Source: Oculina patagonica (Eukaryota). Taken from it: a DNA stretch of 64,000 nt. Shown one piece after another: positions 1 to 64,000 of this stretch (positions are counted from its first letter, which is position 1; each line of letters begins with the position of its first letter). The stretch is taken from positions 31,310,001 through 31,374,000 of the forward strand of contig NC_135759.1 in assembly GCF_052425735.1 (NCBI RefSeq). The letters run 5' to 3'. The notes below the pieces were generated by a model. That model did not search any database. It was given only the letters and a program-made list of their open reading frames with translations, and was not told the DNA's origin. The translations under genes were made by a program, and so were the position numbers.

Positions 1-92
1 CATGGTGTGGTATGACATGGCAAGGCATGGCAGGGTATGACACGGCATAATATTCCTAAAACGAGACAATAAATGCAATGAAATTCACTCAC

Positions 93-677
93 CATAACAC
101 GAGGCCTCCCGAATATTTTCTACCATAGCATTTACTTCCGAAAACGACTGTGAAGAGACCACATGATCAGCGTCAGGATCACTGGCGATAACATTCAGCT
201 CATTTGTGTTTATTCTTGGACCAATTCCTATAACAAAGATGCTAACTCCCTCACGCCGAAGCACCTTAGAAGGCTCGATGACGGAGGCCGTCCCTTTGCC
301 CGCTCTTCCGTCAGTAAGAAGAACAAGCACTCTCGGAACACCCAATTCTATAGGTCTGACACCGTTATCAGGGTTATCAAACAGGTTTGTATGGGCCTCC
401 AAGAGGGCTAAGTCAGTGCGTGTACCACCACCCGCTTCGTATGGTATCGCTCCAATTGCATTAAGGACGTCTTGCTTCTTGACATAAGTGTTAAAACTAA
501 ACACTATCTTTGAGACATGGTGGTATATGATGAGAGCCACTCGAGTGCCATGAGGATATCCAATGTTGAAATATTCGCAAACCCTTATGACGAACTGGAG
601 TCCAAGTTGAAAGTTTTTTGCCTTGACGCTCATAGAAGAATCCAATACGAAGACCAGGTCGATTGGATTTTGACAAT
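93..677 (-). other. VWA domain exon of gene A
   Basis: DLVFVLDSSMS (MIDAS DxSxS), GGTRT, VLVLLTDG, IFVIGIG. Symmetric phase-1 exon. Confidence 0.95.
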
Positions 678-3557
678 CTGTGGGAACATGGAAGGTGGTA
701 AGTGAGCCTTATTTTAGCCAACTGCTCGGACTGACTTATATTCACTATAAATTGTACAACGTCTTCTAAGAATCGACGAGCCGGAGGAACACTGAGTTGC
801 AGAGCAGTTTGTCTCAAGAAGTTATAGTTGCATGTGCAATGTGCTGAAAGTATACGCTGTTTCTAAATGTCGCACATGTCAGTTGCGACTGCTATCAAAA
901 TTTAATGTTAAATATAATTCATTACCAAGACAGCATGTGATTGGTAAAGATCCAGGACATCCTGCTGCAGAATATTCACCCTTACAGCTTGTCACCAATT
1001 TACACCTTCCTTTTCTTTTGCCAACTAAACAGCTTGGACCTTTCCCTTCTGACGGACATGGAAGTCCAAGTACCTGTTAATAACACGATTAACATACACA
1101 ATGCAGACTTGGATTAAAGATTGTGCTGATGCAAAATATATAACCGTTTTGCAGTTTATTTCGTATTTTATACTTTTGGTATACAAGTCGATAATGCTGA
1201 TATTGGGTGGCGGCACTGATAAATTTTTCAAGTTTCAGTGGCAATGGTCATGAAAAAATGGTAGCTATCTTAATGTTCCTATCTTTGCCCATTTTGTACC
1301 ACTGAGATACAAAAAATTACCACAAATTCTTGTTTTTAAGGAAAAAGAATCATTCGTGAATGTCTTAAAAAAGAAACGGTTAATTTTACCTCAAGCGTAT
1401 GTCGCCAGTATTGGAACAATTTTTCGATCCCAGCTGCACCTTGCTGAATATTGACAGATAATTGCGCGAAGCCGTATTCAGTTCCATTGCAGAAGTTCCC
1501 TAAGTTCCCAGTGGGCGAGCTGCTGTTGTCAGCTGAGCTATATCCATTCGTCCATAACCAAGCGGCAACCTTAAATCCCACGGAAGGCAACGCCACTCTC
1601 TCCGGCTGGCCTGTAAAGTGGATTATATAGGAATACTTTGTCCAAAAAGACGAACGAAAAAATTGCAAAAAGTTATCGTGGTGTCAAAAAAAAAACGCAC
1701 AGCTATAAGCCTTTTTATTGGGTTGCTGTGCGAAAGCTAGACCAATGAAAGACGAAAAATGGAGGGGTGTGTCGGTTGCTAACAATGCAGGATATGGTAG
1801 TAACATTTCGGCGAAAAGGCAAAATATTAAATAAAAGGTAACAAAGTTAGACAGACTGTTCTTAATGGTTCTATCAAGTATGCCAAACAGAGACAGGTGT
1901 CAAATAAAATCTCTTAACATTGATTTGAAGCGACGAGGAATGGACATGGTCGAAAAACAATCAGACCACGTTTAGACCGATTAGTATAGAATTATTACTG
2001 CTTACTGTTCGAAAATCCTTCTTTTCAATCGCAAATGATGTTTTATGATTCAGTTGATGAATATTTCATCGATACTTTTAGGTTTTAAAATTTAAAAGAT
2101 GCAGCCATACTCAGACCAAAAACGACACGCCTGAACAAGGTTATGCCTTTCATTGTTCTGTTTCAACCAGACAAAAAAAGATATTTAGATGGATACTTAC
2201 GGATAATTTTGCTATTGACCGAAGATTTTGCAAGACGGTACATGTGTTTTCCAACCAGAGGCAGAAATCCCCGACTGATGTATTTGCGTGCATCAGTCTT
2301 TTTAGTATTTCCCAAGTTTTCCTTTCCTATATATTCCTGTCCGTTAGAGCTCTCCTCAGAAACATTCATTCCAGTTGTTTGGTATAAGATCTGTGTGAAG
2401 ACAGAATGTGTAAGTTGTCAATTTATATGTGGTAAAAAGTAATTATCAAAGTTCAACATTATGCTTAAGTGTGCCACACGGCCTCAAACAGAGTATGACA
2501 CCACATAAACTAAATGTAACATTAGTTAACGTGGAGCATGAACCAAGCCATGCTTGTTTCTCAGAATAAAGAATAGACCTTTAAACAGAAAGGAAACTGT
2601 AATGTAAATATACGGGAACTTTGCATAGGTATTTTCGAAACCTTGCATATTTGTTTCACGACATGCAGTGGTTGATACTTGATAATGTTCATTATAAACA
2701 ATAGGAACTTATAAGGAAAAAAAGGCAACCAAAATAAACTAATAAACAGCTGAGTTCTTTTAATTAATGTAATATGGACAAATTTGGAAACGTCATGTTC
2801 TCAGCTTCATCGTGACATGTCTTTTGGAAAAACCAAAGTTATGTCTGCGCAGAAAGCAGCTATTAGATTCCATTTAAACTCACTTGGGCTGTAAATGCTG
2901 CTATTTCTTGTCTGCTCGTGATCCCAGCCTCACTCAGTGCTTGCATGTAAAATGGATATAATGCCCTTGTCCTTGTTGTATCCCCAACCATCTTTAGATA
3001 AGATTCCAGAGAAACATTGATGTTTTGCGGGATGTTGGGAACTATTGTGCTATCCAAAATACAGCAAACAGTGTTTGGGTCCGTGAGGGTTGAATTTCTT
3101 AAGGTGGCCCCTGGGCAGTCTCTAGCCTCCATGTAGTAACCACGGAAATATGGAGAGTACTTTGAGTAACACTTTAGGCAGTTCGCCTTTTCTGAAGCGA
3201 AAAAGAAGAAAACAATTTCGAGTAGCGCTTCACCTTTTATTGGCAACAACAGCACGCATTCCTAATTTCCATTTGGCTCATCGACCCGACATAAGTTTTT
3301 TGCGGAATTTAGTTTGTAAATGGCATAGTCGTCGAGAATATTGAAAATTAAAATGTTTCTTACTGTCTAGCGAACCATCGCCTAAGCATCATCTTCTCGT
3401 TTCCTTTTGCGTTTTATTATTATGTCAACCGTTTTGTGCCAGTTTTCGTCCTGTTTGTCAAATTTGAATATACCTATCATAAAACGTTAGAAATATGTCT
3501 CTAGTGCTTACCTTGCAAAAGGAACAGTACAATGAAAAGAATGGTTCTCGTCGCCAT
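93..3557 (-). CDS. Gene A (5' part; continues off the left edge): signal peptide, Cys module, GH19-like pseudo-chitinase, Cys module, VWA; tandem paralog of gene B
   Basis: Exons 3512-3557 (MATRTILFIVLFLLQ), 2884-3191, 2201-2390, 1390-1610, 926-1073, 93-677. All have GT-AG boundaries with matching phases. Exon sizes 46/308/190/221/148/585 nt match gene B (46/308/190/221/148/582). Confidence 0.9.
1390..3191 (-). other. GH19 (lysozyme-like fold) chitinase/endolysin-like domain of gene A, catalytic Glu replaced
   Basis: The spliced translation MQALSEAGITSRQEIAAFTAQ-ILYQTTGMNVSEE..GQEYIGKENLGN...DARKYISRGFLPLVG..MY...QPERVALP..GFKVAAWLW aligns by eye with the bacterial/phage GH19 pattern GIT..R.AAFLAQ.GHES..E...Y.GR.DLGN..DG..Y.GRG.IQLTG..NY...P.LVA.P...SAAWFW. 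Confidence 0.85.
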
Positions 3558-6243
3558 TTTCACCAGACAATTGCTTCAACCTTGAACTGTTTGTGAGACA
3601 TGTGAGAGAAAACCCACATAAAAGACATCTGAGAAAGTGTCCAACAAAGGTCGATTGTAAGAACGCAAACAGCAAAAGCAAACACAGACTGATATTATCT
3701 ATTTGATTTTCCCTTAAATCAAAAGACCTTGAAAGAATCATCACCTGACACTCCACTGCAATTCTTATTTTGTGACCGATCTCACCAATAAAAGTAAATA
3801 TGGCGACCATACTGATGATAACTTCAAGGCCTTTCTGCTTGAACAACAAGGCATTTTTATGGCAGACGGTTCATGCTATTAAAAAAATATGTAGCATGCA
3901 ATGTGAAAAAATACTAAAATTCAATAAAGTGGCCTCTGTCACAGCTACATACAATGCAACTCAGCGGTAAAGTTATGAAAAGTATAGTAAGAGTTTTATT
4001 TTTTAGGCTAATCCCTTGAGCCTTTAGGCAAACAAGTCATAACAATTTCTAATTTTGCTGTCTCAATCAGAGCACAGAGGGTGACGTATTTTACTGATTA
4101 ACATAACAAAGGTGTACATATTCAGTGTGGGTGAATTTAAGATAGATTAAAATTCTAACTTGGCTCCGAGGCTTGGGGAAAAAACCCAAAAGATATCACG
4201 TCGAGGTTCAGGGATGAACAAATCATTTCTTTTGTTTTATTCCCCCAAGCCTCGCATCCAAGTTAGAATATTTATATATCGGAATTGGCCTATTCCTGCT
4301 ACGCTTCAAATATTAAACGAGCCTTGAGTATGTTGTTGAGTTTCTTGCATACTTTCTCAAACAGTGTTAGGTGTGTCGATTCTTTTCCCTACATTGTGCA
4401 GGGATTGTGTAGGACCGCCATTCAGCAGTTGTTTATCCTCTGCCATTTCTCCTACATACCTGTGGCTGTATGTAACTTTTCCAATATAAATTGGTAATCA
4501 CAGTTATTAAAGATACTAGTGAGTGAAACATTGCAAAAACTTACTTAAACTTTCATTTTACTGTTTAAATTCAGTTTCTAGGAGAGCTTCCACTGCTTGA
4601 AATGTTGTTTTTTTTTTAACCTCCATTTGTAGGTTTGGGTAGCTGTGGAGCGTACATTTTCAGTCCAGCTACAGACAAGCCATCTGTCAGAACAATGTGA
4701 TAGTATCGCAATACCATAAGTTCGAATGTATCCACAGTTCGCCTCGGATTTTTTCGATAAAACGGAGTTGCTCTGTTACCGCGATAGTTCCATTAATTTA
4801 AAGCTTACACGCTCTGACAATGGAAATGACCTAAGTTTCCAAGACTACAAATGTTACTCTGATATTAAAGTAAGTCAAAATAATAATTTATTCTAAATTA
4901 TACAACTACAGAAAGGTTTCTACGATCTTATAAACAAGATTGTGGTTATGATCCCTTATCTCGCCTTAACTAGAGAAATTAGCAAACGTTTTTAGTACCA
5001 GTCGAGAGAGGGTGGCATAGCCATCGCCTATAAATACTTAGTGCAGTTCCGAATTTCCAGTAAACACAACCAACATTCGATGACTAAAGAATCACATTTC
5101 AAAGCCACATATCGCATGTGAAGTCATGAAATATATACCTAGTCTGGACGTTAATCAGATAAGTCAATATTACCTGGATATTGCAGCCGATGTTTGGTCA
5201 ATTCTTTCCGCCTAAATCCGTTTGCAACGCGTCGAACATAATGGCGTGGGCATATGAAATGGTTTAAAACACTCTACTATGGACACGGAGATGTTAATAT
5301 GGTTTCTTTGGATTTTATTGAAATTCAGGCTGTCATTAGGGGCAGTCTGCATTAAGTGCATTGAAAACGCTTCAAAACATAACTCCCATGGGCGACCTAC
5401 AATAGTCACCTTCATCAGATATTGGTTTTGCTCTGGTAATTAGCTGTTTTGTTTTTGTGTTGAAGGAAACAAAACATTCTCTTTATGCGTTTGATGGCAA
5501 ATCAATGGGCAAATATAAAATATTGTTTTTAAGGTGCGATTTGCTGTCATGATTAAAATATCGTACGTCAACGATAGTAAAGTGGAATTATTTTCTTATC
5601 CTTATGCTCCAGTCAGAGGAGCGAAGAGGATGAGTGAGTGAGTGATTTTCTTATTAGAGCTTTAAATTTGGCTAGCCATTTTTTTAGACAAAAAATTCGC
5701 AAGGAAAGCGACTTTTCCATTTATTTAATATAGAATTGTTTTGGGATATTAATTATCAGTAATGACCTTAGTTTTCCACGAGACAATTCACGAGACCTAC
5801 ATGGAGTAGGATATCATAAGCCATCCATATACCAGGTCGACTACAGCAAAAAAAAAAAACCCTTTAATTAAATCAGTGTTAGATCAGTGTTAGATCATAT
5901 GGCTGACTCATTTTTGCTATTCATTTTAATACATTTGAGATGTCCCGAAACAGGAACCAAATATCTGCGCTTAAGACGTTAGGTTGACATTATTTTTAGA
6001 TGAGTTTAAGTAAAACGACATTCAATAAAGCCTTATATTTGCCATGCGTACGTAAATCTCACGGACATTTCACCTGATAAAATTAAATAGCTCTTATGTG
6101 ATAAACGTTTTATTTTTCCAGTCGTTAAAGTCGTAAAATGTCCAAAACTTTGCAGTGAAACCACTCGCCTAACGGCTCGTGGTTCAACTTGAGTTTTGAA
6201 CATTTTCTTTCTGACGTCATTTCTATGGTTTATTTAACAATTA

Positions 6244-6860
6244 CAGTAAAAACCCGCGTGTAAGAACCTACTTTTTTCAGAGTTTGGCAAAACAGGTTCT
6301 TGTATTATGGGGTACTTATTGACAGTTTAGGCTAAGTAGGTTCTTAATCAGGTTCTTAATTTCTACAGAGTAGACATTATGTAATGTATATGAAATGATT
6401 CATATATGAACTGCGGATTATATGAAAGTGATAAATGATCATCGCAGTGAATTTCCAATTTAAGCAATTGGAAATAAAGAAGCCTGAATTTTTTTCAGGC
6501 TTCTTTATTTCCAATTGCTTAAATTGGAAATTCACTGCGATGATCATTTATCACTTTCAGAGTAGACATTGTTGTTGATTATCAGAAAATAGTATAAAAT
6601 CTGGTCTGTTCTTCATTATAAATATTTATTAATGTACCCATGTTGCCAAAAGTCCAACAACATACTGTATATACCCCGGTAACATCACCTTTCTGGTTTT
6701 TGGTAAAAAAAATATATAAATTAAATAGTTAAACCCTACATTTAAGAACCTGTTGGAATTTGTTTGGCTAAACAGGTTCTTATATTTTGGGGTATTAAAA
6801 AAGCAAATTTCTGCCAGAAGGTTCTTAAATCCCTAGGTTCTTACACGCGGGTTTTTACTG
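6244..6860. mobile_element. Tc1/mariner (pogo/Tigger-like) MITE
   Basis: TIR CAGTAAAAACCCGCGTGTAAGAACCTA and its reverse complement; TA on both flanks. Confidence 0.9.
6379..6557. mobile_element. Short hairpin insertion nested in the MITE
   Basis: Perfect inverted arms of about 65 bp (about 6423-6559). 13-bp TSD CAGAGTAGACATT at 6366-6378 and 6558-6570. Confidence 0.85.
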
Positions 6861-8348
6861 TATTCCACGAGCGCGCGTTGGATATGAGATGGTAGATAGC
6901 CAACGAGGCGCGACGCGGCGAATTGGCTTTATCGATCTCGTATCCAACAAGCGCGAGTGGAACAATTATTTTATTAAAAACGCCCTAAGAATTGCAATAT
7001 TCGAGCTTCCCAGCTGTTTTCGTTGGCGCTTATCGGCTACAGGAGCTCCTGTCGGTTACCGTTTTTGTGGTCAATGGTATATGAGCTCTTACAACCCACC
7101 CATTAACTTTTGCGCGCGTTCATTGACAAAACGCATCACGTGGTACAAAATCGGACGACGGATATCAGCGAAAATACCCCGTCCGATTTGATATCCGTCG
7201 CCCGATTTTGTAGGCAGTCACAAAACAAACGAATGAAGTCACCTTATTCAATTCTAACTTTTAATAAAATCACAGAGTTAAAAATCACGTAAACCAATCA
7301 ACTTACATTTGTTTCAACCACAGTTAAGTCGGGTTTATAACGTAGGGGTTTTCCTATAAATTTACTGGCGTCGAAGCGCGTTGTAGAAATAAATCGGAGG
7401 GTTATAAAATAAATAAACCCCTTTCTGGCTTGCTGGTATATTGGAGGATAATGCCCGAGGCCGAAAGATTGTCGAAAAATGAACAGTTGGCCGAGAAGCG
7501 AAGCACTTTTAAAACAAGTACTCATAGCCTCAGCATGCTCTGTCGGTGATATTTTTAAAAATATATCACTTGTAATATTTTAAACTGTATTTCTTTCATA
7601 AATTGTACTTGTCTTATGGCTTACGAAATTATGTAGTCATCCACGACCAAACCACGTAAACTTTTGTGAGATTTATTTATAAATACATAATTAATTTTCA
7701 GAATTATCATTTAATGATATCATTTCTCGGCCCTGCCTTCTTCATTTTGTAAGTTTGTTTTGTGGGTCTTATTTTGGAACAAAAAAAGTTCTAATAAAGA
7801 TCTCAGTGATGGAGTGATTTGCGTTCATCGCACGGGGTATCGCCCAATATGGGCGTATTTCCAGCCTTCTGAAGATTGGCTTAGTGCGTTTTTCAAAGTG
7901 ACCTTTCCAGCGCTGTTGGTATTTCTCCGTTGTTATCAAGACATTTTAAAGTCTTCATTTGCATGTAATTGCAGTTAATTTGCCTCCTCAGTGATTCCAC
8001 ACCTATTCCAAGAAGGGGAGAAGGAACTAAGACAATAAGCGACGTTTCATTCTGGAAAGAGACACAAATGACTCAATAACAACGTTATACAGTCAAATAG
8101 TTGATTCGCTGGCCATTTTAAGCGCCCCTGTTGCACATAGCTAGTATCGTTTGGTACTAGTAATGCTCATCCTTCCAGGGACCAAATTCCGCTGAGCACA
8201 TGATACTTGGTTGATTTGGGGAAAGGCTGCTCTCCGGATTATCTATTTTGAGCCGTTGGCCACATCATGTATCCGTTAACTTCGGCTTGCAGAAGTTATC
8301 ACTTAAAAAAAAAAACAAACACTGAAAATGGCTTCAAGGAAATAGATG

Positions 8349-10849
8349 TCAGGGCTTGGTTGGCATTTTCCCCTTTGCTGTTTTTTTTCTGCTCACTGGT
8401 TTTTGGTTCTTCTTCGGAGTGGTGTTGGGAACTACTGTTCGCTGTGGGGTCCTGGGGCGGACGTTGGGTGGCGGAGAGCTGAAAGCTAGATAGATAAAGA
8501 AAAGAATTTAGTTTCATATTTAAATAAATGGTGTGGGTAGTTTGGTCATATAATGAGCATAAGTAGTTACAAGTTATTTTTTCTGTAATTTCTCGTATAT
8601 ATAAATCTTGTATTAAATCCACAGCACCTAGATCACTTCCGAGACGTTCCTGTTTTCTGTTTTCTTCAAGAGCAACCTCATGGTAATTCGATAAAGTGCC
8701 GACCTTCGTATGTTTTTTTTTCAAATAAGGGTCCAATAATGTAAAACTCTCACTTCATTTGCCTTCGAATGGTTTATTTCCCTTCCATTTCCCTGCCTGC
8801 GCGCAAAACAAAAATTAAAAAAAATAAAAAATAAAAAAGTTGTGACGGCGTCGTATTGATCTTTGAGTATTATATTAACACGAGCTGAACCTGATTCTGG
8901 CTAATCAGTTTGTTTTCCTATAAGATATTCTGATGATAAAAGAGAAACTTTCTTCACAATAATTGACGATAGTTTAATCATTTAGCTTGCTTGGTAGATA
9001 TGTAGTCATGAATTGTCAGCCGTCTTCTCACCCTGACCAGACTTTCCCACAAAACATTACATTATTTCTTTAAGTGGGTGAGCAACACATGCTTATACTA
9101 CTGTAGGACTGTTCAAACTAGTTAAGAGGAAATCCGCCAGGACTTCGAGTAGTTATTGGACAAAATTATGTACCAAAACTATTTACACCTGATTGCAAGC
9201 TTTTGTGTTACTGCTTCAAATATCTTATCGAAAGAAATCTTTTCTAACAACACCAAACATCGAAAACAAATTTCGAAGTTCCACTGAATTCCCATGAATC
9301 GCTTAAAAGATGTGAGCTTTTGCCTATAGCTTGTGAACTTTGAATATCATTTTCTCAGACTCTGATAAGAAATTGTTGTACCAGAATTATTTCCACCTTA
9401 TTGCAAATTTTTTTTGTTACTGCTTCAAATATCTTATCAAAAGAAAACTTTTCTAACAACACCAAACATCGAAAACAAATTTCGAAGTTCCACTAAATTC
9501 CACTGAATCGCTTAAGACGAATTTCCAAAATGGCTACACCTGAGATTTTGCTTATACCTTGTGAACTTTGAAATTCATTTTCTCAGACTCTGATAAGAAA
9601 TTGTTGTTGGTGTTATCACGGATAATTACTTAAATCTTTACCTTTTATTAAGGATAGGAAATAACGCAATAGGATTTAAATTATTCTGGTACTTGATTTT
9701 TGTCCAACTTTAATAAATATTACTCGACTTCCTAGTGGATTCCGTCTTAACCTTACCTGCTACAGGAAGATTATCTTTGAATTCCAGTTGCACTGTCTTC
9801 TTGTCCCAGGGTGTAGTTCGTGACTGCTGAGCACTTGGTGATGGTGACCGCAGGCCTTTATCTTTTTGTGAAGGTGAAGCGCCCACGGTCTTTCGTTTAG
9901 TGGTTGGATCCTCTTGGATCGATTTTAGGAATTTCTATAAAGAAGAAAAGGAAAAAAAACATATTTGAGCAACTTCAAATCCATGTGCGATTTCTATGAG
10001 AAAAAAATGCTGATGTCTGTTGATAATTTTGGGGTGCATTTAAAGAATTTTAAATTTCTCCATTTAATTCCAGCTTCTTAGTATACGACTTTATACTTTT
10101 TTATTTCCTGCACGGTGCCCCGGGTACAGTGAACATAAGATATTATTAAACGTACGTAGTATTAACTATACATCTAACCGAAAACTTTTATGTTATACCA
10201 GCGACTATATATCTTGTGATAAAACAATGCGAATTAAGGGTGTGGTCCATTTCGTCGGATAAGGATCTGTCACTCATTAAATAAGATTTAAGCAAAGTAT
10301 TCTTTTTTTAGATTATCTACGAAAAACTAATTCATGGGTATTTTAAATCTATCATATACTTTTAACTTAACTGTCACAGCTTAACGAGTGATAAAAGAGC
10401 CGTTGGTATTTTCTTGCAGTAGACAAACAGGCGTAGCCAAGTTGCATATTATATTAGATACCCATTTCTTAACTCTTGTAGTTCACCTGTGGGGGTCCTT
10501 GAGGGGTTATCTTACGTCTTGGCACTGCCCCTTTAGAAGGCGGATTTGTCTTTTTTTGTTGCTCGATAGGAGGAAGCTTTGTAGGTCTTGCATTGGACTT
10601 TATGCCAGCCAAACCAAGTTTTCGGTGTGGTGCTGTCTGAACGTCAGATTTAATTGAAGTTACGTTCTCTGTGTTTCTCGTTTTGCTGTTGGCAGCTATC
10701 GAGGAAGCTGCCATCTTTGCTTCGGCCACTGTCTGAACGGTATTCGCAATAGCCTGATCGTTTTGGTTCCCTTCTTTGCTCTCCTTCTTGTCTTTCGTGT
10801 TATTTTTTGTAGCTTTATTTTTGCTTTTTCCCTTCTTTTTGTCTTTGTC
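8349..10849 (-). CDS. Three exons encoding a Lys/Pro/Ser-rich disordered region; most likely the cytoplasmic tail of gene B
   Basis: Exons 10487-10849 (DKDKKKGKSK...QGPPQ), 9757-9934 and 8349-8485 (...MPTKP*) have good splice sites and consistent phases. The phase-0 start matches the donor after EDEE at 16371. I saw no independent start codon. Confidence 0.6.
9146..9608. repeat. Tandem duplication (about 270-bp period) inside a decayed repeat
   Basis: TGTTACTGCTTCAAATATCTTATC...CTCTGATAAGAAATTGTTG starts at about 9146 and about 9416. Related inverted sequence lies at about 15070-15190. Confidence 0.8.
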
Positions 10850-11266
10850 CTATATTGAAACACATAGGGCATTAATAAAAAAATTCATCTGCATAGACAT
10901 GCCATGGGAATGTAACGGAACTTGTTGATTTTTGTCTTGCTTCAAGTTTAGGTCGAGCTCAATCAAATTTCTATCCATAGGTGGCAGAGCTTGGCAGCAA
11001 GTATGATTATTAATCGGGCGTGGCCGATTTAAGGTTTACCCTTTGGTCGTCCTAGAGCGTAGTCTCCTGGCGCGGCCAAAAAGACGGGGATAGCTCAGGG
11101 TTGCTACAAAACCGCTACGGGTGACGCATACCGCAATGGTTTTCATTTTAGTTTTGACAGGAAATCGTTGCAGGCACACTTGGTCGACTTTTGGGTTAAT
11201 GTGTAATCAGGTTGTGTTTTTTTGCTTCGGCGGAAGGACAGAGAAAAAAGCTTACGGGGCAAAGTA

Positions 11267-12286
11267 CAGTATGGGGCCCAGTTCTCGGCCACTTTTGACG
11301 TAAACTTGTATTTCTTACCTCAGAAGAACCGCAGGAACTTGAAATTTCTCCCAGAGCTAGCTACATTATTCAGCTTTTTGGTGTAAAGCTATCGACCGGT
11401 CAAAAATTAATTTGCCCGAGCAATAATAAAAATAAAAGCTCCATTTGTGGGCCCAGTTCTCGGCCACCTTGTGCGTAATTATCTGTAAAAAAATGCTCAA
11501 TTAATTTTCACAGTCATAAAATCACTCTGTAAACCTATTTATACTTTATCGATCCCAAATTATTTTTATGATGCTTTGTTTTACTTTAGAAAAGAAGGAT
11601 TTTAACGCGCCTAGTTGCCTATGTGCAGGTTCTGGCAAAACCGCATTGTGTGACCCGTGCATTTAGATGGTTTATTTTGCAGTGAAAAGGTCTTGAAAGA
11701 TTTAGGTGTTGTAGAAATAATAGACAAGACAAGAGTCAGCTCAAAACTTAGAGATAAGATTGAACTTTATTTTTAAAACATTTATTTCTTTCATTCTGGC
11801 AGCAGCAGATGAAATTATATTAAAAACCAAGCGCTAAGCTGTGATAGCGAGCAGGGTGGCCGAGAACTGGCAAATACGCAAACGTCGCAAGAAAAAATTT
11901 CGAAGTAAATTAAGACCAAAAAATACAACGGTTCAACGAAAAGTTAACTAAAGCAGAAAGCTGAATTATTCTACGTTTCACATGCCAAAAATTAGCTCGT
12001 ATGGTGGGGGCTTTTGGATAAAATACGAATTTAACTACATCCATGAATTTGGAGCCGTAAACAAACAACTTTTTCGGGAATGCAAATTCACCTACCTCCG
12101 CGTAAACTCGACGTGTGAGCTTTCTATATCGAATTGAACGATCAAACTGAAGATACTTAAAGCTCATGAATCAGTCTATCGTTTGAAGGAAATACCTTTT
12201 TCTTTTGATTCAACTTGAGTATGAAAAACGCGTTAAACACAAAGTGGCCGAGAACTGGACCCGGCCGAGAACTGGGCCCCATTCTG
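11267..12286. mobile_element. TA-flanked MITE (Tc1/mariner-like) with subterminal repeats
   Basis: TIR CAG(T/A)ATGGGGCCCAGTTCTCGGCC, TA TSD, internal copies of CCAGTTCTCGGCC at both ends. Confidence 0.9.
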
Positions 12287-13847
12287 TACTGATATTCACC
12301 ATTGTGAAATTGCACTTACTTTGACAAGTAAAAGTTATTTTTGTAAATGAAAAAGGTAACGTCATTGATGTCACGCAGTGTTTTTTTTAGCAAACTAGAT
12401 GGTTTGCTGGTTTCTGACTATGAATGGGGGTGTGATCTTGCGGTATATTTTTTGAGCCTGACTCCGCCGTAAAACTTTTTTTTTATTTAGCAAGAACTGT
12501 GTCGATTTTCATTTCTGAACAATTGGTCGTCAAGTCGTTTGTCACAAAGAGTAGAATGTTTGTACAGCATGTTTTGGAATTATTTTAGATTCGGTTAGTA
12601 AGACGCTTCTGAAGACCTGAGCAAAACATTGGGAATGTACAGTATTAATAGGAACTTGAATGGAATTTTTCACAAGTTGGATAAAGGTATCAACTGAAAA
12701 AAATGGAATTCAAAATGAGGCTTGGATTTTGTTGTAATTAAATTTTATCGCGGATTGGATGCATAATATCACGGCTTTGAAAGTCTTCAAATAATTAGAA
12801 AGGTTCCTTTCTTCCTTTTGATCTTATTTTTATTTTCATGTATTGATTATTCGAAAGTGGTTTTCGTTGATACGAAAAAAAAACGGGTTTTCACTGAATT
12901 GCTTGAAGTATTTTTAGACGTGATAATATTGGCTTAATCAAATTACATTGTGCACGAAATATTTGTTATTCTTTTGTCTTGAAACTTTGAGGAAATTGAA
13001 ATTTTTGTTTGACAGTAGTGTATGAAAGGCATTTTATAGAACTGAATAAAAAATAAGAAACATTGATGAAGGTTATTTCAAAGATTTATTTTGCCTGATT
13101 TTGAAGGGTTTCAGGAGTTTTAAAGAGTGCTGGTAAACGGCTGTATGTTGTTTGTGATTACGGATCTTATTTAGTTTCGAACGCTCTAATTTTTGAAAGG
13201 TTAAAACAGGTTAAAACCGGGCGGTTTCATGAGTTTTTTGGGTAGAAAGGTACGGTGGTGGTAAAAAAAAATGTTTAGAAAGGAATGACTGTAGTAGCAC
13301 GTAAGTCGGAGGTTTGCGTGAGTCACGGGGTATAGTATGCGTGAGCTGGATTTCCGGCGTCATAACGGCATGTTTTGTTTACTGAAAGATACACTCGACG
13401 TTTAGTTAGCTTAGTCGGCTTGGGAAACTATTTTAAAAATGAATGTTGTAATAGTTAATTAATAGTAATCTAGAATTAACCCACTCTCGATTGGAGTCTG
13501 TTCTGGATTCGCGCTACCTTTTCGCCGCGAAGGAATTTTGTAAAATTTCGCTAGTGGAAAGAGGTACTGTAAGAACAGTATCAATAACTCAAAAGGAGGA
13601 ACTTCTTTGTAGCTCTGAATTAAGACGTATGATAAAATTTTAGAATAAGAAACTTTCGATATATGGTTTTCATATTGTTTTTGTCAATTTCCTTTTGTGG
13701 CAGATTTTTTGAGAATCAGCTTTTCTTTCGTGTGATGAAAGACACAGGACAGAACGAGAGGTGGATGAGAAAGATGCCGAAGATGAATAGGCACCGAAAA
13801 ACGACAAGAACCGTCAAGGACTTATCTTTAGAGGGCGGGGAGTTTTG

Positions 13848-14840
13848 GGATACTGTATTTCGAGGACTGGACTGGACTAGTAAAACGCGGACTAGTAAAA
13901 CGCGGACTTGTAAAACGCGGACTAGTATAACGCGGACTAGTAAAACGCGGACTTGTAAGACGCGGACTAGTAAAACGCGGACTCAGGTAAAACGCGGACT
14001 TGTAAAAGGCGGACTAGTAAAACGCGGACTAGTAAAACGCGGACTTGTAAAACGAGGACTAGTAAAACGCGGACTTGTAAAACGCGGACTTGTAAAACGA
14101 GGGCTTGTTAAGCACGGACTTGTAGAACGCGGACTTGTAAAACAAGCGCTTGTAAATCGGATAAAACTAAACGGTTTAGCGAGCGAAACAATTTGTGTTT
14201 GAAGCTCTTGTGTGTTTCTTCGACGGCATATTTCTAGCTTTTTTGAGCACTCTATGGTCTGTTTTAGCGTGGAGATGTTTTTGCAGTATAGCACATGTTC
14301 GTTCTGCAAACCCCTACTAAAACAACGGGATTGATGCTATGAGTTGTGTGCATATGTTTCTTTCTTTCCACTACTTGACGTCTGTTGAGTGCAGTCGTTT
14401 GTATTGCTCGCACGAGGTAGAACGGGGCCCGTCCAGAAATCAACAGTCAATCGTAAATAAAGGTGACGGGCCTACACGACTCCTACGTTCGTGACATTAG
14501 AATATTTGCCGTTAAATGTTTAAATTCGGTCTTTCGACCTTATTTGCTTCTGACTTCTTTCTGAGGGTACTGTTTTAATTTGGGGGCAGTATGTGGTAAA
14601 TAAAGGTGACGGGCCTACACGACTCCTACGTTCGTGACATTAGAACATTTGCCGTTATATGTTCAAATTCGGTCTTTCGACCTTATTTGCTTCTGACTTC
14701 TTTCTGAGGTTACTGTTTTTTTGAGACATTATGTATTGAAGAGAGCCGTAAGATGATTGTGGCCAAGGAATTCGAAGTGTCTAGAGGCGTTTTACAAGTC
14801 CGCGTTTTACTAGTCCGCGTTTTACTAGTCCAGTCCAGTC
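13848..14840. mobile_element. Non-autonomous DNA element with a 15-bp tandem array in its inverted ends
   Basis: (GGACTAGTAAAACGC)n array at about 13874-14155 mirrored at 14789-14840. Internal direct repeat of about 125 bp at about 14453 and 14596. Confidence 0.8.
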
Positions 14841-16343
14841 TACAAGTTAAAGACACATCAAGACCACCCCACTGTGAATTGCCATAGCACAGACAAAATT
14901 ATAGTCAATATCTTATGTGTTTTTAAGAGAATTACATAAGAACCAAGGCATGTCTTGTCTTGCCTTACATTGACATGCAATAATTTGGAAATACTAAGCT
15001 CGTAACAGTTTAAGACAGAATCCATCAGGAATTTGAGTAACATTAATTTTAGTTACGCAAAAATTGAGCACCAGAATAATTTAAATCCTTGTGTTCTTTC
15101 ATACCTTGTTAAAGGCTTGACATGTGATAACACCAACATAACACCAACAACAGTTCTTTATCAGTGGGGATTGAAGAAAAAAATGGAAACATCATCACAC
15201 AGTTGACCCCCATGCAAAAACACTCCAGGATGTCACGGGACTGTTTGGTGTCCGTCTGCCAATTTCTAACTTCAAATCACCTGCCAAACATCCCCAAAAA
15301 TCACTCAAAAAATTACAAAATACCGAAATACATAGATACATGGGATGAGTGAAGTTTCCTTGGATTCCTTGAAACACCAACAAGATATTTCCGTTTAAGG
15401 TGGCTGATAATGGGTTTCAGTATTTCCCAGTCCTTGTACTTTGGTTCAGGACTAAAAGCCTTCATCAATTGCTATTACAGTAATGGTATGAAACAAATGT
15501 TCAATCATTCATCAACAAGTTGTGATCATTTTCTTGACAATAGTAGTTCCCCGGTAAACAGTTGTAGTACTGTCCCATCAAAGTGCAATGCCTGGAAAAT
15601 ACCGAAAAGCACACGACCTTCAGGTGAAACCGCACCTTACAGTATTACCAATACACTGCACTTTGCTAAGTCTTAAAACTTTACATTGTCTAGTCGTCTA
15701 CTTCAATCGTTTATTTGTATTTTGTGAGATACATTTATAAATTGAAACCATCATGTCATTAAGTAATAATGCAATCTCGACAACGTTCTAGATATTATAT
15801 TATGCACACTAATACAGCTCATGCAAGCCCTGTGACTTACACAAACACAGTCGGACTTAGTGCTACTTAAGTAACTGCTTCGTGGTTTCTGCTGTACTGA
15901 ACCCTGCCTTTCAAGGCAAAGCGCCCGATTTTAAGCTTCTCAAGCTTCTCAATGTTCTTGTCTCTTCAGAAAAGCGCTTGAGATTATAAGACTGTGGGTT
16001 TGCCCATATGTTTGAGGCAATCAGTTGTTCAAAGCAAAGGCTTACATTATTATCGATCTTTGTATTAAACAAGTAAATCTGTTTATTGGCTTTTCAAATT
16101 TGGCCTTGTGTGGTATATATTGTTGCTGTTGTGAGTTTTGTTTTTAAGAATACTATTTTCTCACGTGTAATAAGAGAAGTAATGGTTCATTTGTTCAAAG
16201 GGTGGATAACGCTATCCTCTGGATAAATTAGTAAACGCATGTTGAAAAAACAACTTGCTCTATCCCTTGGATAGTCCTTCATGCTGCAGGGTGTAGCGTT
16301 CATCCATTGAGCAACCGGGACCTGGTTTGAAATATATACTAAC

Positions 16344-19300
16344 TTAAAACCTTCTTGCTATCAATTTTACCTCCTCATCTTCGATTTCAATAGCCTGATG
16401 TTCGTCAAACGGTGTCTGCGAAGAGCTTTTCCATTCCCAAGCGGCAAGAATCAGCTCTCGAACTTCAGGATTTAAAAGCACATAAAATAGGAAGAAACCA
16501 AAACCCTGTTGACAAAACGACAGCAACGAATGTTCATTGTTAGCATCGTCTATCCATTCTTTATGCAATGTCATTAATTAAATGATTTATCCCCTAAACT
16601 CCATGTACATGAATAATCGTCGATATGTTTTCGCGTAATATTTTATGTGAGGTTGACCCCATAGAACAAAATAAAGTACTTAAATAGAACAGAAAAAATC
16701 TCTCTCGTTAGTCTTTATAACCGCAGTCTACGTAGCAAAGTCGTTAAAGTGCTTAAAAGATGAATAGGAAAAGAACAGAGCATTACATTACCTGCAGTGC
16801 GTTAAATATTGTGAAAAAGGTATGGTAGACATCGCGATCGATGTTTAAGGACAGTGATCCCAGAAGCCAAGTTAGAATGACTGTGATTGTTATGCAAACA
16901 ACTGTTTGTAAACCAGACCTGTTGAAAAAGTTATGTCAGTAAGTATAAGGATACGTAAAAGTGAAGAAAGGTGTGGCTAAAATTGTTTTGTTTCTTGGAT
17001 GAAAAGGAAAAAAAATCTCCTAGAATCTACCGATATTTTCTGACATAAAATCATTTTGGTCGTGCTCTATTGAGACCAACCAACTGGTTTTCTTTTTCCC
17101 TTTTTGCGGAAGCCTCTCTCAAACGGGTATTACCACTGGTAACCAAAGCGTACTATGAGAGTTTGTATGGATGTACTAAGAAGGCTTGTATGGATTTGAA
17201 ATAAAGTTGAGAAAAATATCTCTTTTTACCGGTGAAAAGTTATAATGAAACTTTAAACCTTACCTGGTGTCACGTTTTTGTATTTCTAGTGCTTTAGAAA
17301 GTCATACGCGCGATTTTCGTCTAACCGTCTGTTGCGTACTAAAAGAAAGACAAGGTAGGAAAGCAAATTCGAAAGGCGAACGCAGGCCTCTTCAAAAAAC
17401 TCGCTAAAGAAGCTCAAAACCAGACGTAGCTTAATCTTTTTACTTCACGATCCAAGAGCGATAAATATTCCATCTTTCTGTGCAATTGAATTGTATTCAA
17501 GTCGAAGTTTGGAGCTAAAAACTTCATTTGAATTCACAACTTCGGCACAAATCGGTCGCCATTAGGCCGTGAAATCCAAATGCGAGCACCTAGCTAACGG
17601 TCGAGCCTAGGGCGAGTACAAAATCCACCCCATCCGCGGGAGACAGAGGAGACCTCTTGTAAGCACCATCTCATGCTCACTACAACCACTATAAGTTAAT
17701 TTTTGTAACGGCGGGTAAACCCAAACGTCAGCAACCCATTCAATCAACATTCAAATCTGTGCACCGTTCCCAACGTTACAAAAATTAACTTATAGTGGTT
17801 GTAGTGAGCATGAGACGGTGCTTACAAGAGGTCTCCTCTGTCTCCCCCGGATGGGGTGGATTTTGTACTCGCCCTAGGCTCGACCGTTAGCTAGGTGCTC
17901 GCATTTGGATTTCACGGCCTAATGGCGACCGATTTGTGCCGAAGTTGTGAATTCAAATGAAGTTTTTAGCTCCAAACTTCGACTTGAATACAATTCAATT
18001 ACACAGAAAGATGGAATATTTATCGCTCTTGGATCGTGAAGTAAAAAGATCAAGCTACGTCTGGTTTTGAGCTTCTTTAGCGAGTTTTTTGAAGAGGCCT
18101 GCGTTCGCCTTTCGAATTTGCTTTCCTACCTTGTCTTTCTTTTAGTACGCAACAGACGGTTAGACGAAAATCGCGCGTATGACTTTCTAAAGCACTAGAA
18201 ATACAAAAACGTGACACCAGGTAAGGTTTAAAGTTTCATTATAACTTTTCACCGGTAAAAAGAGATATTTTTCTCAACTTTATTTCAAATCCATACAAAC
18301 TCTTATAGTACATCCATACAAACTCTCATAGTACGCTTTGGTTACCTGTGGTATTACCTTGTCATAAAGCCAACTAAAAGTGGGCGTACAGCGGTTGTCA
18401 AAAATCAGACCGCGGGCGCACAAGGACAACATCTATGCCACTAACAGCCTGAAGAAGAATAGTCAAACTATTCAAACGTCGCTGTTTTAGATATATTTTA
18501 ACGTCGAAAAATCCACATTTGATTTCATTTAGCTAATGAGCTAAACAGAGAGTCAATATTTATTTTTGGAGAAATGGCCCAAAAATTTAAAACTTGTCTT
18601 TACGTCAACAATTTTGCCGACCAGCTCCTGACACGTCTTGTTAGGTCCATGTCAATGTGGCTCGACTGTATCACACATCCCACTGTAGTAGTATTTTTGG
18701 CTCATTCTCGATGTAAAAAACCTGTGAAACTCACCAGTGTCTTAAAACAAATAACGACCAAGAGAACAAAGAACCTTGAAACAATATAGAGTAGGAAAAC
18801 AACTGATCCAAAACCAAGAAAAAAAATTCACAAGTTTTTACATCGAGGTAAACCTGTAAAATGTCCATTAATATAACTTTTGATAGATACTTACTTGATG
18901 ACACTTTTCTTGTTCTCATTTTCCCCTGCGTCGCCGGACTTACGGTAAGAAATCAAAGCTTTCACCAGCAACACAATGAGTATTAATTGCACCTGAAAAG
19001 AGGAGCAACAATTTAATACACGAATTTCTGTCTGATATTTTTATATATACTGTGGTATTTTTGGAACACAACAAATATGTAGGATAGAACACTAAAGAGA
19101 TGCACACTCTTTTTGATAGGCATCACAAACTGTCTTTATTGATAAAAGTTCATTAAAGCAGACATTCTGTCAAATATATAAAGTAATTTGAAAGGGCCAA
19201 TAGTAATTCAGTCATATATGAAGTAGTTTTTAAACAATTCCTGCGTTCAATCCCGGACATAAGTTCAAGACATTGTTAATAGGAAGACGCCCCTTGTCCC

Positions 19301-22300
19301 CTTTTTGGCAACCCAAGTAATGAAAGAGAGCGTTTTCACCTAAAACAAAGAGAATTACGCAAAGAGAAACTAGGGAGGATACATCTGTAAAAAAACAAAC
19401 AAACAAACAAAATAAAATACATCAAAAACAAAATACATTAGGCTGTAAACAAGAACTATATCTTTGGGATCCGATGTTTTATTACTACCAGGACGCATTT
19501 GATAAAGTTGGTAAATGCAAATGGAAAACATATTACAAGGAGGTTTCTTAATAGGAACTAGTGTTAAGTATCTACTCACCATTCCTAACGTAATAATGGG
19601 TGTTGCCACGGACCAGCTTAAAGCGTCGGTGAATGAGATCCAGCAGCTGATGAAAGTAATCAGAAAGAAAAATTTTGCACCACCACCATAACACAACAAC
19701 AACTAAAATGGTAGAGTATTGTTGAAAATGATTTCTATCTTCCTTGAAAAAAATTGAGAGGGAATGCAATCGACAACGATATTCGTAACAAGTAAAAAAA
19801 AAAACGAGAATCATAAAAACTAAAAGTTAGAATTAATAAATCTGATAATAAACCACGCCCATAAACATACAATAACAATTACACTGTTTTATTGCAAAAA
19901 GCTCTGTCAATGGCCAATTCTCTCTTTATGACACGCCTGCAGCGAATAAAGGTAGTTGTACTCACCGTTGCTAAGACTCGCGAGAGCTTTGCTGAATGCA
20001 ACTACCATGACTCCCTGCAGGCGCGTCTTAAAGAGGGAACTGGACATTTGTACGTCTTCCAGTGGGCTTTTTATTCATATAAATATAGTATTGTAACGTG
20101 CTAAAATGAGAAAGGCTAACTTACTGTGGATGTTCTTTGTACGACTCATACTTGGAGACAAGAATAAGCACAGCAAAAAGGGGTAAACCTGTACAAAACA
20201 AGGCAACAAAATATTGTATGGTGCATGTAAACAATACTGAAGTACCATAATAGCGGAGCTGTACAGCGGCCCGCAGGGCCGCAGAGCAGAGCCCCATACG
20301 CATGAAAGAAGGAACACTGTCGAAATGAGTTTTCATTGTCAACATGGATAGCGGCATGGTTCGCGGGCGCGTCCGTACGGCGTACGGCGTACGGAGTCGC
20401 GCAACATGGCCGCCATAGTTTGATGGTAGAAATAGTGAAGCAAGAAGGCCGTATAAAGGCGGCCTGTAAAATTTAAAGAGGTTTGAAAAGAAAAACAAGA
20501 AGCAATGAAACAAAATGTGGCTGAAAATTACGTGTAGAAAGTAATCGACCGCCAAAAAAGTGGACATTGAGAGCCATAATCGATCGATGACTTTCGTGTC
20601 TATCTGTAAAGCCAGCATCGTACATGAAGGAGCATTCGAAATCTAAATCGGGTTGATATGATAAATTAACAAACCATTTTATTGCTACGGGGTAAAAAAA
20701 AAAGGAAAAAAGAAAAAAAAAACTTGACCCTCTGGGATTTGAACTCACGACCTCCGGATCCTCAGACTGGCACCTTACCGATTGAGCTAATCCGACAGAC
20801 TCTGTGACGCACGTTGAATATATCCTATATCAATGTAATAGATATTGTGGAGTCTACTAAACTGCTGCGAAACTATAACAGGATCGCGAAACTATTTTCT
20901 ATTGCTAGAAAGCAGATAATTTACTGTACTCTAAAGTAATTTTTCGTGCCATGAGTAATGATTTTGCCCCGCTTTAAGATTATTATTTTTGTCGTACTGC
21001 TGACATTCAGTATAACCGTGAGCTATTTAAATTTGTGTCGCACCTATAAACCGCCATAAACATTAGTACTTTGGCCGCTTATTCACTAGAATGAAAACAT
21101 TGTAAGCTCCAGTGAAAATTAAATAAATGGGGAGCTCCGCTTTTAGGCTTGCCTAAATCTATATAATATGATTATATAACTTCGTTAAACTTGACATAAA
21201 TGTATTTTTCACCAATTTTCATTGCTTTAAATCGTTAATAACTCCACTCACCCCATGCACCTCCGTAATACAGTTTCATTATCATTTTCCGCTTCACCTC
21301 GCTCTCACGCTTCCTGGTAAAGGAAAACAGGTAAAGAGCCTGGACAATGAGCCAACAGAGGGTGACGAGAGAGAGATAGTTCATGGTAATGGCCACAACA
21401 GCACAGGCAATCTGAAACAAACAAGGTTGGTAGAACAAGGTTTGATACTTAAGATAATAATATTATCAAAAATCCATTTTCCTATCAAATCACGAATTCT
21501 ACATCATCATATTGATAAAATCTACCTCATTAGTGTTCTTTATAAAAGGAATATCAATAACATGGTAGGATACTTGCAAACTAATTTTCTGCTTATTTTC
21601 TCCACTTACAAAAAAGCGTTGTTGTGAACTTTTTAGCAACGCGCTGCTTTGAGAATATTTACAATTTACCTTGACCATCTTAAGTAATGATAATTATCAA
21701 AATGGCTTACTTTTTGGCAAAAATATGGCAACATCCGCCAAGAGGATTTTGGGTCAAATTCCATATTCAAAAACAGTTTTCTATCGACTTGGTGTTCGTT
21801 ATGAAAATGATCTATAGCAAGGTTATACAAAGTATATAAACACCTACGGTATTATCTCTAGCATCTGCTCCGGCCAGGAATAAAAGCTGCGATGCTAACA
21901 CACAAAAGGCTTGACTCATTTGCATATCTCGTTCAAATCGTCTGTCCCTGTATAAAGAAAATGATTTAAAATTTGACCAATATATAAATATTCTGCTGTT
22001 GCTCATCACATTAAAGGTAAGTAATCAAGGTCCGGAAAGTACAACATTTTTACTTTCATTCTTCATTAAGTCTTCCTTGCATAGAGGGTCTCCAATTTGT
22101 GTTTCACTCTGCGGCTCATCTAGAGATATGTGCTCTATATCAAAGAAATCCTAGATTTACGTCTCCTAAAACCTTCCAGGAGTTTCACATTTTGTCGTTA
22201 ATAACTCTTGCGCCCACTCGATGCGCGACAACGGAATCTACTGAATTACAACCCGTCATTTCTGTTACTGTTGTTATCATTTTTTAAATTAAAGTATGCC

Positions 22301-25300
22301 AAATGCCTAACGGTTTGAAGAAGGCACGTTTATAAATGCATTTGATAAATTGCTCAATTTTTTTTAAACAGCGTTTTTTTTTCTTGCCAATAACTTAAAC
22401 ACAAAACAAAGAAACGAACGAAGAAACGTCCGTACAGATGATTTATTTACCTCATTTCCTGACGATTTTTGTCACTTTTCTCCTTTTCCTTGTCAGATGG
22501 CTTCTCCTCGGTGCGATTCTCGGTTTCACCTTCCAAGATTAAGAATGTGAAGCAAGGACACATGACTGCCATGACCTTACGCCTTGTGATTTTTGATTTC
22601 ATCCGGAGCAGGAAACTAACTTTTTCCTTCTCGTTATTTCTTACTTCAGTTTCGTTCTTTTCAATATCAACTTGTTCCAATTGGTTTTCAACCTTTGAAG
22701 TCTTCTCTACCTTCTTGTTAGATGAAGATGGCTGCCATTGAAAGCAACAGATTGTTTGTTTTTCTGATTCGCTATCGATGGCTTGCAACTCTTTTGCATG
22801 TTGCGGTAACTCCTCTAAGCCGTTTGAAACCCTTTCTTTTTGAATTTCTTTCGATGTCACAACAGATACTGAGACACTTGTACTCCTAACCTTTCGTTTG
22901 ACACCAGAATGGCTTCCTTCATTACCTGGTGCTTCTGACGTTACTGTCTGTTCTATTAATGTGTCTTCTCTATGTAAGTCATAAATCATCGAAGAAACCA
23001 AACTGCCGTGACGCGATAATTTTCTGTGCCGATCTTCACTTGATTTCGGCAACGTGGCAGTTTTCTTGCTGTGTACCATTTCCTTGTTTGCAATTTTTTG
23101 TCCCCGCTATGACGTTAGCCTTTTTCTCAGCAACAAAAATCGCACGAGTTTTTTCTTTCTTAAGAAGCTTGGTCTCTGCACCAGAGACATTTTTTGATGT
23201 TCCACAAGTTGATCCTTGCTCACAGTCCTCTAATAAAGGAGTGAGACTAGAACGATTTTTAGTGCCCTGATACTTTTCATCATCGTCTCCTTCAAACGCC
23301 TTGTTATCTGCCGAATTATTGTTTTTCGCCTCCTCTTTCTTCTTTTTCTTTTTAATCTTTGTTGAGCCTTTGATTTGAAATTCCTTTGCACATCTGCAAT
23401 GAAGAGCATGATTTATCATTAGTGACATTATTTAGCACGATGCACGCCCCACCTTTACTGAAGAATTTAAAAAGAAAACGATTTTTCTTCTAGGTTTAGG
23501 ATCACAGTTAAACCCCGGATTTAACTATTCTGGACACCCATAGACCCTTAACTCGTACAATCATTGAGCATGCTATCAATTTAAAAAAATGAAAATAATG
23601 GGAACATTTTCCAGATAAGTTACTTTAAAAGTTACCTTGTTCACATCCGTCCACGTACATCATCAAATGTTATTTTTAATGGAACACACTTTAAGACGAT
23701 AGTTTTAGCATTAACCAGTTACCGTTAGATATTTGCAGGTACAGAGAAAAATAAAGATCCATGCAAACAAGTGCATGCTTTGTTTGGAATTGAAGCTGTC
23801 CCTTACTTTCCAGAAAACACAATACTTACGACAGTGTAACCACAGCTGCTACTGTTGCTGTTGTACCGATGGTTGCTACAGCCGCTCCAGCGTAAACCTT
23901 CTTAGGAATCGGAAAGGTGGTATCGTTTCTCTCTGTGTTTTCCGTGTTGTTCTGAGTGGGAATCTGAAAGCAAAATTTAAATGATGCATTTACATTAAAA
24001 ATTCATTTAAGAGAACGTGGAGCAAAGCAGGTTGATTACTGTTGAAGTAAATGAAATGACAATTTATCAAGGTCTTTGGGAAAAACACGTCAACAACGTG
24101 TTCAGGAAACGAAAGCCCGAAAAGGAGTGTAGAATGGAGTGGGTCGTGGGCGAGCGGTTTTTTCTAGCTTCTCCTTTATGTGAGTACTCTAAAGAAGCAA
24201 TTCTGTTTTTTTTTTAAAGAAAATAGTTTAACATGTCACAGCAACTTTATGATGGAATACAAAAAAAAAAACAAACAAACCTGTTTTTCTACCGTGACAT
24301 TTGTTCTAATGAGATCCTTGAAGAGCGTCAAATTGAACGTGTTTGTCTTGTTAAATCCTTCGATTGAAACGTAGAACCACCTGCTGGTGCACGTTTTCAC
24401 ATAAATGATCAATCCTTCCTCACCGAATTCGTCGCTAGACACAATGAGAGGCTTGGTACAACCTCCATTAATAGTAGCATTACAAAAAGTACTACTTTCA
24501 AGTTCATCCAATTCCCAAATACGATCAGTGTCAGCAAGCTTGTTGCTTTCACGCGGTGCACAGGATCCAAGGTTAAGGCGACTATTTCGTGGGTTCCTGT
24601 TGCTCGTCGAAGCTGAGATATCAGTCATTCCACGGGTTGTTTGCAGAAATATAGTCTTTATCCCTGTCTTGTTTAGTAAGTCGTATTTATAATATTTTAT
24701 GGCATTTTGCTCCACACTGGACATCACCTCTCTTTCTTCCTCCAGCACAGCGGGTTCTTGAAAGTTATGGACGAAAAAGAGAAGATGTAGATGTAACATA
24801 ACAGAAATGCCTTTGACGTTAAGTAATAACCTTAAAGGTGCTCTCATACGAAGGGGCATGTTACAGGAACACGATGCAGCAACATGTAGCAGAGGCAAAA
24901 TCACAATGTGTGCAAAATCAAAAATTGTACACTGGCACAATAGAAAGGAAGCAGCGACATCTTACAGCGAAACGTACCCTGAAAAGAGTCAGCATTCACG
25001 CGCGAACACGCCGCAACATGTCCCGCTACAATTTATTTGTGATATGTGTACAGGTTACATGTTACTGCGATATGTACCCCCTTCGTATCTTAAAAAAAAT
25101 CATGTTTGCAGGAGGAAAAGCTGCTCGTGCACGTGCACGTGCACGTGCTTGACCAGTTAAGTTCAATAAAACGCAACGTTTACGGTACGGCACGGCACGG
25201 AATGGCACGGTATGACATGGCATTGACATGGGGTGGCATAGTTTCTCTGAAACGAGATGATATATGCCATGAACGATACTCACCATAACACGAGGCCTCC

Positions 25301-28300
25301 TGCATATTTCCTACCATGGCATTTACTTCCGAAAAGGACTTTGAAGAAGCTACATGATCAGCGTCAGGGTCACTGGCAATGATGTTTAGCTCATTCGTAT
25401 TGATGTTCGGACCAATTCCAATAACAAAGATGCTAACCCCGTCTTGCCGGAGCACTCTAGAAGGCTCGATGACGGAGGCTGTTCCTGAGCTCGCTCTTCC
25501 GTCAGTGAGAAGAACAAGCACTCTTGGAACACCCAACTCTATAGGTCTCACGCCGTTATCAGGGTTGCCAAACAAGTTTGTATGGGCCTCTAAGAGAGCT
25601 AAGTCAGTGCGTGTACCACCCGCTTGGTATGGAATCGTTCCAATTGCATTAAGGACGTCTTGCTTCTTGACATAAGTGTTAAAACTAAACATTATATTTG
25701 GGACGTTATGGTATCTGATGAGAGCCACTCGAGTGCCATAAGGATATCCAATGTTGAAATATTCGCACACCCTTACGATAAACTGTAGTCCAAGTTGAAA
25801 GTTTGTTACCGTGACGCTGCCAGAGGAATCCAATACAAAAGCCAAGTCGATCGGATTTTGACAATCTGTGGGAAAATGGAACATGGTAAATAATCCTATT
25901 GTTTTAGTCAAATGTTCGGACTGACTTATTCCACTTAATTGATATAACTTGTCTCCTACGAATTGAGTAATACTCGATCCAAAAGAAGATTAAGGTTCGT
26001 TCTTTACGAAATAAACATTTTATAGTTATTCTGCCGAGCAGTCTCACTCAAGAATTCTTTATAATGGCATCTACAACGTACAAGAAGTAGACGCTGTCTC
26101 TTAATGTCGCATATGTCAGTTTCTACTGCTATCAAATGCTGTTACTACTGCTATCAAATCCTGCAAGGGAAGCTTGTCTAAAAAAATTCCTGCAAGCGGT
26201 TATGCCTAAAAAAATGCATGCAACGAATGTAAATTGTCCTACAAGCCCCATTCGGTTATTTCTAATGGTCCGTCCCTAAATACAAGTCATTACCAAGGCA
26301 GCATGTGATTGGTAAAGTTCCAGGACATCCTGTTGCAGAATATTCTCCCTTACAGCTTGTCACCAATTTACACGTTCCTTTTCTTTTGCCAACTGAACAG
26401 CTTGGACCTTTCCCTTTTGACGGACATGGAAGACCAAGTACCTGTTAATACATGATGAACATAGATATTGTAAACGTGGCTTCAATGCAAGATTGTACAA
26501 CATCCATATTCCCTTTAGTATTTTTTTTTGATTTTATCATCATCATCATCATTTATTAGCCACTTCAGAATTAAACATACAAAATAACTTAAAAAGATAG
26601 GGCGAGGAGACCTCCAAGAAACCACAAGGCTTATAGAGCAGGCCACCTCGGGTTGGCTACAACGATGAATCTTTCCGGTTTATCGGCGACGGTCATAAAA
26701 AACGTTATACCTATCGTTTAAATGTTCCTGCCTTTTCCCATTTTTTACCATTGTGGTAGTAATAAAAAACCCTCCAATTCGTGAATTCTTAAAGACCTGG
26801 AATCTACAGTCCGGAGAATTCTACCCAAATCGATTGCGGATTCCGTGCACCCGACAGGCTCCCGATTTGCACACTTGTATGGTTTGCCTAAGACCCACAT
26901 AGAACGTCTGGCTATGCGCCCCATTTTATCTGCCACACAAACGTACAATTATGGATTGGCGAAATGGCTAGAGGAGAAGCTACAACCTCTGTCCTACAAC
27001 CGGTACACAATGACCGACACCTTTGAGTTTGCAAACGAAATTCGCGAGTTAAAGATCAAAGATGGTGATGTCCTATTATTGTCGTATGATGTTTCCTCGC
27101 TATTTACCAATGTGCCGCTGGAGGAAACCATACAGATACTGGCAGACAAAGCGTTTACAAACAACTGGTTCAATGAAACACACCACTTAAACCTCAGCAG
27201 ATCGGACCTCATAGACCCGTCCTCAGAGCATCCACCAAAGACCAGCTGTTCCAATTCAATGGGCAATTGTATGAACAGACCGATGGCGTCGCCATGGGTT
27301 CGCCACTGGGACCAATGTTGGCAAACGTTTTCATGGGTTACATCGAAGAAACTCTTGAGCGTGAAGGTAAAATGCCTTCATTCTACAAAAGATTATACCG
27401 TCGACGACACCTTAACCATCATGCCTGATCTAAAATCAGCGGCTACGTTTCTTCAAGTCCTCAATAATTGCCATCCATCAGTAAATTTCACCATGGAAAC
27501 AGAGAAAGACCGAGTGCTTCCCTTTCTTGGTATGCAACTGCTGAACAGAGCCCCTAACATCGAGACCAAGGTTTACATAAAACCTACGAACACAGGTCTT
27601 TTGCTCCACTACCAGAGTCATGTTGATATTCGATATAAACGAGGGCTCCTGAAAACCATGCTTGATCGTGCATATCGCTTATCATCGTGTTGGTCATATT
27701 TTTCCGAAAAATGTGACCGATTGAAAGCACTGTTCTCCCGGCTGAAATATCCGGAAAAGCTCATCAATACCACCGTCCGTTGTTTGGTTAGTTCAAAGAC
27801 CGAAGATCGACAACCAATATAAATACCAGCCACTGGCGAGAGTCCAACAGTTCGAATAGTACTACCATTCAAAGATCAGGATTCTGCAGATTTTGTACGG
27901 AAACAACTCAACGAACTAAGCCAGAAAACTCGCACAGTCATTCAACCAGTTTTGTTAGCAACAAAATCGAACAAAAGCTTAAAGTACAAGAGAAAAACCA
28001 CCTATTGTAAACCAGTAGTGTGTTGTATACAGATTTCAATGCGACTTGTGTGATGCAAGTTATGTAGGATATACACTGAGGCATTTACACCAGCGCGTGG
28101 ACGAGCACAAGAACAATACATCATCTATTGGCAAGCATAATAGAGACAAGCACTGTATTGTCCCGAAAGTCCTTGACAAACAGTTTCATGTCATCAAGAA
28201 GTGCAAGAATAAGTTTGATTATGGCGAGTATTTAGTGCATGAAATGCTACTAATCAGAGAATTGCCACCATCTCTAAATGTCCAATCAGACTCAATCCGA

Positions 28301-31300
28301 GCCAAACTATTTGCGTGACATTGCATATTTTAAATAATAATAATGGATTGATGTGTGGAGAGAAAGAACTCAGAAAAGAAATTCTGAGTTCACAGATGGG
28401 ACTCGAACCCACGACCTTCCGTACACTAGTCGGACGCTCTAACCACTGAGCTACTGTGAACTCTAATGGTGAGCAGTAGTCATTGCATATTTTATTATGT
28501 TAATCTTAAGCGAACTTTTTCTGAAAGTTTATTCTTTTCATTTTTTGTTAACTTGATAATGGAGTCATGACGACTCCGAAACGTCGTTCGTTATTATCGT
28601 TTATTTTTACTTGCTTGTGTAATTCTTGTTTTAGGGTTAAAATAATCTCTTGTGACTGTCTTCAAAATAGAAACGGTTAATTTTACCGTGAGCGTATGTC
28701 GCCAGTATTGGAACAATTTTTCGATACCAGCTGTACTTTGCTGAACATTGATAGATAATTGCGCGAAGCCGTATTCAGTTCCATTGCAGAAGTTCCCTAA
28801 GTTCCCAGTGGGCGAGCTGCTGTTGTCAGCTGAGCTATATCCATTCGTCCATAACCACGCAGCAACATGGAATCCAACGGAAGGAAACGCCACAATCTCT
28901 GGCTGACCTGCAAGTGCATTATAAAAAATAATTCATCTAAATACTACCCATTTCAATTGATAAGAGAGAAGACGAAAGGAAAAATAGCGGAAGTTTTCGT
29001 GGTGTCAAATAAACGGACAGCGGTAAGCCTTTATTTTGGGTTGCCGTACGAAAGCTAGCTAGACCAATGAAAGACGACAAATCGAAACGGTGTATTGGCT
29101 GTTTACAATGCGGGATATTGCCGTTTTTGCACTTTTTATCATCTTGTTAAAAAAGGAAATATTGAAATGAAAGTCAACAAGTTCAGACATACAGATGGTT
29201 CTTAATGGTCCAATCAAGTCTGTCAAACAGAAACTAGTGTCAATTCAATCTCCCTAAACAATGATTTAAAGAGATAAGGATTGGACTGGTTTGAAAAATC
29301 ATAATTTGGTTTTTGTTGGCCTCAATGAAAATCATGCTTAGGCCGACTTGTATGAAAAGGTAACTGGTCACTGTTTGGAAAACCTCTTTTTCAATAGCAG
29401 AATTGACGTGCTATATATTTCATTGCCACCTTAAGGTTTTGGTATCATGTAAAAATTAAGGCAGGATTGACCAAAAACCACGTCTGTTTAGTAATATTTA
29501 AATAGGTAATGATATATTTAAGTGTATACTTACGGATAATGTTGTTATTAATCGAAGATTTTGCAAGTTGGTACATGTGTTTTCCAATCAGAGGCAGAAA
29601 TCCTCGACTGATGTACTTGCGTGCATCAGCCTCTTTAGTATTTCCCAAGTTTTCTTTTCCTATGTATTCCTGTCCATCAGAGCTCTCCTCAGAAAAATTC
29701 ATTCCTGATGTTTGATATAATATCTAAGGAAAGAGAGAGTACTGTTAATGTGCTAGTTGATTATTTATCTGTGGTAAACAAAAGAAGTTCAGCATTACTT
29801 TTGATTGTGGCAAACATATGACTCCACGTTAACTGAATGGAACATTGAAGTGGAATACACTAATAAACCAAACCATTCAGACCGTCGTGCCTTCTTGCGG
29901 ATGCTTTGTTTCTCAGAAATAAAACATAGATCTTTAATCAGAAGGGAAACTGTAATGGAAATACGAAGAACTTTGCATAGGTATTTTCGAGACGCTGCCA
30001 TGTCTAGATCATAGGAGTATTAAAAATTGAAGGGTGCATTCCATACAATGGTTGATAATGTTTATTATGAACGATAGGAACTTATAGGGAAGGAAAGAAA
30101 CCAAAACGAACTAAACAAATAAAGTAATATGGATAAATTTGAAAATTTCCTGTTCTCAAATTCATCAACAGCTGAGCTTGAAATCATGAAGGTGCATATC
30201 CTTTGGATACTATCCAAAATATATGCACCTTTATAGTATACTGTGGAACCTCGATTTAACGAACCTCTATATCGCGAAGTCCTCGATATAACAAAAGATA
30301 TTCTTCGCCTCAGTAATAGTAAAATATATGGAAAGGTACCTCGATTTAAAGAAACCTCGTTATAGCGAACATATTTTGCCAGTCTCTTGGCCCTTCGTTA
30401 TACCGAGGTTCCACTGTACTACAGTTATGGGTGCGTAAGAAGCAGCTTAAAATTTTTCTTTAAACTCACTTGTGCAGTAAATGCTGCTATTTCTTGTCTG
30501 TTCGTGATCCCAGCCTCACTCAGTGCTTGCATATAAAAAGGATATAATGCCCTTGTCCTTGTTGTATCCCCAACCATCTTCAGGTAAGAATCCAGAGAAA
30601 CATTGATGTTTTGCGGGATGTTAGGAACTATTGTGCTATCCAAAATACAGCAAACAGTGTTTTGGTCCGTGAGGGTTGAATTTCTTAAGGTGGCTCCTGG
30701 GCAGTCTCTAGCTTCCATGTAGTAACCACGGAAATATGGAGAGTACTTTGAGTAACACTTTAGGCAGTCGATTTTTTCTGTAGCGAAAAAGAAGAAAACA
30801 ATTTTCATAAGCGCTTTACCTTTCACCGGTGTGAAACATAATTAAACAATTGCTTCAACTTTGAAAGAACCTTGTTTGAAGATCCCTAATCTATCCAATT
30901 TAGCACAAAGTGTATATCAAAAAAATTGTAATAATGATTAGGCAAATCTGTCTGAAGCGGTTCTCTTACTTAGAGGTGGTATTTATTAAACAAATAATTT
31001 AGTTTTTGTTTAATTTATGGATTGCGCCGCAGTAGGGAAGAATATTCCTTTGTCAACTGGATTGAAGCTAATTGCAAAATGTGAATTAATTCGCGACGGC
31101 GGCCGCCGCCGTGTAACAAACGACCCAAAATGTCCCATCCATAAGTTTGTAAATCGGCAGCACGAGAAAAAAGCTCATCCATACCAACTGAATACAATTC
31201 GTTAAGTTAAACCAAGTCAAAAAGAACCGAAAATCAGTGAAAACCAACTGAAAGTTTTAAATTTTACATGCGGACTTTTCAATGATAAACAATAACAGTA

Positions 31301-32363
31301 CAATGAAACTTCAGCAAACAGATCCCTCTGCAAAATCAACAACAAGCGTTCTTTTACCCTTCTTCCCTTTTGAAGCGGCATTCGGCATTTGGATCTTGTC
31401 ACATCTATCACAGATAGCTATATCTAGGGTCAACTGTGTGTGTCTTGTTTGGTTTTATTAGTGCATGAAAAAGAGGTAAACAATGATTTTGTGGTTTATT
31501 TGTTTTGGTGCCAGTGCGCCGTTTCTTTCACAAAATTTTATTTTTTATTCCGAAATAGTCCACAAACTTGAAATGGGTAAGAAAAGACTAATAAGCGAGC
31601 CCTGTTTTGTTTATAACTTCCTATTTTCCGCCTCTCACTTTGCCTAACAGCAGGTTCTCTATTGTTTGAAGTTTCCATGGTGGTTTCACAGTAGGAATAA
31701 ATTAAACAAATGTAAGAAAGAATCTACAAGAACACACTAAAAGACCTATTGGAGTTCACTAACAAGAATAAAGTAAACGAACACATTAGTATGAGTTGTT
31801 AAGGCATAATGACAATGATGTTAGTATAATTAAAAAATGTTTCAGGCTCCTTGTCATACTTTATACACAGTCAAGTTTGTTAGCAAAGTTTTAGAAGCAT
31901 AATAGCAATATTAGCCGTGTCTGCAAAAGCAGGCATGGCTTACATTCTTCAGGTGTAGGTAAAGGAAAAGTTTCAATTAGAAACTTTTTTGAAAGGCTAG
32001 TTATGAAAATAATGGAAATCACCCAACTATCTTCCCTCCCATTTCCTATGTCTGTCGTTGACAACAGCACAAATTCCTAATTTCCATTGGTCTAGTCAAG
32101 TACATTAACTTTTTAGCAGAACTTAGTTTGGCATGGTCGCCGCGTTTATTTAAATGTTTTCTTACTGTCTGGCATCCCATCGCCTCCGTGTTATCTTCCC
32201 TCTAGCTCTTGCGTCAATATTGTGTCAATCGTTTTGTACCAAAATTGCCATTTTTGTCCTGTTTTTGAACTCGATTTACCTCTCATAAAACGTTAGAAAT
32301 ATGTCTCTAGTGCTTACCTTGCAAAAGGAACAGTACCATGAAAAGAATGGTTCTCGTCGCCAT
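16344..32363 (-). CDS. Gene B: GAIN-less adhesion-GPCR-type 7TM receptor with SP, GH19-like, Cys, VWA and PPC-like ectodomain and a large ICL1 exon (one apparent +1 frameshift)
   Basis: Exons 32318-32363, 30470-30777, 29534-29723, 28687-28907, 26294-26441, 25284-25865, 24281-24756, 23830-23963 (TM1), 22451-23393 (ICL1 insert), 21848-21947 (TM2), 21252-21411 (TM3 IACAVVAITMNYLSLVTLCWLIVQALYL), 20125-20188, 19580-19646 (HCWIS), 18895-18992, 16792-16918 (TWLLG..FTIFNALQ), 16371/16344-16505 (GFGFFLFYVLLNPEVR). Phases are consistent throughout except for one extra base inside 22451-23393. Confidence 0.85.
17135..18349. mobile_element. Foldback element: near-perfect inverted arms of about 576 bp with a 63-bp spacer
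   Basis: Arms 17135-17710 and 17774-18349. GGTATTACC occurs at 17126-17134 and 18350-18358 (possible 9-bp TSD, MULE/foldback-like). Confidence 0.92.
20247..21164 (+). mobile_element. Helentron/HINE-like non-autonomous element carrying a tRNA-like cassette
   Basis: Sub-terminal IR AGCGGAGCT...AGCTCCGCT, 3' hairpin TTTAGGC-TT-GCCTAAA, GTACGGC microrepeat. tRNA-like A/B boxes at 20725-20800 on the minus strand. Confidence 0.6.
25284..25865 (-). other. VWA domain exon of gene B
   Basis: IDLAFVLDSSGSV, GGTRT, LLTDG: intact MIDAS. 582-nt phase-1/1 exon. Confidence 0.95.
28333..28480 (-). mobile_element. tRNA-derived SINE fragment inserted in the Penelope 3' region
   Basis: A box TAGCTCAGTGG and B box GGTTCGAGTCC on the minus strand. 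14-bp TSD CATTGCATATTTTA at 28319-28332 and 28481-28494. Confidence 0.85.
28552..28586 (+). ncRNA. Candidate variant minimal hammerhead ribozyme at the Penelope 3' end
   Basis: CTTGATAAT-GGAGTC-ATGAC-GACTCC-GAAAC: a CUGA-like core, a stem II hairpin and GAAA. Penelope-like elements are known to carry small hammerhead variants. Confidence 0.5.
28687..30777 (-). other. GH19-like pseudo-chitinase domain of gene B
   Basis: AGITNRQEIAAFTAQ-ILYQTSGMNFSEE...YIGKENLGN...SRGFLPLIGKHMY...AAWLW. Carries the same degenerate catalytic residues as gene A. Confidence 0.85.
30241..30416. mobile_element. Tigger-like MITE
   Basis: C(T)GTGGAACCTCG...CGAGGTTCCACTG flanked by TA. Absent from the gene A intron. 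Confidence 0.85.
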
Positions 32364-34883
32364 TTTCAGCAGACAATTGCTTCAACCTTGAACTGTTTGT
32401 GCTGTTTGTGAGAGAAAATGTACATAAGAGACATCTGAGAAAGTGTCCAACAAAGATCGATTGTAAGAACGCAAACAGCAAAAGCAAACACAGACTGATA
32501 TTATCTACTTGATTTTCCCTTACATTAAAGGATCTTGCAAGATCAAACATCAGATGAAAATGTTATGTAATCCATATTTTTTTGACAGACTGTACCAATT
32601 AAAGTAAATATGACGACCATACAGATTGTATCTAACTTAAGGCCTCACTGTTGTTCAACAAGACATTTTTATGGCAGCCGGTTCTTGCTATTAAAAGTAT
32701 GTAGCATTTGGCTTATTTTAGGAATGATAAGGTGAAACTAAAATACCAAAATTCAATAAAGCGGCCCCAACCATGTAAACTACAATGCAACTCAGCGGTG
32801 AAGTTATTAAAAGTGCAGTTAAAGTTTTATATCTCTTGTGAGCCTATAGTCTCAAAAGTCATAACAATTTCTATTTTTATGCTGTCTCAATCAAAGGGTG
32901 ACGTATTTTACATTAACATAATAAAGGCGTACATATCCAGTGTACAGTAGGTCACTTAAAGATGAATAATTTCAGCAATAATCCAAATATTAAACCAACC
33001 TGGAGTATATTGTAATTTTGTCCTTGTTGTTCTTTTGTGCGGTTGACATTGGAGTTTGTAATCTACTACGGTCATGCTTAAGGTAAACACATATTCAAAA
33101 TTCGCTTCCACCAAAATATGTTAACATACATTTCATTACTGCCTACACATTGCTTTCAGAATGAAATCCTTCTACTGCAAACACAGTTGAAGTCAGAGAA
33201 GAACGGGGGCGGGAAGAAGGGGGGTGGGGGGGTGTTGGTGGGGAACAGGGTGAAGGTGTATCGGTGGGCCGCCATTTGTTTATCCTCTGCTATTGCGCCT
33301 GCATTCCTGTGCTTCTATGTAACGTTTTCAGTATAACTTGGTAATCACAGCTATTGTAGATTCTAGTGAATGAAGCATTACAAAGACTTCTACCCAGCTC
33401 ATTCATCATTTTAGGGTGTAGGAGGTAAATTGTTCTTTCTTTTTATTATTCGAACAGATAACTTCTATTACAGAACTTGCTTTATTTTCTTGCTTTATTT
33501 TCAGTTTTCCTTGTTTGTGAATGGATAGAACTCGCTTCATTCTGTAAAAAAAATTATTTTACTGTTTGAATTTCTAGGAGGACTTCCACTGTTTGAAATG
33601 GTTTTTGTCGAGTTTATCTCCATTTATAGGTTTGGGTTAGCTTGTGAAGCGTACATTTTCAGTCCAACTACGGATAGGCCATCTGTCAAAACAATGCAAT
33701 GGTAATGCAAAGTTCATGGGTTTGAATGCATCGACAGTTCGCCTTGGATTTTTCTCGGTAAAACTAAGTTGCTTCGTTACTATATGATAATTCCACTGAA
33801 GCTTACACGTTCAAACAATGAAAATAAACTAAGTGTCCAGGACTACAAATGTTATTCTCATTATAGCAAGTCATAAGTGATAATTTATTCTGAAAGGTTT
33901 CAATCTACGATCTTAAAAACGAGCTTATAGTTGTGAATCTTTATCTCTCCTAAACTACAGAAAAAAGCAAACGTTTCAGTAGCACTTGAGGGAGGGCGTC
34001 TCATAGTTATAGCATAAAAAAAGTTAGTATGGTTACCAATTTCCAGTAAACGCAAACAACATTCGATGACTAAAGAATCACACTAAAAAGTCACATATCG
34101 CATGTTAAGTCATGAATTATATACTTAATATGGACGTTAATCAAATAAGTCAATGTTACCTGGATGTTTCAGCCGATGGTTGGTCAATTCTTCCCGTCTA
34201 AGACCGTTTGCGACGCGTCGAACGTCATGGCGTAGGCATACAAAATAGTCTAAAATCACACTATTACGGACACAGAGATGCTAATATGGTTGCTTTGGAT
34301 TTTATTGAAATTCAGTCTGTCATTAGGGGCAGGCCACATTAAGTGCATTGAAAACACTACAAAACACAACTCCCTTGGGCGACCTACAATAGTCACCTAC
34401 AAATTGGTTTTGCTCTGGTAATTAGCCGTTTTGTTTTTGTGTTCAAAGGAAACAAAACATTCTCTTAATGGCTTCGATAGCAAATCAATGAGCAAATATG
34501 AAATATTGTTTTTAAGGTGCGACTCGCTGTCATTGCTTAAATATCGTACGTCAACAACGACAGTAAAGTGGAATGATTTTGTTATAGGAGTTTTAAGATT
34601 GTATGTAAAGCGAGTTTTTTATTTATTTAATGTCGAATTGTTTTTATATTAATTATCAGTTATGTCGACCTCAGTGTTTAAAGTGACAGTTTACGACAAC
34701 AAGAGAAACAAAGGGATCAAGAACCAAATACCTGCATTTAAGACGTAAGGTTGACAGTTTATTCAGGCGACACTTAAGTACAACGACATTAAAGATCAAG
34801 AGAGCCTTTATTTGCGATGTAATGAACATAGCATGATCTGGTACTAACTTTAAAGCATTTATGTAAATAATTTCATAATCAGT

Positions 34884-35621
34884 CAGGCCCGTAGGGAGTG
34901 GGGTTTGTTGCCCCCCCCCCCCCCCCACGAGCCTTAGAAGCCCGGTCATTGTGAAAAAAAAACTGAAAATAAATAAATAAAGGGAAATGGTATTTCTGTA
35001 CTTCGACATTTTATATTTAATTAGGTCTTTTGGGTTGAAGGCCCGCCATTTGTACATTCGTGTGGTATATTTTGGACAAAATTGTGTGATTCTAGGTTTA
35101 TTTCAACGATACATTCTACCTAATGTCCTTTATAGTCGAACCGTTCGAAGTACCAGTAATCTTCCCAGGCTCTAGCAAAAAGAGAGGAGACTGGGTTCTT
35201 GTTGAGCTCGGAAGCACCCAAGAAGGTTGGAGCTTGCCACAGTGCTAAAAGATCAACAAACCGACTCTGGCTGATATATGTAATTACCATTTGACACTGA
35301 AATGAAGAAACAAATCTTTTTCCTGTCTTCCTCCTATGTACTGCCGCCATTGTTAGCTAAATAAATTGTAAATGACGTTTTCAAGGTTCTGTTTCGAAAA
35401 ATATGATTTGAATTTAAAAATGTACCAGAATTATTGTCGTTGTTACCTGTACTTTTACCTGCCTTTTTTTTAACAAACTGTCTTCAAAACGCACGAAATG
35501 CTGTCTAAGAAAACCTATTTTTTCAAAATTTCCTGGGGGAGGATACCCCCAGCCCCCCCTCCCCCCTATGTTATCGCACTTGAGGCGCTCATTCGCGCAC
35601 ACCCCTATGCAAAATCCTGGT
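34884..35621. mobile_element. hAT-like MITE
   Basis: CAGGCCCGTA...TATGGGTCTG termini; imperfect 8-bp TSD TAATCAGT/TAATGTGT. Confidence 0.6.
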
Positions 35622-36678
35622 TATGGGTCTGTAATGTGTAGAAATTCATTGCCTTCTCGAATACTTGACCACTTCATCATAACTGTCAAAACCTCCAAAC
35701 GAAGCATTTTTGACAATAAAGGATGTATGTTTGAAAGTATGGAAGACGAAGGACAGAAGAAGAACATAACGTATGCAAAAAGATCAATTTCGCCATTCTT
35801 TTAGAAAGAGGTAAAAAGACGACGGTTTGAACGTCAAATTGGCAACAGAAGATAAATCAGATAAAACCCCGAGATTTATCCGTTTTACCTAAGCTGTAAA
35901 CCTTTCTGAGCATGTGACATGTAAACCAGAACTTATCCAAAACATCCGAGTGTAAACAAACATTACACAGTCATTGCGATGAAAATAAAAAAAAGAACTG
36001 GTTAAAATGTCTTGGAAACTTGCACTCAAATAAAAATAAAATAAGGAAACCACAATCTAGAAGCGTTTGATGCATTCAATCAATTAACTAATTAACTTAT
36101 AACCCCATATGGGCGCGGGTATAAACTGAAACCTGGGAGTTGTGAGTCCTCGGAAAAAGATCACATAAAAAAGGGCAAACAGACATCAATAACTGATGCT
36201 ACAACGTGATATGAACCAAGATATTTTATTTTAATAGACATTTGCTAGAAAGGTAAATTATTTTTCTTCCATTTTAACCCACTGTCATTATATGTTCTAT
36301 ACATTAGATTTTGTACAGGCCAAATCGAATCTCTTTTTGGCAGGTTATTAATACGAAAACTTAATAAAATGAACGGGATATAATTATCTTTACAGTAGTC
36401 ATGATCATAAATAAGGGTGTTTCTTGTAAATACATGGATTAAGGATATATTATTTTCATCACAGGTTTTGACCAAAATTATAACATTTTGCAAGAGTCAA
36501 ATAGGTATATACAAAGAGGAAAAAGGAAATTTAACATGTACGAATAATGATTTGCCTTTGAATATAGACGTCAGAAGGAGTACAGATGGTGCAAGCTAAA
36601 ATTACGCTATTCAAATGGATTGCCATGTTGGCTGTAGAGTTGTAGATGTCATTTAACAATCATGTTTCTTCAATGCCT

Positions 36679-39600
36679 TCAAGCGTTTACATTTGATTCG
36701 TTGGTTTCTTCTTGTAAGGGTTCTATCGCTGTATTAAGTTTTCCCTTGTTGTTCTGTTTCGGGCTTTTGTTTGTGACTCTTTGGTGCTTCCTCTTTTTAT
36801 TGACTGGAATCGTGACGGGAGGCAATTTAACTTTTGCAGACCCTTGGCTGGGTTCCCTGGAAAGCCAAGCTGGCGATGGGCATCGCGGCTCACTGTTAGT
36901 GCCATTAGGTTTGACGACTGCTTCTTCAGCCGAGTAGTGGTGACCGTTCTCTTCAGATCGGAGACTGGGATTAGCAGTAACACCATGCAACCGGCTGTTA
37001 GTGGTGTCATCTGAGAGCGACATCATGTTCACATCCTTAAAAATATATTAAAAAAATAATGATAAACAATCAGACGGCTAGCCTATCGACCATTAATGTA
37101 CCCCAAACAAACCGATCACACAGAACGCGCTACTTTCAACGTCTACTCATTGCCGCAATAATTAAACCTTTTCTGAGTGACCATAATACAAATGTAGGGA
37201 CATCATCGCATAACAAGGAAAACTAAAAATGTCCTTACTGGACGATTTTGCAAGTTTTGTGCCAAATTAAAACCTTCTGTTAAAGGGGCAGTGTCACGAA
37301 TGAAGTCTTCTAAGTTCTTGTGTAAACAATGCTAGAATTATGAACATGCACTCGCGGATCAACAAAATAACCTTTGAAGAACTAAGGAATAAGGCATAAA
37401 ACCATTCTCCAAGAAGTGAAAAACAGTTATCAATGGTTCTTAAGTAATTTTCTTCCAAGTAAAACTGTCAAACTTGATGTTTTCAAGTTTCTATAGGCCA
37501 TTTCTTTTCCACCAGCCCGTAACCACACCACTGTTTAACCATTTTAATGACTTGTTAAGTTAAACGTTTAAGCAAGGTCAGGCCACCATAATTGGATTTG
37601 AAGTTAATACCAACACCTTCATTGGAGTTTAAAGTAGCACTAACTATAGTGACACTGCCCCTTTAAACAGAAAATTAACAAATATCGAACATAATTACCG
37701 ATATTGTAGCTCCATGGGATGTTGGAGCAGCAGCATTAGAAGAAGGAGTAAGTGACGAAGGTGAGAAGAAGGTTGTTCGACGGCTGGACCAGATTTCTTT
37801 CTTTCGCTGCATTGCCTTCCGTACCTTAACAAAAGAAGACAGAGTAAGAAAAGTATCCCGTATAACACCTGGGAATTGTTTGAAGTACGAAATCATTTGT
37901 CTATTCCGCGTAATTCTCCCAACAGTTCTTTCATGTGTCTTAAGCCGCCTTCACACGACAGCCAGTTATGGCCAACTCGAGTTGGAAAACTCAAGTTGGT
38001 GTGTGTTAACGACGCAACAACGTAAAACAAGTTGGCCAACTGTTGGCGACAAAAAGAACTTGTCTCTATTCTTACCAACAGTTTGCCAACTGTTGTTGTG
38101 TCGTTTACACACACCAACTTGACTTTGCCAACATGAGTTTGCCAACATGAGTTTGCCAACTTTAGTTTGTCGTTTGAATGCCACTTTAAAGTTCTGTGTA
38201 ATTCCATATTGCTTTTTGCACGTTTTCTGTATCTTTAATACAAAAGTTAAAAAAATGTAAATTAAGTTATCTAGGATACTGACAAAGAACATCAAAATTC
38301 AAGAACAAAGGTCGCATTATCTTACCTCTGAGTTAAGTAAACAGTGAAATATGAAAATGAAGAATCCTTGCAAGGAGTTGAAAATGGCAAAAAGGTACTG
38401 AAACGCGATGGTGTTACTGTCCAGTGCCAAAATACCAAACAGCCACGTAATGCCGAGTAATGGAAAGAGAACGACTGCTGACTTGACTCCAGATCTGATG
38501 ATTTGAAATTAGAAGTAATCAGGTTTATTAGAATGTGGGCGGAGCGTTTCAAGGAGCCTCTAAACAGACCATCCCCAGATGACCTACCAGCAGCCAAAAC
38601 AGTACGAAAACCAAAATGGCTTTCGATCAGAAATGCAAGTAGGTCATTAAGGAATGGGAAGACAATGTGTTCAGATAGCAGGGAATGCAAGCAGCCATGT
38701 ACAAGAAAAACGAAGAATTTTTGACATTTTATAAGAAATTTAATAATGGCATACTTTGCGTGCCTTAAAAAAATCATACCTATCCTACTTACTTGACAAG
38801 GTCAAACTTTGTTGAATGAGAGACTCCATTTGTTTGTATCTTAATGATCTCTCTGATGACCATGACAATGATTACTGTATTAACCTTCAAGACAAAGTGA
38901 TCAAATAATTAAACAGTTTGCCATTTCAGGCACCAGATGCTGGAATTGTAGGCATAATAGTGTCCAGTAATGAGCTCGCACGAGTCCTGGCATGGGGCTC
39001 TGAGTAGCGCTTTTGGGAAGCAAACTAGGACTATAAACGTGTACCAGCAAAATTTTAAGGTCAACTTGACTGAAAAGTCGGCGGTTAACTGGGAGGGACT
39101 CAGAGCAGACTATATTGTGGGGGACTTTCAATTCCTACTCGCTTCATAATACAGCATTGAATAATTTCCGGTAGTGCCACTTTTGTTCGAATGTAGACTC
39201 ACTTGTTCGCTCAGAACATACTTGGAAAACAGAAGTGGATCAGTGATCAGCAGATGATGAGTACCTCAGCAGGAAGTTTTGATGAACACGGAACGTTAAG
39301 CTCTCAATGAAAACTTAAATTAACATTGTAGTTGTAAAGGAATGCCCACACAACCGCTTGGTATTCTTGGTCAGTATATTTCTACTCACCAGGATTATCG
39401 CCAATGCCGGTCCTACAAAAGCATAAATAACTCCGTTTGCCACTGACAGCCAGCAGCTAGGAACAATAAGACGTTCTAAGTTATTTGAATAAGAGATGAC
39501 TAATGGAGAATTTTCTTAATTTAAAAAAATGAGAATAAACGAGAACAAGATTGCTTTGCCCTTATCAAAAATGAAAGATTTGTTTCATCTTATCCGGTTG

Positions 39601-42600
39601 GACACACTGAATGCAGTTACTGGTGTAAACCGGTGTCGACCGGCTGAACCCTTTATAAAAGTTTTGTTGGGACAAATTTGTCAGGAACAGTAAAAAAAAA
39701 AAAAAAAATGATTGCCTTCCTTCGAATGAGTGCCTTCCGTTTGCGTGAGAGTAATTCGTGTTTTATACCTGGAGTCTGTGCCGTAACCATCATGCGCAGT
39801 ACTGGCAGCAATAAGAACAACAATTCCAGGCAAACCTACGAAGCAACATCAAAACATTCACACGGTTTAAAACCTTTGTTGGTAATTAATAACCATTTAT
39901 AAATATAGATAACAGTATAGAATTGTGCGAGGCACATTGACGTTTGACCAGCAACCTGAGACGTATCTGTATAAAAACCACAAGTGCATTATTATAAACC
40001 TGATTATTAATGATCATAGCAATAAATTATTGGTCTTACCATATGCGCATAATCCATACATACGCAGTTGTTCTTTGCTGTTTTCGAAAACAGTGATGAC
40101 CATAAGGTAGAGATACACGCCTTCAACTAGCATCCACGCAAATGACACCAACAGAAAATAGTGAAGTAACACCGCTACCAGCGTGCAGGCAACCTATAAG
40201 AGGAAATTGAATAGATCGAATTTTGAAATCGTAAGTTAATTAAATCATCTATCTGAATCACTAATACGAACAAGAAGATGACGAAGAAGAAGAAAAATAA
40301 TACCTTATGCAAAAACAGCAGCAGCAGAATCAAAAACAACAACAATAGCACTAACAACAACAATAACAGCAAGAACGACGACGATAACAGCAACGAGAAC
40401 AACAACAAGAACAACGTTGACAATAAACAAGGGCAGCCGGGACACCAACAACTAACACTGACAAGAACAACAACATGAAGAAGGCAAACCTCTCCTAACC
40501 TCTAAGGATAGAAGTGACACTTACTGATAGCATGTCGTAAACAAAGAATAACGGAAACCCATAAACATGGTTAGTTTACGGTTAGGATTAGGGATACAAG
40601 TTAGCGATCGGTTGTTTGGTTAGAGGTTAGTGTTTTTGGTGGTTAGGATGAGCTTTTGGAAGAGTGTTTCGGACTGTTCTGGGATGTTCCGGTGTTCCCG
40701 GTTTTACTACATGCCCTTGTTGATGATATGTTGGTCTTAAAAGTACTTTTTGTCGATTAACAAACCTCATTACTAGTTGCTTCAATTCCTGCCAGGAAAA
40801 TTACTTGAAAGATCCCGATAGACAGCGCCAGGTTTAGGTGAATAAGGTTTCTCTCTGAACGCACACCGCTGTGGAGTATAAATGAATATATCCCAAATTA
40901 TATTAAGCGAACCAGCACGTCTGTTACAGTTTTTATCTTTTAAAGGTTCTTCTGAATTTTGCATTATCTGAAAAACTCAGAAAACATTATTTACGAGTTC
41001 CAGATAGGATTTTGAACACACGAACCCTCCGTAATCCCTGTAATCTAGTCGGATGCCCTACCTTTGAGCTACTGGAGACTCAATGGTGTGCAAGGGTGAA
41101 ATTGATGTGGGTCTGGACTAAAACCGCATCACGCAGTCACATAGTCAAATCAGGACAGGCACATATGACCCATTGTTGCATCACGCAGTTACTTTAAAGC
41201 AAACCTGAGATGCAACCATCCAACCACCAAGTAAGTCTTTCTGAAGAAAGACTATATTTCTTCAGAAAGACTCACTTCTGAATTAAAAGCTTAAAAAATT
41301 GACCATCTAAAATGATAAGGCGATCAAATAACTAAAAAAAGTCGAACTTACGACAAGCAGGAGATGATGACGACTGTAAGGGCGACTCCAACGAGTGACA
41401 ATCCACAGCCGACGTAAGTGATGATCTCTAAAGCTACAGCATGGGACTCATGCACCTAAGAAAGGAACGTCCGTCTTTTTATATCATAAATAATGATGGG
41501 GTAGAGCAGTTACTCAAACAACATTTGCGCGCACGGAAGTTTTTTTTGCCCACGGAGACTCCCGTGTTAAAGGAGCGAGAACGCTCGTGGCAAAATTTAA
41601 AATGAAACCTCAAAAAGGAGCCCACTCTGAGCGTGGCTCAATCTCTATTTGACCCCTTAGACATTCTAAAATAGACACACAATTAAAAGCTACAGTGACT
41701 AAAATGGCAATAAAGACATTGTCGTCAAATGCTTATACATATATAAAAAATTTTGAAGCTTTCATGTGAGATTCTCAATCATCAGCACGATACATCGGCG
41801 GTCTTTAGTTTGTTGCGTGCAATTAAGAGATACCTTGCTGACTACAAACATTTGCGTTCTGTCCTGAACACCCGAAGTTAGACCAAAATCTACAGTTAAC
41901 ACCATTAAAAAAGGGACCACGAGCCGGCATCCTCGCCCCTTTCGCAAGGAAGTTCCCGAAAGTAGAGAATTACACCATCACATACGAATATTGTCCAGTT
42001 AGGATAAGTACAAGTAACTATATGACCTTATTTCATTACCTCCAGGTCTGAATCTGACGTGACCTGCATCAGCACTGCAAAGTTTGTGAGATGATCGCAT
42101 TTGCAGACGGAATGTGTTTCATTTGAAGCAGAAGCATCCACCTCACATCCTTTCGTTGACCACAATCCACTGCCGTTAACACTCCTAAAAATATCGCGAG
42201 AGTAAATTTTTAGTGTGGTTTAATCTTTGTGACGTGTAAACTCACGTTTACTTTTATCCAATTTTGTGTCAGTGTTAAAGGTAAGTAATTCACCGTGATT
42301 GAAATTCTCAGTAGTTTAAAGCAAAAATATGCTAATCCAGGATAAGCTTGAATTTTGATTACAGTTTTACGACTGACTTTTCAGTGAGATTTTCTGTTTA
42401 TATGAAATTTCTGTCCTCCAATTTTGACGTTGTCTGGTCACAAACTCTAAGAAGCAGTGGCAATGAAAAACGCTTTTGCACAAAAGAAGTTAATGAACTG
42501 TTAAAGCTGGGTTTTTGTTGATTGGCCTTCAAGCAACCCGCCCCACGTGATTAAGTTTTATTTATTTTAATCAGTATTGACAAATTTGCAGAATATCTTC

Positions 42601-45600
42601 GGCAAACTTCCGGCTATCTTCGAACGTCATCGCAATTTTTTTCCAGTAAAAAACTTCGCGATAACTTTGGAATTCTCTTAAGGCTAATTTCCTTGCTGCC
42701 GCGCTGCGGTTATCTTTGCTTGTTTGCTGATTAAATCCAGATCACACTCACCCTCCAGTGAAGTCCCACCACACACAGACCGGCACCAGCGTTGCATTTG
42801 ATTTGTACTGAAAAAGTCAACATATTATAATTCTTCTCACTGGTTGTTTGTCTCACTGACAACAAACACAACTGAAACTGCAGTTCTAGTTATAATAAAC
42901 AAACCAATAATCCGTCTTCACTAAGCTTGGGCACTGTAAATTTTTTTTGTAACTGACCCTTGCTTCTTCCGTTTTGTGCTGGCGTCGAGTTCTCTCGCCG
43001 TTCTCACCGCGCGCTCATCGATCGAAAAAACACGAAAAAATAGAGGGCTGTGGACGGTCTACTGAAAGCGCAAACTTTTGGTTCATTGGGTAAAAAATAG
43101 TATCATAAAGACTATAACTCAAGAGAAACAATTTTTGTTGGAGAGAAAAAGTTATCTTTCATACTTGTATTCTTGATTCATGTAAAAAAAATAAATTCCA
43201 TAGCATACACATCTTCATTTGTCAATCCATAGTGGCACACTTACCTTCACGTGTTGAAGGGTGACACGAACATCCAGCTCTTGACTATGAGCTGCCGGCG
43301 GGATCACAAGACTTCCAATGACGCGGCTGTTAAGCTCGTAATGTGCATTTTCGCTTTCTTTTTCACTGAAAAAGCAAAATAATCCGAAATATGTTTTATT
43401 CTGGAAATACTTATACAATACTAGATCGCTAGAAAAACTTCACGAAATTAAATTGCGTATAATATGTTTAAATTAAAGGCCTGTATTACTTCCTTGAGGC
43501 CACACACGCATGGTGAGTAAGCGAAAATACATAAGACGATTGAACACTACACGAACTTTTAACAGTCAGGAGGACGAAGGAAAATGCAAATAACTGTTTT
43601 GTGAAGTATTTGCTCACATACTCTGCTTGTTGGAATCCATTGGATAACAACTATACTTACTTTGCGACCTCTGCTGGAGTCGATGGCAACATTTTATGCA
43701 AACTCTTGTAAATGACACTAAAAGCCTTTGTTTTGTTCCGAGGTCCTGTGAGAAAAATGTTACCCATTAACCTCCGCAGTTCCAGATACACAGCTCAGTG
43801 AAAGAGCGCGTGAATGTGAAATAATTCAGCAACCAATGCAAATGTTAAATCATCAAAATTAATAACTCGTTGCAATATTCATATAATAAAAATTGTTCCT
43901 GGTTACTATTCGACACTCACCAGCCATTTTCAAAGTAAGGAAATCGTTAATCCCTTGCCAGTTTTTGTCCATGTTGGACATTGAAAATCTGTAGTTATCA
44001 GACAACACTGATGCCTGCAAAGCTAATGCACAGAAGAGACATTCAGTGTTACTAGTGTTATAATCTACAATTCATGACAATTATAGATACTAAAACTTAT
44101 TTCCATTTGTTGACTTTACTAAGTGTGTCCGCTGCTAGCCACATCGACAAAACTTTGAGATTAATATCAAGAGTAGTCGAAATTGTTATTCTCCTTACAT
44201 ATTAAGAGAGATTACCTGGCAGTCTGGGGATTAGATAATAAACATGTAATTAACTTGGTTACATCGTTTTCATCAAAAACCAAGTTGAAAGAATTAACAT
44301 CACACAACAAAAGTAGGAGTATTGTGCAGCGAATATAAGAATATTCTAACAATAAAGCTTTTGGGTGAAAAAGGCCCATGAGAAAATAAAATGTTCTCAC
44401 CAATGTTGTCCTCCGATGAGCTAACTGGAGATGTTTCATTTGACCATTTGCCAGCCAACCCTTTTCCAAATAACTCTGTGATCTCAGCTATCTTAATCGC
44501 TAACGTTTTGTTAGACCGACGCCACTGCTCTTTATTTTTGTCCTCCATAACGTCATTTATAGCCTCTGTGCTTTCCTTGCATTTAAAAAAAACAAAAAAC
44601 AAAAAAAAAGAAACAAGGAGTCAAATGTTAAATAAAGCAACAAAAACAAAAACAACATACACTTTCCTTTTCGGCCTTCCCCAAAGATTGTCTTTCTCTC
44701 ATCTCAAGAGGCAGAAGGAAAAAAAAAACCGAAAGGCCCATTTACACGGCAGAAAATTTGTGGCACGGCTCTGATAAAATTGGTACGCGTACCAAAAAAA
44801 TAGCACTGATATCCTGTTTACACGTCCATTTTTCTACCGTGCAAAACTGCGTTACTGATAATGTTTTGGTGCGAGTAAAAGGCTCAACACCTTGTCCAGC
44901 GTACGCAATTCTGCCTTAGTACACATGCCGCTATTTCGTTTAAACGTCAAATACGAGTCGCGCATCTTTTCGGATTTTTCCCAGAAGACTAGAAAAGGGT
45001 GAATGTATATGGTTCTTGTTCAATTGGCAGTAGTGATGGCTTGTACCTCCCCTATTAACGACGACGATTATTTTCTTTACTGTTTTATTCTCCTCGCCTT
45101 ATTTGGATCAACTCCTTACATCATGCTCTTCCAAGGCAGAATTTAAGCTTTCGACTCTGGACACTAAGAGTCGAAAGCTAAAATTCTGCTTGGAAGAGCA
45201 TGATGTAAGGAGTTGATAGAAATATGCGAGAATAAAATAATAATACAAACAAATAATCGTCGTCGTTAATAGGGGAGCTACAAGCCATCACTGCTGCCAT
45301 TTACTGCTGCCATTTGAACAATAATCATATACCTTCACCCTTTTCTAGTCTTCTGGGAACAAGGCGAAAAGATGCGCGACTCGTATGTGACGTTTAAATG
45401 AATAAGCGGCATGCGCATTAAGGCAGAATCGCGTACGCTGGCCAAGGTTTTGAGCCCTTTACCCGCACCAAAACATTATTTAACGCAGTTTAGCACGGTA
45501 GAAAAAAGTACGTGTAAACAGGGTATCAGTGCCATTTTTTGGTACGGGTGCCAATTTTATCCGGGCCGTGCCAAACTTTTTTTGCCGTGTAATTGGGGCT

Positions 45601-48600
45601 CATAATATGTCCCAGCTTCCTACAGCATTGAGAGGAAGGTGCGGTGGTCTAATGGTGGACTCCGGATAGAGCGGTTCGGGCCTTCTCTGACAGTGCCTCT
45701 CTCCATCCAGGTGTATAAATCGGTACCGGGGGATCAAGTTCTGGGTAGCCTTTCGATTAAATAGTATCCCAACCAGAGGGGAGTACAGATACTTCTAGTC
45801 GATTCATGGTACAAAAGCCAGAGTTTAGCACCGGCCGTATGAGCCACGAGGCTCGACCTCTCCTACTTGGACGATTGTCTGCGTACTGAGGTGATGTTAA
45901 AGAAATATTTCACAATACAAGTTACCTTTGTGACTTGTACAATTTGCCGAAGCGAAGAAGGGGACTGGTCTGAAGGTATTGATTTCAAACTTTTCATCAT
46001 CGTGTCCATTGACTGCTTGAAGGTTTTGAGCTAAATACAAAGGTCAATATAGAGTTACGTTACAATGCCTCACACCTGAACGTACACATCTAATTTGGAC
46101 AAAAACAAGTTCGCAGCAATGTGAAATAAAGGTAGAGGTAAAACGAAACACATTCTTTAGTATCTTACGCTACATTTATGCATCTTACATCATAGAAAGC
46201 AGATTTGTAATCAGAATTAACCGCACCCTCCAACAGATTATTTCATGTTTTTAAGATCGATTGAGCATAGAAACAAAGCACAATAGGTTCGTATTGACTA
46301 ACCTATCTATTATCGCAAACAGAATGAAACTGAGTCCAGCCACAGGGAATAAACAAGATCCCCAACAATTCGTAAAAATAAACAGTGGAATGTTATTTTC
46401 TTCGCCAAAGGTCATGGAAGGAACGTAATGACTTCCGTGCGTTTTTATTAGACTGTACAACACTCTGTCGTCCTGCTTCCTTACTTCTTCGTCCCTCCTT
46501 AGTAAAGGTTGCCTTAACCAACACTGAGAACTAGGTGCTTGGTTTTAAATAATAAGGCTATTGCATTTTATGCAAGTTATACCCAAATTAACATTTAACA
46601 AAACAATTCTTTGTAAAACTCTTGAACAAATTTTAGTTTACCTTTTCGTCCAGACTCTCTGGACTTTCACAAGCCTCTGCTTGACATTTCACATTTTGTA
46701 AACCTTGCTCACTTCCGCTGCAATTGAGAAGGCTCAGCTCTGTGTAGGAAAAAGAAAATATTTGAAAATGACGTACATACCGGGGTTAGATTGCCTTTTT
46801 GGTTTTTGGCTAAATATACAATTATTTTTCGTGTAACATTTTATAGAGAGGATGAGAGTGGTTTATTGTTATTATAAACATTGAAATTACAATATACGTA
46901 AAAAAAAAACAAGATATAAATTCACGTTTGAAAGAAAACCTAGAAAAATTGACCATATAATTGTAAAATGGTGCAAATCGCGATATATTTTAACAGAGAT
47001 GTTATTAAATAGAAAAGACAAAATGCTAATGCCATAAGCCGTAGTCACAACGTTTGCAGTCTTCTGCTTTTTATGATTGTATGATAGGAATGGACGGGGA
47101 CTTGAAAATAACAGAACTTGTTTAGTGGTGATTGGTGATTTTTTTTTTTTAATTCAGTACACTGTAATGCGAATACCTTTTTCCTTCATACCTTTTCTCT
47201 CCATAACGAGATGTCTTGATGAAATGGGCTGCTGCTTCTTAAGTGTGGGGAATTTCGCTCCGACACACATAAAATCACCGAGAGTATTCTCCTTGTGTAA
47301 TACTTCCATGTAATACAGGTTGCCTTCATTGAGGTATATCTTTTTTGATGTTTGATTAGCGGAACTAAGAGAAGAAACTTTATTTACTAGAAATTAATGC
47401 AAGTTCATTCAGTGATAAAATTTTCTTATATTGGCGGGAAAAAGGAGAGTGGTCGCCGAATGACAAAATTGTCACAAGTAAAAGAAATTAGCATAAACCG
47501 TGAATTATCTAATTTAGCGATAGGCCGCTAAGTGATCAGTTTATCGCTTGTACTTTCTACAGTAGTTTGTCCAATAACATTTACACCCCTCTGTAACAGA
47601 CCTGGTGACACATGATTTTCCACCAGGTTTTCAACACAAAATCGACCAGGGAAGTAAAAAATCCACCAGGTTGATTACTTTTTTCCATCAGGGAGGGTGA
47701 TGATATATTAAATCTAACCAATTATTGATGCAAACTGTGAGCTAGTATGCAATCAACTTAGCGGGGTTATCGTGCACAGTTTTCCGCACCGATGTCGTCT
47801 AAGGGCTGTAGATGACACCGTCTTTTTTTTTTCGCATTGTACGCAAACAACTGAAGTAACATACTCTTTGTATCCTGCTCATACACGGAGAAAAGTGGCG
47901 AAGGAGAAACGGCAAACGGGCCGTTTTGAGATCCCCGTGAGTTCTTTGTATCGAACAGTGAATTACCGCCACTAGATCCGCAATGGGTCAAATTTAGCAA
48001 ATAATTGTCGCAATGAGCCAAGGAGTCGCCCTACTATTGACATGGTTAGTTCACCCTTGGACTAGACTTGCCTACAAGTCGTGCTCAGCAAGCGCAAAGA
48101 GAGAAGAGCACACAGAGCGCGAAAACGAGAAACGAGAAGCGAACGACTTGTAAAAAGTCAACCCTTGGGCTTGAAGCAGTCGCCGGGATTATATTCCTAA
48201 AATCCTCTGAAATTCTCGCATGCACGTTTTTGTCCATCAGGGTATTAAACAAGGCACGCAATGCACGCAGAAGCGATGACGAACAGAAGAACAAATTCCG
48301 CCAATAACCTTATGATATAAGGTGATGGACTGACATCATCGCCTGAAAATGATTACACTTCCTTTTGATGCATGTTACTTTTCCAGTTCTTAGCAGGACT
48401 GCAGGCAGGATTTGAAACGACGGTTCTGAAAGATGCAAACGACGTAACGATGGATCTGAAAGATGCAATCGTGTGAACGCCGAAGATGTAAGCTACTCGG
48501 GAACTCTTCCGCTCACTTCGCTCGCGTAATCCTTTTCGAGAGCCTATTCACAGGCTAGCTACTCGGGTTCCAGGAGACATGCCTCCCCGGGAAATTTTGA

Positions 48601-50015
48601 AAAAAAATAGACAGGCTGAAATCACATTTCGTGCGTTTTAAGAGGAGTTTCGTATGCAAATAGGCACCTAAACTGAAGTAAACTTAATAAACCACGATTA
48701 TTTCTAGACCTTTTCAGTTAAAATCAAAGCGTCTTATTTTTGGAAGGGAAACTGGACGCGCTTCACCAGGCAATCAACCTTACACTCGACGAATTACACC
48801 TGCCAAAACATACATTAACGACTAAAAATTCCTAAACTGCGCGTCGAAGGTCTTTAAGAAAGTCTAGGTAAGCGTTAATTCAGCCAGATATTCGATAGTT
48901 TTTCAAAGAAATTGGGAGATGTTTTCGTGGGATTATAATTATTTTCTCGACTCAATCTGAATACAAGTTAAATTACTTTTCCAGAAGGTAAATGGCATAA
49001 TATTTATTATCAAAAGAGCCTAGCATCAAGAGACAGAATCAGCGCCTCTCCACTCGCGAGTGCACCAAGATATATTCGCGCGTGCCCCAAGGTGAGCCTG
49101 CTCGCAGGCTAAGGACAGATCCAGAGGCTGCCTAGCACGGGCGCACCTAAATTTAAACTGTGTCATCCGTTTACTTTCAAAGTTGAAAAATGTTTAATAT
49201 GCTGGCCCTTATTCGTTGATCCATTTTTAGAAGGTCAAAGCATAAAAAAATCTAAATAAGAGAACCGTTTGCTTATATTTTTTACATGTCAAATAAATTA
49301 TCTCTTTTTTGGATGTAGCGAGCAACGAAAAATATGTGTTAATTAATGACTGCTGTCCCCCAGCCCCGGGCTCCAGCCGTAGGCATCAATAGTTTCATGT
49401 AGGTGAAAGCTACACAAAGTTCTATTTAGACAGTACTTACAATTTGAGGCAGCTTAATTAAAATTTACCGTAATACGCCACTTGAATGATCTTGAATGTA
49501 CTTGAATAACTGACGTGTATTTTACATCACATTGTGCCGGCGGGCTGCAAAGTTAAAAATGATATTTTATACATCAAGCGCCTCTCAAACTGCTCGAGGC
49601 TGCTTAATCGAAGGGAAAAAGCCGCTTAATACTCACCAAGAATTATGTGGGTCAAGCTGATTATCCTCTGCGTAGTTATTCGATAAAACGCTGTAAAAAG
49701 CCGGGTCAAAAATACTTCCACACATTTATCTTGGGCCGCGCGCGCTGTTCAAATCGCTCAGCTCTGAATCATTCACAAGCTCGTAATACATACAGTATAA
49801 AAGGAAACATATCTGTTTTGTCTCTTCAGTGGCGTGCATGACAGCAGAACAAGCGACGAAAACAATAGTAAAAGTTAAAAATTACTTTTTGCTATATTTA
49901 CATCGAGTTATTCCTCGCGAAGCGAGGCCGAAGGCCGAGCGTAGCGGGGTGTATAATTTTGTCCCTCAAAGGGATCAGGCGGGATGAAATCTCGTGTGGA
50001 GTTTACGGTCATATA

Positions 50016-50054
<39 letters not shown>

Positions 50055-50181
50055 GAGCTTGGTGTGTGGCGGAAATGACGTCACACGGCCGCCGCGCGCT
50101 GGTGGCCTAATGGTAAGGCGTCGAACTTGAAATCAGATCTTCGGAACTGAGGTCGGGGGTTCGAATCCGGCTAGGGTACGT

Positions 50182-50212
<31 letters not shown>

Positions 50213-51965
50213 TGGGTTCGAATTCTGAGCCTTTCATTTTTATCGTTTTTCTTTTCGGATTAAAATAACATTGATCTCCACATAATACTCCCTCAACGCC
50301 TATTCAGGCTATAAATCTTTCATCGCCATCAGGGGCGCGCGGGCGGAGGCTTCGAATCCTCCTGCCGTTCGTTCTTCTTCTTTTTTTTTAATGCCATCAA
50401 ATAAATGTCCAAAATGCGACTATCCAATAATTTGTCGATGATTTTGAAAATAGCCTGCGCTTCCCAACGCTTTATACCTCTTTACGAACCAGAAAAAGCC
50501 ACCATCTTCAAAGCGGAGTAGACCCTGGGAACGAGGGTGTCGCGGCCATGCCCGTTGAAATTTCTAACAAATATATCTTTCTGCCTACTGTGGAAAATTG
50601 AATATGTACAATTCAATAAATGTTCAACTTCAAATAATCCACTCCTTATTTATAACACCCCCCCCCCCCCCCTCCCCAACCCAGAGCTTCGCGAGGCCCT
50701 GCGAGTCACGTATTACTAGTTAAATTATATTTTTGCTGCGCGTCGTTTTTTTTTTTGTTTATTTAAGCCAGCAGAAAGATTTCGGTTGATTTTTCCTGGC
50801 CAGGTAAACAAAATTTTTCACCGGGGAGAAAAAAAATCGACCAGGGATTTTTCAGATAATCACCAGGTAGCAGGGAGGTCAAATTTCCACCAGGGAGAGC
50901 AAAATAACCCACCAGGTCGGGTTCCACCAGGTCTGTTACAGAGGGGTGTACATTTTGATCATTTTTTAGTCCAAGCATTGCTAATTCGTGCTAATATTTC
51001 CCCAAAGAGTGCGCATACTGCATCAGAAGTACTTCTGACTGCACGTAAATTTGTGCACCGGCGGTACAGGCGGTTGTTTATTCATTTGAATGTGAAACAA
51101 ATATCGGAGAGGAAGGGTAGCTTGTGAAGCCTGGTTTTCACTAGCGACGCAAGCACATGTGCAAGGAAAACAGCTCTTATTTCACCATGAAAACGGCTTC
51201 GAGTCAAGCAAAAGCACAGGCGCATTGCATTTTGATGCTTGTGCTTGCGGCATGCACAAGCACAAGGATCAAATTTTGTCCTTTTTGCGTGATTGCGCTG
51301 GTGCTGGCGTCGATAGGGAAAACCAGGCTTTACAGGTGTGCAGTTACTTCGGGAGTCGCGCGAAAAAACAGCTAGGATGTAACAGGCGTTGTGATTGCCA
51401 ACTGTCTGGGCAAGATTTCCTGTTATTCGTACAGGTATTAGAAAAGAAAAACACAGGCAAAAGAGCTGCAAAGAAAAGCATGATAAACGTGTTATTAACT
51501 CTCAAAAGCTCGGAACCATACTGGAAGAATATTACCTAAGTTATAATTAGACTTACTTGTCCCAGACATGCTGTCTGGTATGTTGGCGCTGATCAACAAT
51601 GAGGCGTTTCCCGGCGGGTAGTTCATTGTCGCTCATCCATAGCTGGCAGTCGTTATCGCAGGAAGTCTGGAAGGTATAATCGCCTGTCTCTGGAGCTCTG
51701 AAGAAAGACCTTAACCGCTGACCGTAATAATCACCGCTGGATGGTTTGTAAAGGCAAAAGGTGTCGATGAACTGCGTATTAGAAGGAGCACAGGGGTAGG
51801 AACTGCTGGATATTAAATCATCCACTTGGTCTCCTGGCACGTTTGTCCAAAGTTCACGGTACACTGCCAAATAAAAAGAATTGCTCAGACGGCTGATTAC
51901 ATGAACCCACAGGCATTGTGCTTTAAGATTTTGTTGTGCATTAATAAAGGATCTGATGATGATGG

Positions 51966-52011
<46 letters not shown>

Positions 52012-55000
52012 AATGATGATGAAATGTGGGAATAAAACCTCCGTTCTTATGACTTTTACTCTGATAAAGATCAAAGATACGTCATTTCGCTCCCTAGATG
52101 GCGTAGACAGAATACGAGCCGCAGGCGAGGGCCTTAGAAAAAAGTGAAAAAGAGGTTTTATGCCAATGATGGATTTGATATGGGATAAAGATATGGGAGC
52201 AAGGTTTCGACAACTTCTTTTATTTGCGGGCGCACAAAAAATTGAGATATACTCTGATAAATAATAGCATTTTTTACGAGAGCTGTTAAACGTGGGCCGT
52301 TTATTGGTTGTCAAAGTTATACATTATAGCAATACCTTTTTTAACTGGGCAATTCATTTCCCACGAGTGAAGGAACTGTTTACTTTGTGGTTCAAACATA
52401 AGTCCGGTTGATAATCCTGTGCGATGGCGTGTTCTATCGTTGGCGCAATCATAATAAGCCCTGCAGTCGTCTGGGTCAGCGTGCAAACCAGAAGATTTGC
52501 CAACACAAAAGTCTGAAAGATAAAAGCAGAGAAGATACAAAATAACTGGCATTCACAGCAATGAAAGTGGGATAACACTTGGATTGCTTTAATTTGTTGA
52601 TTAACATGAAGCACTATAGTGGTAAATTTATGTAGCTTAGAGTTACTAACAGTACATTATGTACATTATGTCAATATGTTCGTTTCCCGCGTTGCTGTCT
52701 CTCTGTGAATGCCATGCAGGCCTCGAGAAATAGTCTCTCGTGAAAATTACGAGCCTTGCCTACAATTATCGCGTGTGCGAAGTCTATGCTATGGACAAGC
52801 GCGTTTGCATGCTGTGCAACCTTGGAATTGTTGTCTCCAACACGAACCGCCCTTCTATGTTCTTTTAATCTTGTTTCCAAGGCTTTATCTGTTTGACCAT
52901 AGTACACGAAATTGCAGTCCACACAGCCTTGATATAAACAGATATTATGCTGCTAAGCGACCAAACTTTATTGTTTCAGCACTCGGTCGCTTTTGAGAGC
53001 TCATTCGCGCAAACGAGTGTTTCAACTGTATGCCAGTTTTCAGACAGGGCGAACCTTTCAACATATAAATAAAGTATCATTCAAAGGAAATATCGAGATT
53101 CTAAGGGACGGACCATTATTTTTTTAGAAGGAGGGGATTAATTTTTTTAAGAATTTGCAAACAATTTTTCCGGCTGCAACTTCCTGCAGACAATGTTTTT
53201 TTATGTCTGCAAACAATTTATTTGGATTTTTTTTTTTTTTGCTTTTTGCTTTTTGCTTTTGCAGCAATATTTTTTCAGGTTTTTTGATTCCCCCTCCCCT
53301 CCAAAACAATTATGGGACTAAAGGAGTTTCCAAGGAATCAGTCATTAAAGCCTAGCAATACGGACACTAGAATACAAAACATGTGTACCGGATATATTGT
53401 ATTCTGGGGTACTTGTTCAGTTGTATTGGTGCGTATTGTTTTTCAGTGCTCCATCGCTTTGAATTTTTACTGCACTATTTTACTTCACCTCGGAAACACA
53501 CAAAAGGGACCCACAATTACTGAATTGTATCCAGAGCGGGATACATATGAATTCTACGGCACAAGCATGAAAGAAAAAAGCGCGCGTAAATTTTACCATG
53601 CTCTGGTTTGGTTGGTAGCTATTTTTATACGAGCCTAAAGAGTAGAAAACATCTAGCCAACACAAACAAATAAATATTGTTCTGGAGAAATGACTAGATG
53701 TTTCTACGACATGATACAACGAGAAATGTAAAAGTTCATAAAGTATATAATAAAGTTAGATTTTGTTTTTACTACATAATATGACCAGAAAGTTCTCGTT
53801 TTTGCTTGAAATCGCTTTTAGCGGTTTTGAAATTGTGAAAATATTACAATATTGTAAACTGATTCGATACTGATGACTGGCGAGACACTGAATTATGACA
53901 GTTATTAAAACCCTTATATTTATTCTACGTTTCAATATTCGACCCCGGCAGATTAGAAAAGGTCTGCTCTGCCAGATTATTAAAGATAAATAACAAACGA
54001 ACTGATGGCGGTAAAACAAAGCTTATAGAGGCGACGTAATTATTGTTTACTAAAGTTTCTTATTCGCGAATTTTGTGCAAACAGGATTAAGAAATTCATC
54101 GACGATTTCGTGATCTGCATAAAAGATTTTGTATGCACTCACCTTTGAATTAAGCCTCAAAGAAATGATTTAATTACACCCTGTTCGCGGAAATGAACGT
54201 CTTAGCGATAAATCTAGCTAAATATAATAGACTGACGTGTATCCCCTTCAGCTATTAGCACGTCACAATCAATTTCTCCTACAAGATGGTTTTGTTTTCT
54301 TAGAAAGGGAATAAATTAGAACCTTAATTGCTGTCAGATGGCCTTGCGTAAACATGCCTTAGAGTACTTACAAGTACATTATGTATGGCGGAAACAAATC
54401 GTTCAATTGAAGTTAAAGCTCATGTTATTTTTTTTCAGAATTTCACGCTAAAAATAAAGTTTGCGTATTGCGAAATATTGAACCTGATCAATGTCAGCGG
54501 GGAGCAATACTCTGGGTAAATATTTTCATCAAGAAAAACAAGAAGTTAACTCAGGTGGACAGCTGTATACATGATCTGACACTGCGATGTATATGATATT
54601 CATTTTAAAAGCTAAATGATGAACGCAAACTTTTTAATTTCCTAATTCTTGTTTGACTTTAGTGTTGTTTCCTTTAATTTTAAATTTTTAAGAAATAGGC
54701 TGTATTTTACTGCGAAAGAAAAGAGGAAAAATATAATGTATACGAAACTGAAAATACAGTCTCAACACCAACGAATGTCAAATTTGTAGCCATTAAAAAT
54801 ACAATTCGAAAACGAAAATAAAGATACCTAAAAAATACAAAGTAAAACTGCGGAAAGATAGTGTACGAGTAGCGATCTAACTCGCTTTTCTGGTAAAAAG
54901 AAATGCATTTGAAGTCTAATTTTCTGCCGTTGTTTGATTGATATGCTCTCCTGCCAAAAAGGTTTAATCAAGTGCATGTCATAAACACTATATAGGGGTA

Positions 55001-55757
55001 TTTTAGCTTTGGTTAATAGACTGAAAATAAATGTCAGAATCTCAGTAGTCAATACATGTTTTCCCTGTCACGCCACGAAATGACTGTGAGTAGAATTTCC
55101 GCAGACGGATAACATTATTATTTCTATCAAAAACCGCACGGTATGGACAGTTTCAACTGTTACATACAATAAAGCCCGAACATTGATTAAACCCGTTCTT
55201 GGACCAGTTTAGACACCTTCATCAGTCTAAGTTTGGTTTGTGATGTTTGATGTTTTCCTTGTTTAATAAGATTAGCGTCAAAAGTCTCAAATATGCCAGC
55301 GACGAGCAAATTATGGATTTAATTCTGCTGTGTACAGTTTAAAAAGAACAAATCCAATAGGAATTCTTCACTTCGATTCCCCGTTCTGTGGTAACGCCTT
55401 TATAATCATTCTGATCTTTTCAAAATCCAATATAAGACGACTCTGCCCTCCACAAGTAAATTATTGAATAGCAAAATAACTAAAGCTACGCAAAATAAAC
55501 GTAGCAAACAAAACATCCCGCAGATACATGTCCCGTATAGGTCTACTTACTTTTGTCGTAGTAATCCTTGGTAGCAGAAGAAAACACAAACTGTCGAAAA
55601 AAAGAAAGGCCATAGCCGTCTATTTCTCAAAGCCAACAGTAAAGCAAATATCGAACTTAATTTCTCTAAGCGTGACAACCCTAGAACAGGCTAAGAATTT
55701 CAACAATATTCAAGACCGTACCTCAATAAAAATAATGCAAATAGCAACAACCTTCAT
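36679..55757 (-). CDS. Gene C: adhesion GPCR with CBM14 (chitin-binding type 2) and PA14 domains, GAIN/GPS and 7TM (about 952 aa)
   Basis: 22 phase-consistent exons: 55722-55757, 55551-55590, 52336-52512, 51557-51863, 47192-47364, 46642-46739, 45926-46030, 44401-44575, 43921-44022, 43661-43745, 43245-43365, 42752-42807, 42040-42184, 41352-41455, 40766-40868, 40040-40193, 39769-39835, 39390-39456, 38793-38884, 38326-38494, 37699-37824, 36679-37035. Motifs: signal [78 protein letters not shown]. Confidence 0.92.
37284..37662. mobile_element. Kolobok-like MITE
   Basis: TIR AGGGGCAGTGTCAC/GTGACACTGCCCCT with a TTAA TSD. Confidence 0.85.
37941..38188. mobile_element. Harbinger-like MITE; second copy at 62966-63202
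   Basis: GCCTTCACACGACA terminus and internal TTGCCAAC repeats. Close inverted homolog near 63 kb. Confidence 0.75.
40275..40480 (+). repeat. AAC-rich low-complexity intronic tract
   Basis: Degenerate (AAC)n/(AAG)n. Confidence 0.85.
40950..41280 (-). mobile_element. Decayed tRNA-derived SINE, same family as 28333-28480
   Basis: Shares AACTCAGAAAA...GAGTT.CAGAT...CTAGTCGGA.GC...TGAGCTACT with the 28.3-kb copy. Confidence 0.65.
42040..42807 (-). other. GPS autoproteolysis motif and Stachel of gene C
   Basis: [37 protein letters not shown], the canonical H-L/T cleavage site. Confidence 0.95.
44734..45600. mobile_element. Palindromic MITE (about 865 bp, diverged arms)
   Basis: GGCCCATTTACACGGCA...TGCCGTGTAATTGGGGCT. 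The arms pair up to a central AGCTTTCGACTC/GAGTCGAAAGCT at about 45146-45179. Confidence 0.85.
45630..45860 (+). mobile_element. Decayed tRNA-headed SINE
   Basis: A-box-like TGGTCTAATGG and core CAGTGCCTCTCTCCA.CCAGGTGTATAAAT.GGTACCGG. Confidence 0.6.
47584..50948. mobile_element. 3.4-kb non-autonomous DNA transposon in the PA14 intron of gene C
   Basis: Perfect TIR CACCCCTCTGTAACAGACCTGGTG, TA on both flanks, subterminal CACCAGG repeats, no transposase ORF. Confidence 0.9.
49908..50720 (+). mobile_element. Helentron/HINE-like element with a tRNA-like cassette, nested in the 47584-50948 element
   Basis: Sub-terminal IR CCTCGCGAAGC/GCTTCGCGAGG, (TA)n, CTAGT 3' end. A box TGGCCTAATGG at 50103, B box GGTTCGAATCC at 50158, then poly-T. 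Confidence 0.6.
51128..51330. mobile_element. Short MITE
   Basis: TIR AAGCCTGGTTTTC.CTA.CGACGC at both ends. Confidence 0.8.
51955..52021 (+). repeat. (GAT)n microsatellite, intronic
   Basis: About 22 GAT-type units; the source of the poly-I/M/D pseudo-ORFs. Confidence 0.95.
52336..52512 (-). other. CBM14/peritrophin-A chitin-binding domain exon of gene C
   Basis: [22 protein letters not shown]...GLMFEP...NCP matches the CBM14 pattern C..G..ADP.DC..YY.C....GL.F. Four of six Cys are retained. Confidence 0.85.
52660..53070 (-). mobile_element. Penelope-like GIY-YIG endonuclease fragment
   Basis: [21 protein letters not shown]...NSKVAQHA...HSIDF...RLFLEA. Confidence 0.85.
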
Positions 55758-57084
55758 GGCAGAGCGTTGATATTTTCACTGACAAGTTATGGCCGTTAGC
55801 TTTCCTTCCTTGAGTATACGGTCTTCCAGAACAACCATAGCACAATGCAGCAGAGAGCGTTCAGAAGAGTGCGATTATGACTTGTCTGTCACCATTAAAA
55901 GAGATGTGTACTCAAAGGTCTTAAGGTTAACACTCGTGATTGGTCCGCGTCTCTTTGCTTTTGTTATTCTAATGTATTGCTGCTGTACGTGTCGCGAATA
56001 GTGTTTGCTTTACGCGATGTAAAAAGAAATGGAACTTGAACATCGGAAAACCAAAATGGGTAAACAATAAATTTCCTTGACAAAATTTTAGTTTCTTAAT
56101 AGCAAAAAAACCACAAGAAAAGATTCAAGCTAGTCTTAATCCTGACGTACCGTATTTTAATTTCATTGTAATGCACCTGATCAAATGAAGAAGATGTGTT
56201 CATCAACCAAGAAGACATGAGGTGTTGACCGACAAATTAGGGTAAAGTTAATTAAAGATAAAAATTTTTATTCGTCCATGATGTACATTTTCACCATGAT
56301 GTAACCATAAATTAAAGTTTTTCATTCGAGGAGAAGATGAAGGTGTAAACTACTTTCGCGGGAACTTAATTTCGCGAAAATGGAACAGGCAAATTTCGCG
56401 GGACTTAATTTTTTCGCGATAAGGCCAAGAAATACGTTAAAGCAATTGAAAATACGTCAGAAACGTTAAGAATAAATTTTCGCGGGTCTTAAATTTCGCG
56501 ATATTTTGAAAATCGCGAGAATTGCGAAATTAAGGCCCGCGAAGATAAGTAACAATAAGGTACATTTTGAAGAAATATGGTAATTAAATATGGGTATTAA
56601 TCTAACTGGCGAAGAAAAAAGACTCGATCTAGCCACTGTCCAGTTAAGCCATTTACCAGTTTACCATAGCAGCCAGCTTTTTGGCTCGTTAGCATCACGG
56701 TAAATCAATTATGGCTAGAATAATCAATGAATGTTGTCGAGTGTTTTCTCTCGTTCATTATCAGCTGGTTCTATTGAGACCTGTGAATTTATGCCGAGTG
56801 TGCAGTTCTGATCGACAAATAATGATTTAGTGGCTCCGAGAATGAGTAGTTGGCGATTATCTTGTGCGACAACCAACATTATTATATATTAGAGTTAGTT
56901 TGAAACATGTGATTGGTCGAGAGCATTCAGTAAAAATGCAGTAGCATGTGAATCATGTCGAGTCCAATTTTACGGCTCTCTCGCACCTGCCGTTTTGCCC
57001 TCTCGCGATTCTGTTCCCGCGTTCAAAGTTCGAAGAAAAATACGAAAAAATAGAGGGATGCAAACAGTCTGGTAACTATAAATA

Positions 57085-59272
57085 CAGTCAACTCTCTCTA
57101 AGACGGACACCTTCGGGACCGGCCGCAACTGTCCGTCTTAGAGAGGTGTCCGTCTTGTAGAGAGTCGAGAAAACATGACGCCAGTAATTTTGAGATAATA
57201 AAGCTAAACCTATGCACAATGAATACACGTCTGTTTTGAGTATGTTTACACTTATCGAAAGAAAATATCGAAACAAAACACTTGTCTGTTTCTTGGGACA
57301 TTTTAATGTAGGTAAAAAAGTGTCATGCTTCCAGAGTAATTAAGATTGCTTTCAAATCGAAAAAAAATTATCGAAACAAAAGTATGCATTAGACACTCTG
57401 TTACTGCTAAAATGCCAATATAACTTTGCATATAAATTATGAGGTAAAAACAGTTGAAACGATTTATGCGGTGTCATTTTAAGGTTTTGACACTTTTATA
57501 AAGTTCTTACTCACTCACTCACTCACGCTTTCTTTAACAAAACCTACAAACTGGGACATCAATAATATCAGAAAATTGGCTCTTTTTTTCATTACAATCG
57601 ATAATTCACTGCTTCACGTAAACAGAGAAGCTTCATTGTTTTTGGTTAGGGACCATTCATTTTTTAGAAGGGGGGAGGGCCGGAGGAATCCCTGTGTGTA
57701 TTCAGTTGAAACTTTTTGGCCCTCCCCCTATAGTAGAGTAAAAAAATGAAGGCCCTCCCCTAAAGTGCAATATTAAATTTTGCGACCCCCCCCCCCCACA
57801 CACACACACACACACACATGCACCTCAAAAAAAATCACATCATTCCGCTGTGTTGCACAAGATTATCTTTGATCGCAAAAAAACTCTATGCTACAGTCAA
57901 ACGCACGCCGTGCTATATACACGAATTGAAGCCCTTCTTCATTATGTGGAACCCTACTCTCGCACTCTTTAGCATCAGAAGTGACCTTTAACGGTCAAAA
58001 ATGCGAAAAATAGCCTTATAAACAAACACACTTAGGCACGAATCAAAACTACATTAACACAATTGGTCCATTTACGTGAGCCCATTAAAAACCAGAATTT
58101 TCGATCCTGCAGACAAGTACAAATACGGCAAATCGATTGATTTCAAATCATTCAATGAGACTTTGACATAGGAGCATCTGATGAGGTCCACTGAAGGACC
58201 GAAACTTGAGTCTTGCTTTAGATAAAACATTTGACAGAAGAGATGGTTGCGGCATACTAGAGACTTCAAACGCAGTAATCAAACTGCCATAGAATTTATT
58301 TGGTGGATGCAAGTAACGCAACAAAACAGATCAACAATAATGGAGGTAAAGTTTTATGTCTTTTATAGCTCCCAGAGCGCAAATCACAACTTAAACTAAG
58401 GGGAGCTTAAAAACAACTCAAAGAAACCATTGCTCTCAATGTTTAGAGACTGCAGTAGCCTTCAAAAGACTCGGATCTTTATAGACCCTCGCAACTGTGG
58501 TAACGAAACGTTATCCTACGAACTAACCGCCACTTCAGAATACGAGTTGACAGTTAGAAATCCACTGATCCGATACACAATATAGACTACAACATTCCTT
58601 TAAAGGCTTTTAAGAATCTTTCAACAAACATGAGCCGATAAACCTAACAAAATATGCCACAGAGCTAGCAAACACAATGGCATAAAGATCATCACTGAAA
58701 GCGTTAATCAAATCAAATAGAGAGCGTTAATCAAATCATCCGTTAACAGACTGAAGGCTAACATTTAGCAACCAGCGGGAGTCGTGCTTGGCCTGTCACA
58801 TTTTATATCACTTAATATTTATTGAAAATAAAAGATTTTGATTTGGATTAAAATGCAGTGTTTTTCTACGCGACCCCCCCTTTTCAAAAACGAAAATAAC
58901 GATGACCCTCCCCTTTTGCCACTGTAAAAAATTAGTGACCCCCCCCCCAAGATTCCTCCGGCCCACCCCCCCTTCTAAAAAATGAATGGTCCCTTAGTGA
59001 GCTTGGTATAAGCGTAACCTTAGGGCACTGACTAACTTTGCTTTGCGATATAAAGTTTGGAAGTATTTTCACTAATAAAACATGATAAAAAAAACACTTC
59101 TTAAGTGTCCGTTGATGATTCAAAAGTGTCCGTTGTCCGTCTTAGAGAGGTGTCCGTCTTATAGGGAGTTTGGGCACAGTAAAATGACTGAAAAACGGCA
59201 GGGACCGTACCAGGTGTCCGTCTTATGGAGGTGTCCGTCTTATAGAGGTGTCCGTTAAGAGAGAGTTGACTG
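57085..59272. mobile_element. Tigger-like MITE with a nested insertion
   Basis: TIR CAGTCAACTCTCTCT.A.(G)ACGGACACC, TA TSD, subterminal GGTGTCCGTCTT repeats. Confidence 0.9.
57649..58993. mobile_element. PIF/Harbinger-like non-autonomous element
   Basis: TIR GGGACCATTCATTTTTTAGAAGGGGGG.GGGCCGGAGGAATC with a TTA TSD. Confidence 0.9.
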
Positions 59273-61430
59273 TAAATATAAACACCCGCTTCCGTAACAC
59301 ATATGTCAGATACTCACTTCGAGTAGAATTTTTCCAAACTCGTTCCCAGGGTCTCCGTACTTTCCTTCTATTGCCGTTGTTTGGGTCGTCACGCAACGTG
59401 ATGACTCGTTGCGTAACGCAATAGCGCGTGGTCGTTACGTAACGAAATAGCGCCTGGTCGCAGTATAGTAAGGTGTTGCGTTCCGACGCAAACAACGCTT
59501 ACGAGAAGAAGTTGACTGAGAAAAGGCTGCAGCTGGAGTAAAAGGTAAGTAGGTTAGCTTACATTTTAGCTTGTTTGCAGTTTCCATCTCCATGTACGTC
59601 GGTACGATAAGTAAGAGTTAGTTTCAACTATAACAGCATCAGCCGTCAGCTTGAAATGAATTTGCACTGCTGTCGTTGACGACTCCAGCGGCCGACCAGC
59701 GCGACTAGCTCTAGGTCAACATTTGATTCAAACCTATCGTTGTGAAGTCAACATACAATTGTGTTCGACATAAAACTAAACCATAAAGCATTACCCAAAG
59801 AACAACATCTATTGGAGTAATCTAGCCTGCGAGCATGGTGCCGAGCATGTGGGGTTTATGATCTTGTCAGCCCAAGAGCGGGATATAATTTCAGTCATAT
59901 TTTCTATCTAGATTCTGATCACTGAATACTATAGCCTCTCTATGAGTACCCGCAGATTCTGTTTTCATCGCATTTTTTGGCAAATCATCGATTTTTTAAG
60001 CAGATCTTCGTTTTATGGATTGAAACCGAGTGACAGTGTAGTCCTTGTAATTCCCAGAGGAATAAACATCTCGCTTCAGCAACAAATTGCATAAATAAAA
60101 CATTGAGACTTCCATACGTTGTAAAATGCGTTTTTAAGCACCTTGTTATAATAATTATTAAAATTCATAAAAAAGAAGCAGTTGTTGAAACAATAACAAA
60201 GATAATTAACGATTGTTTGGATTTGTTCCCGACCTTGTTCTGTTTGTTTAGTTTTTGGTTTTATTTATGACATTTATTTTCTTTTCAAGTTTAAATACTT
60301 TAATACGACCCCACAAGCCGAAGCTTAAATCTTCGCTTCAGTCTTAAGATCTTCGTTTTATAGCTTCTGAAATAACCATAGAGGGGCTCACTGTAAACCT
60401 TGCCCAAGCCTGACTAACCAAAGAACGTATGCGTAACTCCAAAGTGCTTGTCACGTAATCTCTCCTCATTACGTGACGAGCACAAAAGAGCGTCTGCATA
60501 GGAGACAGTATTTTTATTTATTTATTTTTTGGGGGCGCTAAACGTTTGATCGTGGAGACGCCATCTTGCATAATTTGCCGATAGGGTCAGGGAAGTAACC
60601 TTTGGAAGTCTTACGAGACATTTATTACTAGTTCTCCGCCGCAGCACTTCATTTAAACTAATAGACCTTTTTGGCTACGTATGTAGATTGCCCAATTCAG
60701 ATCATGTGATACTCTCCAGAGAATTGTTCTTTTGTCCATCTGGAAATTATTCCATTTCCACGTGAATTTGTTTGAAGAGGAAAGAAGTTACTCTCAAGGG
60801 TAACATTACGTGGTCTGAAATGGGACAGCAAACAAACGAAGCTAAAAAGGCCTATTGAATCCTGACGTATATAAATGAAGCACGTTGTAGAGCCAGAATG
60901 GAGTAGCGCGATTGAGCTTGTCGTGCTGCCAGCCGCACTGACACTTTTAGACGAATCGAGTTTCACACAAGCTCACGACGTTTGAAGGTCAGCAAAAATT
61001 ATACACTGTAATTCAATTTTGCAGTAGTATACCATATATAAAATACCATAAAATATACCCTGCGAGCAGAGCTCTTTCTGCTGTCAGTTACTCTGTTTAC
61101 TTTATCACCTGACTTCTTCTCCAGTAAGGGCTCCCAGCCGATGGATGGATGGCTCAAAACTGATATGTCGTACGGGAAACCGTCTTTCGCTTGATAACGA
61201 TGACGTATTAGGATATGGGATTGTGTTGGTCAAACTTTATATTGTGAGCGTAGGCAATAAACAGAGACACATGCCAGCCCACTGGACTATTGTTTCCATC
61301 TAATCCGTTACTTGGCAGCCTTCATAAATGTGGGGCGTTTATCATTAAACAAAGGCGCCTCTAAGGGTTGTTGATCCAGCTTTCATTCTTTTATTTGCTA
61401 TTCAGGTCTGAATCTTGAAACAAGGATAAC

Positions 61431-62773
61431 ATGTCACATGTTAAAGACACTGACGCGTCCCAAGCCAATAACTCGCCTGACTTAATAATAAACTACGAAA
61501 GAAATAATTCTGATGATAACAGCGGTTCATCTTATGACGAGGAAACAAAGCTGGTAGATTCAGCAGAACACGAGCTTATGCCGATGTGGAAGGCAGCTGC
61601 TAACTTTATTTGCGACGTAGAAGGAACAGGTCTTCTGGGTTTACCATATGCAGTTTTAAATGGCGGTGTCGTTTGCCTTGGCAGCGTTGATTATTGTTCC
61701 TGTGATATGCTGCTACACAGGTAACATCATGGTACAATGTTTATATGGAGACAGCCCTACACCCGGTGGACGGAAACCACGTCTGCGATCCAGTATTGAG
61801 GAACTGGGAGAGGCCTGCTGGCCTGGAATTGGAAGAAAGGTTGTTTTGGCACTACAAAACACTGAGCTACTAATGCTTTCAGCTTCGTACCTTGTCCTGT
61901 GTGGCACATTTCTAGATTATGCTTTCCCTGCATTGCCATTTACAAAGATCCTGTGGAGCTGCATTGGTGCGGGTGTGGTACTTCCCACGGTGTTCCTAAA
62001 GAGCCTCTCAAACGTTGCTTGGTTGAGCTTGATTGGCATCGTATCCGTGTTAGTTCCAGTTGGTTCTGTAATGTGGTATGGAATAAGCCACAGTTCTGGT
62101 TGGCAACTCAGTTCAATCCCACTTTGGAAACCGGAAGGAATTCCTGTAGCTTTTGGGATTGTTATATTCAGCAATGCGGCTCACAGCATTCTTCCACGGC
62201 TAGAAGGAGACATGGCGAATAAAGGAAAGTTTAATGTAATGCTGGGCTTTTCATACATATTTATAACATGCCTCAAGCTAGCATTTTCTTTTTGCGGCTT
62301 TTTGTCATTTACTACACATACGAAGGATCTTGTCACTAATAACCTCCCACAAGGTGTGGTCTATTACATTACATGTGTGTTTCTAGGGATAAACGTCCTG
62401 GCATCTTATCCATTTCCCGTTCTTATTGTCGTTAGGTCCATTGAAGATGCTATATCGCCAGATAGTATGCTAGATAGACTGCCAACAGCTGTTTGGTTTG
62501 TCTGTGTGCGAGTGTCTTTGGTGCTTCTCACTTTGGGCGCTGCGGTAGCTTGTTCCACACTTTGCACTGATGCTAGCGTTTGTTGGCAGTTTGACTTCTG
62601 CCACAACGTGCTTTGTATTGCCCTGCTTGTTTCATCTGAAATTAAGACATGCTAAGTTACGTATCTATCAGAAAATTCTAGATTATTGTATCATCGCGTT
62701 TGGATTAGCTGCTGCTGGTTTCGGCATTGTTTTCTCTGGAAAAGCTCTAGTCGCAGTGTATGAAGAAAGATAA
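61431..62773 (+). CDS. Amino-acid transporter (Aa_trans/AAAP family, VGAT/SLC32-like); single coding exon with two apparent +1 frameshifts (about 446 aa when corrected)
   Basis: WKAAANF..EGTGLLGLPYAV..GG, CCYTG...CLY, LPTVFLKSLSNVAWLS, FGIVIFS, VPHF..MLAFVGSLT....FVLPCLFHLKL. Removing one T at about 61673 and one at about 62550 joins three ORFs. Acceptor at about 61405; candidate 5'UTR donor AAAG/GTAAGT at about 59544. Confidence 0.88.
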
Positions 62774-62965
62774 AAAATGCTTTCAGGATGGCAGGAAGAC
62801 TAAACCTGGGTTAGACCTGTTTGAGGTGAAATTAGGTTATATGTCGCACTGTACACTGACGTGGATGCACATTTTGAGACTCAGTATTCTACGGATTTTT
62901 AGTTACTGACTTTAAAACTTGCAAACGAAGTTGAGGGGATGTCAATTAGAATAAACATGTAACTT

Positions 62966-63202
62966 ATGCGGCCTTCACACAACAACCTTAAATTGGCAAA
63001 CTCATGTTGGCAAACTCAAGTTGGTGTGTACTGTGTGAACAGCACAACAACAGTTGGCAAACTGTTGGTGAGAATAGAGACAAGTTCTGTTTTGTCGCCA
63101 ACAGTTGGCCAACTTGTTTGCCGTTGTTGCGTCGTTCACACACACCAACTCGAGTTTGCCAACGCGAGTTGGTCAATAGTTTGTCGTGTGAAGGCCGCTT
63201 TA
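62966..63202. mobile_element. Harbinger-like MITE (copy of 37941-38188)
   Basis: GCGGCCTTCACAC...GTGTGAAGGCCGC termini. Confidence 0.8.
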
Positions 63203-64000
63203 GAGAGAGTTTCAGGACGTCATCTCTTCGTGTTCAAACGTTTTAAAATGATATTAAATTTTGACAAGCCAATTGCCTATCACTGTTATGGCAGATCCCA
63301 TAACGACGAGCTTTTGTGTTGATTCGTTCTGTTTCCGTCCAAGGCCTTTTCAAGTCATTTGCACCAAGAGAAAGCTTGGCCAAGTAGAGACCACCTGAAT
63401 ATAATGAAAACCTTATCACCATGGATCGTTTCTCAAAATACAACAATTGCTTAAGTAAAATAATTACTTTACTCTAATTACGAAACTCGTAACGTTGCTT
63501 CGCTTGGTGATCACAATTTAAGAAAAGTTTTTAAAGCAAAAGGGAACAGGTGAGACTACTTGTCGAAAATAATCGTCACATTGAAAATCGTGTCTTACAC
63601 TGCAGGTTACAAAGCACTTTTAGACACTTGAATTGAATTGAATTATTCATATATCAAGCAGTATGTTTATGGAAAGTATGCCATGTACATAAATTATCAC
63701 CGAAGCAGAATTAACAGATATTAGAATTGATAGAAATAACATTATATTCAGTGAAACGTACGGTGATTTTTTTGGTTTTACACTGATCCGTGACGAGGTT
63801 CCATCACACTTTTAAAACCAAAGGGTAAGTACTTTTAATGTACTTGAAAATTCTACTTCAAAAACTCATCAAATGAGCGGCCCTTAACCACCATACTGTT
63901 ATGGTCGATTGAGATGCGATGACTTTTTTTCGGTTACGGCTACGGAATTGTTTGGTTTTTTATCTTGTTGAGGGCGCTGGAAAGTTTAGTCGGGTTCATA

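Follow-up and report, generated by a model that had tools for sequence, protein, structure and literature searches.

Dead hydrolase folds can serve as microbial-pattern receptors, as in the non-amidase PGRPs and the GH18 chi-lectins, which bind peptidoglycan or chitin. Adhesion GPCRs (class B2; e.g. latrophilins/ADGRL and ADGRG) are another class of surface receptors, with hallmarks that include a large modular head, a GAIN domain with its GPS, a Stachel and a 7tm_2 body; our literature search found none described with a GH19-like head, a VWA head or a CBM14-PA14 head. In the plant GH19 chitinase-like proteins that lack the acid Glu (GH19ED groups CHIT 3 and CHIT 4), replacement of this residue accompanies lectin or regulatory roles (PMC8547705).

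We analyzed a window of 64,000 nucleotides from Oculina patagonica (contig NC_135759.1, positions 31,310,001 to 31,374,000). Three neighbouring genes on the same strand, termed A, B and C, were delineated and, judged from their translations, are coral genes for seven-helix surface receptors. A first-pass annotation of the letters alone had described them as adjacent, co-oriented minus-strand genes, two carrying GH19 plus VWA and one carrying CBM14 plus PA14, and this description was borne out by Pfam (VWA, CBM14), by a profile search against PDB (GH19-like) and by an HMM (PA14).

Table 1 Genes, exons and domains of the receptor locus (positions in the window).
Gene	Feature	Position	Strand	Remarks
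A	gene, in-window part	93..3556	-	exons AG/GT-bounded, matching B
A	signal peptide exon	3556-3511	-	signal peptide MATRTILFIVLFLLQ
A	Cys-knot and GH19-like exons	3191-2884, 2390-2201, 1610-1390	-	
A	Cys mini-domain exon	1073-926	-	
A	VWA exon	677-93	-	
A	off-window remainder	ten exons in L012 down to ~L012:3250 (window position about -6750)		beta domain, TM1, loop insert, TM2-TM7
B	gene	16344..32363	-	16 exons, ~1274 aa with extra base omitted
B	signal peptide exon	32363-32318	-	
B	Cys-knot and GH19-like	28687..30777	-	exons 30777-30470, 29723-29534, 28907-28687
B	fifth exon listed	26441-26294	-	between GH19-like and VWA exons
B	VWA exon	25865-25284	-	
B	beta-rich domain exon	24756-24281	-	
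B	TM1 exon	23963-23830	-	TM1 = VYAGAAVATIGTTATVAAVVTLS
B	loop exon	23393-22451	-	943 nt, intracellular loop 1 insert
B	TM2-TM7 and C-terminal tail	16344..21947	-	seven exons: 21947-21848; 21411-21252; 20188-20125; 19646-19580; 18992-18895; 16918-16792; 16505-16344
C	gene	36679..52552	-	18 exons, 907 aa
C	exons 1-6	52552-52336; 51863-51557; 47364-47163; 46030-45926; 44575-44351; 44014-43867	-	
C	exons 7-12	43745-43661; 43365-43245; 42807-42752; 42184-42040; 41455-41352; 40868-40766	-	
C	exons 13-18	40193-40040; 39835-39769; 39456-39390; 38884-38793; 38494-38326; 37035-36679	-	
C	signal peptide and CBM14 (peritrophin-A type)	52336..52552	-	Pfam E 1.7e-6
C	PA14, split over two exons	51863-51557 + 47364-47163	-	residues 73-227
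C	end of GAIN	42040..42807	-	micro-exon 42807-42752 (PVCVWWDF) and GPS exon (GC...CKCDHL|TNFAVLM)
C	7TM region, TM1-TM7	38326..41455	-	seven exons; 7tm_2 E 3e-11

Genes A and B, two tandem copies with dS ~0.2, are collinear exon for exon and have 14 splice junctions in common. Each protein consists, in order, of a signal peptide (found in both), a Cys-knot, a GH19-like domain, a Cys mini-domain, a VWA domain, a beta-rich domain of ~150 aa and a class-B 7TM. The 7TM of A, predicted earlier to lie off-window, was found there, its exons being 81-97% identical to those of B. All splice junctions of A are AG/GT and agree with B, and the splice sites are intact in both copies. Between A and B, dN/dS is lowest in the 7TM (0.14) and stands at 0.27 in the GH19 part and 0.30 in the beta domain; the pair is under purifying selection. 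The architecture of B is kept in TARA coral scaffolds and in L022, a contig of a far more distant cnidarian.

Searched exon by exon, Pfam left GH19 uncalled on the coral exons (best E 0.21), and the domain was assigned via its relatives: a profile made from 12 relatives of exon 1 was searched against PDB and retrieved GH19 endolysins (9ms7, E 2.5e-24; 4ok7, E 6.8e-17) and GH19 chitinases (5h7t, E 5.8e-12). The relatives align with the spliced coral domain over its full length. Phage GH19 endolysins are the nearest kin, and the coral branch thus appears closer to peptidoglycan-cutting endolysins than to chitinases. With the roles of the catalytic residues taken from PMC8547705, B has Gln in place of the relatives' invariant acid Glu at the exon 2/3 junction (AQ|ILYQTSG), which vindicates the "pseudo" that the earlier annotation had attached to GH19; the base Glu is retained (SEE) and the Ser/Thr position holds Ile. 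Every cnidarian copy examined has another residue in place of the general-acid Glu (Q in A, B and the TARA copy L014, T in L022 and G in L021), and the base Glu is retained across all of them.

From these residues, the GH19-like head appears to be a catalytically dead form of an enzyme that cuts bacterial walls or chitin. Because the acid catalyst is missing, a role in binding rather than cutting is reasonable, for which the Glu-less GH19 lectins of plants provide a precedent (PMC8547705). Most likely, the domain would bind a GlcNAc-containing polymer without cleaving it and, given its kinship with endolysins, peptidoglycan is the first candidate and chitin oligomers are the other. Nevertheless, several cleft motifs are changed in the window genes (GDG to ADA/TDA, RGRG to SRG and NY to MY), so glycan binding could be lost too.

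The VWA domains were recognised by Pfam in A (E 5e-42, positions 88-708) and in B (E 1e-41, positions 25183-25989), and the translation of B has an intact MIDAS pattern (DSSGS ... GGTRT ... TDG). The beta-rich, Cys-containing domain of B (158 aa) occupies the position of a GAIN domain, and the GPS motif is absent from it. It has 21 coral homologues (56-80% identity); its profile gave no match in PDB and its AF2 model reached a pLDDT of 33. Atlas features hint at PPC and UPF0669 scored E 0.06 in 3 members, a weak lead towards a PPC/C6orf120-like fold. Intracellular loop 1 of B carries a K/E/S-rich insert of 314 aa, encoded by a single exon. The TM3 exon matches Pfam 7tm_2 (E 2.5e-6), but GPS and GAIN are absent from B, and we therefore regard its 7TM as adhesion-like rather than as that of a canonical adhesion GPCR.

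The model of gene C reads as one open frame that ends in its only stop, and it is collinear with its TARA orthologue, in which the ends of the matches coincide with the exon ends. Its CBM14 domain scored 28.5 bits, against a Pfam cut-off of 22.1, and has 4 of the 6 canonical Cys, the absent two being a disulfide pair; this exon is 78% identical in the TARA orthologue. PA14 was sub-threshold in Pfam (E 0.27) and reached E 9e-29 with a custom HMM built from eight PA14 ORFs of the same genome that pass the Pfam cut-off. The GPS was recognised by Pfam (E 4e-13) and its HL|T site is intact. With a signal peptide, CBM14, PA14, GAIN and 7TM, C has the layout of a canonical adhesion GPCR; the "adhesion-type" label that B and C had been given thus holds for C and only loosely for B.

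Over TM2-TM7 (219 aa), B and C are 31% identical (E 1e-39). The TM6-7 exon of C is matched at no fewer than 65 other places in the genome, on other chromosomes and with identities up to 64-80%, and A and B are not among them; the corresponding exon of B matches only A and one weak site. The two 7TMs are accordingly distant relatives that share no recent common 7TM, and the earlier proposal of exon shuffling onto a common 7TM is not supported. The linkage speaks the other way: as a synteny comparison revealed, C is adjacent to B in the TARA coral scaffolds (65-85% aa identity) and in L022 (40-55%), making this an old pairing conserved across two other cnidarian lineages.

We consider it probable that the locus holds two different receptor types, A/B and C, that are long-standing neighbours by happenstance. 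A and B would be tandem duplicates of a cnidarian receptor that has an adhesion-like 7TM of class B and whose whole ectodomain may be a captured secreted protein of a type that rotifers still have in free form (with Cys-knot, GH19-like, Cys mini-domain and VWA parts). In the cnidarian GH19-like domain the general-acid Glu and the Ser/Thr that holds the water are gone, but the base Glu and, overall, the cleft-forming sequence are retained, and the VWA domain, with its metal site kept, could hold a protein partner. Tethered-agonist activation would be impossible, since A and B lack GAIN/GPS; the signal would pass via direct contact between ectodomain and 7TM or via clustering, with the loop-1 insert of B as a likely docking platform. 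C would be an ordinary member of a large coral expansion of adhesion GPCRs, with a CBM14-PA14 head, a cleavable-looking GAIN and a canonical Stachel. Glycan binding, ligand and signalling are what we infer here, as would be any joint action or common function of B and C.

We rate at slightly less than even the chances of a rival account, in which the adjacency of B and C is accidental or purely historical, the chitin theme is coincidental, C is one of very many coral adhesion GPCRs bearing heads of various kinds and A/B is an unrelated orphan receptor. The genome has C-like TM6-7 exons at 66 loci or more and at least 45 PA14 matches, and the distance between the two 7TMs is consistent with such an account. 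However, at ~66 loci per 529 Mb, chance would by our estimate place one on the same strand and within 15 kb in about 0.1-0.2% of cases, and the adjacency persists at 40-55% aa identity.

It seems unlikely, in turn, that B and C make up a genuine two-receptor unit for sensing glycans, derived from an ancient tandem duplication of an adhesion GPCR in which B swapped its head and GAIN for a GH19-VWA gene, the pair being retained by co-regulation or by a common microbial or matrix polymer. The genes are co-oriented with 4-6 kb spacing, their adjacency recurs in L022 as well as in the TARA corals, B and C agree in the position and phase of all five introns from TM2 through the TM5/loop-3 exon, and both heads come from GlcNAc-polymer-binding families. 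Parts of both genes are also represented in run X1, which behaves as RNA, and in the likewise RNA-like X4, the expression of C being read from word shares with RNA-like runs. Against this, the 7TM of C is closer to at least 65 others, on other chromosomes, than to that of B, the common intron pattern is probably general to the whole adhesion-GPCR clade of corals, conservation extends to the downstream neighbour in the TARA comparison, so that the linkage may be general coral microsynteny, and cell types are not readable from bulk RNA. Moreover, the GH19 branch points to peptidoglycan and CBM14 to chitin; because this branch is nearer the endolysins, two GlcNAc-polymer binders may not mean the same ligand.

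In the assembly, the loop exon carries one frameshift in each of A and B. An extra G at 23042 disrupts the frame of B, which is open once this base is removed; the base is missing from the reads of four public runs (three RNA-like and one DNA), gene A is likewise without it, and the exon is unbroken in RNA contigs. In A, a 2-nt insertion (~L012:7104) shifts the frame, the read check having covered B only. Every other exon of both genes is open. Six junctions of B, from VWA to TM4, were seen in RNA-like contigs of three runs; one transcript chain joins the VWA exon to the beta domain, then to TM1, the loop exon and onwards as far as the beginning of the TM4 exon, by canonical splice joints that were not found in the DNA run in the same read comparison. 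The other junctions of B were placed by conserved AG/GT sites common with A and by collinear matches in the TARA orthologue, and the GH19-to-VWA splice by open frames and homology, the RNA comparison reaching only 26000. That A and/or B are decaying pseudogenes, at a locus now without function in this species, is thus improbable: one assembly frameshift per copy leads to early stops, but the extra base of B is missing from the reads, the remaining exons are open, all splice sites are intact, dN/dS is 0.14-0.30 and B is transcribed and correctly spliced.

Compared with known adhesion GPCRs, C has all of the hallmarks, including the HL|T GPS and a TNFAVLM Stachel. The 7TM of B is homologous to that of C, with the same intron phases, but B differs in lacking GAIN/GPS, and hence the tethered agonist, in its loop-1 insert and in the loss of several conserved 7TM motifs: HY has become NY, WMLVEG is without its E and TM5 without its GP. 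The coral GH19-like domain is homologous in sequence to the catalytic domain of GH19 enzymes, both endolysins and chitinases, and its acid Glu is replaced, a feature it has in common with the plant chitinase-like proteins; unlike these, it is animal-encoded, has its nearer kin among phage endolysins rather than plant chitinases, has Cys-knots on its flanks and is fused with VWA and a 7TM.

The layout of the coral ectodomain recurs in two proteins of the rotifer Brachionus calyciflorus, CAF0734370.1 (P0024) and CAF1046181.1 (P0039), signal peptide included, and in two metagenomic proteins (P0015 and P0041), none with a Pfam 7TM match; three of the four are collinear with the coral domain through the C-terminal Cys mini-domain and three of the four have VWA. 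The alignment of P0024 spans the coral domain from end to end, whereas P0039 is without part of the GH19-like core. Both rotifer proteins keep the acid Glu, P0024 but not P0039 keeps the base Glu, and neither has introns at the coral positions. The non-amidase PGRPs and GH18 chi-lectins would follow the same logic as the coral head, a catalytic residue lost and the fold kept as a binder, with the difference that in the coral the fold is GH19, the binding is predicted and the output would be a GPCR.

Because a search of 1.8 billion proteins with GH19-like exon 1 returned only exon-sized, prokaryote-style calls on coral contigs where full-length coral proteins were sought, we built the gene models by hand. 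For this intron-rich genome of 529 Mb, which its relatives in TARA coral metagenomes mark as that of a stony coral, the window was extended on both sides and the models draw on open frames, RNA contigs, AG/GT sites common to paralogues or orthologues, and collinearity with other species. Together with the domain matches, they confirm what the first-pass annotation had observed, namely a three-gene receptor locus with pseudo-GH19/VWA and CBM14/PA14 heads: A and B are tandem GH19-like and VWA class-B receptors, and C is a CBM14-PA14 adhesion GPCR. The interpretation attached to that observation survives in part, as the linkage of the genes is conserved and a common 7TM is not upheld.

Features of the receptor locus (window positions unless another sequence is named)
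Feature	Position	Strand	Remarks
Signal peptide of B, MATRTILFMVLFLLQ	32363-32318	-	short exon; strong donor in A and B; counterpart in TARA scaffold
Cys-Pro-Cys segment of B, KVMAVMCPCFTFLIL	~22560-22600		short and hydrophobic; closes the loop-1 insert; kept in A
Extra G in the loop exon of B	23042		
2-nt (CG) insertion in the loop exon of A	~L012:7104 (window -2896)		
Lys-rich open frames	9713-10849	-	between B and A; no Pfam match
Stretch resembling the Lys-rich frames	TARA L014 19007-19875		downstream of the B orthologue
Inverted repeat	17130-18430		near-perfect; arms 88-100% alike (protein-frame level); B intron between exons 18895 and 16918
Region of high contig depth	20200-21200		depth up to ~52,000 (DNA run); many loose ends
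Reverse-transcriptase-like ORF (RVT_1, weak), then GIY-YIG ORF	26785-28315	+	B intron 5
Simple-sequence tract	51900-52080	-	C intron 1; long; poly-Ile/poly-Ser/poly-His by frame; inflates open frame 51556-52323
Second GIY-YIG fragment	52674-52952	-	just upstream of the C start codon
Amino-acid transporter gene (Aa_trans, E 1e-34)	61419-62770	+	opposite strand, upstream of gene C

Several of the listed features are incidental to the receptors. Since the Lys-rich stretch recurs in the TARA coral scaffold L014, a small conserved gene probably lies between B and A. The contig depth between the TM3 and TM4 exons of B points to a high-copy repeat in that intron, and the pairing of RVT_1 with GIY-YIG in intron 5 is typical of a Penelope-like retroelement.

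Gene B encodes a signal peptide and then a Cys-knot with a GH19-like domain, which together span three exons; these are followed by a Cys mini-domain, the VWA domain, a Cys-containing domain of 158 aa, TM1, a loop, TM2-TM7, and a short tail. A long frame at 32550-32337 was considered as the signal-peptide exon of B and A and was rejected, its donor being destroyed in A. The VWA domain is recognized by Pfam in both copies (E 5e-42 in A and 1e-41 in B); as read from the translation, the metal site DxSxS/T/D is intact in B (DSSGS / GGTRT / TDG), and A carries DSSMS at the DxSxS position of the MIDAS. The 7TM of B matches 7tm_2 at E 2.5e-6 on the TM3 exon. The loop after TM1 is contained in a single exon of 943 nt and is a K/E/S-rich stretch of 314 aa; the Cys-Pro-Cys segment that closes it is of insufficient length for a membrane-spanning helix and may form a lipid-anchored patch.

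Much of this order is borne out by RNA. We judged the RNA or DNA behavior of four public runs on window:20001-26000, where three were RNA-like, with exon-only coverage and CT..AC joints (GT..AG on the minus strand). The fourth covered the same region evenly and contained none of the six B joints, which identifies it as DNA. The joints (25284|24756, ~24281|23963, 23830|23393, 22451|21947, 21848|21411, and 21252|20188) connect the exons from the VWA through the beta domain, TM1, loop, TM2, and TM3 to the beginning of the TM4 exon in one message. Among the joints listed for the RNA-like runs in this region, none skips the loop exon. The joins leading from the GH19-like exons to the VWA are predicted from open frames, common splice sites, and homology.

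The domain that precedes TM1 sets A and B apart. No exon of B matched the Pfam GPS model at E values up to 1, and the CxC-HL-T/S pattern is absent from the 158-aa domain. A search for relatives of this domain yielded 21 coral homologues (56-80% identity) and none more distant. An AF2 model from the alignment of these 21 sequences had a pLDDT of 33 and no confident fold, a profile search of the PDB returned nothing at E values up to 10, and Pfam gave noise-level matches only on the 21 members, including UPF0669 at E 0.06 in 3 of them. Language-model features and these weak UPF0669 matches provide a lead, and only a lead, toward a PPC/C6orf120-like beta sandwich. The class-B2 criterion is a GAIN domain with its GPS directly before TM1, and genes A and B have none.

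The GH19-like head is recognizable through its relatives. Pfam GH19 gave nothing significant on the coral exons (best E 0.21), and run exon by exon over the whole genome it found no match, a result that is uninformative because the controls were silent too. Exon 1, compared with 1.8 billion representatives, retrieved 42 proteins, which are exon-sized coral fragments and longer proteins that share the layout; among the latter are two GH19-like and VWA proteins of the rotifer Brachionus calyciflorus (CAF0734370.1 and CAF1046181.1) that have no 7TM match in Pfam. In the PDB, a profile of 12 relatives of this exon matched phage endolysins of the GH19 family (9ms7, 2.5e-24; 9hnv, 1e-23; 4ok7, 6.8e-17) and, at lower significance, GH19 chitinases (5h7t, 5.8e-12; 2cjl, 5e-08). 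The alignment of the spliced coral domains with the profile relatives spans the Cys-knot and the GH19-like core, and for three relatives it extends across the Cys mini-domain as well. This endolysin-like family of Cys-knot plus GH19 is little known, and only 42 representatives turned up among the 1.8 billion proteins. In rotifers it occurs with VWA and, in one protein, with PLAC8, and a metagenomic JGI protein joins a VanY domain to GH19.

The catalytic set of GH19 consists of two Glu and a Ser/Thr (PMC8547705). The acid Glu is invariant in the 12 relatives and the base Glu nearly so. In the coral genes, ...AAFTAQ is the end of exon 2, before a GTGAGT donor, and ILYQT follows the AG at the start of exon 3, a junction that puts Gln at the acid position. 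Gln occupies this position in A, B, and the TARA scaffold L014, Thr in a much more distant cnidarian contig (L022), and Gly in a further cnidarian copy (L021); the base Glu is retained in all of these (SEE/TEE). Opposite the Thr of IQLTG stand I/V in the window, L in L022, and R in L021, where equating this alignment column with the catalytic Ser/Thr is our own reading. Some GH19 cleft motifs are also changed in the window copies. In plants, GH19 proteins that lack the acid Glu act as lectins or regulators (PMC8547705), and, given this precedent and the replaced acid Glu, the coral head would best be read as a non-hydrolytic, possibly glycan-binding domain. As far as sequence kinship can indicate a ligand, it suggests peptidoglycan no less than chitin as the candidate.

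Gene A continues beyond the window into the off-window sequence L012. For all coding blocks of B (30841 -> 16347), A has a match in the same order (3243 -> ~-6750, in L012), with 57-100% amino-acid identity; 14 splice junctions of B fall on AG/GT pairs in A. The two copies differ by a dS of 0.17-0.32, and the low dN/dS (0.27 in the GH19 part, 0.30 in the beta domain, and 0.14 in TM2-TM7) indicates purifying selection on both. The genome contains exactly two copies of GH19-like exon 1. The TARA coral scaffolds carry a single gene of this type, at the position of B, so that A is probably a lineage-specific duplicate. An apparently disrupted TM1 exon in A proved to be a mapping artefact, the acceptor of A sitting 15 nt downstream.

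Both loop exons bear a frame lesion in the assembly. In B, an extra G closes the frame after TM1, and the frame is open without it; this G is absent from gene A and from the contigs of all four public runs, three RNA-like and one DNA, and reflects an error in the assembly or else a private frameshift allele. In A, a CG insertion shifts the frame and brings a stop 25 codons on, and the remaining indels relative to B are all in frame.

Gene C, modeled with 18 exons, 907 aa, and one terminal stop, encodes a signal peptide, CBM14, PA14, a linker, GAIN, 7TM, and a tail, and its exon set is identical in the TARA orthologue. The CBM14 scores 28.5 bits against a Pfam gathering cut-off of 22.1 and retains four of the six Cys; as we read the sequence, the two that are absent, C4 and C5, are partners in a single disulfide of the canonical domain. 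The first half-exon of PA14 alone falls below the Pfam cut-off (E 0.27), and the two half-exons spliced together match, at E 9e-29, an HMM built from eight ORFs of this genome that pass the Pfam PA14 cut-off. A 56-nt micro-exon carries the CVWWDF strand, the GPS exon reads CKCDHL|TNFAVLM (Pfam GPS, E 4e-13), and the series CVWWDF ... GC ... CKCDHL|TNFAVLM finishes 20 residues before TM1. The 7TM has seven hydrophobic helices (Pfam 7tm_2, E 3e-11). Apart from its unusual head, C is a canonical adhesion GPCR.

The first-pass annotation had proposed that these heads were assembled onto a common 7TM. B and C are 31% identical over TM2-TM7 (E 1e-39), and their intron positions and phases coincide at five of five sites from TM2 to the TM5/loop-3 exon, with one extra intron in TM7 of B. 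They are not closest relatives: apart from itself, the TM6-7 exon of C matches 65 sites in the genome, with identities of up to 64-80% and with neither A nor B among them, and that of B matches A and one weak site only. This kinship was judged by ranking matches of the TM6-7 exon and not from a tree, the exon, at 55 aa, being too short to resolve a long branch. The ranking implies that B and C are not sisters in a recent sense, and the 7TM of A and B is either fast-evolving or an old side branch.

The proposed linkage fares better. In the TARA scaffolds (L014-L020) and in L022, the B orthologue has the C orthologue as its immediate upstream neighbor on the same strand, with 65-85% amino-acid identity in several TARA scaffolds and 40-55% in L022. 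In the latter contig the order is still GH19-like, VWA, beta domain, TM2, TM3, TM5 (CW) exon, which indicates an old fusion of head and 7TM. A TARA scaffold also conserves the downstream neighbor of B, and general microsynteny could thus account for the linkage of B and C. Two public runs behaving as RNA (X1 and X4) contain words of both genes at the bulk level, with splicing seen for B. A functional B-C unit is possible but hypothetical.

Cell-surface recognition of bacteria, fungi, and symbionts by corals is poorly understood, and we know of no animal GPCR that reads peptidoglycan or chitin directly via an enzyme-derived head. One scenario, which we consider unlikely but worth stating, is that B would be a GPCR-type pattern-recognition receptor: its dead endolysin-like GH19 head would read bacterial peptidoglycan (or chitin), and the signal would pass through a class-B 7TM that has no GAIN domain and bears a giant loop-1 platform. 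In this scenario B would be retained beside C in corals, the pair being a conserved module of two receptors for the sensing of microbes, symbionts, or matrix. B is a concrete, testable candidate, as its ectodomain can be expressed alone and a natural Glu-bearing rotifer relative is available for comparison. Should A/B and C prove independent, the locus would still yield two unusual coral receptors, neatly annotated.

In the literature on GH19 with GPCRs, on cnidarian and coral adhesion GPCRs, and on rotifer GH19, we found no account of these architectures. As far as that search reaches, B and A are a class-B receptor variant without prior description. The locus records the grafting of a whole secreted protein onto a 7TM body, and B, being devoid of the usual tethered-agonist machinery, bears on the GAIN-free activation of class-B receptors.

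Follow-up and report, generated by a model that had tools for sequence, protein, structure and literature searches.

Corals must tell bacterial and algal partners from pathogens. To our knowledge, few coral microbe-sensing receptors are known, and the peptidoglycan sensors that we know of (PGRPs, NODs, and LysM kinases) do not signal directly via G proteins. A minus-strand gene of Oculina patagonica raises the question of whether a cell-wall hydrolase fold can serve as the sensing part of a seven-transmembrane (7TM) receptor: in the 64,000-nucleotide stretch that was analyzed (herein the window; contig NC_135759.1, positions 31,310,001 through 31,374,000), the original prediction proposed a receptor whose ectodomain holds a catalytically dead GH19 domain. 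If true, a pseudo-endolysin ectodomain on a GPCR would couple microbial cell-wall glycans directly to G-protein signaling, and the gene would be a clear animal case of a bacterial/phage-type hydrolase turned receptor module. Members of the family are conserved and expressed and occur as a tandem duplicate, next to a receptor gene that encodes a chitin-binding domain.

Gene structure and transcript support

The gene comprises 16 exons on the minus strand, running from 32363 to 16344 of the window. Ten of the 16 (A through J, 30777 down to 21252) form one spliced chain in RNA contigs from four runs; each A-to-J intron is bridged by overlapping contigs and has canonical GT..AG sites and zero intron depth, and a single RNA contig of 3254 nt covers exons G to J and beyond, with the caveat that a tandem paralog (85 to 90% identical) may be the source of some RNA contigs. 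RNA thus bears out the predicted chain for exons A through J, whereas exons K through O and exon 1 were placed by splice sites, reading phase, and conservation only. The phase-consistent splicing that had been proposed holds for the RNA version, where the reading phase agrees across all 16 exons, but not for the window DNA, where the frame is broken in exon H. The features, in order of transcription, are as follows.

Exon 1, 32318..32363, minus strand: ATG and 15-residue hydrophobic signal-peptide start, phase-1 donor; read directly in the sequence
Exon A, 30470..30777, minus strand: Cys module 1 (5 Cys) and GH19-like N-terminal part, ending AAFTAQ; RNA joint between 29723 and 30470
Exon B, 29534..29723, minus strand: GH19-like core with LYQTSG, SEE, and SRGFLPLIGKHMY; RNA joints
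Exon C, 28687..28907, minus strand: GH19-like C-terminal part (AAWLWTNG, NGTEY, GIEKLFQYWRH); RNA joints to B and D
Exon D, 26294..26441, minus strand: Cys module 2 (7 Cys); RNA joints between 26443 and 28691 and between 25865 and 26294
Exon E, 25284..25865, minus strand: VWA with MIDAS residues (DSSGS, T, D); RNA joints
Exon F, 24281..24756, minus strand: 158-residue beta-sandwich, weakly PPC/collagen-binding-domain-like, not GAIN; RNA-supported
Exon G, 23830..23963, minus strand: N-glycan-rich stalk and TM1; RNA joints, hydropathy
Exon H, 22451..23393, minus strand: 943 nt in the window, 942 nt in RNA; a charged stretch of low complexity, ~314 residues long, that separates TM1 from TM2
Extra base 23042 and TGA 23038-23036, 23036..23042, minus strand: base missing from all RNA contigs (X1, X2, X5, X6)
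Exon I, 21848..21947, minus strand: end of loop 1 and TM2; RNA joints, phase check
Exon J, 21252..21411, minus strand: TM3 and start of TM4 (GGAWG); Pfam 7tm_2, RNA joint
Exon K, 20125..20188, minus strand: TM4; splice sites; an RNA loose end maps to 20157-20186
Exon L, 19580..19646, minus strand: extracellular loop 2 (CW motif) and start of TM5; splice sites, phase, ortholog matches
Exon M, 18895..18992, minus strand: rest of TM5 and intracellular loop 3; splice sites, phase, ortholog matches
Exon N, 16792..16918, minus strand: TM6 (TWLLG motif); splice sites
Exon O, 16344..16505, minus strand: TM7 (after the exon-N QG junction), 37-residue tail, and stop codon; splice site
Tandem paralog, 1..3557, minus strand: same exon 1, Cys module, GH19-like domain, Cys module, and VWA; tblastn (75 to 89% identity), ORFs

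The predicted product, of ~1273 residues with exon H and ~960 without it, reads in exon order as signal peptide, Cys module, GH19-like domain, Cys module, VWA, beta-sandwich, and 7tm_2, with 12 N-glycan sequons in the ectodomain; a Pfam search of exon D gave no match. The motifs that had been read in the GH19-like part are all present (AAFTAQ, then LYQTSG, SEE, SRGFLPLIGKHMY, with LPLV in the paralog, and AAWLW). The RNA contigs support a single transcription unit for the GH19-like, VWA, and 7tm_2 parts.

A search for the same architecture beyond the window, as had been suggested, recovered five other loci (herein L005 through L009), one of them (L007) from Desmophyllum pertusum, in which GH19, Cys, VWA, beta-domain, TM1, exon H, and TM2-7 are collinear on one strand in the same exon order. 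The exon-1 mini-exon recurs upstream of the paralog (3557) and 1.2 to 1.7 kb 5' of exon A in L005, L006, L007, and L009; exon C is 63 to 82% identical in orthologs and 45% in L008. The gene is transcribed and is conserved in other corals.

VWA, juxtamembrane, and membrane parts

Exon E matches the Pfam VWA profile at 1.4e-41, and the MIDAS residues are intact, with DSSGS, GGTRTD, and LTDG readable in the exon. A HMMER search with this exon returned mostly multi-VWA proteins and one 206-aa ortholog fragment. For exon F, which separates the VWA from the stalk, an AF2 model (pLDDT 68) gave the ColH collagen-binding domain as its best Foldseek match (E 4e-3, TM 0.45/0.59); the best VIA matches were ColG/ColH/PPC at Z 7.7 to 8.2, inside the tool's stated background range, and the exon matched no Pfam profile. 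Pfam GPS matched neither exon F, exon G, nor five orthologous exon F sequences, and the stalk and exon G hold no tethered-agonist (Stachel) motif and no GAIN domain; for the neighbor gene, an identical search gives a GPS score of 50 bits. As modeled, the juxtamembrane domain appears weakly PPC-like and not GAIN. The missing GAIN, GPS, and Stachel elements were counted against the receptor reading.

The membrane part is of the 7tm_2 type. Exon J (TM3) scores 27.4 bits against the Pfam 7tm_2 cut-off of 20.6; exons N and O (TM6-7) are 43% identical to the neighbor's Pfam-confirmed 7tm_2 exon (E 7e-10), and 7tm_2 is also found in the third of the D. pertusum models. Hydropathy supports TM1 and TM3-7, and TM2 was assigned by a class-B motif. 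The predicted adhesion-GPCR type therefore stands for the 7TM sequence but not for the ectodomain, which has neither GAIN/GPS nor a tethered agonist.

Exon H lies between TM1 and TM2 and would add a large charged segment to intracellular loop 1 that could serve as a cytoplasmic scaffold. It is present in RNA contigs of all four runs, forms a continuous ORF in L005, L006, and L009, and has a dN/dS of ~0.3; because it is in phase 2 on both sides, the reading frame is also kept when it is skipped. A hydrophobic CPC segment near its end was considered as the true TM1 and rejected, since it spans only 14 residues and would invert the bundle topology. A loop-1 insert of ~314 residues is very unusual for a GPCR, and this too was counted against the receptor reading.

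If exon H is included, the extra base at 23042 brings an in-frame TGA into the window copy after TM1, so that this one-base insertion would, unless it is an assembly error, truncate the product there. The window copy could accordingly be a broken or null allele in which the extra base is real: mRNA that includes exon H would yield a single-pass protein of only 820 residues, with the GH19-like, VWA, and beta domains and TM1 followed by a tail of 118 residues, and the receptor role would fall to the paralog, other alleles, or an exon-H-skipping isoform. The base lies outside any homopolymer; a frameshift in exon H of the D. pertusum locus and a stop in exon F of L006 indicate that copies of the family decay or are poorly assembled; and a 61-nt word search across 23042 listed no run with the 31-mers that span it, a result that may be read either way. 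The allele is nevertheless unlikely to be null. The base is missing in all RNA contigs from the four runs and may equally be an assembly indel; past 23042, 455 codons (a C-terminal piece open in full) and all splice sites are intact; the 7TM part evolves at dN/dS 0.11 to 0.36 against orthologs; and the orthologs L005, L006, and L009 read through exon H.

The GH19-like domain and its proposed function

Evidence for the GH19 fold comes chiefly from P0179, the spliced D. pertusum ortholog, which is 77.8% identical to the window protein over 383 aa. P0179 passes the Pfam Glyco_hydro_19 profile (PF00182) at 32.2 bits (cut-off 25.5), whereas exon B of the window alone stays below it (11.8 bits, E 0.21); of the profile matches that had been anticipated, those to VWA and 7tm_2 were obtained from the gene itself and that to GH19 from the ortholog. 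About 40 PDB GH19 entries match P0179 at E up to 1, the best being 7r6s (1.4e-9), and the ESM Atlas model of P0179 superposes on bacterial/phage GH19 clusters with TM 0.78 to 0.81 over 173 to 189 residues. Exon B alone finds 7r6s at 7.7e-4 (phmmer) and PHROG endolysin families at 2e-4 to 2e-3. Exons A and C searched singly against PDB and PHROGs gave no useful match, and an NCBIfam search gave none; an AF2 model of the GH19 region from a shallow alignment (pLDDT 46) was too poor for a fold search. The GH19 homology that was originally predicted is genuine.

The type of GH19 domain bears on the ligand. PHROG 9506 (endolysin) is matched at E 3.5e-16 as against E 1e-3 for the chitinase PHROG, and the best solved-structure sequence match, 7R6S, is TfcB, which Stenotrophomonas maltophilia exports as a type IV secretion effector and whose N-terminal domain is GH19-like. 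By these comparisons the coral domain is nearer to phage endolysins and TfcB than to chitinases. Because the domain is of endolysin/TfcB type, peptidoglycan is a likelier ligand than chitin, which narrows the two candidates first named.

In three PDB alignments, the coral Gln aligns to the general-acid Glu of HE(S/T). This Glu is absent from all seven copies: Q replaces it in the window gene, the paralog (YQT, SEE, LPLV; its gene runs off the window start), L005, L006, and L007, whereas L008 has T and L009 has H; P0185 and P0205 are likewise without it. The predicted loss of the acid Glu extends to every copy examined, and the general-base Glu that was said to be kept (the second E of SEE/TEE, nine residues past the acid position) is invariant in the copies compared. 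SRGFLP is also invariant among copies, and the triad Ser/Thr of GRGxxQ(I/L)(S/T) is replaced by Ile or Val, or by Leu in L008. These last changes had been taken as a further sign of inactivation, a claim that does not hold: TfcB is bactericidal with the motif YLPLVGK and Val111 for the triad Ser (PMC11253643), so the LPL(I/V)GK motif adds no evidence of inactivation. Of these changes, only E-to-Q counts as specific evidence. Across the GH19-like domain dN/dS is 0.13 to 0.28, similar to the VWA and 7TM part, and loss of the acid Glu in all copies under purifying selection would fit a noncatalytic binding module.

On balance we lean toward one coral class-B (7tm_2, adhesion-like) receptor gene with an acid-less GH19 ectodomain of endolysin/TfcB type and a putative glycan-binding mechanism. 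The GH19-like domain would have stopped cutting glycan and would instead bind a polymer of GlcNAc/MurNAc, with bacterial peptidoglycan a likelier candidate than chitin; ligand occupancy would be relayed to the 7TM bundle by a route that needs no tethered agonist, the beta-sandwich standing in place of the usual GAIN/GPS domain. From this arrangement we infer that the receptor may bind glycan and couple to G proteins, and that it may act in immunity, symbiosis, or settlement. More tentatively, it is possible that stony corals captured a GH19 endolysin or effector domain from bacteria or phages, that the domain lost its general acid, and that it was joined to a class-B GPCR lacking GAIN. This would be the first GPCR-type pattern-recognition receptor for peptidoglycan or GlcNAc polymers, with the facultative 314-residue loop-1 cassette tuning its signaling.

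Alternatively, the GH19-like domain may be no glycan sensor but a structural or protein-binding module that, together with the VWA, contacts for instance an endogenous matrix or partner protein; the receptor would then serve cell adhesion or development and not microbe sensing. Adhesion-GPCR ectodomains commonly carry adhesion modules, the MIDAS site of the VWA is intact, and several substrate-contact positions of the GH19-like domain have been altered (Gln to Pro, Ser/Thr to Ile, and Asn to Met). The same positions are, however, changed in TfcB, for which binding of GlcNAc oligomers and of peptidoglycan is predicted, and even divergent copies keep the second Glu and the cleft motifs without change, as a conserved cleft would require; we consider this reading doubtful. 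It is very improbable that the domain has kept enzyme activity, as a muramidase or chitinase tethered to the membrane and using a non-canonical acid. The invariant general-base Glu would suit it, as would the bactericidal activity of TfcB, which is without the triad Ser/Thr, but copies differ in what stands at the acid position (Q, T, or H), so that no single replacement residue is conserved, and replacement of a catalytic Glu marks inactive plant GH19 proteins.

Comparison with known systems and neighboring genes

A literature search found no paper describing this GPCR architecture, in line with the original prediction. Like the coral domain, TfcB has an unusual motif (YLPLVGK versus FLPLIGK), an aliphatic residue where the triad Ser/Thr would stand, and a second Glu nine residues past the acid position. 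It differs in keeping the general-acid Glu34 and in being a soluble, secreted bacterial toxin; the coral domain, with Q, T, or H at the acid position, belongs to the ectodomain of a 7TM receptor whose gene is animal and rich in introns. The strongest profile matches are to phage GH19 endolysins (PHROG 9506, 181, and 1519; e.g., SPN1S, 4OK7), and the fold is alike at TM about 0.8 to phage/bacterial GH19 clusters with PG_binding_1 or LysM partners. Unlike the coral domain, these endolysins are active muramidases with both Glu residues and no VWA or 7TM context.

Catalysis-dead cell-wall hydrolase folds serve as sensing ectodomains of membrane receptors in amidase-dead peptidoglycan-recognition receptors (e.g., Drosophila PGRP-LC) and in tobacco CHRK1. 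These differ from the coral receptor in fold (amidase_2 and GH18) and in their single-pass or kinase, not 7TM, signaling. Inactive plant GH19 proteins (GH19ED CHIT 3 and CHIT 4; Urtica dioica-type lectins), which have Lys or Ala instead of the catalytic Glu and act as lectins or regulators (PMC8547705), share the loss of a catalytic Glu but are soluble plant proteins of the chitinase branch, whereas the coral domain is endolysin-like and receptor-fused. Adhesion GPCRs (class B2, e.g., the neighbor gene) share 7tm_2, the TM6/TM7 motifs, and a large modular ectodomain; the coral receptor departs from them in lacking GAIN/GPS and a tethered agonist, in the weakly PPC-like beta-sandwich before TM1, and in ~314 extra loop-1 residues.

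It is hardly credible that the locus is made up of two or three genes, one for a GH19-VWA protein that is secreted or crosses the membrane once and another for a 7TM protein, although the NCBI models in the D. pertusum locus (397, 547, and 502 aa) and the window stop after TM1 might suggest it. RNA contigs that begin in exon G continue across exon H to TM2-TM3 and for 1.9 kb more; a protein starting at TM2 would hold only six helices; and the breaks between the D. pertusum models lie within the VWA exon and at the exon-H frameshift. The adjoining receptor gene (36679-55757) combines a CBM_14 chitin-binding domain with GPS and 7tm_2.

A single spliced receptor gene

The window is AT-rich, eukaryotic DNA, and the RNA runs that match it are labelled coral or coded as coral species. 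Logan contigs of four RNA runs were aligned to 20600-26500 and 26290-32289, and exon boundaries were each compared with the genomic sequence. The contigs splice at CT..AC on the plus strand, i.e., GT..AG on the minus strand, with zero depth across introns. The gene has 16 exons, all on the minus strand.

Exons of the receptor gene (window coordinates), with content and evidence
32363..32318, minus: exon 1, signal peptide; splice sites, phase and conservation only
30777..30470, minus: exon A, GH19-like; RNA contigs
29723..29534, minus: exon B, GH19-like; RNA contigs
28907..28687, minus: exon C, GH19-like; RNA contigs
26441..26294, minus: exon D, Cys module 2; RNA contigs
25865..25284, minus: exon E, VWA; RNA contigs
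24756..24281, minus: exon F, beta-sandwich; RNA contigs
23963..23830, minus: exon G, TM1; RNA contigs
23393..22451, minus: exon H, loop-1 insert; RNA contigs
21947..21848, minus: exon I, TM2; RNA contigs
21411..21252, minus: exon J, TM3; RNA contigs
20188..20125, minus: exon K, TM4; splice sites, phase and conservation only, with a contig loose end mapping here
19646..19580, minus: exon L, TM5; splice sites, phase and conservation only
18992..18895, minus: exon M, TM5; splice sites, phase and conservation only
16918..16792, minus: exon N, TM6; splice sites, phase and conservation only
16505..16344, minus: exon O, TM7, stop codon at its end; splice sites, phase and conservation only

At least one RNA contig bridges each intron between exons A and J; a single 3254-nt contig carries exons G, H, I, and J plus ∼1.9 kb beyond, and its loose end maps to exon K. 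The original prediction of one spliced gene linking GH19-like, VWA, and 7TM parts is borne out as far as TM3 by the joining of exons A through J at GT..AG sites. The locus is a single expressed, conserved gene that combines an endolysin-type GH19 domain lacking the acid Glu with a VWA domain, a beta-sandwich, and a 7tm_2 receptor without GAIN.

The exons recur collinearly on a single strand, over ∼15 kb, at five other loci (four from ENA assemblies and one from Desmophyllum pertusum). VWA identity is just 55% at one of the five, and the signal-peptide mini-exon is conserved upstream at four. A tandem paralogue (1-3557, minus strand, truncated by the window start) comprises exon 1, the Cys module, GH19-like exons (YQT, SEE, LPLV), Cys module 2, and VWA, with 75 to 89% protein identity to the window gene; as exon B has two contig classes (0 and 19 mismatches), both genes appear to be expressed.

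Reading frame and the exon H insert

As read from the RNA, the exons join in phase throughout and encode a product of ∼1273 residues. Exon H of the window DNA has one extra base at 23042, not within a homopolymer, that is missing from every contig in all four RNA runs. This base shifts the frame to a TGA at 23038-23036, and translation would end at 820 residues, the last 118 being a tail behind TM1; beyond 23042 the alternative frame stays open across 455 codons, covering TM2 through TM7. The extra base is either an assembly error or a real truncating allele, and the copy in the window is possibly defective; a word search spanning 23042 listed no run.

The exon H orthologue is a continuous open reading frame of 327 to 404 residues at three other loci. 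In D. pertusum (MU827780.1, 10001-27513) it has its own frameshift, and the NCBI annotation there consists of three models (397, 547, and 502 aa), broken first within the VWA exon and then at that frameshift; the first model is named “dendrite reproteinration”. In one ENA coral assembly (locus L006, 10878-11330) the exon F orthologue has an in-frame stop in an otherwise intact locus. Damage or mis-assembly thus affects some members of this family.

Both ends of exon H are in phase 2, and its skipping would fuse TM1 to TM2 in frame, leaving a normal short loop of ∼8 residues; inclusion alone was seen in the four RNA runs, assembled contigs being compatible with skipping as well. Exon H (22451-23393) and its orthologues show conserved islands amid fast-evolving charged sequence: a polybasic stretch directly after TM1, two blocks reading LVSSMI..L.RED and CCF.W, and, ∼35 residues ahead of TM2, a 14-residue hydrophobic CPC segment, possibly lipid-anchored or dipping into the membrane.

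The GH19-like domain and its catalytic residues

Single window exons match Pfam GH19 weakly (E 0.21); exon B by itself matches the GH19-like structure 7r6s (E 7.7e-4) and endolysin PHROGs. A search with the VWA exon recovered P0179, an NCBI protein from D. pertusum (Scleractinia) with precomputed Glyco_hydro_19 and VWA domains, whose ungapped alignment with the window protein covers 383 residues at 77.8% identity. This orthologue exceeds the Pfam Glyco_hydro_19 threshold (32.2 bits vs. 25.5) and matches 40 GH19 entries among solved structures at E ≤1, led by 7r6s (1.4e-9), 9hnv, an ancestral GH19 chitinase, and PWe2 endolysin; barley 2baa follows at 2e-5. Its top PHROG matches are phage endolysin families (PHROG 9506, 3.5e-16, vs. 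1e-3 for a chitinase PHROG), and its ESM Atlas model superposes on bacterial and phage GH19 clusters with TM 0.78 to 0.81. Both profile and fold thus uphold the GH19 assignment.

In three independent alignments the Q of LYQTSG aligns to the Glu of HE(S/T), and the second E of SEE, nine residues further on, aligns to the general base. Across the window gene, the tandem paralogue, and the five other loci, seven genomic copies in all, Q occupies the acid position in five, T in one, and H in one; YQT is also the reading of two additional fragments. Neither the base Glu nor SRGFLP varies across the copies surveyed. The proposed replacement of the acid Glu and retention of the second Glu therefore both hold.

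SRGFLPLI/V had also been read as a sign of inactivation. The 7R6S structure is that of TfcB, a type IV secretion effector that kills bacteria; its paper (PMC11253643) describes Val at the triad Ser/Thr position and the motif YLPLVGK, and proposes that the substrate is not plain chitin but most probably peptidoglycan. The coral FLPLIGK is common to the TfcB branch and so adds no evidence of inactivation; by sequence comparison, the coral-specific change is the loss of the acid Glu. The domain evolves with a dN/dS of 0.28 against the paralogue, 0.21 against D. pertusum, and 0.13 to 0.21 against remoter copies, where dS is saturated, values that resemble those of the VWA and 7TM parts. Plant GH19 proteins with a replaced catalytic Glu are known lectins or regulators (PMC8547705). 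We infer that the coral domain binds a GlcNAc/MurNAc polymer instead of cutting it, with peptidoglycan the likelier ligand, and that the receptor signals via G proteins.

Membrane-proximal domains and neighbouring elements

The VWA domain in exon E is unambiguous, as predicted (Pfam, 1.4e-41), and its MIDAS residues are readable in the translation. Modelled with AF2 (pLDDT 68), exon F best matches collagenase collagen-binding (PPC) domains (Foldseek E 4e-3); the label “PPC-like” is tentative because its VIA Z of 7.7 to 8.2 sits inside the VIA background range.

The adhesion-GPCR-type assignment stands in part. The TM3 exon is above the Pfam 7tm_2 threshold, the third D. pertusum model bears 7tm_2, and TM6-TM7 shares 43% identity (E 7e-10) with an exon of the neighbouring gene that itself scores 43.6 bits for 7tm_2. 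The GPS is the part that fails: Pfam detected none in exon F, its orthologues, or exon G, and gave 50 bits for the neighbouring gene in the same test. Invertebrate adhesion-type GPCRs are known to carry varied ectodomains; in agreement with the original prediction, no published description of a receptor with this architecture was found in the literature.

The neighbouring receptor gene (36679-55757, minus strand) has a CBM_14 chitin-binding match (28.5 bits), a weak PA14/GLEYA match, and, at its GPS, a TNFAVLM-type tethered agonist. With this CBM_14, GlcNAc-polymer-related ectodomain modules are therefore present in two adjacent receptor genes. The 2.2-kb intron C-D holds a 325-aa open reading frame (26845-27822, plus strand), judged by eye to be probably a reverse transcriptase, to which repeat-like RNA contigs align at 90 to 95% identity. 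Identical short open reading frames on opposite strands (17267-17417 and 18067-18217) form an inverted repeat pair ∼650 bp apart in intron M-N; a transposon of the terminal-inverted-repeat type is the probable explanation. A 179-aa open reading frame (13663-14202, plus strand) with tandem KTRTS and KRGLV repeats sits between the two paralogous genes.

Follow-up and report, generated by a model that had tools for sequence, protein, structure and literature searches.

The window, the 64,000-nucleotide stretch of Oculina patagonica DNA that was analysed here, contains on its minus strand a gene which, judged by its protein sequence, encodes a stony-coral seven-helix receptor of the secretin type (Pfam 7tm_2) with a GH19-like plus VWA ectodomain. 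The subject of this work is a very long exon located between the exons for the first two transmembrane helices. The features of this part of the gene are listed below, with a slash marking splice sites here and throughout.

23830..23966, minus strand: TM1 exon, ending in ..AGAAVATIGTTATVAAVVTL followed by tc, a phase-2 donor (tc/gtaagt)
23394..23829, minus strand: intron of 436 nt with GT..AG ends
22451..23393, minus strand: intracellular-loop-1 exon; its length is 943 nt as assembled here, whereas related samples have 942 nt (314 codons)
21948..22450, minus strand: intron of 503 nt with GT..AG ends
21849..21947, minus strand: TM2 exon, (R)DRRFERDMQMSQAFCVLASQLLFLAGADARDN, aligning to residues 921-957 of protein P0033
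21250..21411, minus strand: TM3 exon, matching Pfam 7tm_2 profile positions 75-122 (27.1 bits, E = 3e-6)

Protein P0033 matched PF00002 (7tm_2) with 91.4 bits (cut-off 20.6) over profile positions 45-248, and P0060 matched it with 89.9 bits. In tblastn comparisons the TM2-TM7 exons of the window were 50-100% identical to P0060 and 43-82% identical to P0033, the weakest segments being those that overlap stronger ones. Hydropathy analysis of P0033 predicted a signal-like N-terminus, TM1 at residues 656-674 and TM2-TM7 at 931-1138, i.e. seven spans; the single extra feature, situated in the insert, was a marginal hydrophobic run of 14-15 residues. Because the exon lies between TM1 and TM2 of a 7tm_2 receptor, as indicated by Pfam, by the hydropathy prediction and by the alignment with the orthologue, it belongs to intracellular loop 1, where the earlier note had placed it. 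No GPS or GAIN domain was detected by Pfam in P0033 or P0060 at E <= 0.01-0.05, and the gene was not filed as an adhesion GPCR; this is weak negative evidence, since divergent GAIN domains may evade Pfam.

The exon is bounded by the acceptor cag/A at 23393 and the donor AG/gtaaat at 22451, which gives the size of 943 nt. It holds two overlapping long open frames, one (23431-23039, 131 codons) in phase with the TM1 exon (..VVTL, tc/) and the other (23106-22450, 219 codons) in phase with the TM2 exon (/g DRRFERD). When the exon was shuffled, an open stretch of at least 196 codons was reached in 0 of 20,000 shuffles, and the longest open stretch in the flanking introns was 57 codons. The 2/2 phase and the assembled length reported earlier held on re-checking, and so did the phase-2 intron at the equivalent place of gene C (tc/gtaagt ... 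cag/c GVRSERN), which is about 480 nt long and has no exon inside.

Splicing was studied in assembled contigs from three RNA runs carrying three organism labels (X1, X5 and X9) and from one DNA run (X14). The RNA label is itself a guess; X1, X5 and X9 were taken as RNA because their contigs are spliced and the introns are empty. Intron depth was zero in all three, and the introns were covered in X14. The joints 23830>23393 and 22451>21947 were present with GT..AG ends in the RNA contigs (X1, X5, X9). The upstream joint (23393/23830) was found in X1 and, with a synonymous SNP adjoining, in X5, and record 7 of X1 and record 18 of X5 end in the TM1 exon (23830..23966) joined to 23393; the downstream joint (21946/22450, cut +1) was found in X1, X5 and X9. 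One single contig, record 17 of X5, comprised the TM1 exon, the entire 23393-22450 exon, the TM2 exon and the TM3 exon, and TM2-TM3 joining was seen in both X1 and X5. With both junctions recovered in RNA contigs, the exon of about 314 codons proposed earlier proved to be genuine and coding, and its splice sites are precisely those that had been predicted.

At least five further coral contigs have a homologous open exon, of 186-404 codons, in the equivalent position. The searches yielded 12 cluster representatives at E <= 1e-3 and 15 more at 90% clustering, all of them open ORFs with 39-69% identity; TM1 exons upstream and/or TM2 and TM3 exons downstream accompany them in L002, L004, L006, L007, L008 and L009. 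In the Pocillopora verrucosa protein XP_066015404 the insert comprises residues 676-923, between ..AAVVTLS and DSRFERDMQ, and the Pfam 7tm_2 match (7e-26) starts at residue 937 with profile position 45. The loop-1 exon is already included in the automatic RefSeq models XP_066015404/5/7/8 ('uncharacterized protein') and in the GenBank model ACROYT_G007000 ('hypothetical protein') of a paralogue in O. patagonica, the entries bearing no name and no description. The latter model has the final 23 insert residues in the wrong frame, followed by an internal GAA/GTAAGA donor. Searches for full-length annotated relatives gave only P0060 and the Pocillopora proteins, which are in the cluster of a short representative.

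The gene modelled as ACROYT_G007000, paralogue A, is located in tandem 25 kb off and has its own copy of the exon; the comparison with paralogue and orthologues suggested in the earlier note thus found this exon at the equivalent position in both. As judged by codon substitution the exon is under purifying selection, dN/dS between the two copies being 0.42 as opposed to 0.86-0.92 in the wrong frames (Fisher p = 5e-5). Three of the indels separating the copies are in frame by alignment (15, 9 and 12 nt) and a fourth, at the 3' end of the exon, is one codon when the alignment is re-read by eye. The copy in paralogue A is also broken in this assembly, by +2 nt within L002, at the equivalent of about 22700-22708 of the window, a place different from the break in the studied exon (position 23042, see below). 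One possible origin of a divergent patch at 22765-23253 was gene conversion from paralogue A. A simple tract was rejected because the other samples carry the A base at few of the A/B differences (8 of 36 in 23023-23216 and 9 of 28 in 22795-22942) and because their contig is without the insertion that matches the 9-nt indel of paralogue A.

The conserved elements of the exon are listed below, together with the site of the frame break.

23336..23392, minus strand: conserved stretch adjoining TM1, CAKEFQIKGSTKIKKKKKK, in which a polybasic run comes after a Cys; K12, I13, K14, K15 and K17 nearly invariant (alignment A3)
23042..23042, minus strand: extra base, c on the minus strand, in gaaatCaag; it shifts the frame and creates a TGA at 23038-23036
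22960..23025, minus strand: conserved island, RKLSRHGSLVSSMIYDLHREDT, basic residues before serines, then a short helix; in alignment A2 (23 sequences) M18, I19, L22 and R24 invariant, S13, L14, V15, E25, D26 and T27 nearly invariant; weak helix at residues 14-20 (predicted model)
22852..22899, minus strand: conserved Ser/Thr cluster, KRKVRSTSVSVSVVTS; R49, T52 and S53 nearly invariant
22729..22749, minus strand: CCFQWQP motif with paired cysteines; C98, C99, F100 and P104 nearly invariant
22525..22626, minus strand: basic-then-hydrophobic helix, EKVSFLLRMKSKITRRKVMAVMCPCFTFLILEGE, separated from TM2 by about 25 charged residues; predicted helices 139-150, 153-160 and 162-176 (block pLDDT 81); K140, R146, K148, T152, R154, A158, P162, C163, F164, I168 and L169 nearly invariant

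The linkers between the conserved islands are rich in indels (alignment A2), and 36% of the residues are K, R, E or D. In the AlphaFold2 models built with alignments, the first 116 residues lack secondary structure and have a mean pLDDT of 57.6. The last 196 have a mean pLDDT of 51.8, with about 81 reached by the helices at 139-176; the pTM values of the two parts were 0.11 and 0.20. The loop thus has the properties of an intrinsically disordered region with short conserved motifs, and most of it is predicted to be disordered, with one confident helix shortly before TM2. No Pfam family scored over the cut-off with either half of the exon or with P0001, P0006 and P0012, the A2 profile had 0 matches at E <= 1 among PDB sequences, and the ESM Atlas returned one match of 0.75 only, which is chance level.

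As assembled, the exon does not have a single open frame. The earlier note had proposed to restore it by deleting one C at 23102-23105, which opens the frame on paper but is the wrong site. The actual break is at 23042, because paralogue A and all homologues stay in the upstream frame, reading ..HVAE-I-[NS]-EDR.. within one frame, and because the extra base is left out (1 nt) in X1 and X5 (both RNA) and in X14 (DNA), i.e. in all three other data sets covering the site. The base is four bases ahead of the TGA (23038-23036) and lies outside any homopolymer. In the samples without it the exon is an unbroken 942 nt.

Several other explanations of these observations had to be considered. That the stretch is non-coding (junk that became an exon, intron sequence left unspliced, or a distinct gene nested here) might be suggested by its charged, low-complexity composition, by the absence of relatives in Pfam, PDB and Atlas and by the frameshift in the assembly, but it is hardly credible for an exon that RNA splices to the TM1 and TM2 exons at its two ends, that has a dN/dS of 0.42 compared with about 0.9 in the other frames, and whose more than 25 homologues, with identities as low as 39%, are open and share invariant motifs, TM1 and TM2 exons flanking homologous exons. 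A quite unlikely alternative is the one favored in the earlier note, according to which this is a regulated cassette exon with which cells alternate between the compact receptor (VVTLS-DRRFERD) and one with a long loop. Skipping would keep the frame, class B receptors with alternatively spliced loop-1 inserts do exist (e.g. the CTb form of the calcitonin receptor, 16 residues; PMC13470297), and the option of skipping would allow both paralogous copies to tolerate the frame breaks that they have in this assembly. The 2/2 phase, however, is no evidence for skipping, since an exon that originates within a phase-2 intron cannot have any other, and when the joint 23830>23393 was compared with 23830>21947 in the assembled contigs only the inclusion joint was found, with no skip joint in any of the three RNA runs. 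In Pocillopora verrucosa the exon is present in all four RefSeq isoforms of the orthologue, though these differ elsewhere, and purifying selection together with the conserved motifs favors regular use. Thus the contigs and RefSeq isoforms contain including transcripts only, and a constitutive exon is the best reading of the RNA data. Rare isoforms may be lost from contigs, so that minor skipping is possible and 'always included' means that no skipping was seen; exon depth was left out of the ranking of usage because the runs are contigs. It is also unlikely that the CPCF helix (22525..22626) is embedded in the membrane, in-plane or re-entrant, in which case the loop would be a module tethered to the membrane and not a chain free in the cytoplasm. 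The helix is confidently predicted, has a run of about 14-15 hydrophobic residues (Kyte-Doolittle 1.91 over 15), lies between basic residues and acidic ones and contains two conserved cysteines. It is, on the other hand, too short for a full span, its score over 19 residues is 1.23 in comparison with 1.4-2.5 for TM1-TM7, and one added span would invert TM2-TM7.

A stronger competitor, which we rate at somewhat below even, is that the extra base is real in the sequenced animal. The allele would then be null or decaying or, unless the exon is skipped, would yield a truncated single-pass protein; if the base is real, this product would consist of the ectodomain, TM1 and a 118-residue tail and would end at 23036. 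The position is not homopolymeric, unlike the intronic 1-nt differences from X14, which are all in T runs; of the 24 differences for which the paralogue allows polarisation, the window has the derived state at 19 (binomial p = 0.007); paralogue A of the same assembly is frame-broken too; and the assembly is without a second haplotype contig, searches of it having returned just the gene and its tandem paralogue. Against a real base stands its absence from all three other data sets covering 23042. The changes on the window lineage amount to about 12 non-synonymous to 7 synonymous (hand tally; omega near 0.44), which is the long-term value and therefore gives no indication of relaxed constraint. 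Moreover, both breaks sit exactly at indel differences between the two paralogues, as would be expected from cross-mapping of paralogue reads in consensus polishing, and in tblastn each of the other exons of both genes aligned to the Pocillopora protein as one uninterrupted segment and in one frame only. When searched for as exact sequences, the two ORFs whose existence depends on the frameshift gave no record, which carries no weight either way, and a literature search for the sequencing technology of the O. patagonica assembly gave nothing useful. An improbable combination of these ideas is that loop 1 is the main cytoplasmic signalling arm of the receptor in stony corals and that the frame-broken Oculina patagonica copies are rescued by skipping. 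A lipid-anchored, phosphorylation-controlled platform of 250-400 residues would then have taken over the job of C-tail or third loop, both tandem copies would be really broken, and the symmetric exon would have been caught in becoming optional.

Taken together, we consider it quite probable that this is a genuine exon, present in every transcript seen, which was born within a phase-2 intron, extends loop 1 to about 314 residues as a docking platform, and in this assembly carries an extra base at 23042. The old phase-2 intron in which the exon would have arisen interrupts intracellular loop 1, and the loop would have been expanded from a few residues to about 314. Conservation of the motifs and the composition suggest that the loop may serve as a cytoplasmic docking platform. 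The polybasic stretch and the conserved cysteines (in C-A-K-E-F, CCF and CPCF) probably tether parts of it to the membrane, likely via lipid attachment, and partner binding is probably phosphorylation-dependent via the conserved Ser/Thr clusters preceded by basic residues. Docking of this kind is usually the task of long third loops or C-tails elsewhere among GPCRs.

No loop of GPCRs is shorter or varies less than intracellular loop 1, which adjoins helix 8 and the G-protein interface. An insert of about 300 residues should alter the contact of the receptor with G proteins, arrestins or kinases, and the coral gene offers a natural test case for how much loop 1 tolerates. The coral receptor family marked by the exon, with its GH19-like plus VWA ectodomain, may sense chitin or microbes. 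Since automatic models mishandle the exon under an assembly slip of 1-2 nt, as in ACROYT_G007000, the locus is also a useful check of assembly and annotation. In the literature searched, no counterpart of a conserved loop-1 insert of about 300 residues was described; the coral exon itself is undescribed there, the kind of receptor being already known.

Among known systems, muscarinic and adrenergic GPCRs have long disordered third loops or C-tails in which Ser/Thr clusters and basic patches serve phosphorylation-dependent docking; the coral loop would be alike in its working but differs in location, and no homology was found. Gene C of the window (36679-55757), an adhesion GPCR, shares the 7tm_2 core, the large ectodomain and the phase-2 intron in loop 1, whereas its intron is without an exon and the receptor studied here has no Pfam GAIN/GPS match. 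The beta isoform of the CRF1 receptor, also of class B, has a small, optional loop-1 insert of 29 residues with a reported change in coupling; to our knowledge this insert is confined to mammals and has no sequence similarity to the coral exon. Closest in position is the CTb isoform of the calcitonin receptor, with its 16-residue insert in intracellular loop 1 (PMC13470297): in both cases an extra exon of a secretin-type receptor is placed in the first intracellular loop directly before TM2. The CTb insert, however, is 16-18 residues long and alternatively spliced, whereas the coral exon has 314 codons (186-404 in relatives), outside the 16-29 residues of class B loop-1 cassettes, is present in every transcript seen and possesses conserved motifs and a helix of its own.

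Between the TM1 and TM2 exons of gene B lies an exon with predicted splice sites on both sides. The layout of this part of the gene, as assembled, is:

23966-23830, minus strand: TM1 exon, hydrophobic first helix, ending ..AGAAVATIGTTATVAAVVTL + tc/gtaagt
between these exons, minus strand: intron of 436 nt
23393-22451, minus strand: candidate exon, 943 nt; acceptor cag/A at 23393, donor AG/gtaaat at 22451
between these exons, minus strand: intron of 503 nt
21947-21849, minus strand: TM2 exon, reading /g DRRFERDMQMSQAFCVLASQLLFLAGADARDN
21411-21250, minus strand: TM3 exon, reading IACAVVAITMNYLSLVTLCWLIVQALYLF..
23431-23039, minus strand: 131-codon open frame in phase with the upstream exon (frame A)
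23106-22450, minus strand: 219-codon open frame in phase with the downstream exon (frame B)

The candidate exon thus contains two overlapping open frames, A and B. Open runs of at least 196 codons were found in 0 of 20,000 shuffles of the exon, and the longest in the flanking introns was 57 codons. The length of the frames is far above chance expectation, therefore the earlier note's observation of the exon was correct as written, and RNA joints confirmed it.

These joints came from contigs of three studies with three organism labels (X1, X5 and X9; the label RNA is only a guess), which when aligned to the window had zero depth in introns and GT..AG joints, whereas contigs of X14 covered all bins and were DNA-like. 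Joint 23830>23393 was present in X1 and also in X5, where a synonymous ctg>cta change cuts the alignment three bases short; 22451>21947 was present in X1, X5 and X9, and 21849>21411 in X1 and X5. One 1157-nt contig (X5 record 17) carries the TM1 exon, the entire exon 23393-22450 and the TM2 and TM3 exons. It had been proposed that splicing switches between a compact receptor and one with a large loop, to be checked by comparing 23830>23393 with 23830>21947. The inclusion joint was found (X1, X5) and the skip joint was absent among the contigs of X1, X5 and X9, which are not read counts. As rare forms drop out of contigs, the data show that inclusion is the main form, not that skipping is absent; the switch is unsupported.

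The two frames had been joined in the earlier note by deleting a C at 23102-23105, which is the wrong site. Relative to the window, X1, X5 and X14 leave out one base at 23042, changing gaa atc aag tga to gaa ata agt gaa gat cgg (E I S E D R) and joining frames A and B into an unbroken exon of 942 nt, 314 codons. At the equivalent position paralogue A, the tandem copy of gene B, has a single frame (..CHVAEINEDRQRK..), likewise all other homologues; therefore the break is not at 23102-23105.

Paralogue A also bears on how the extra base arose. The GenBank protein P0060 (ACROYT_G007000, Oculina patagonica) matches several exons at window 94-3213 (minus strand), and also contig stretch L002, with 100% identity, and judged by this match is the gene model of paralogue A. 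The loop-1 exon of the paralogue (L002 about 1340-2281, G000:C2:31306866-31307813, adjoining the window upstream) was the single other copy found in the genome, about 25 kb off and with 83.6% DNA identity. The two exons differ by indels of 15, 9, 12, 2, 1 and 8 nt as aligned, the 8-nt one, at the 3' end, amounting by eye to one codon. In the true frame their dN/dS is 0.42, in the other two 0.86-0.92 (Fisher p = 5e-5). The P0060 model is in the wrong frame over residues 935-957 (VRRRLQRLKTNWNKLTLKRTKLK) and reaches TM2 through an internal GAA/GTAAGA donor.

The extra base at 23042 is probably an artefact or a non-representative consensus and, with somewhat lower probability, a real allele. It stands outside any homopolymer, whereas all intronic 1-nt differences from X14 lie within T runs, and of the 24 polarisable differences the window is derived at 19, both of which speak for an allele. 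Against an allele, the base is absent from all three other data sets, and the changes on the window lineage (about 12 non-synonymous vs 7 synonymous in a hand tally, omega ~0.44) do not indicate relaxed constraint. Moreover, the paralogue A copy in the same assembly is likewise broken, by 2 additional nt near the equivalent of window 22707, where an X1 RNA contig of A-type appearance (record 5) has +3 and extends to the normal donor. Both breaks fall exactly at indel differences between the paralogues, where cross-mapped reads would corrupt the consensus.

The middle of the exon (22765-23253) differs from the X14 DNA contigs by 4-6%, the flanking introns by only 0.4-0.7%. Other samples carry the paralogue A base at 19 of the 28 sites listed there, thus most derived changes are in the window haplotype; several of the differences are adjacent pairs (22626/7, 22831/2, 22910/1 and 23111/2). 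At 21765-21883 two X14 contigs have 1 and 6 differences from the window, thus the sampled animal is locally heterozygous (~5%). Haplotypes that diverge in patches appear to be normal at the receptor locus.

Gene B, from 30817 down to ~10500, is matched exon for exon by four RefSeq proteins of Pocillopora verrucosa (XP_066015404/5/7/8). In XP_066015404 (P0033) and P0060, Pfam detected 7tm_2 (7e-26 and 2e-25), VWA (1e-24 to 1e-40) and, in both full-length proteins, a weak Glyco_hydro_19 match; no GAIN/GPS match was among these results, therefore gene B was filed as a secretin-type 7TM receptor, not an adhesion GPCR. The 7tm_2 match starts at profile position 45, in TM2 residues immediately past the insert, and the window's TM3 exon alone matches positions 75-122 (27.1 bits). 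Hydropathy of the Pocillopora protein predicts a signal-like N-terminal start, TM1 at 656-674 and, past the insert (676-923), six more spans at 931-1138. Given an outside ectodomain, the stretch linking TM1 to TM2 lies in the cytoplasm and the exon therefore codes for intracellular loop 1, which bears out the placement proposed earlier. P0034 (XP_066015405, isoform X2) lacks 26 residues, GVAFFLFYVLLNEKVRQLILSVWEWK, comprising most of TM7; as predicted, this isoform would fall short of seven helices.

Queried exhaustively with HMMER, the second half of the exon returned 12 cluster representatives; a word-index search added 15 further homologues, and all of these are open reading frames of 113-404 residues. 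Nearly all open with ..C[AV]KEF and close with ..E[IVM]R, after which a stop lies within the donor site; by their sequence they are the same exon as read by a bacterial-style gene caller. Receptor exons flank it in every contig long enough for the check:

L007, L008: TM1 exon upstream, TM2 and TM3 exons downstream
L009: TM1 exon upstream
L004, L006: TM2 exon downstream, in L004 also TM3
L002: TM1, TM2 and TM3 exons beside it

The comparison with paralogue A and orthologues that had been suggested thus found the exon in A, in Pocillopora and in other coral contigs. In the most distant homologue (P0012, L004) the TM2/TM3 exons are only 53-59% identical to the Pocillopora and Oculina proteins, thus the exon is old. 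Coral metagenomes of the Tara project are the source of one large cluster. The exon probably occurs in both major clades of stony corals. In Pocillopora-like contigs a second, shorter version (P0011, 186 residues, 46 members; vs P0009, 263 residues) may reflect either a paralogue or a difference between species. Gene C, an adhesion GPCR, has, as had been noted, the same phase-2 loop-1 intron and a normal short loop; the intron (40866-41350, ~480 nt, tc/gtaagt ... cag/c) holds no exon. The exon was therefore born within a pre-existing intron, and its 2/2 symmetry follows from this origin; skipping is not needed as an explanation.

Alignment of 23 sequences showed conserved islands separated by poorly conserved, indel-rich linkers:

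CAKEF.IKGS.KIKKKK, adjoining TM1
NRSSLTPL
[RK]..S-LVSSMI..LQREDT
KRQ.TSTSVSVS
CCFQWQP
EK.SFL.R.K.K.T.RK..A..CPCFTY.IL, about 25 charged residues ahead of TM2

Entire islands are missing in some lineages (TSTSVSVS and CCF in Pocillopora, in its 186-residue form also SLVSSMI..LQREDT); the two ends next to the membrane are the only parts retained in all. Charged residues make up 36% of the loop, and searches of Pfam, PDB sequences and the ESM Atlas returned no relative. AlphaFold2 with alignments gave zero secondary structure for the first 116 residues (mean pLDDT 57.6, pTM 0.11) and a mean pLDDT of 51.8 for the last 196, where the sole confident element was helices 139-176 (pLDDT ~81), the basic-then-hydrophobic CPCF segment. 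The data show a loop 1 of ~314 residues that is constitutive, inclusion being the main form in contigs, translated-looking, selectively constrained, mostly disordered and anchored by TM1 and TM2. Judged by its motifs, the polybasic run and the conserved cysteines would tether the loop in places to the inner face of the membrane, probably by S-acylation, and the CPCF helix may sit in or on the membrane beside TM2. Ser/Thr clusters after basic residues (RKLS, RHGS, KRK.RSTSVSVS) are putative kinase targets through which partner binding would be controlled, and in that case the loop would act like the long third loops and C-tails of other GPCRs.

Elsewhere in the receptor gene, a 325-codon ORF with reverse-transcriptase-like motifs (26845-27822, plus strand) and, after it, an ORF carrying a GIY-YIG-like motif (28046-28318, plus strand) are together probably a Penelope-like retroelement antisense in an intron. 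A minisatellite at 13663-14330 sits in a large intron, with matched exons at 16365 and 10810 on either side. Its units read as KTRTS / RGLVK in one orientation and as PRFTS in the opposite one, and long spurious ORFs result on both strands.

Thus, of the original interpretation, the real exon in loop 1 stands and the splicing switch is unsupported. The exon is already present in automatic annotation of Pocillopora and, with part of it in the wrong frame, of Oculina; its sequence is therefore known to databases, the feature itself undescribed, and full-text searches found nothing relevant on long first intracellular loops in GPCRs. The feature is moderately surprising. In class B receptors loop-1 inserts are small and optional. 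CRF1-beta has one of 29 residues. The CTb isoform of the calcitonin receptor has 16-18 residues in loop 1 ahead of TM2 (PMC13470297). The coral exon shares this location, but it is 10-20 times longer, its optional use was not seen in contigs, and it has conserved motifs of its own.

Follow-up and report, generated by a model that had tools for sequence, protein, structure and literature searches.

An adhesion GPCR with a CBM14-like module and a PA14 domain in the coral Oculina patagonica and its hexacoral orthologues

Results

Gene model and domain order

The gene lies on the minus strand of the window, by which we mean the whole stretch of 64,000 nucleotides that was analysed. An independent gene model was obtained from a splice-site scan and tblastn with orthologues. 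It consists of 22 coding exons (36679–55757, minus strand), with the ATG at 55757, the stop codon ending at 36679 and GT-AG ends at all introns. The coding sequence is 2859 nt long, has no internal stops and specifies 952 amino acids; the model matches in coordinates and exon count the complete 22-exon reading frame of the original prediction. Reading phases agree across all 21 introns, neither a stop nor a start signal was found between the parts, and the model aligns end to end with coral orthologues of 950–961 amino acids, the exon junctions being free of gaps. From its N-terminus, the protein comprises a signal peptide, a single CBM14-like module, a single PA14 domain, GAIN/GPS and a full 7tm_2 domain. 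The arrangement had been described as tandem CBM14 and PA14; both modules are present, but as one CBM14 followed by one PA14 and not as repeats.

All features lie on the minus strand. Exon 1 (55722–55757) holds the start codon and the first half of the signal peptide (12 amino acids; length and pattern as in the orthologue N-termini), and exon 2 (55551–55590, 13 amino acids; tblastn with P0021, splice sites) completes the signal peptide and supplies the mature N-terminus. The CBM14-like (peritrophin-A) module occupies exon 3 (52336–52512), assigned by Pfam CBM_14 and by alignments with chitotriosidase/chitinase and the orthologues. The N-terminal two thirds of PA14, including the SCDNDCQLW loop, are encoded by exon 4 (51557–51863; Pfam, phmmer, fold search and profile alignment), and the C-terminal third (YYMEVLHKE...) by exon 5 (47192–47364; tblastn and the contig joint 46739/47192 in runs X1 and X2). 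A short PA14–GAIN linker with three cysteines follows in exon 6 (46642–46739; tblastn, splice sites and the joints 46739/47192 and 46030/46642). The GAIN domain spans exons 7–12 (42752–46030), located at 45926–46030, 44401–44575, 43921–44022, 43661–43745, 43245–43365 and 42752–42807, respectively; it was placed by Pfam GAIN in orthologues and by contig joints, which in the public runs fall at 44022/44401, 43365/43661, 42807/43245 and 42184/42752. Exon 13 (42040–42184) carries the GPS, the HL/T site and TNFAVLM (Pfam GPS, translation and ADGRL3/ADGRD1 alignment). The seven-transmembrane domain is encoded by exons 14–20 (38326–41455; Pfam 7tm_2 and hydropathy peaks), at 41352–41455, 40766–40868, 40040–40193, 39769–39835, 39390–39456, 38793–38884 and 38326–38494. 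Exons 21–22 (36679–37824; tblastn and orthologue alignment) provide a cytoplasmic tail of ~160 amino acids and the stop codon; PAWLS, KLPPV and KGKLN..IEP..EE motifs in the tail are kept among orthologues. The Pfam scores and the structure model given below are those of single window exons and of orthologue proteins. Rfam gave no match over the locus, and tblastn of the receptor model against the rest of the window, including a neighbouring 7TM gene, returned nothing at E < 1e-3.

Transcription and splicing

Contigs of public sequencing runs match nine exon borders of the model, in the part that runs from exon 5 (the second of PA14) to exon 13 (GPS). In runs X1, X2 and X7 the contig joints coincide with the exact model borders for exons 5–6, 6–7, 8–9, 10–11, 11–12 and 12–13, with CT..AC ends and almost no depth in the introns. 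The exon 9–10 joint differs by 6 extra letters and has non-canonical printed ends. These letters encode an in-frame Leu-Glu; they are found in RNA-type contigs of three runs and are absent from the window. Intron 9 was searched for a GACTTG micro-exon and shifted forms and none was found, and the letters were therefore taken for an in-frame indel that sets the sequenced organisms apart from the window. The RNA status of the runs is presumed, and their source organisms are slightly different from that of the window (95–99% identity, plus the 6-nt indel).

Transcript contigs of other corals are intron-free and join CBM14, PA14, GAIN, GPS and 7TM in one reading frame. Contig P0153 (3309 nt) has an uninterrupted frame of 952 amino acids, and P0021, P0156 and P0157 have frames of 547–697 amino acids on contigs of 2.1–2.7 kb. 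As to whether the CBM14/PA14 exons are spliced to the GAIN exons, the evidence is in favour: exon 5 is spliced through exons 6–7 and exons 8–13 are joined; the orthologous transcripts bear out the same CBM14–PA14–GAIN–7TM linkage.

The CBM14-like module

Pfam CBM_14 matched positions 52337–52552 with 29.0 bits (cut-off 22.1). The orthologues scored 20.2–26.9 bits, several of them at or under this cut-off. The module can be aligned to chitinase CBM14 over the stretch between Cys1 and the GL.F hairpin, both included. Of the six consensus cysteines the window has four (C28, C42, C48 and C80, equivalent to C1, C2, C3 and C6), while Cys4 is replaced by Leu and Cys5 by Phe. These two cysteines, which staple the hevein-like chitin-binding hairpin of CBM14, are missing in every orthologue down to Nematostella, with the exception of A. 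muricata, which has a Cys at C5. The Trp close to the module's end also varies (HSW in robust-clade corals, HSN in Acropora and Montipora, FAS in Nematostella). Sequence identity is 80% to Stylophora and 39% to Nematostella; the module is about as conserved as PA14 and more so than GAIN.

The PA14 domain

Exon 4 scored 20.9 bits for PA14 and 23.7 bits for GLEYA, just under the Pfam cut-offs, because an intron splits the domain and only half of it was scored. The intact domain reached 24.0–32.2 bits in the orthologues P0021, P0161, P0154 and P0155 (cut-off 24, PF07691), and 21.1–23.4 bits in P0153 and P0152. A phmmer search with exon 4 gave 4083 matches; the nearest non-orthologues were multi-PA14 proteins, and homologues of the exon reach 248 bits for PA14. 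An AF2 model, based on a 65-sequence alignment, had a mean pLDDT of 85, with PA14 block means mostly of 84–98 (a 15-sequence run with a mean pLDDT of 48 was discarded). Foldseek matched the model to PA14 structures with a probability of 1.00. The best PDB fold matches were sugar-binding PA14 domains (Cea1A with GlcNAc, Flo1/Flo5, Epa adhesins, RsgI3 and MpAFP); AFDB matches had an rmsd of 1.5–2.3 Å over ~162 residues, and AFDB and Atlas matches were all PA14. A feature search of the ESM Atlas gave no usable match.

The identity of PA14 is 68% to Stylophora and 44% to Nematostella. The column that aligns with the Flo5 'VDD' motif, in the SCDNDCQLW loop, reads D-N in the window and in robust-clade corals; Montipora and Nematostella have D-D and Acropora has N-Y in this place. 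The comparison covers this DD column. The variation makes a canonical calcium-sugar site common to the orthologues doubtful. The best paralogous PA14 exon in the genome (C2:26.18 Mb) is 40% identical. No GAIN or 7TM exon was found in four 10-kb pieces taken at paralogous PA14 exons, only two of which included the PA14 match itself.

GAIN, GPS, tethered agonist and 7TM

Pfam GPS matched exon 13 with 49.5 bits. The site reads CKCDHL/TNFAVLMQV, with HLT at 42085–42093 and TNFAVLM at 42067–42087. In agreement with the cleavable GPS that had been proposed, the H-L/T triad is intact and accompanied by four cysteines and two tryptophans, and cleavage is predicted. The proposed TNFAVLM Stachel was likewise recovered; its seven residues, which directly follow the cleavage site, match the human ADGRL3 tethered agonist exactly. 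The residues H, L, T, N, F, A, L and M do not vary among six coral orthologues, the Nematostella agonist core is TSFAVLM, and 16 residues separate the cleavage site from the exon encoding TM1.

Pfam GAIN scored 32–45 bits in four of the five full-length orthologues scanned and gave no match in Montipora; the identity of this domain is 64–67% to Stylophora and 35–37% to Nematostella. Two TM exons matched 7tm_2 with 53.0 and 42.6 bits. In the orthologues 7tm_2 scored 190–217 bits over profile positions 3–250 of 250, and the 7TM identity between coral and Nematostella is 62%. By sequence, the nearest types to GAIN and 7TM are the latrophilins (ADGRL) and ADGRD1.

Orthologues and distribution

Orthologues of ~950 amino acids were found in Orbicella, Stylophora, Montipora, Acropora and the anemone Nematostella, a species in which gene knockout is feasible. 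All five domains were detected by Pfam on P0021, P0153, P0152, P0155 and P0161, and all but GAIN on P0154. Since four other corals and Nematostella have orthologues, the architecture is at least hexacoral-wide. Word-index searches with coral and Nematostella N-termini, restricted to this region, found no adhesion GPCR beyond Hexacorallia; such searches require shared 5-residue words and may miss diverged relatives.

The NCBI names of the orthologues are only "ADGRL3/L4/D1-like", and the 'L3/L4-like' naming reflects the 7TM part only. The architecture already exists in RefSeq as automatic models and is thus undescribed rather than unseen. Within the searchable literature, no description of an adhesion GPCR that carries PA14 or CBM14 was found. 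Papers that name adhesion GPCR, PA14 and GAIN together were unrelated to the coral architecture, and papers on the coral receptome, sponge GPCRs and choanoflagellate GPCRs contained no PA14 or chitin-binding heads. Human adhesion GPCRs had been said to carry neither CBM14 nor PA14; this is consistent with the accessible part of the 2026 consortium review, in which neither 'PA14' nor 'chitin' occurs.

Discussion

The receptor is a real, conserved and uncharacterised variant within a known receptor class. Its extracellular head is unusual, with a four-Cys CBM14-like module directly on a PA14 lectin fold, followed by a short Cys linker and GAIN. In the interpretation that we favour, the gene encodes an adhesion (class B2) GPCR that is intact, transcribed and kept throughout Hexacorallia, and that is anchored to a glycan and activated by its tethered agonist; taking these elements jointly, we hold this to be right with slightly better than even confidence. 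The N-terminal signal peptide would route the protein into the membrane, and the intact consensus suggests that GAIN cuts itself at HL/T in the ER, with the fragments remaining attached. Judging from the families of both modules, the CBM14-like/PA14 head may fix the N-terminal fragment to a stationary glycan outside the cell, for which a GlcNAc-type polymer such as chitin would be the leading candidate. By homology, relative movement would tug at the fragment and uncover TNFAVLMQV, which could then enter the 7TM core, in the manner of the solved structures of ADGRL3 and ADGRD1, and elicit G-protein signalling.

That the ligand is a glycan is plausible; chitin specifically is no more than a candidate. 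Chitin is present in Nematostella tissues, and stony corals have chitin synthase genes (PMC10216261). The original prediction that chitin could trigger signalling is sound as to its parts, CBM14-like, PA14, GAIN/GPS and 7TM all being real; the chitin binding itself is weakened, because Cys4 and Cys5 are replaced in nearly all orthologues and the PA14 DD column is not conserved. The same features, of which the cysteine losses extend to Nematostella, together with the unconserved Trp at the module end, would fit a receptor that works by the same tethered agonist and has a head that does not bind chitin, the CBM14-like module having drifted to a structural cap or a protein-binding unit. Its ligand would be a protein partner or a different glycan, carried for instance by microbes, algal symbionts, mucus or matrix glycoproteins. 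Many PA14 domains are protein binders or have no known ligand, and anthrax protective antigen and the inserts of beta-glucosidases are non-lectin members of the fold family. However, the window module scores above the Pfam CBM_14 cut-off (29 bits), aligns with chitinase CBM14 across 15 residues of the hairpin and is strongly constrained, and a GlcNAc-bound adhesin is the best structural match of PA14. We regard such a non-chitin head as rather unlikely, although it deserves serious attention.

Two further explanations concern the receptor as a whole. It could serve mainly in adhesion or as a scaffold, or signal without the tethered agonist, being uncleaved, constitutively shielded or truncated in some isoforms. 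In some adhesion GPCRs cleavage is poor despite a consensus GPS; the P0021 and Orbicella P0151 models continue past TM4 into the following intron and terminate within it, a hint of truncated isoforms, and the long conserved cytoplasmic tail may have partners of its own. Nevertheless, the triad, the GPS Cys/Trp residues and the agonist core are invariant in coral orthologues and nearly so in Nematostella, and the full 7tm_2 profile is matched with the high coral–Nematostella identity given above, so that we find this explanation improbable. Finally, the CBM14/PA14 exons might form their own gene, for a secreted lectin, upstream of the gene of an ordinary adhesion GPCR. A 4.2-kb intron interrupts the PA14 domain, and the exon 7–8 joint and exons 1–4 are outside contig coverage in Oculina. 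Against such an artefact, contig joints connect PA14 exon 5 with exons 6 and 7, single-frame transcripts of other corals span CBM14 to 7TM, the phases agree at all introns with no intervening stop or start, and RefSeq models of five other species have the identical layout. An artefact is close to refuted and has a minimal probability.

Orphan receptors make up most of the adhesion GPCRs, and the main question of the field is what their heads bind. A small receptor of 952 amino acids, with a two-module head from carbohydrate-binding families, a textbook cleavage site and agonist and a Nematostella orthologue, would allow a direct test of whether force on a polysaccharide anchor can activate a GPCR. 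The 'latrophilin-like' and 'ADGRD1' database names conceal a distinct cnidarian receptor family. It is conceivable, though in our view unlikely, that this family would be the first of GPCRs shown to sense a structural polysaccharide directly, the head gripping chitin or a GlcNAc polymer and a pull freeing the tethered agonist. The polymer could then come from the animal's own matrix, prey cuticle or fungi, and for coral biology the receptor would be a candidate sensor of matrix, prey or microbial glycans.

Comparison with known systems

Human latrophilin-3 (ADGRL3) is the best match to GAIN and 7TM (275.6 bits) and, with ADGRD1, one of the two nearest solved chains. Its GPS layout, Cys/Trp pattern and TNFAVLM core are identical to those of the coral receptor, and its head also begins with a lectin-type module. 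Latrophilins, however, have rhamnose-binding lectin, olfactomedin and HormR domains, none of which was found by Pfam in the five full-length orthologues and P0021; the coral receptor has a head made of the CBM14-like module and PA14, and its ectodomain is much shorter. The second-best match, human ADGRD1 (GPR133; 271.1 bits), has a similar sequence after the cleavage site (TNFAILMQV...HQVAL..ISYVGC) and, like the coral receptor, a compact ectodomain with one adhesion module ahead of GAIN. ADGRD1 has a pentraxin/laminin-G-like domain and is not known to carry CBM14 or PA14.

The CBM14 of animal chitinases (e.g. human chitotriosidase, 6so0/5hbf) shares its size and predicted beta structure with the coral module, which keeps four of the six consensus cysteines and whose chitin binding is putative. 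The fungal PA14 adhesins (Cea1A, Flo1/Flo5, Epa1/6/9) are the best structural matches (E 6e-9 to 1e-5). They are cell-surface sugar binders, and Cea1A was crystallised with GlcNAc, but they are GPI- or cell-wall-anchored and without signalling parts, and the identity of the coral PA14 to them is only 7–15%. Their calcium-binding DD motif aligns to D-N in the coral and is not kept among orthologues. The best PDB sequence-profile match to PA14 was the anti-sigma factor RsgI3 of Clostridium thermocellum/clariflavum (6qdi, 59.3 bits), which combines an extracellular PA14 polysaccharide sensor with an autoproteolytic domain and a transmembrane signal (PMC10328401). RsgI3 is a single-pass bacterial protein that acts by regulated proteolysis to a sigma factor and is unrelated to GAIN/7TM. 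The resemblance is best viewed as convergent logic, homology being limited to PA14; if the coral receptor does sense a polysaccharide, it would be an animal counterpart of the polysaccharide-sensing, autoproteolytic RsgI factors of bacteria.

Gene model and orthologues

The region is AT-rich coral genome (∼38% GC), and stop-to-stop translation of the minus strand gave short coding blocks bearing clear family signatures. Exon borders were set by a scan for frame-keeping GT/AG pairs and refined with tblastn, in which orthologous proteins served to query the window. The resulting model of the receptor gene runs on the minus strand from an ATG at 55757 to a stop codon ending at 36679 and has 22 exons, with GT-AG ends at all introns; the coding sequence of 2859 nt specifies 952 residues and contains no internal stops. 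The coordinates and the exon count of the original prediction were reproduced exactly. The protein and its coral counterparts (950–961 residues) aligned over their full lengths, gap-free at the exon junctions. Identities were 76–77% with an Orbicella-like transcript, 70% with Stylophora, 58–59% with both Montipora and Acropora muricata, and 55% with the model from A. cervicornis. The Nematostella orthologue (P0161, 952 residues) has a head that is 42% identical to that of the coral orthologue P0153, and its PA14 domain is 44% identical to that of the window. Since it has the same architecture, this arrangement is older than the split between stony corals and anemones. Word-index searches, a tool that cannot show absence, found no members outside Hexacorallia.

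The orthologues are already present in RefSeq, where NCBI names them 'adhesion GPCR L3-like', 'L4-like' or 'D1'. These names derive from the 7TM part; Pfam searches of the orthologues showed no latrophilin head domains. Within this genome, the nearest PA14 paralogue is 40% identical (G000 C2:26179846–26180124, locus L002 3844–4113 and 6489–6617). It too is split over two exons, and no CBM14, GAIN or 7TM exon was seen beside it within the 10 kb examined around C2:26.18 Mb.

Splicing of the head to the GAIN domain

Splicing was assessed with contigs of four public runs, compared with window positions 42040–47364 (exons 5–13). The RNA status of these runs is a guess; they match the window at 95–100% and may come from close relatives rather than from the same individual. 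Contigs of three runs contained joints that skip 46739|47192, 46030|46642, 44022|44401, 43365|43661, 42807|43245 and 42184|42752. All six coincide with exact exon borders of the model; their ends are CT..AC, which corresponds to GT..AG when read on the minus strand. Contig depth in the introns of the interval was almost zero. The contigs thus connect PA14 exon 5 with exons 6 and 7, and likewise unite exons 8–13; a joint between exons 7 and 8 was not among the run-contig joints listed for this interval. In another coral, P0153 is an uninterrupted open reading frame of 952 residues on a contig of 3309 nt, and P0021, P0156 and P0157 (547–697 residues, contigs of 2.1–2.7 kb) likewise join CBM14, PA14 and GAIN/GPS. 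At these lengths the contigs cannot be genomic, given the 21 introns of the gene. The refutation named with the original prediction, that the CBM14 and PA14 exons are not spliced to the GAIN exons, thus fails on the run-contig joints together with the short contigs from other corals.

At the joint of exons 10 and 9 (43661–43745 and 43921–44022), six additional in-frame letters, TCAAGT on the plus strand, occur in the contigs of each of the three runs; they encode Leu-Glu and are absent from the window. One run has a variant with nine replaced letters. Every orthologue has at least two additional residues at this point, and no micro-exon matching the six letters is present in intron 9 of the window. 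The probable explanation is an in-frame 6-nt indel (deletion) where exon 10 begins, or else an assembly difference there.

Downstream of exon 17 (TM4), at 39684–39848, the models of P0021 (a transcript contig) and of Orbicella (P0151, RefSeq) run past the donor into the intron and end soon after TM4, and the corresponding intron of the window is open for about 15 codons. This may reflect a recurrent intron-retention isoform yielding a truncated receptor.

Domain composition and fold

In Pfam searches with single exons, CBM_14 matched exon 3 (29.0 bits, cut-off 22.1), PA14 and GLEYA matched exon 4, which holds part of the domain only (20.9 and 23.7 bits, respectively), GPS matched exon 13 (49.5 bits), and 7tm_2 matched two TM exons (53.0 and 42.6 bits). 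Intact orthologues showed the order CBM_14, PA14/GLEYA, GAIN, GPS and a full-length 7tm_2 (190–217 bits), with no Pfam match for GAIN in the Montipora orthologue. Homologues of exon 4 numbered 4083 among 1.8 billion representatives, the closest non-orthologues being multi-PA14 proteins (PA14 score up to 248 bits). An AlphaFold model of an orthologue head (P0021, residues 1–262, alignment of 65 sequences) had a mean pLDDT of 85. Its best PDB matches were sugar-binding PA14 domains, namely those of Cea1A with N-acetylglucosamine, Flo1/Flo5, the Epa adhesins, the RsgI3 sensor and MpAFP. Next came anthrax protective antigen and an insert of a beta-glucosidase; every match in the AlphaFold DB and the ESM Atlas was a PA14.

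The translated GPS reads CVWWDF...LWSTKGC...SVCKCDHL|TNFAVLMQV; its four cysteines, both tryptophans and the H-L-T triad are all in place. This bears out the HL/T GPS and the TNFAVLM segment of the original prediction, cleavage itself being predicted. Among solved structures, the GAIN-7TM half matched best to ADGRL3 (275.6 bits) and ADGRD1 (271.1 bits). The seven residues following the cleavage site are identical in human ADGRL3 and close in human ADGRD1.

Intron elements and neighbouring genes

In introns 11 and 7 (42930–43107 and 45600–45777), contig word depth was ∼1000–6500, compared with tens on the exons. Many loose contig ends fell at 42997–43064 in intron 11 and few near 45600–45777. 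Both segments look like expressed, high-copy intronic repeat elements; neither matched an Rfam family. Intron 2 holds an open reading frame (52674–52952, minus strand) whose match to GIY-YIG nucleases is weak (17.4 bits, below cut-off; motif FVYYGQT...LKEHRR), and a similar motif occurs at 28019–28315 (plus strand); the two are probably remnants of Penelope-like retroelements. A long trinucleotide microsatellite in intron 3 (51900–52050) reads as poly-Ile, poly-His or poly-Ser across the three minus-strand frames.

Two paralogous exons (88–708 and 25183–25989, both minus strand) encode complete VWA domains (143–144.5 bits) and are part of a neighbouring minus-strand gene or genes, with no detectable similarity to the adhesion GPCR. 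Putative GH19-like exons at 1339–1683 and 28597–28932 gave no Pfam match at E < 0.001. The next gene on the opposite flank is a single open frame of 331 residues (61660–62652, plus strand) that matches the amino-acid transporter family Aa_trans (120 bits).

Possible ligand and proposed mechanism

A glycan is our best guess for the ligand of the head, because both head modules belong to carbohydrate-binding families; chitin itself is an unproven candidate. In favor of chitin, conservation of the CBM14-like module equals or exceeds that of the remaining ectodomain (80 and 39% identity to Stylophora and Nematostella, versus 64–67 and 35–37% for GAIN), and its alignment to the CBM14 of chitinases takes in the GL.F hairpin. 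Moreover, tissues of Nematostella contain chitin, and genes for chitin synthase occur in stony corals (PMC10216261). Against chitin, the window has Leu and Phe in place of consensus cysteines 4 and 5 of the module; no orthologue retains cysteine 4, and only A. muricata keeps cysteine 5. In tachycitin-type modules these two cysteines staple the hevein-like chitin-binding hairpin. The late Trp of the module is not conserved across orthologues either. Two invariant cysteines flank the PA14 column that lines up with the calcium-binding 'DD' of Flo5. In the window this column reads DN, in Montipora and Nematostella DD, and in Acropora NY, so that a shared canonical calcium-sugar site is doubtful.

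A literature search pairing 'PA14 domain' with adhesion GPCRs found no paper, the searched text of a 2026 consortium review of adhesion GPCRs contains neither 'PA14' nor 'chitin', and heads with PA14 or a chitin-binding module go unmentioned in GPCR surveys of sponge, coral and choanoflagellates. Diverse and lectin-type heads are, however, already familiar from the adhesion GPCRs of invertebrates.

Beyond the observed gene structure, domain order, conservation and splicing, the receptor would be secreted and its GAIN domain would cleave itself at L524|T525. The head would anchor the N-terminal fragment, and force would expose TNFAVLMQV and activate the 7TM domain, by analogy with the solved structures of ADGRL3 and ADGRD1. 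In the bacterial anti-sigma factor RsgI3, polysaccharide sensing by PA14 is coupled to autoproteolysis and transmembrane signaling (PMC10328401); RsgI3, whose PA14 is the top PDB profile match, offers a functional analogy for the coral receptor.
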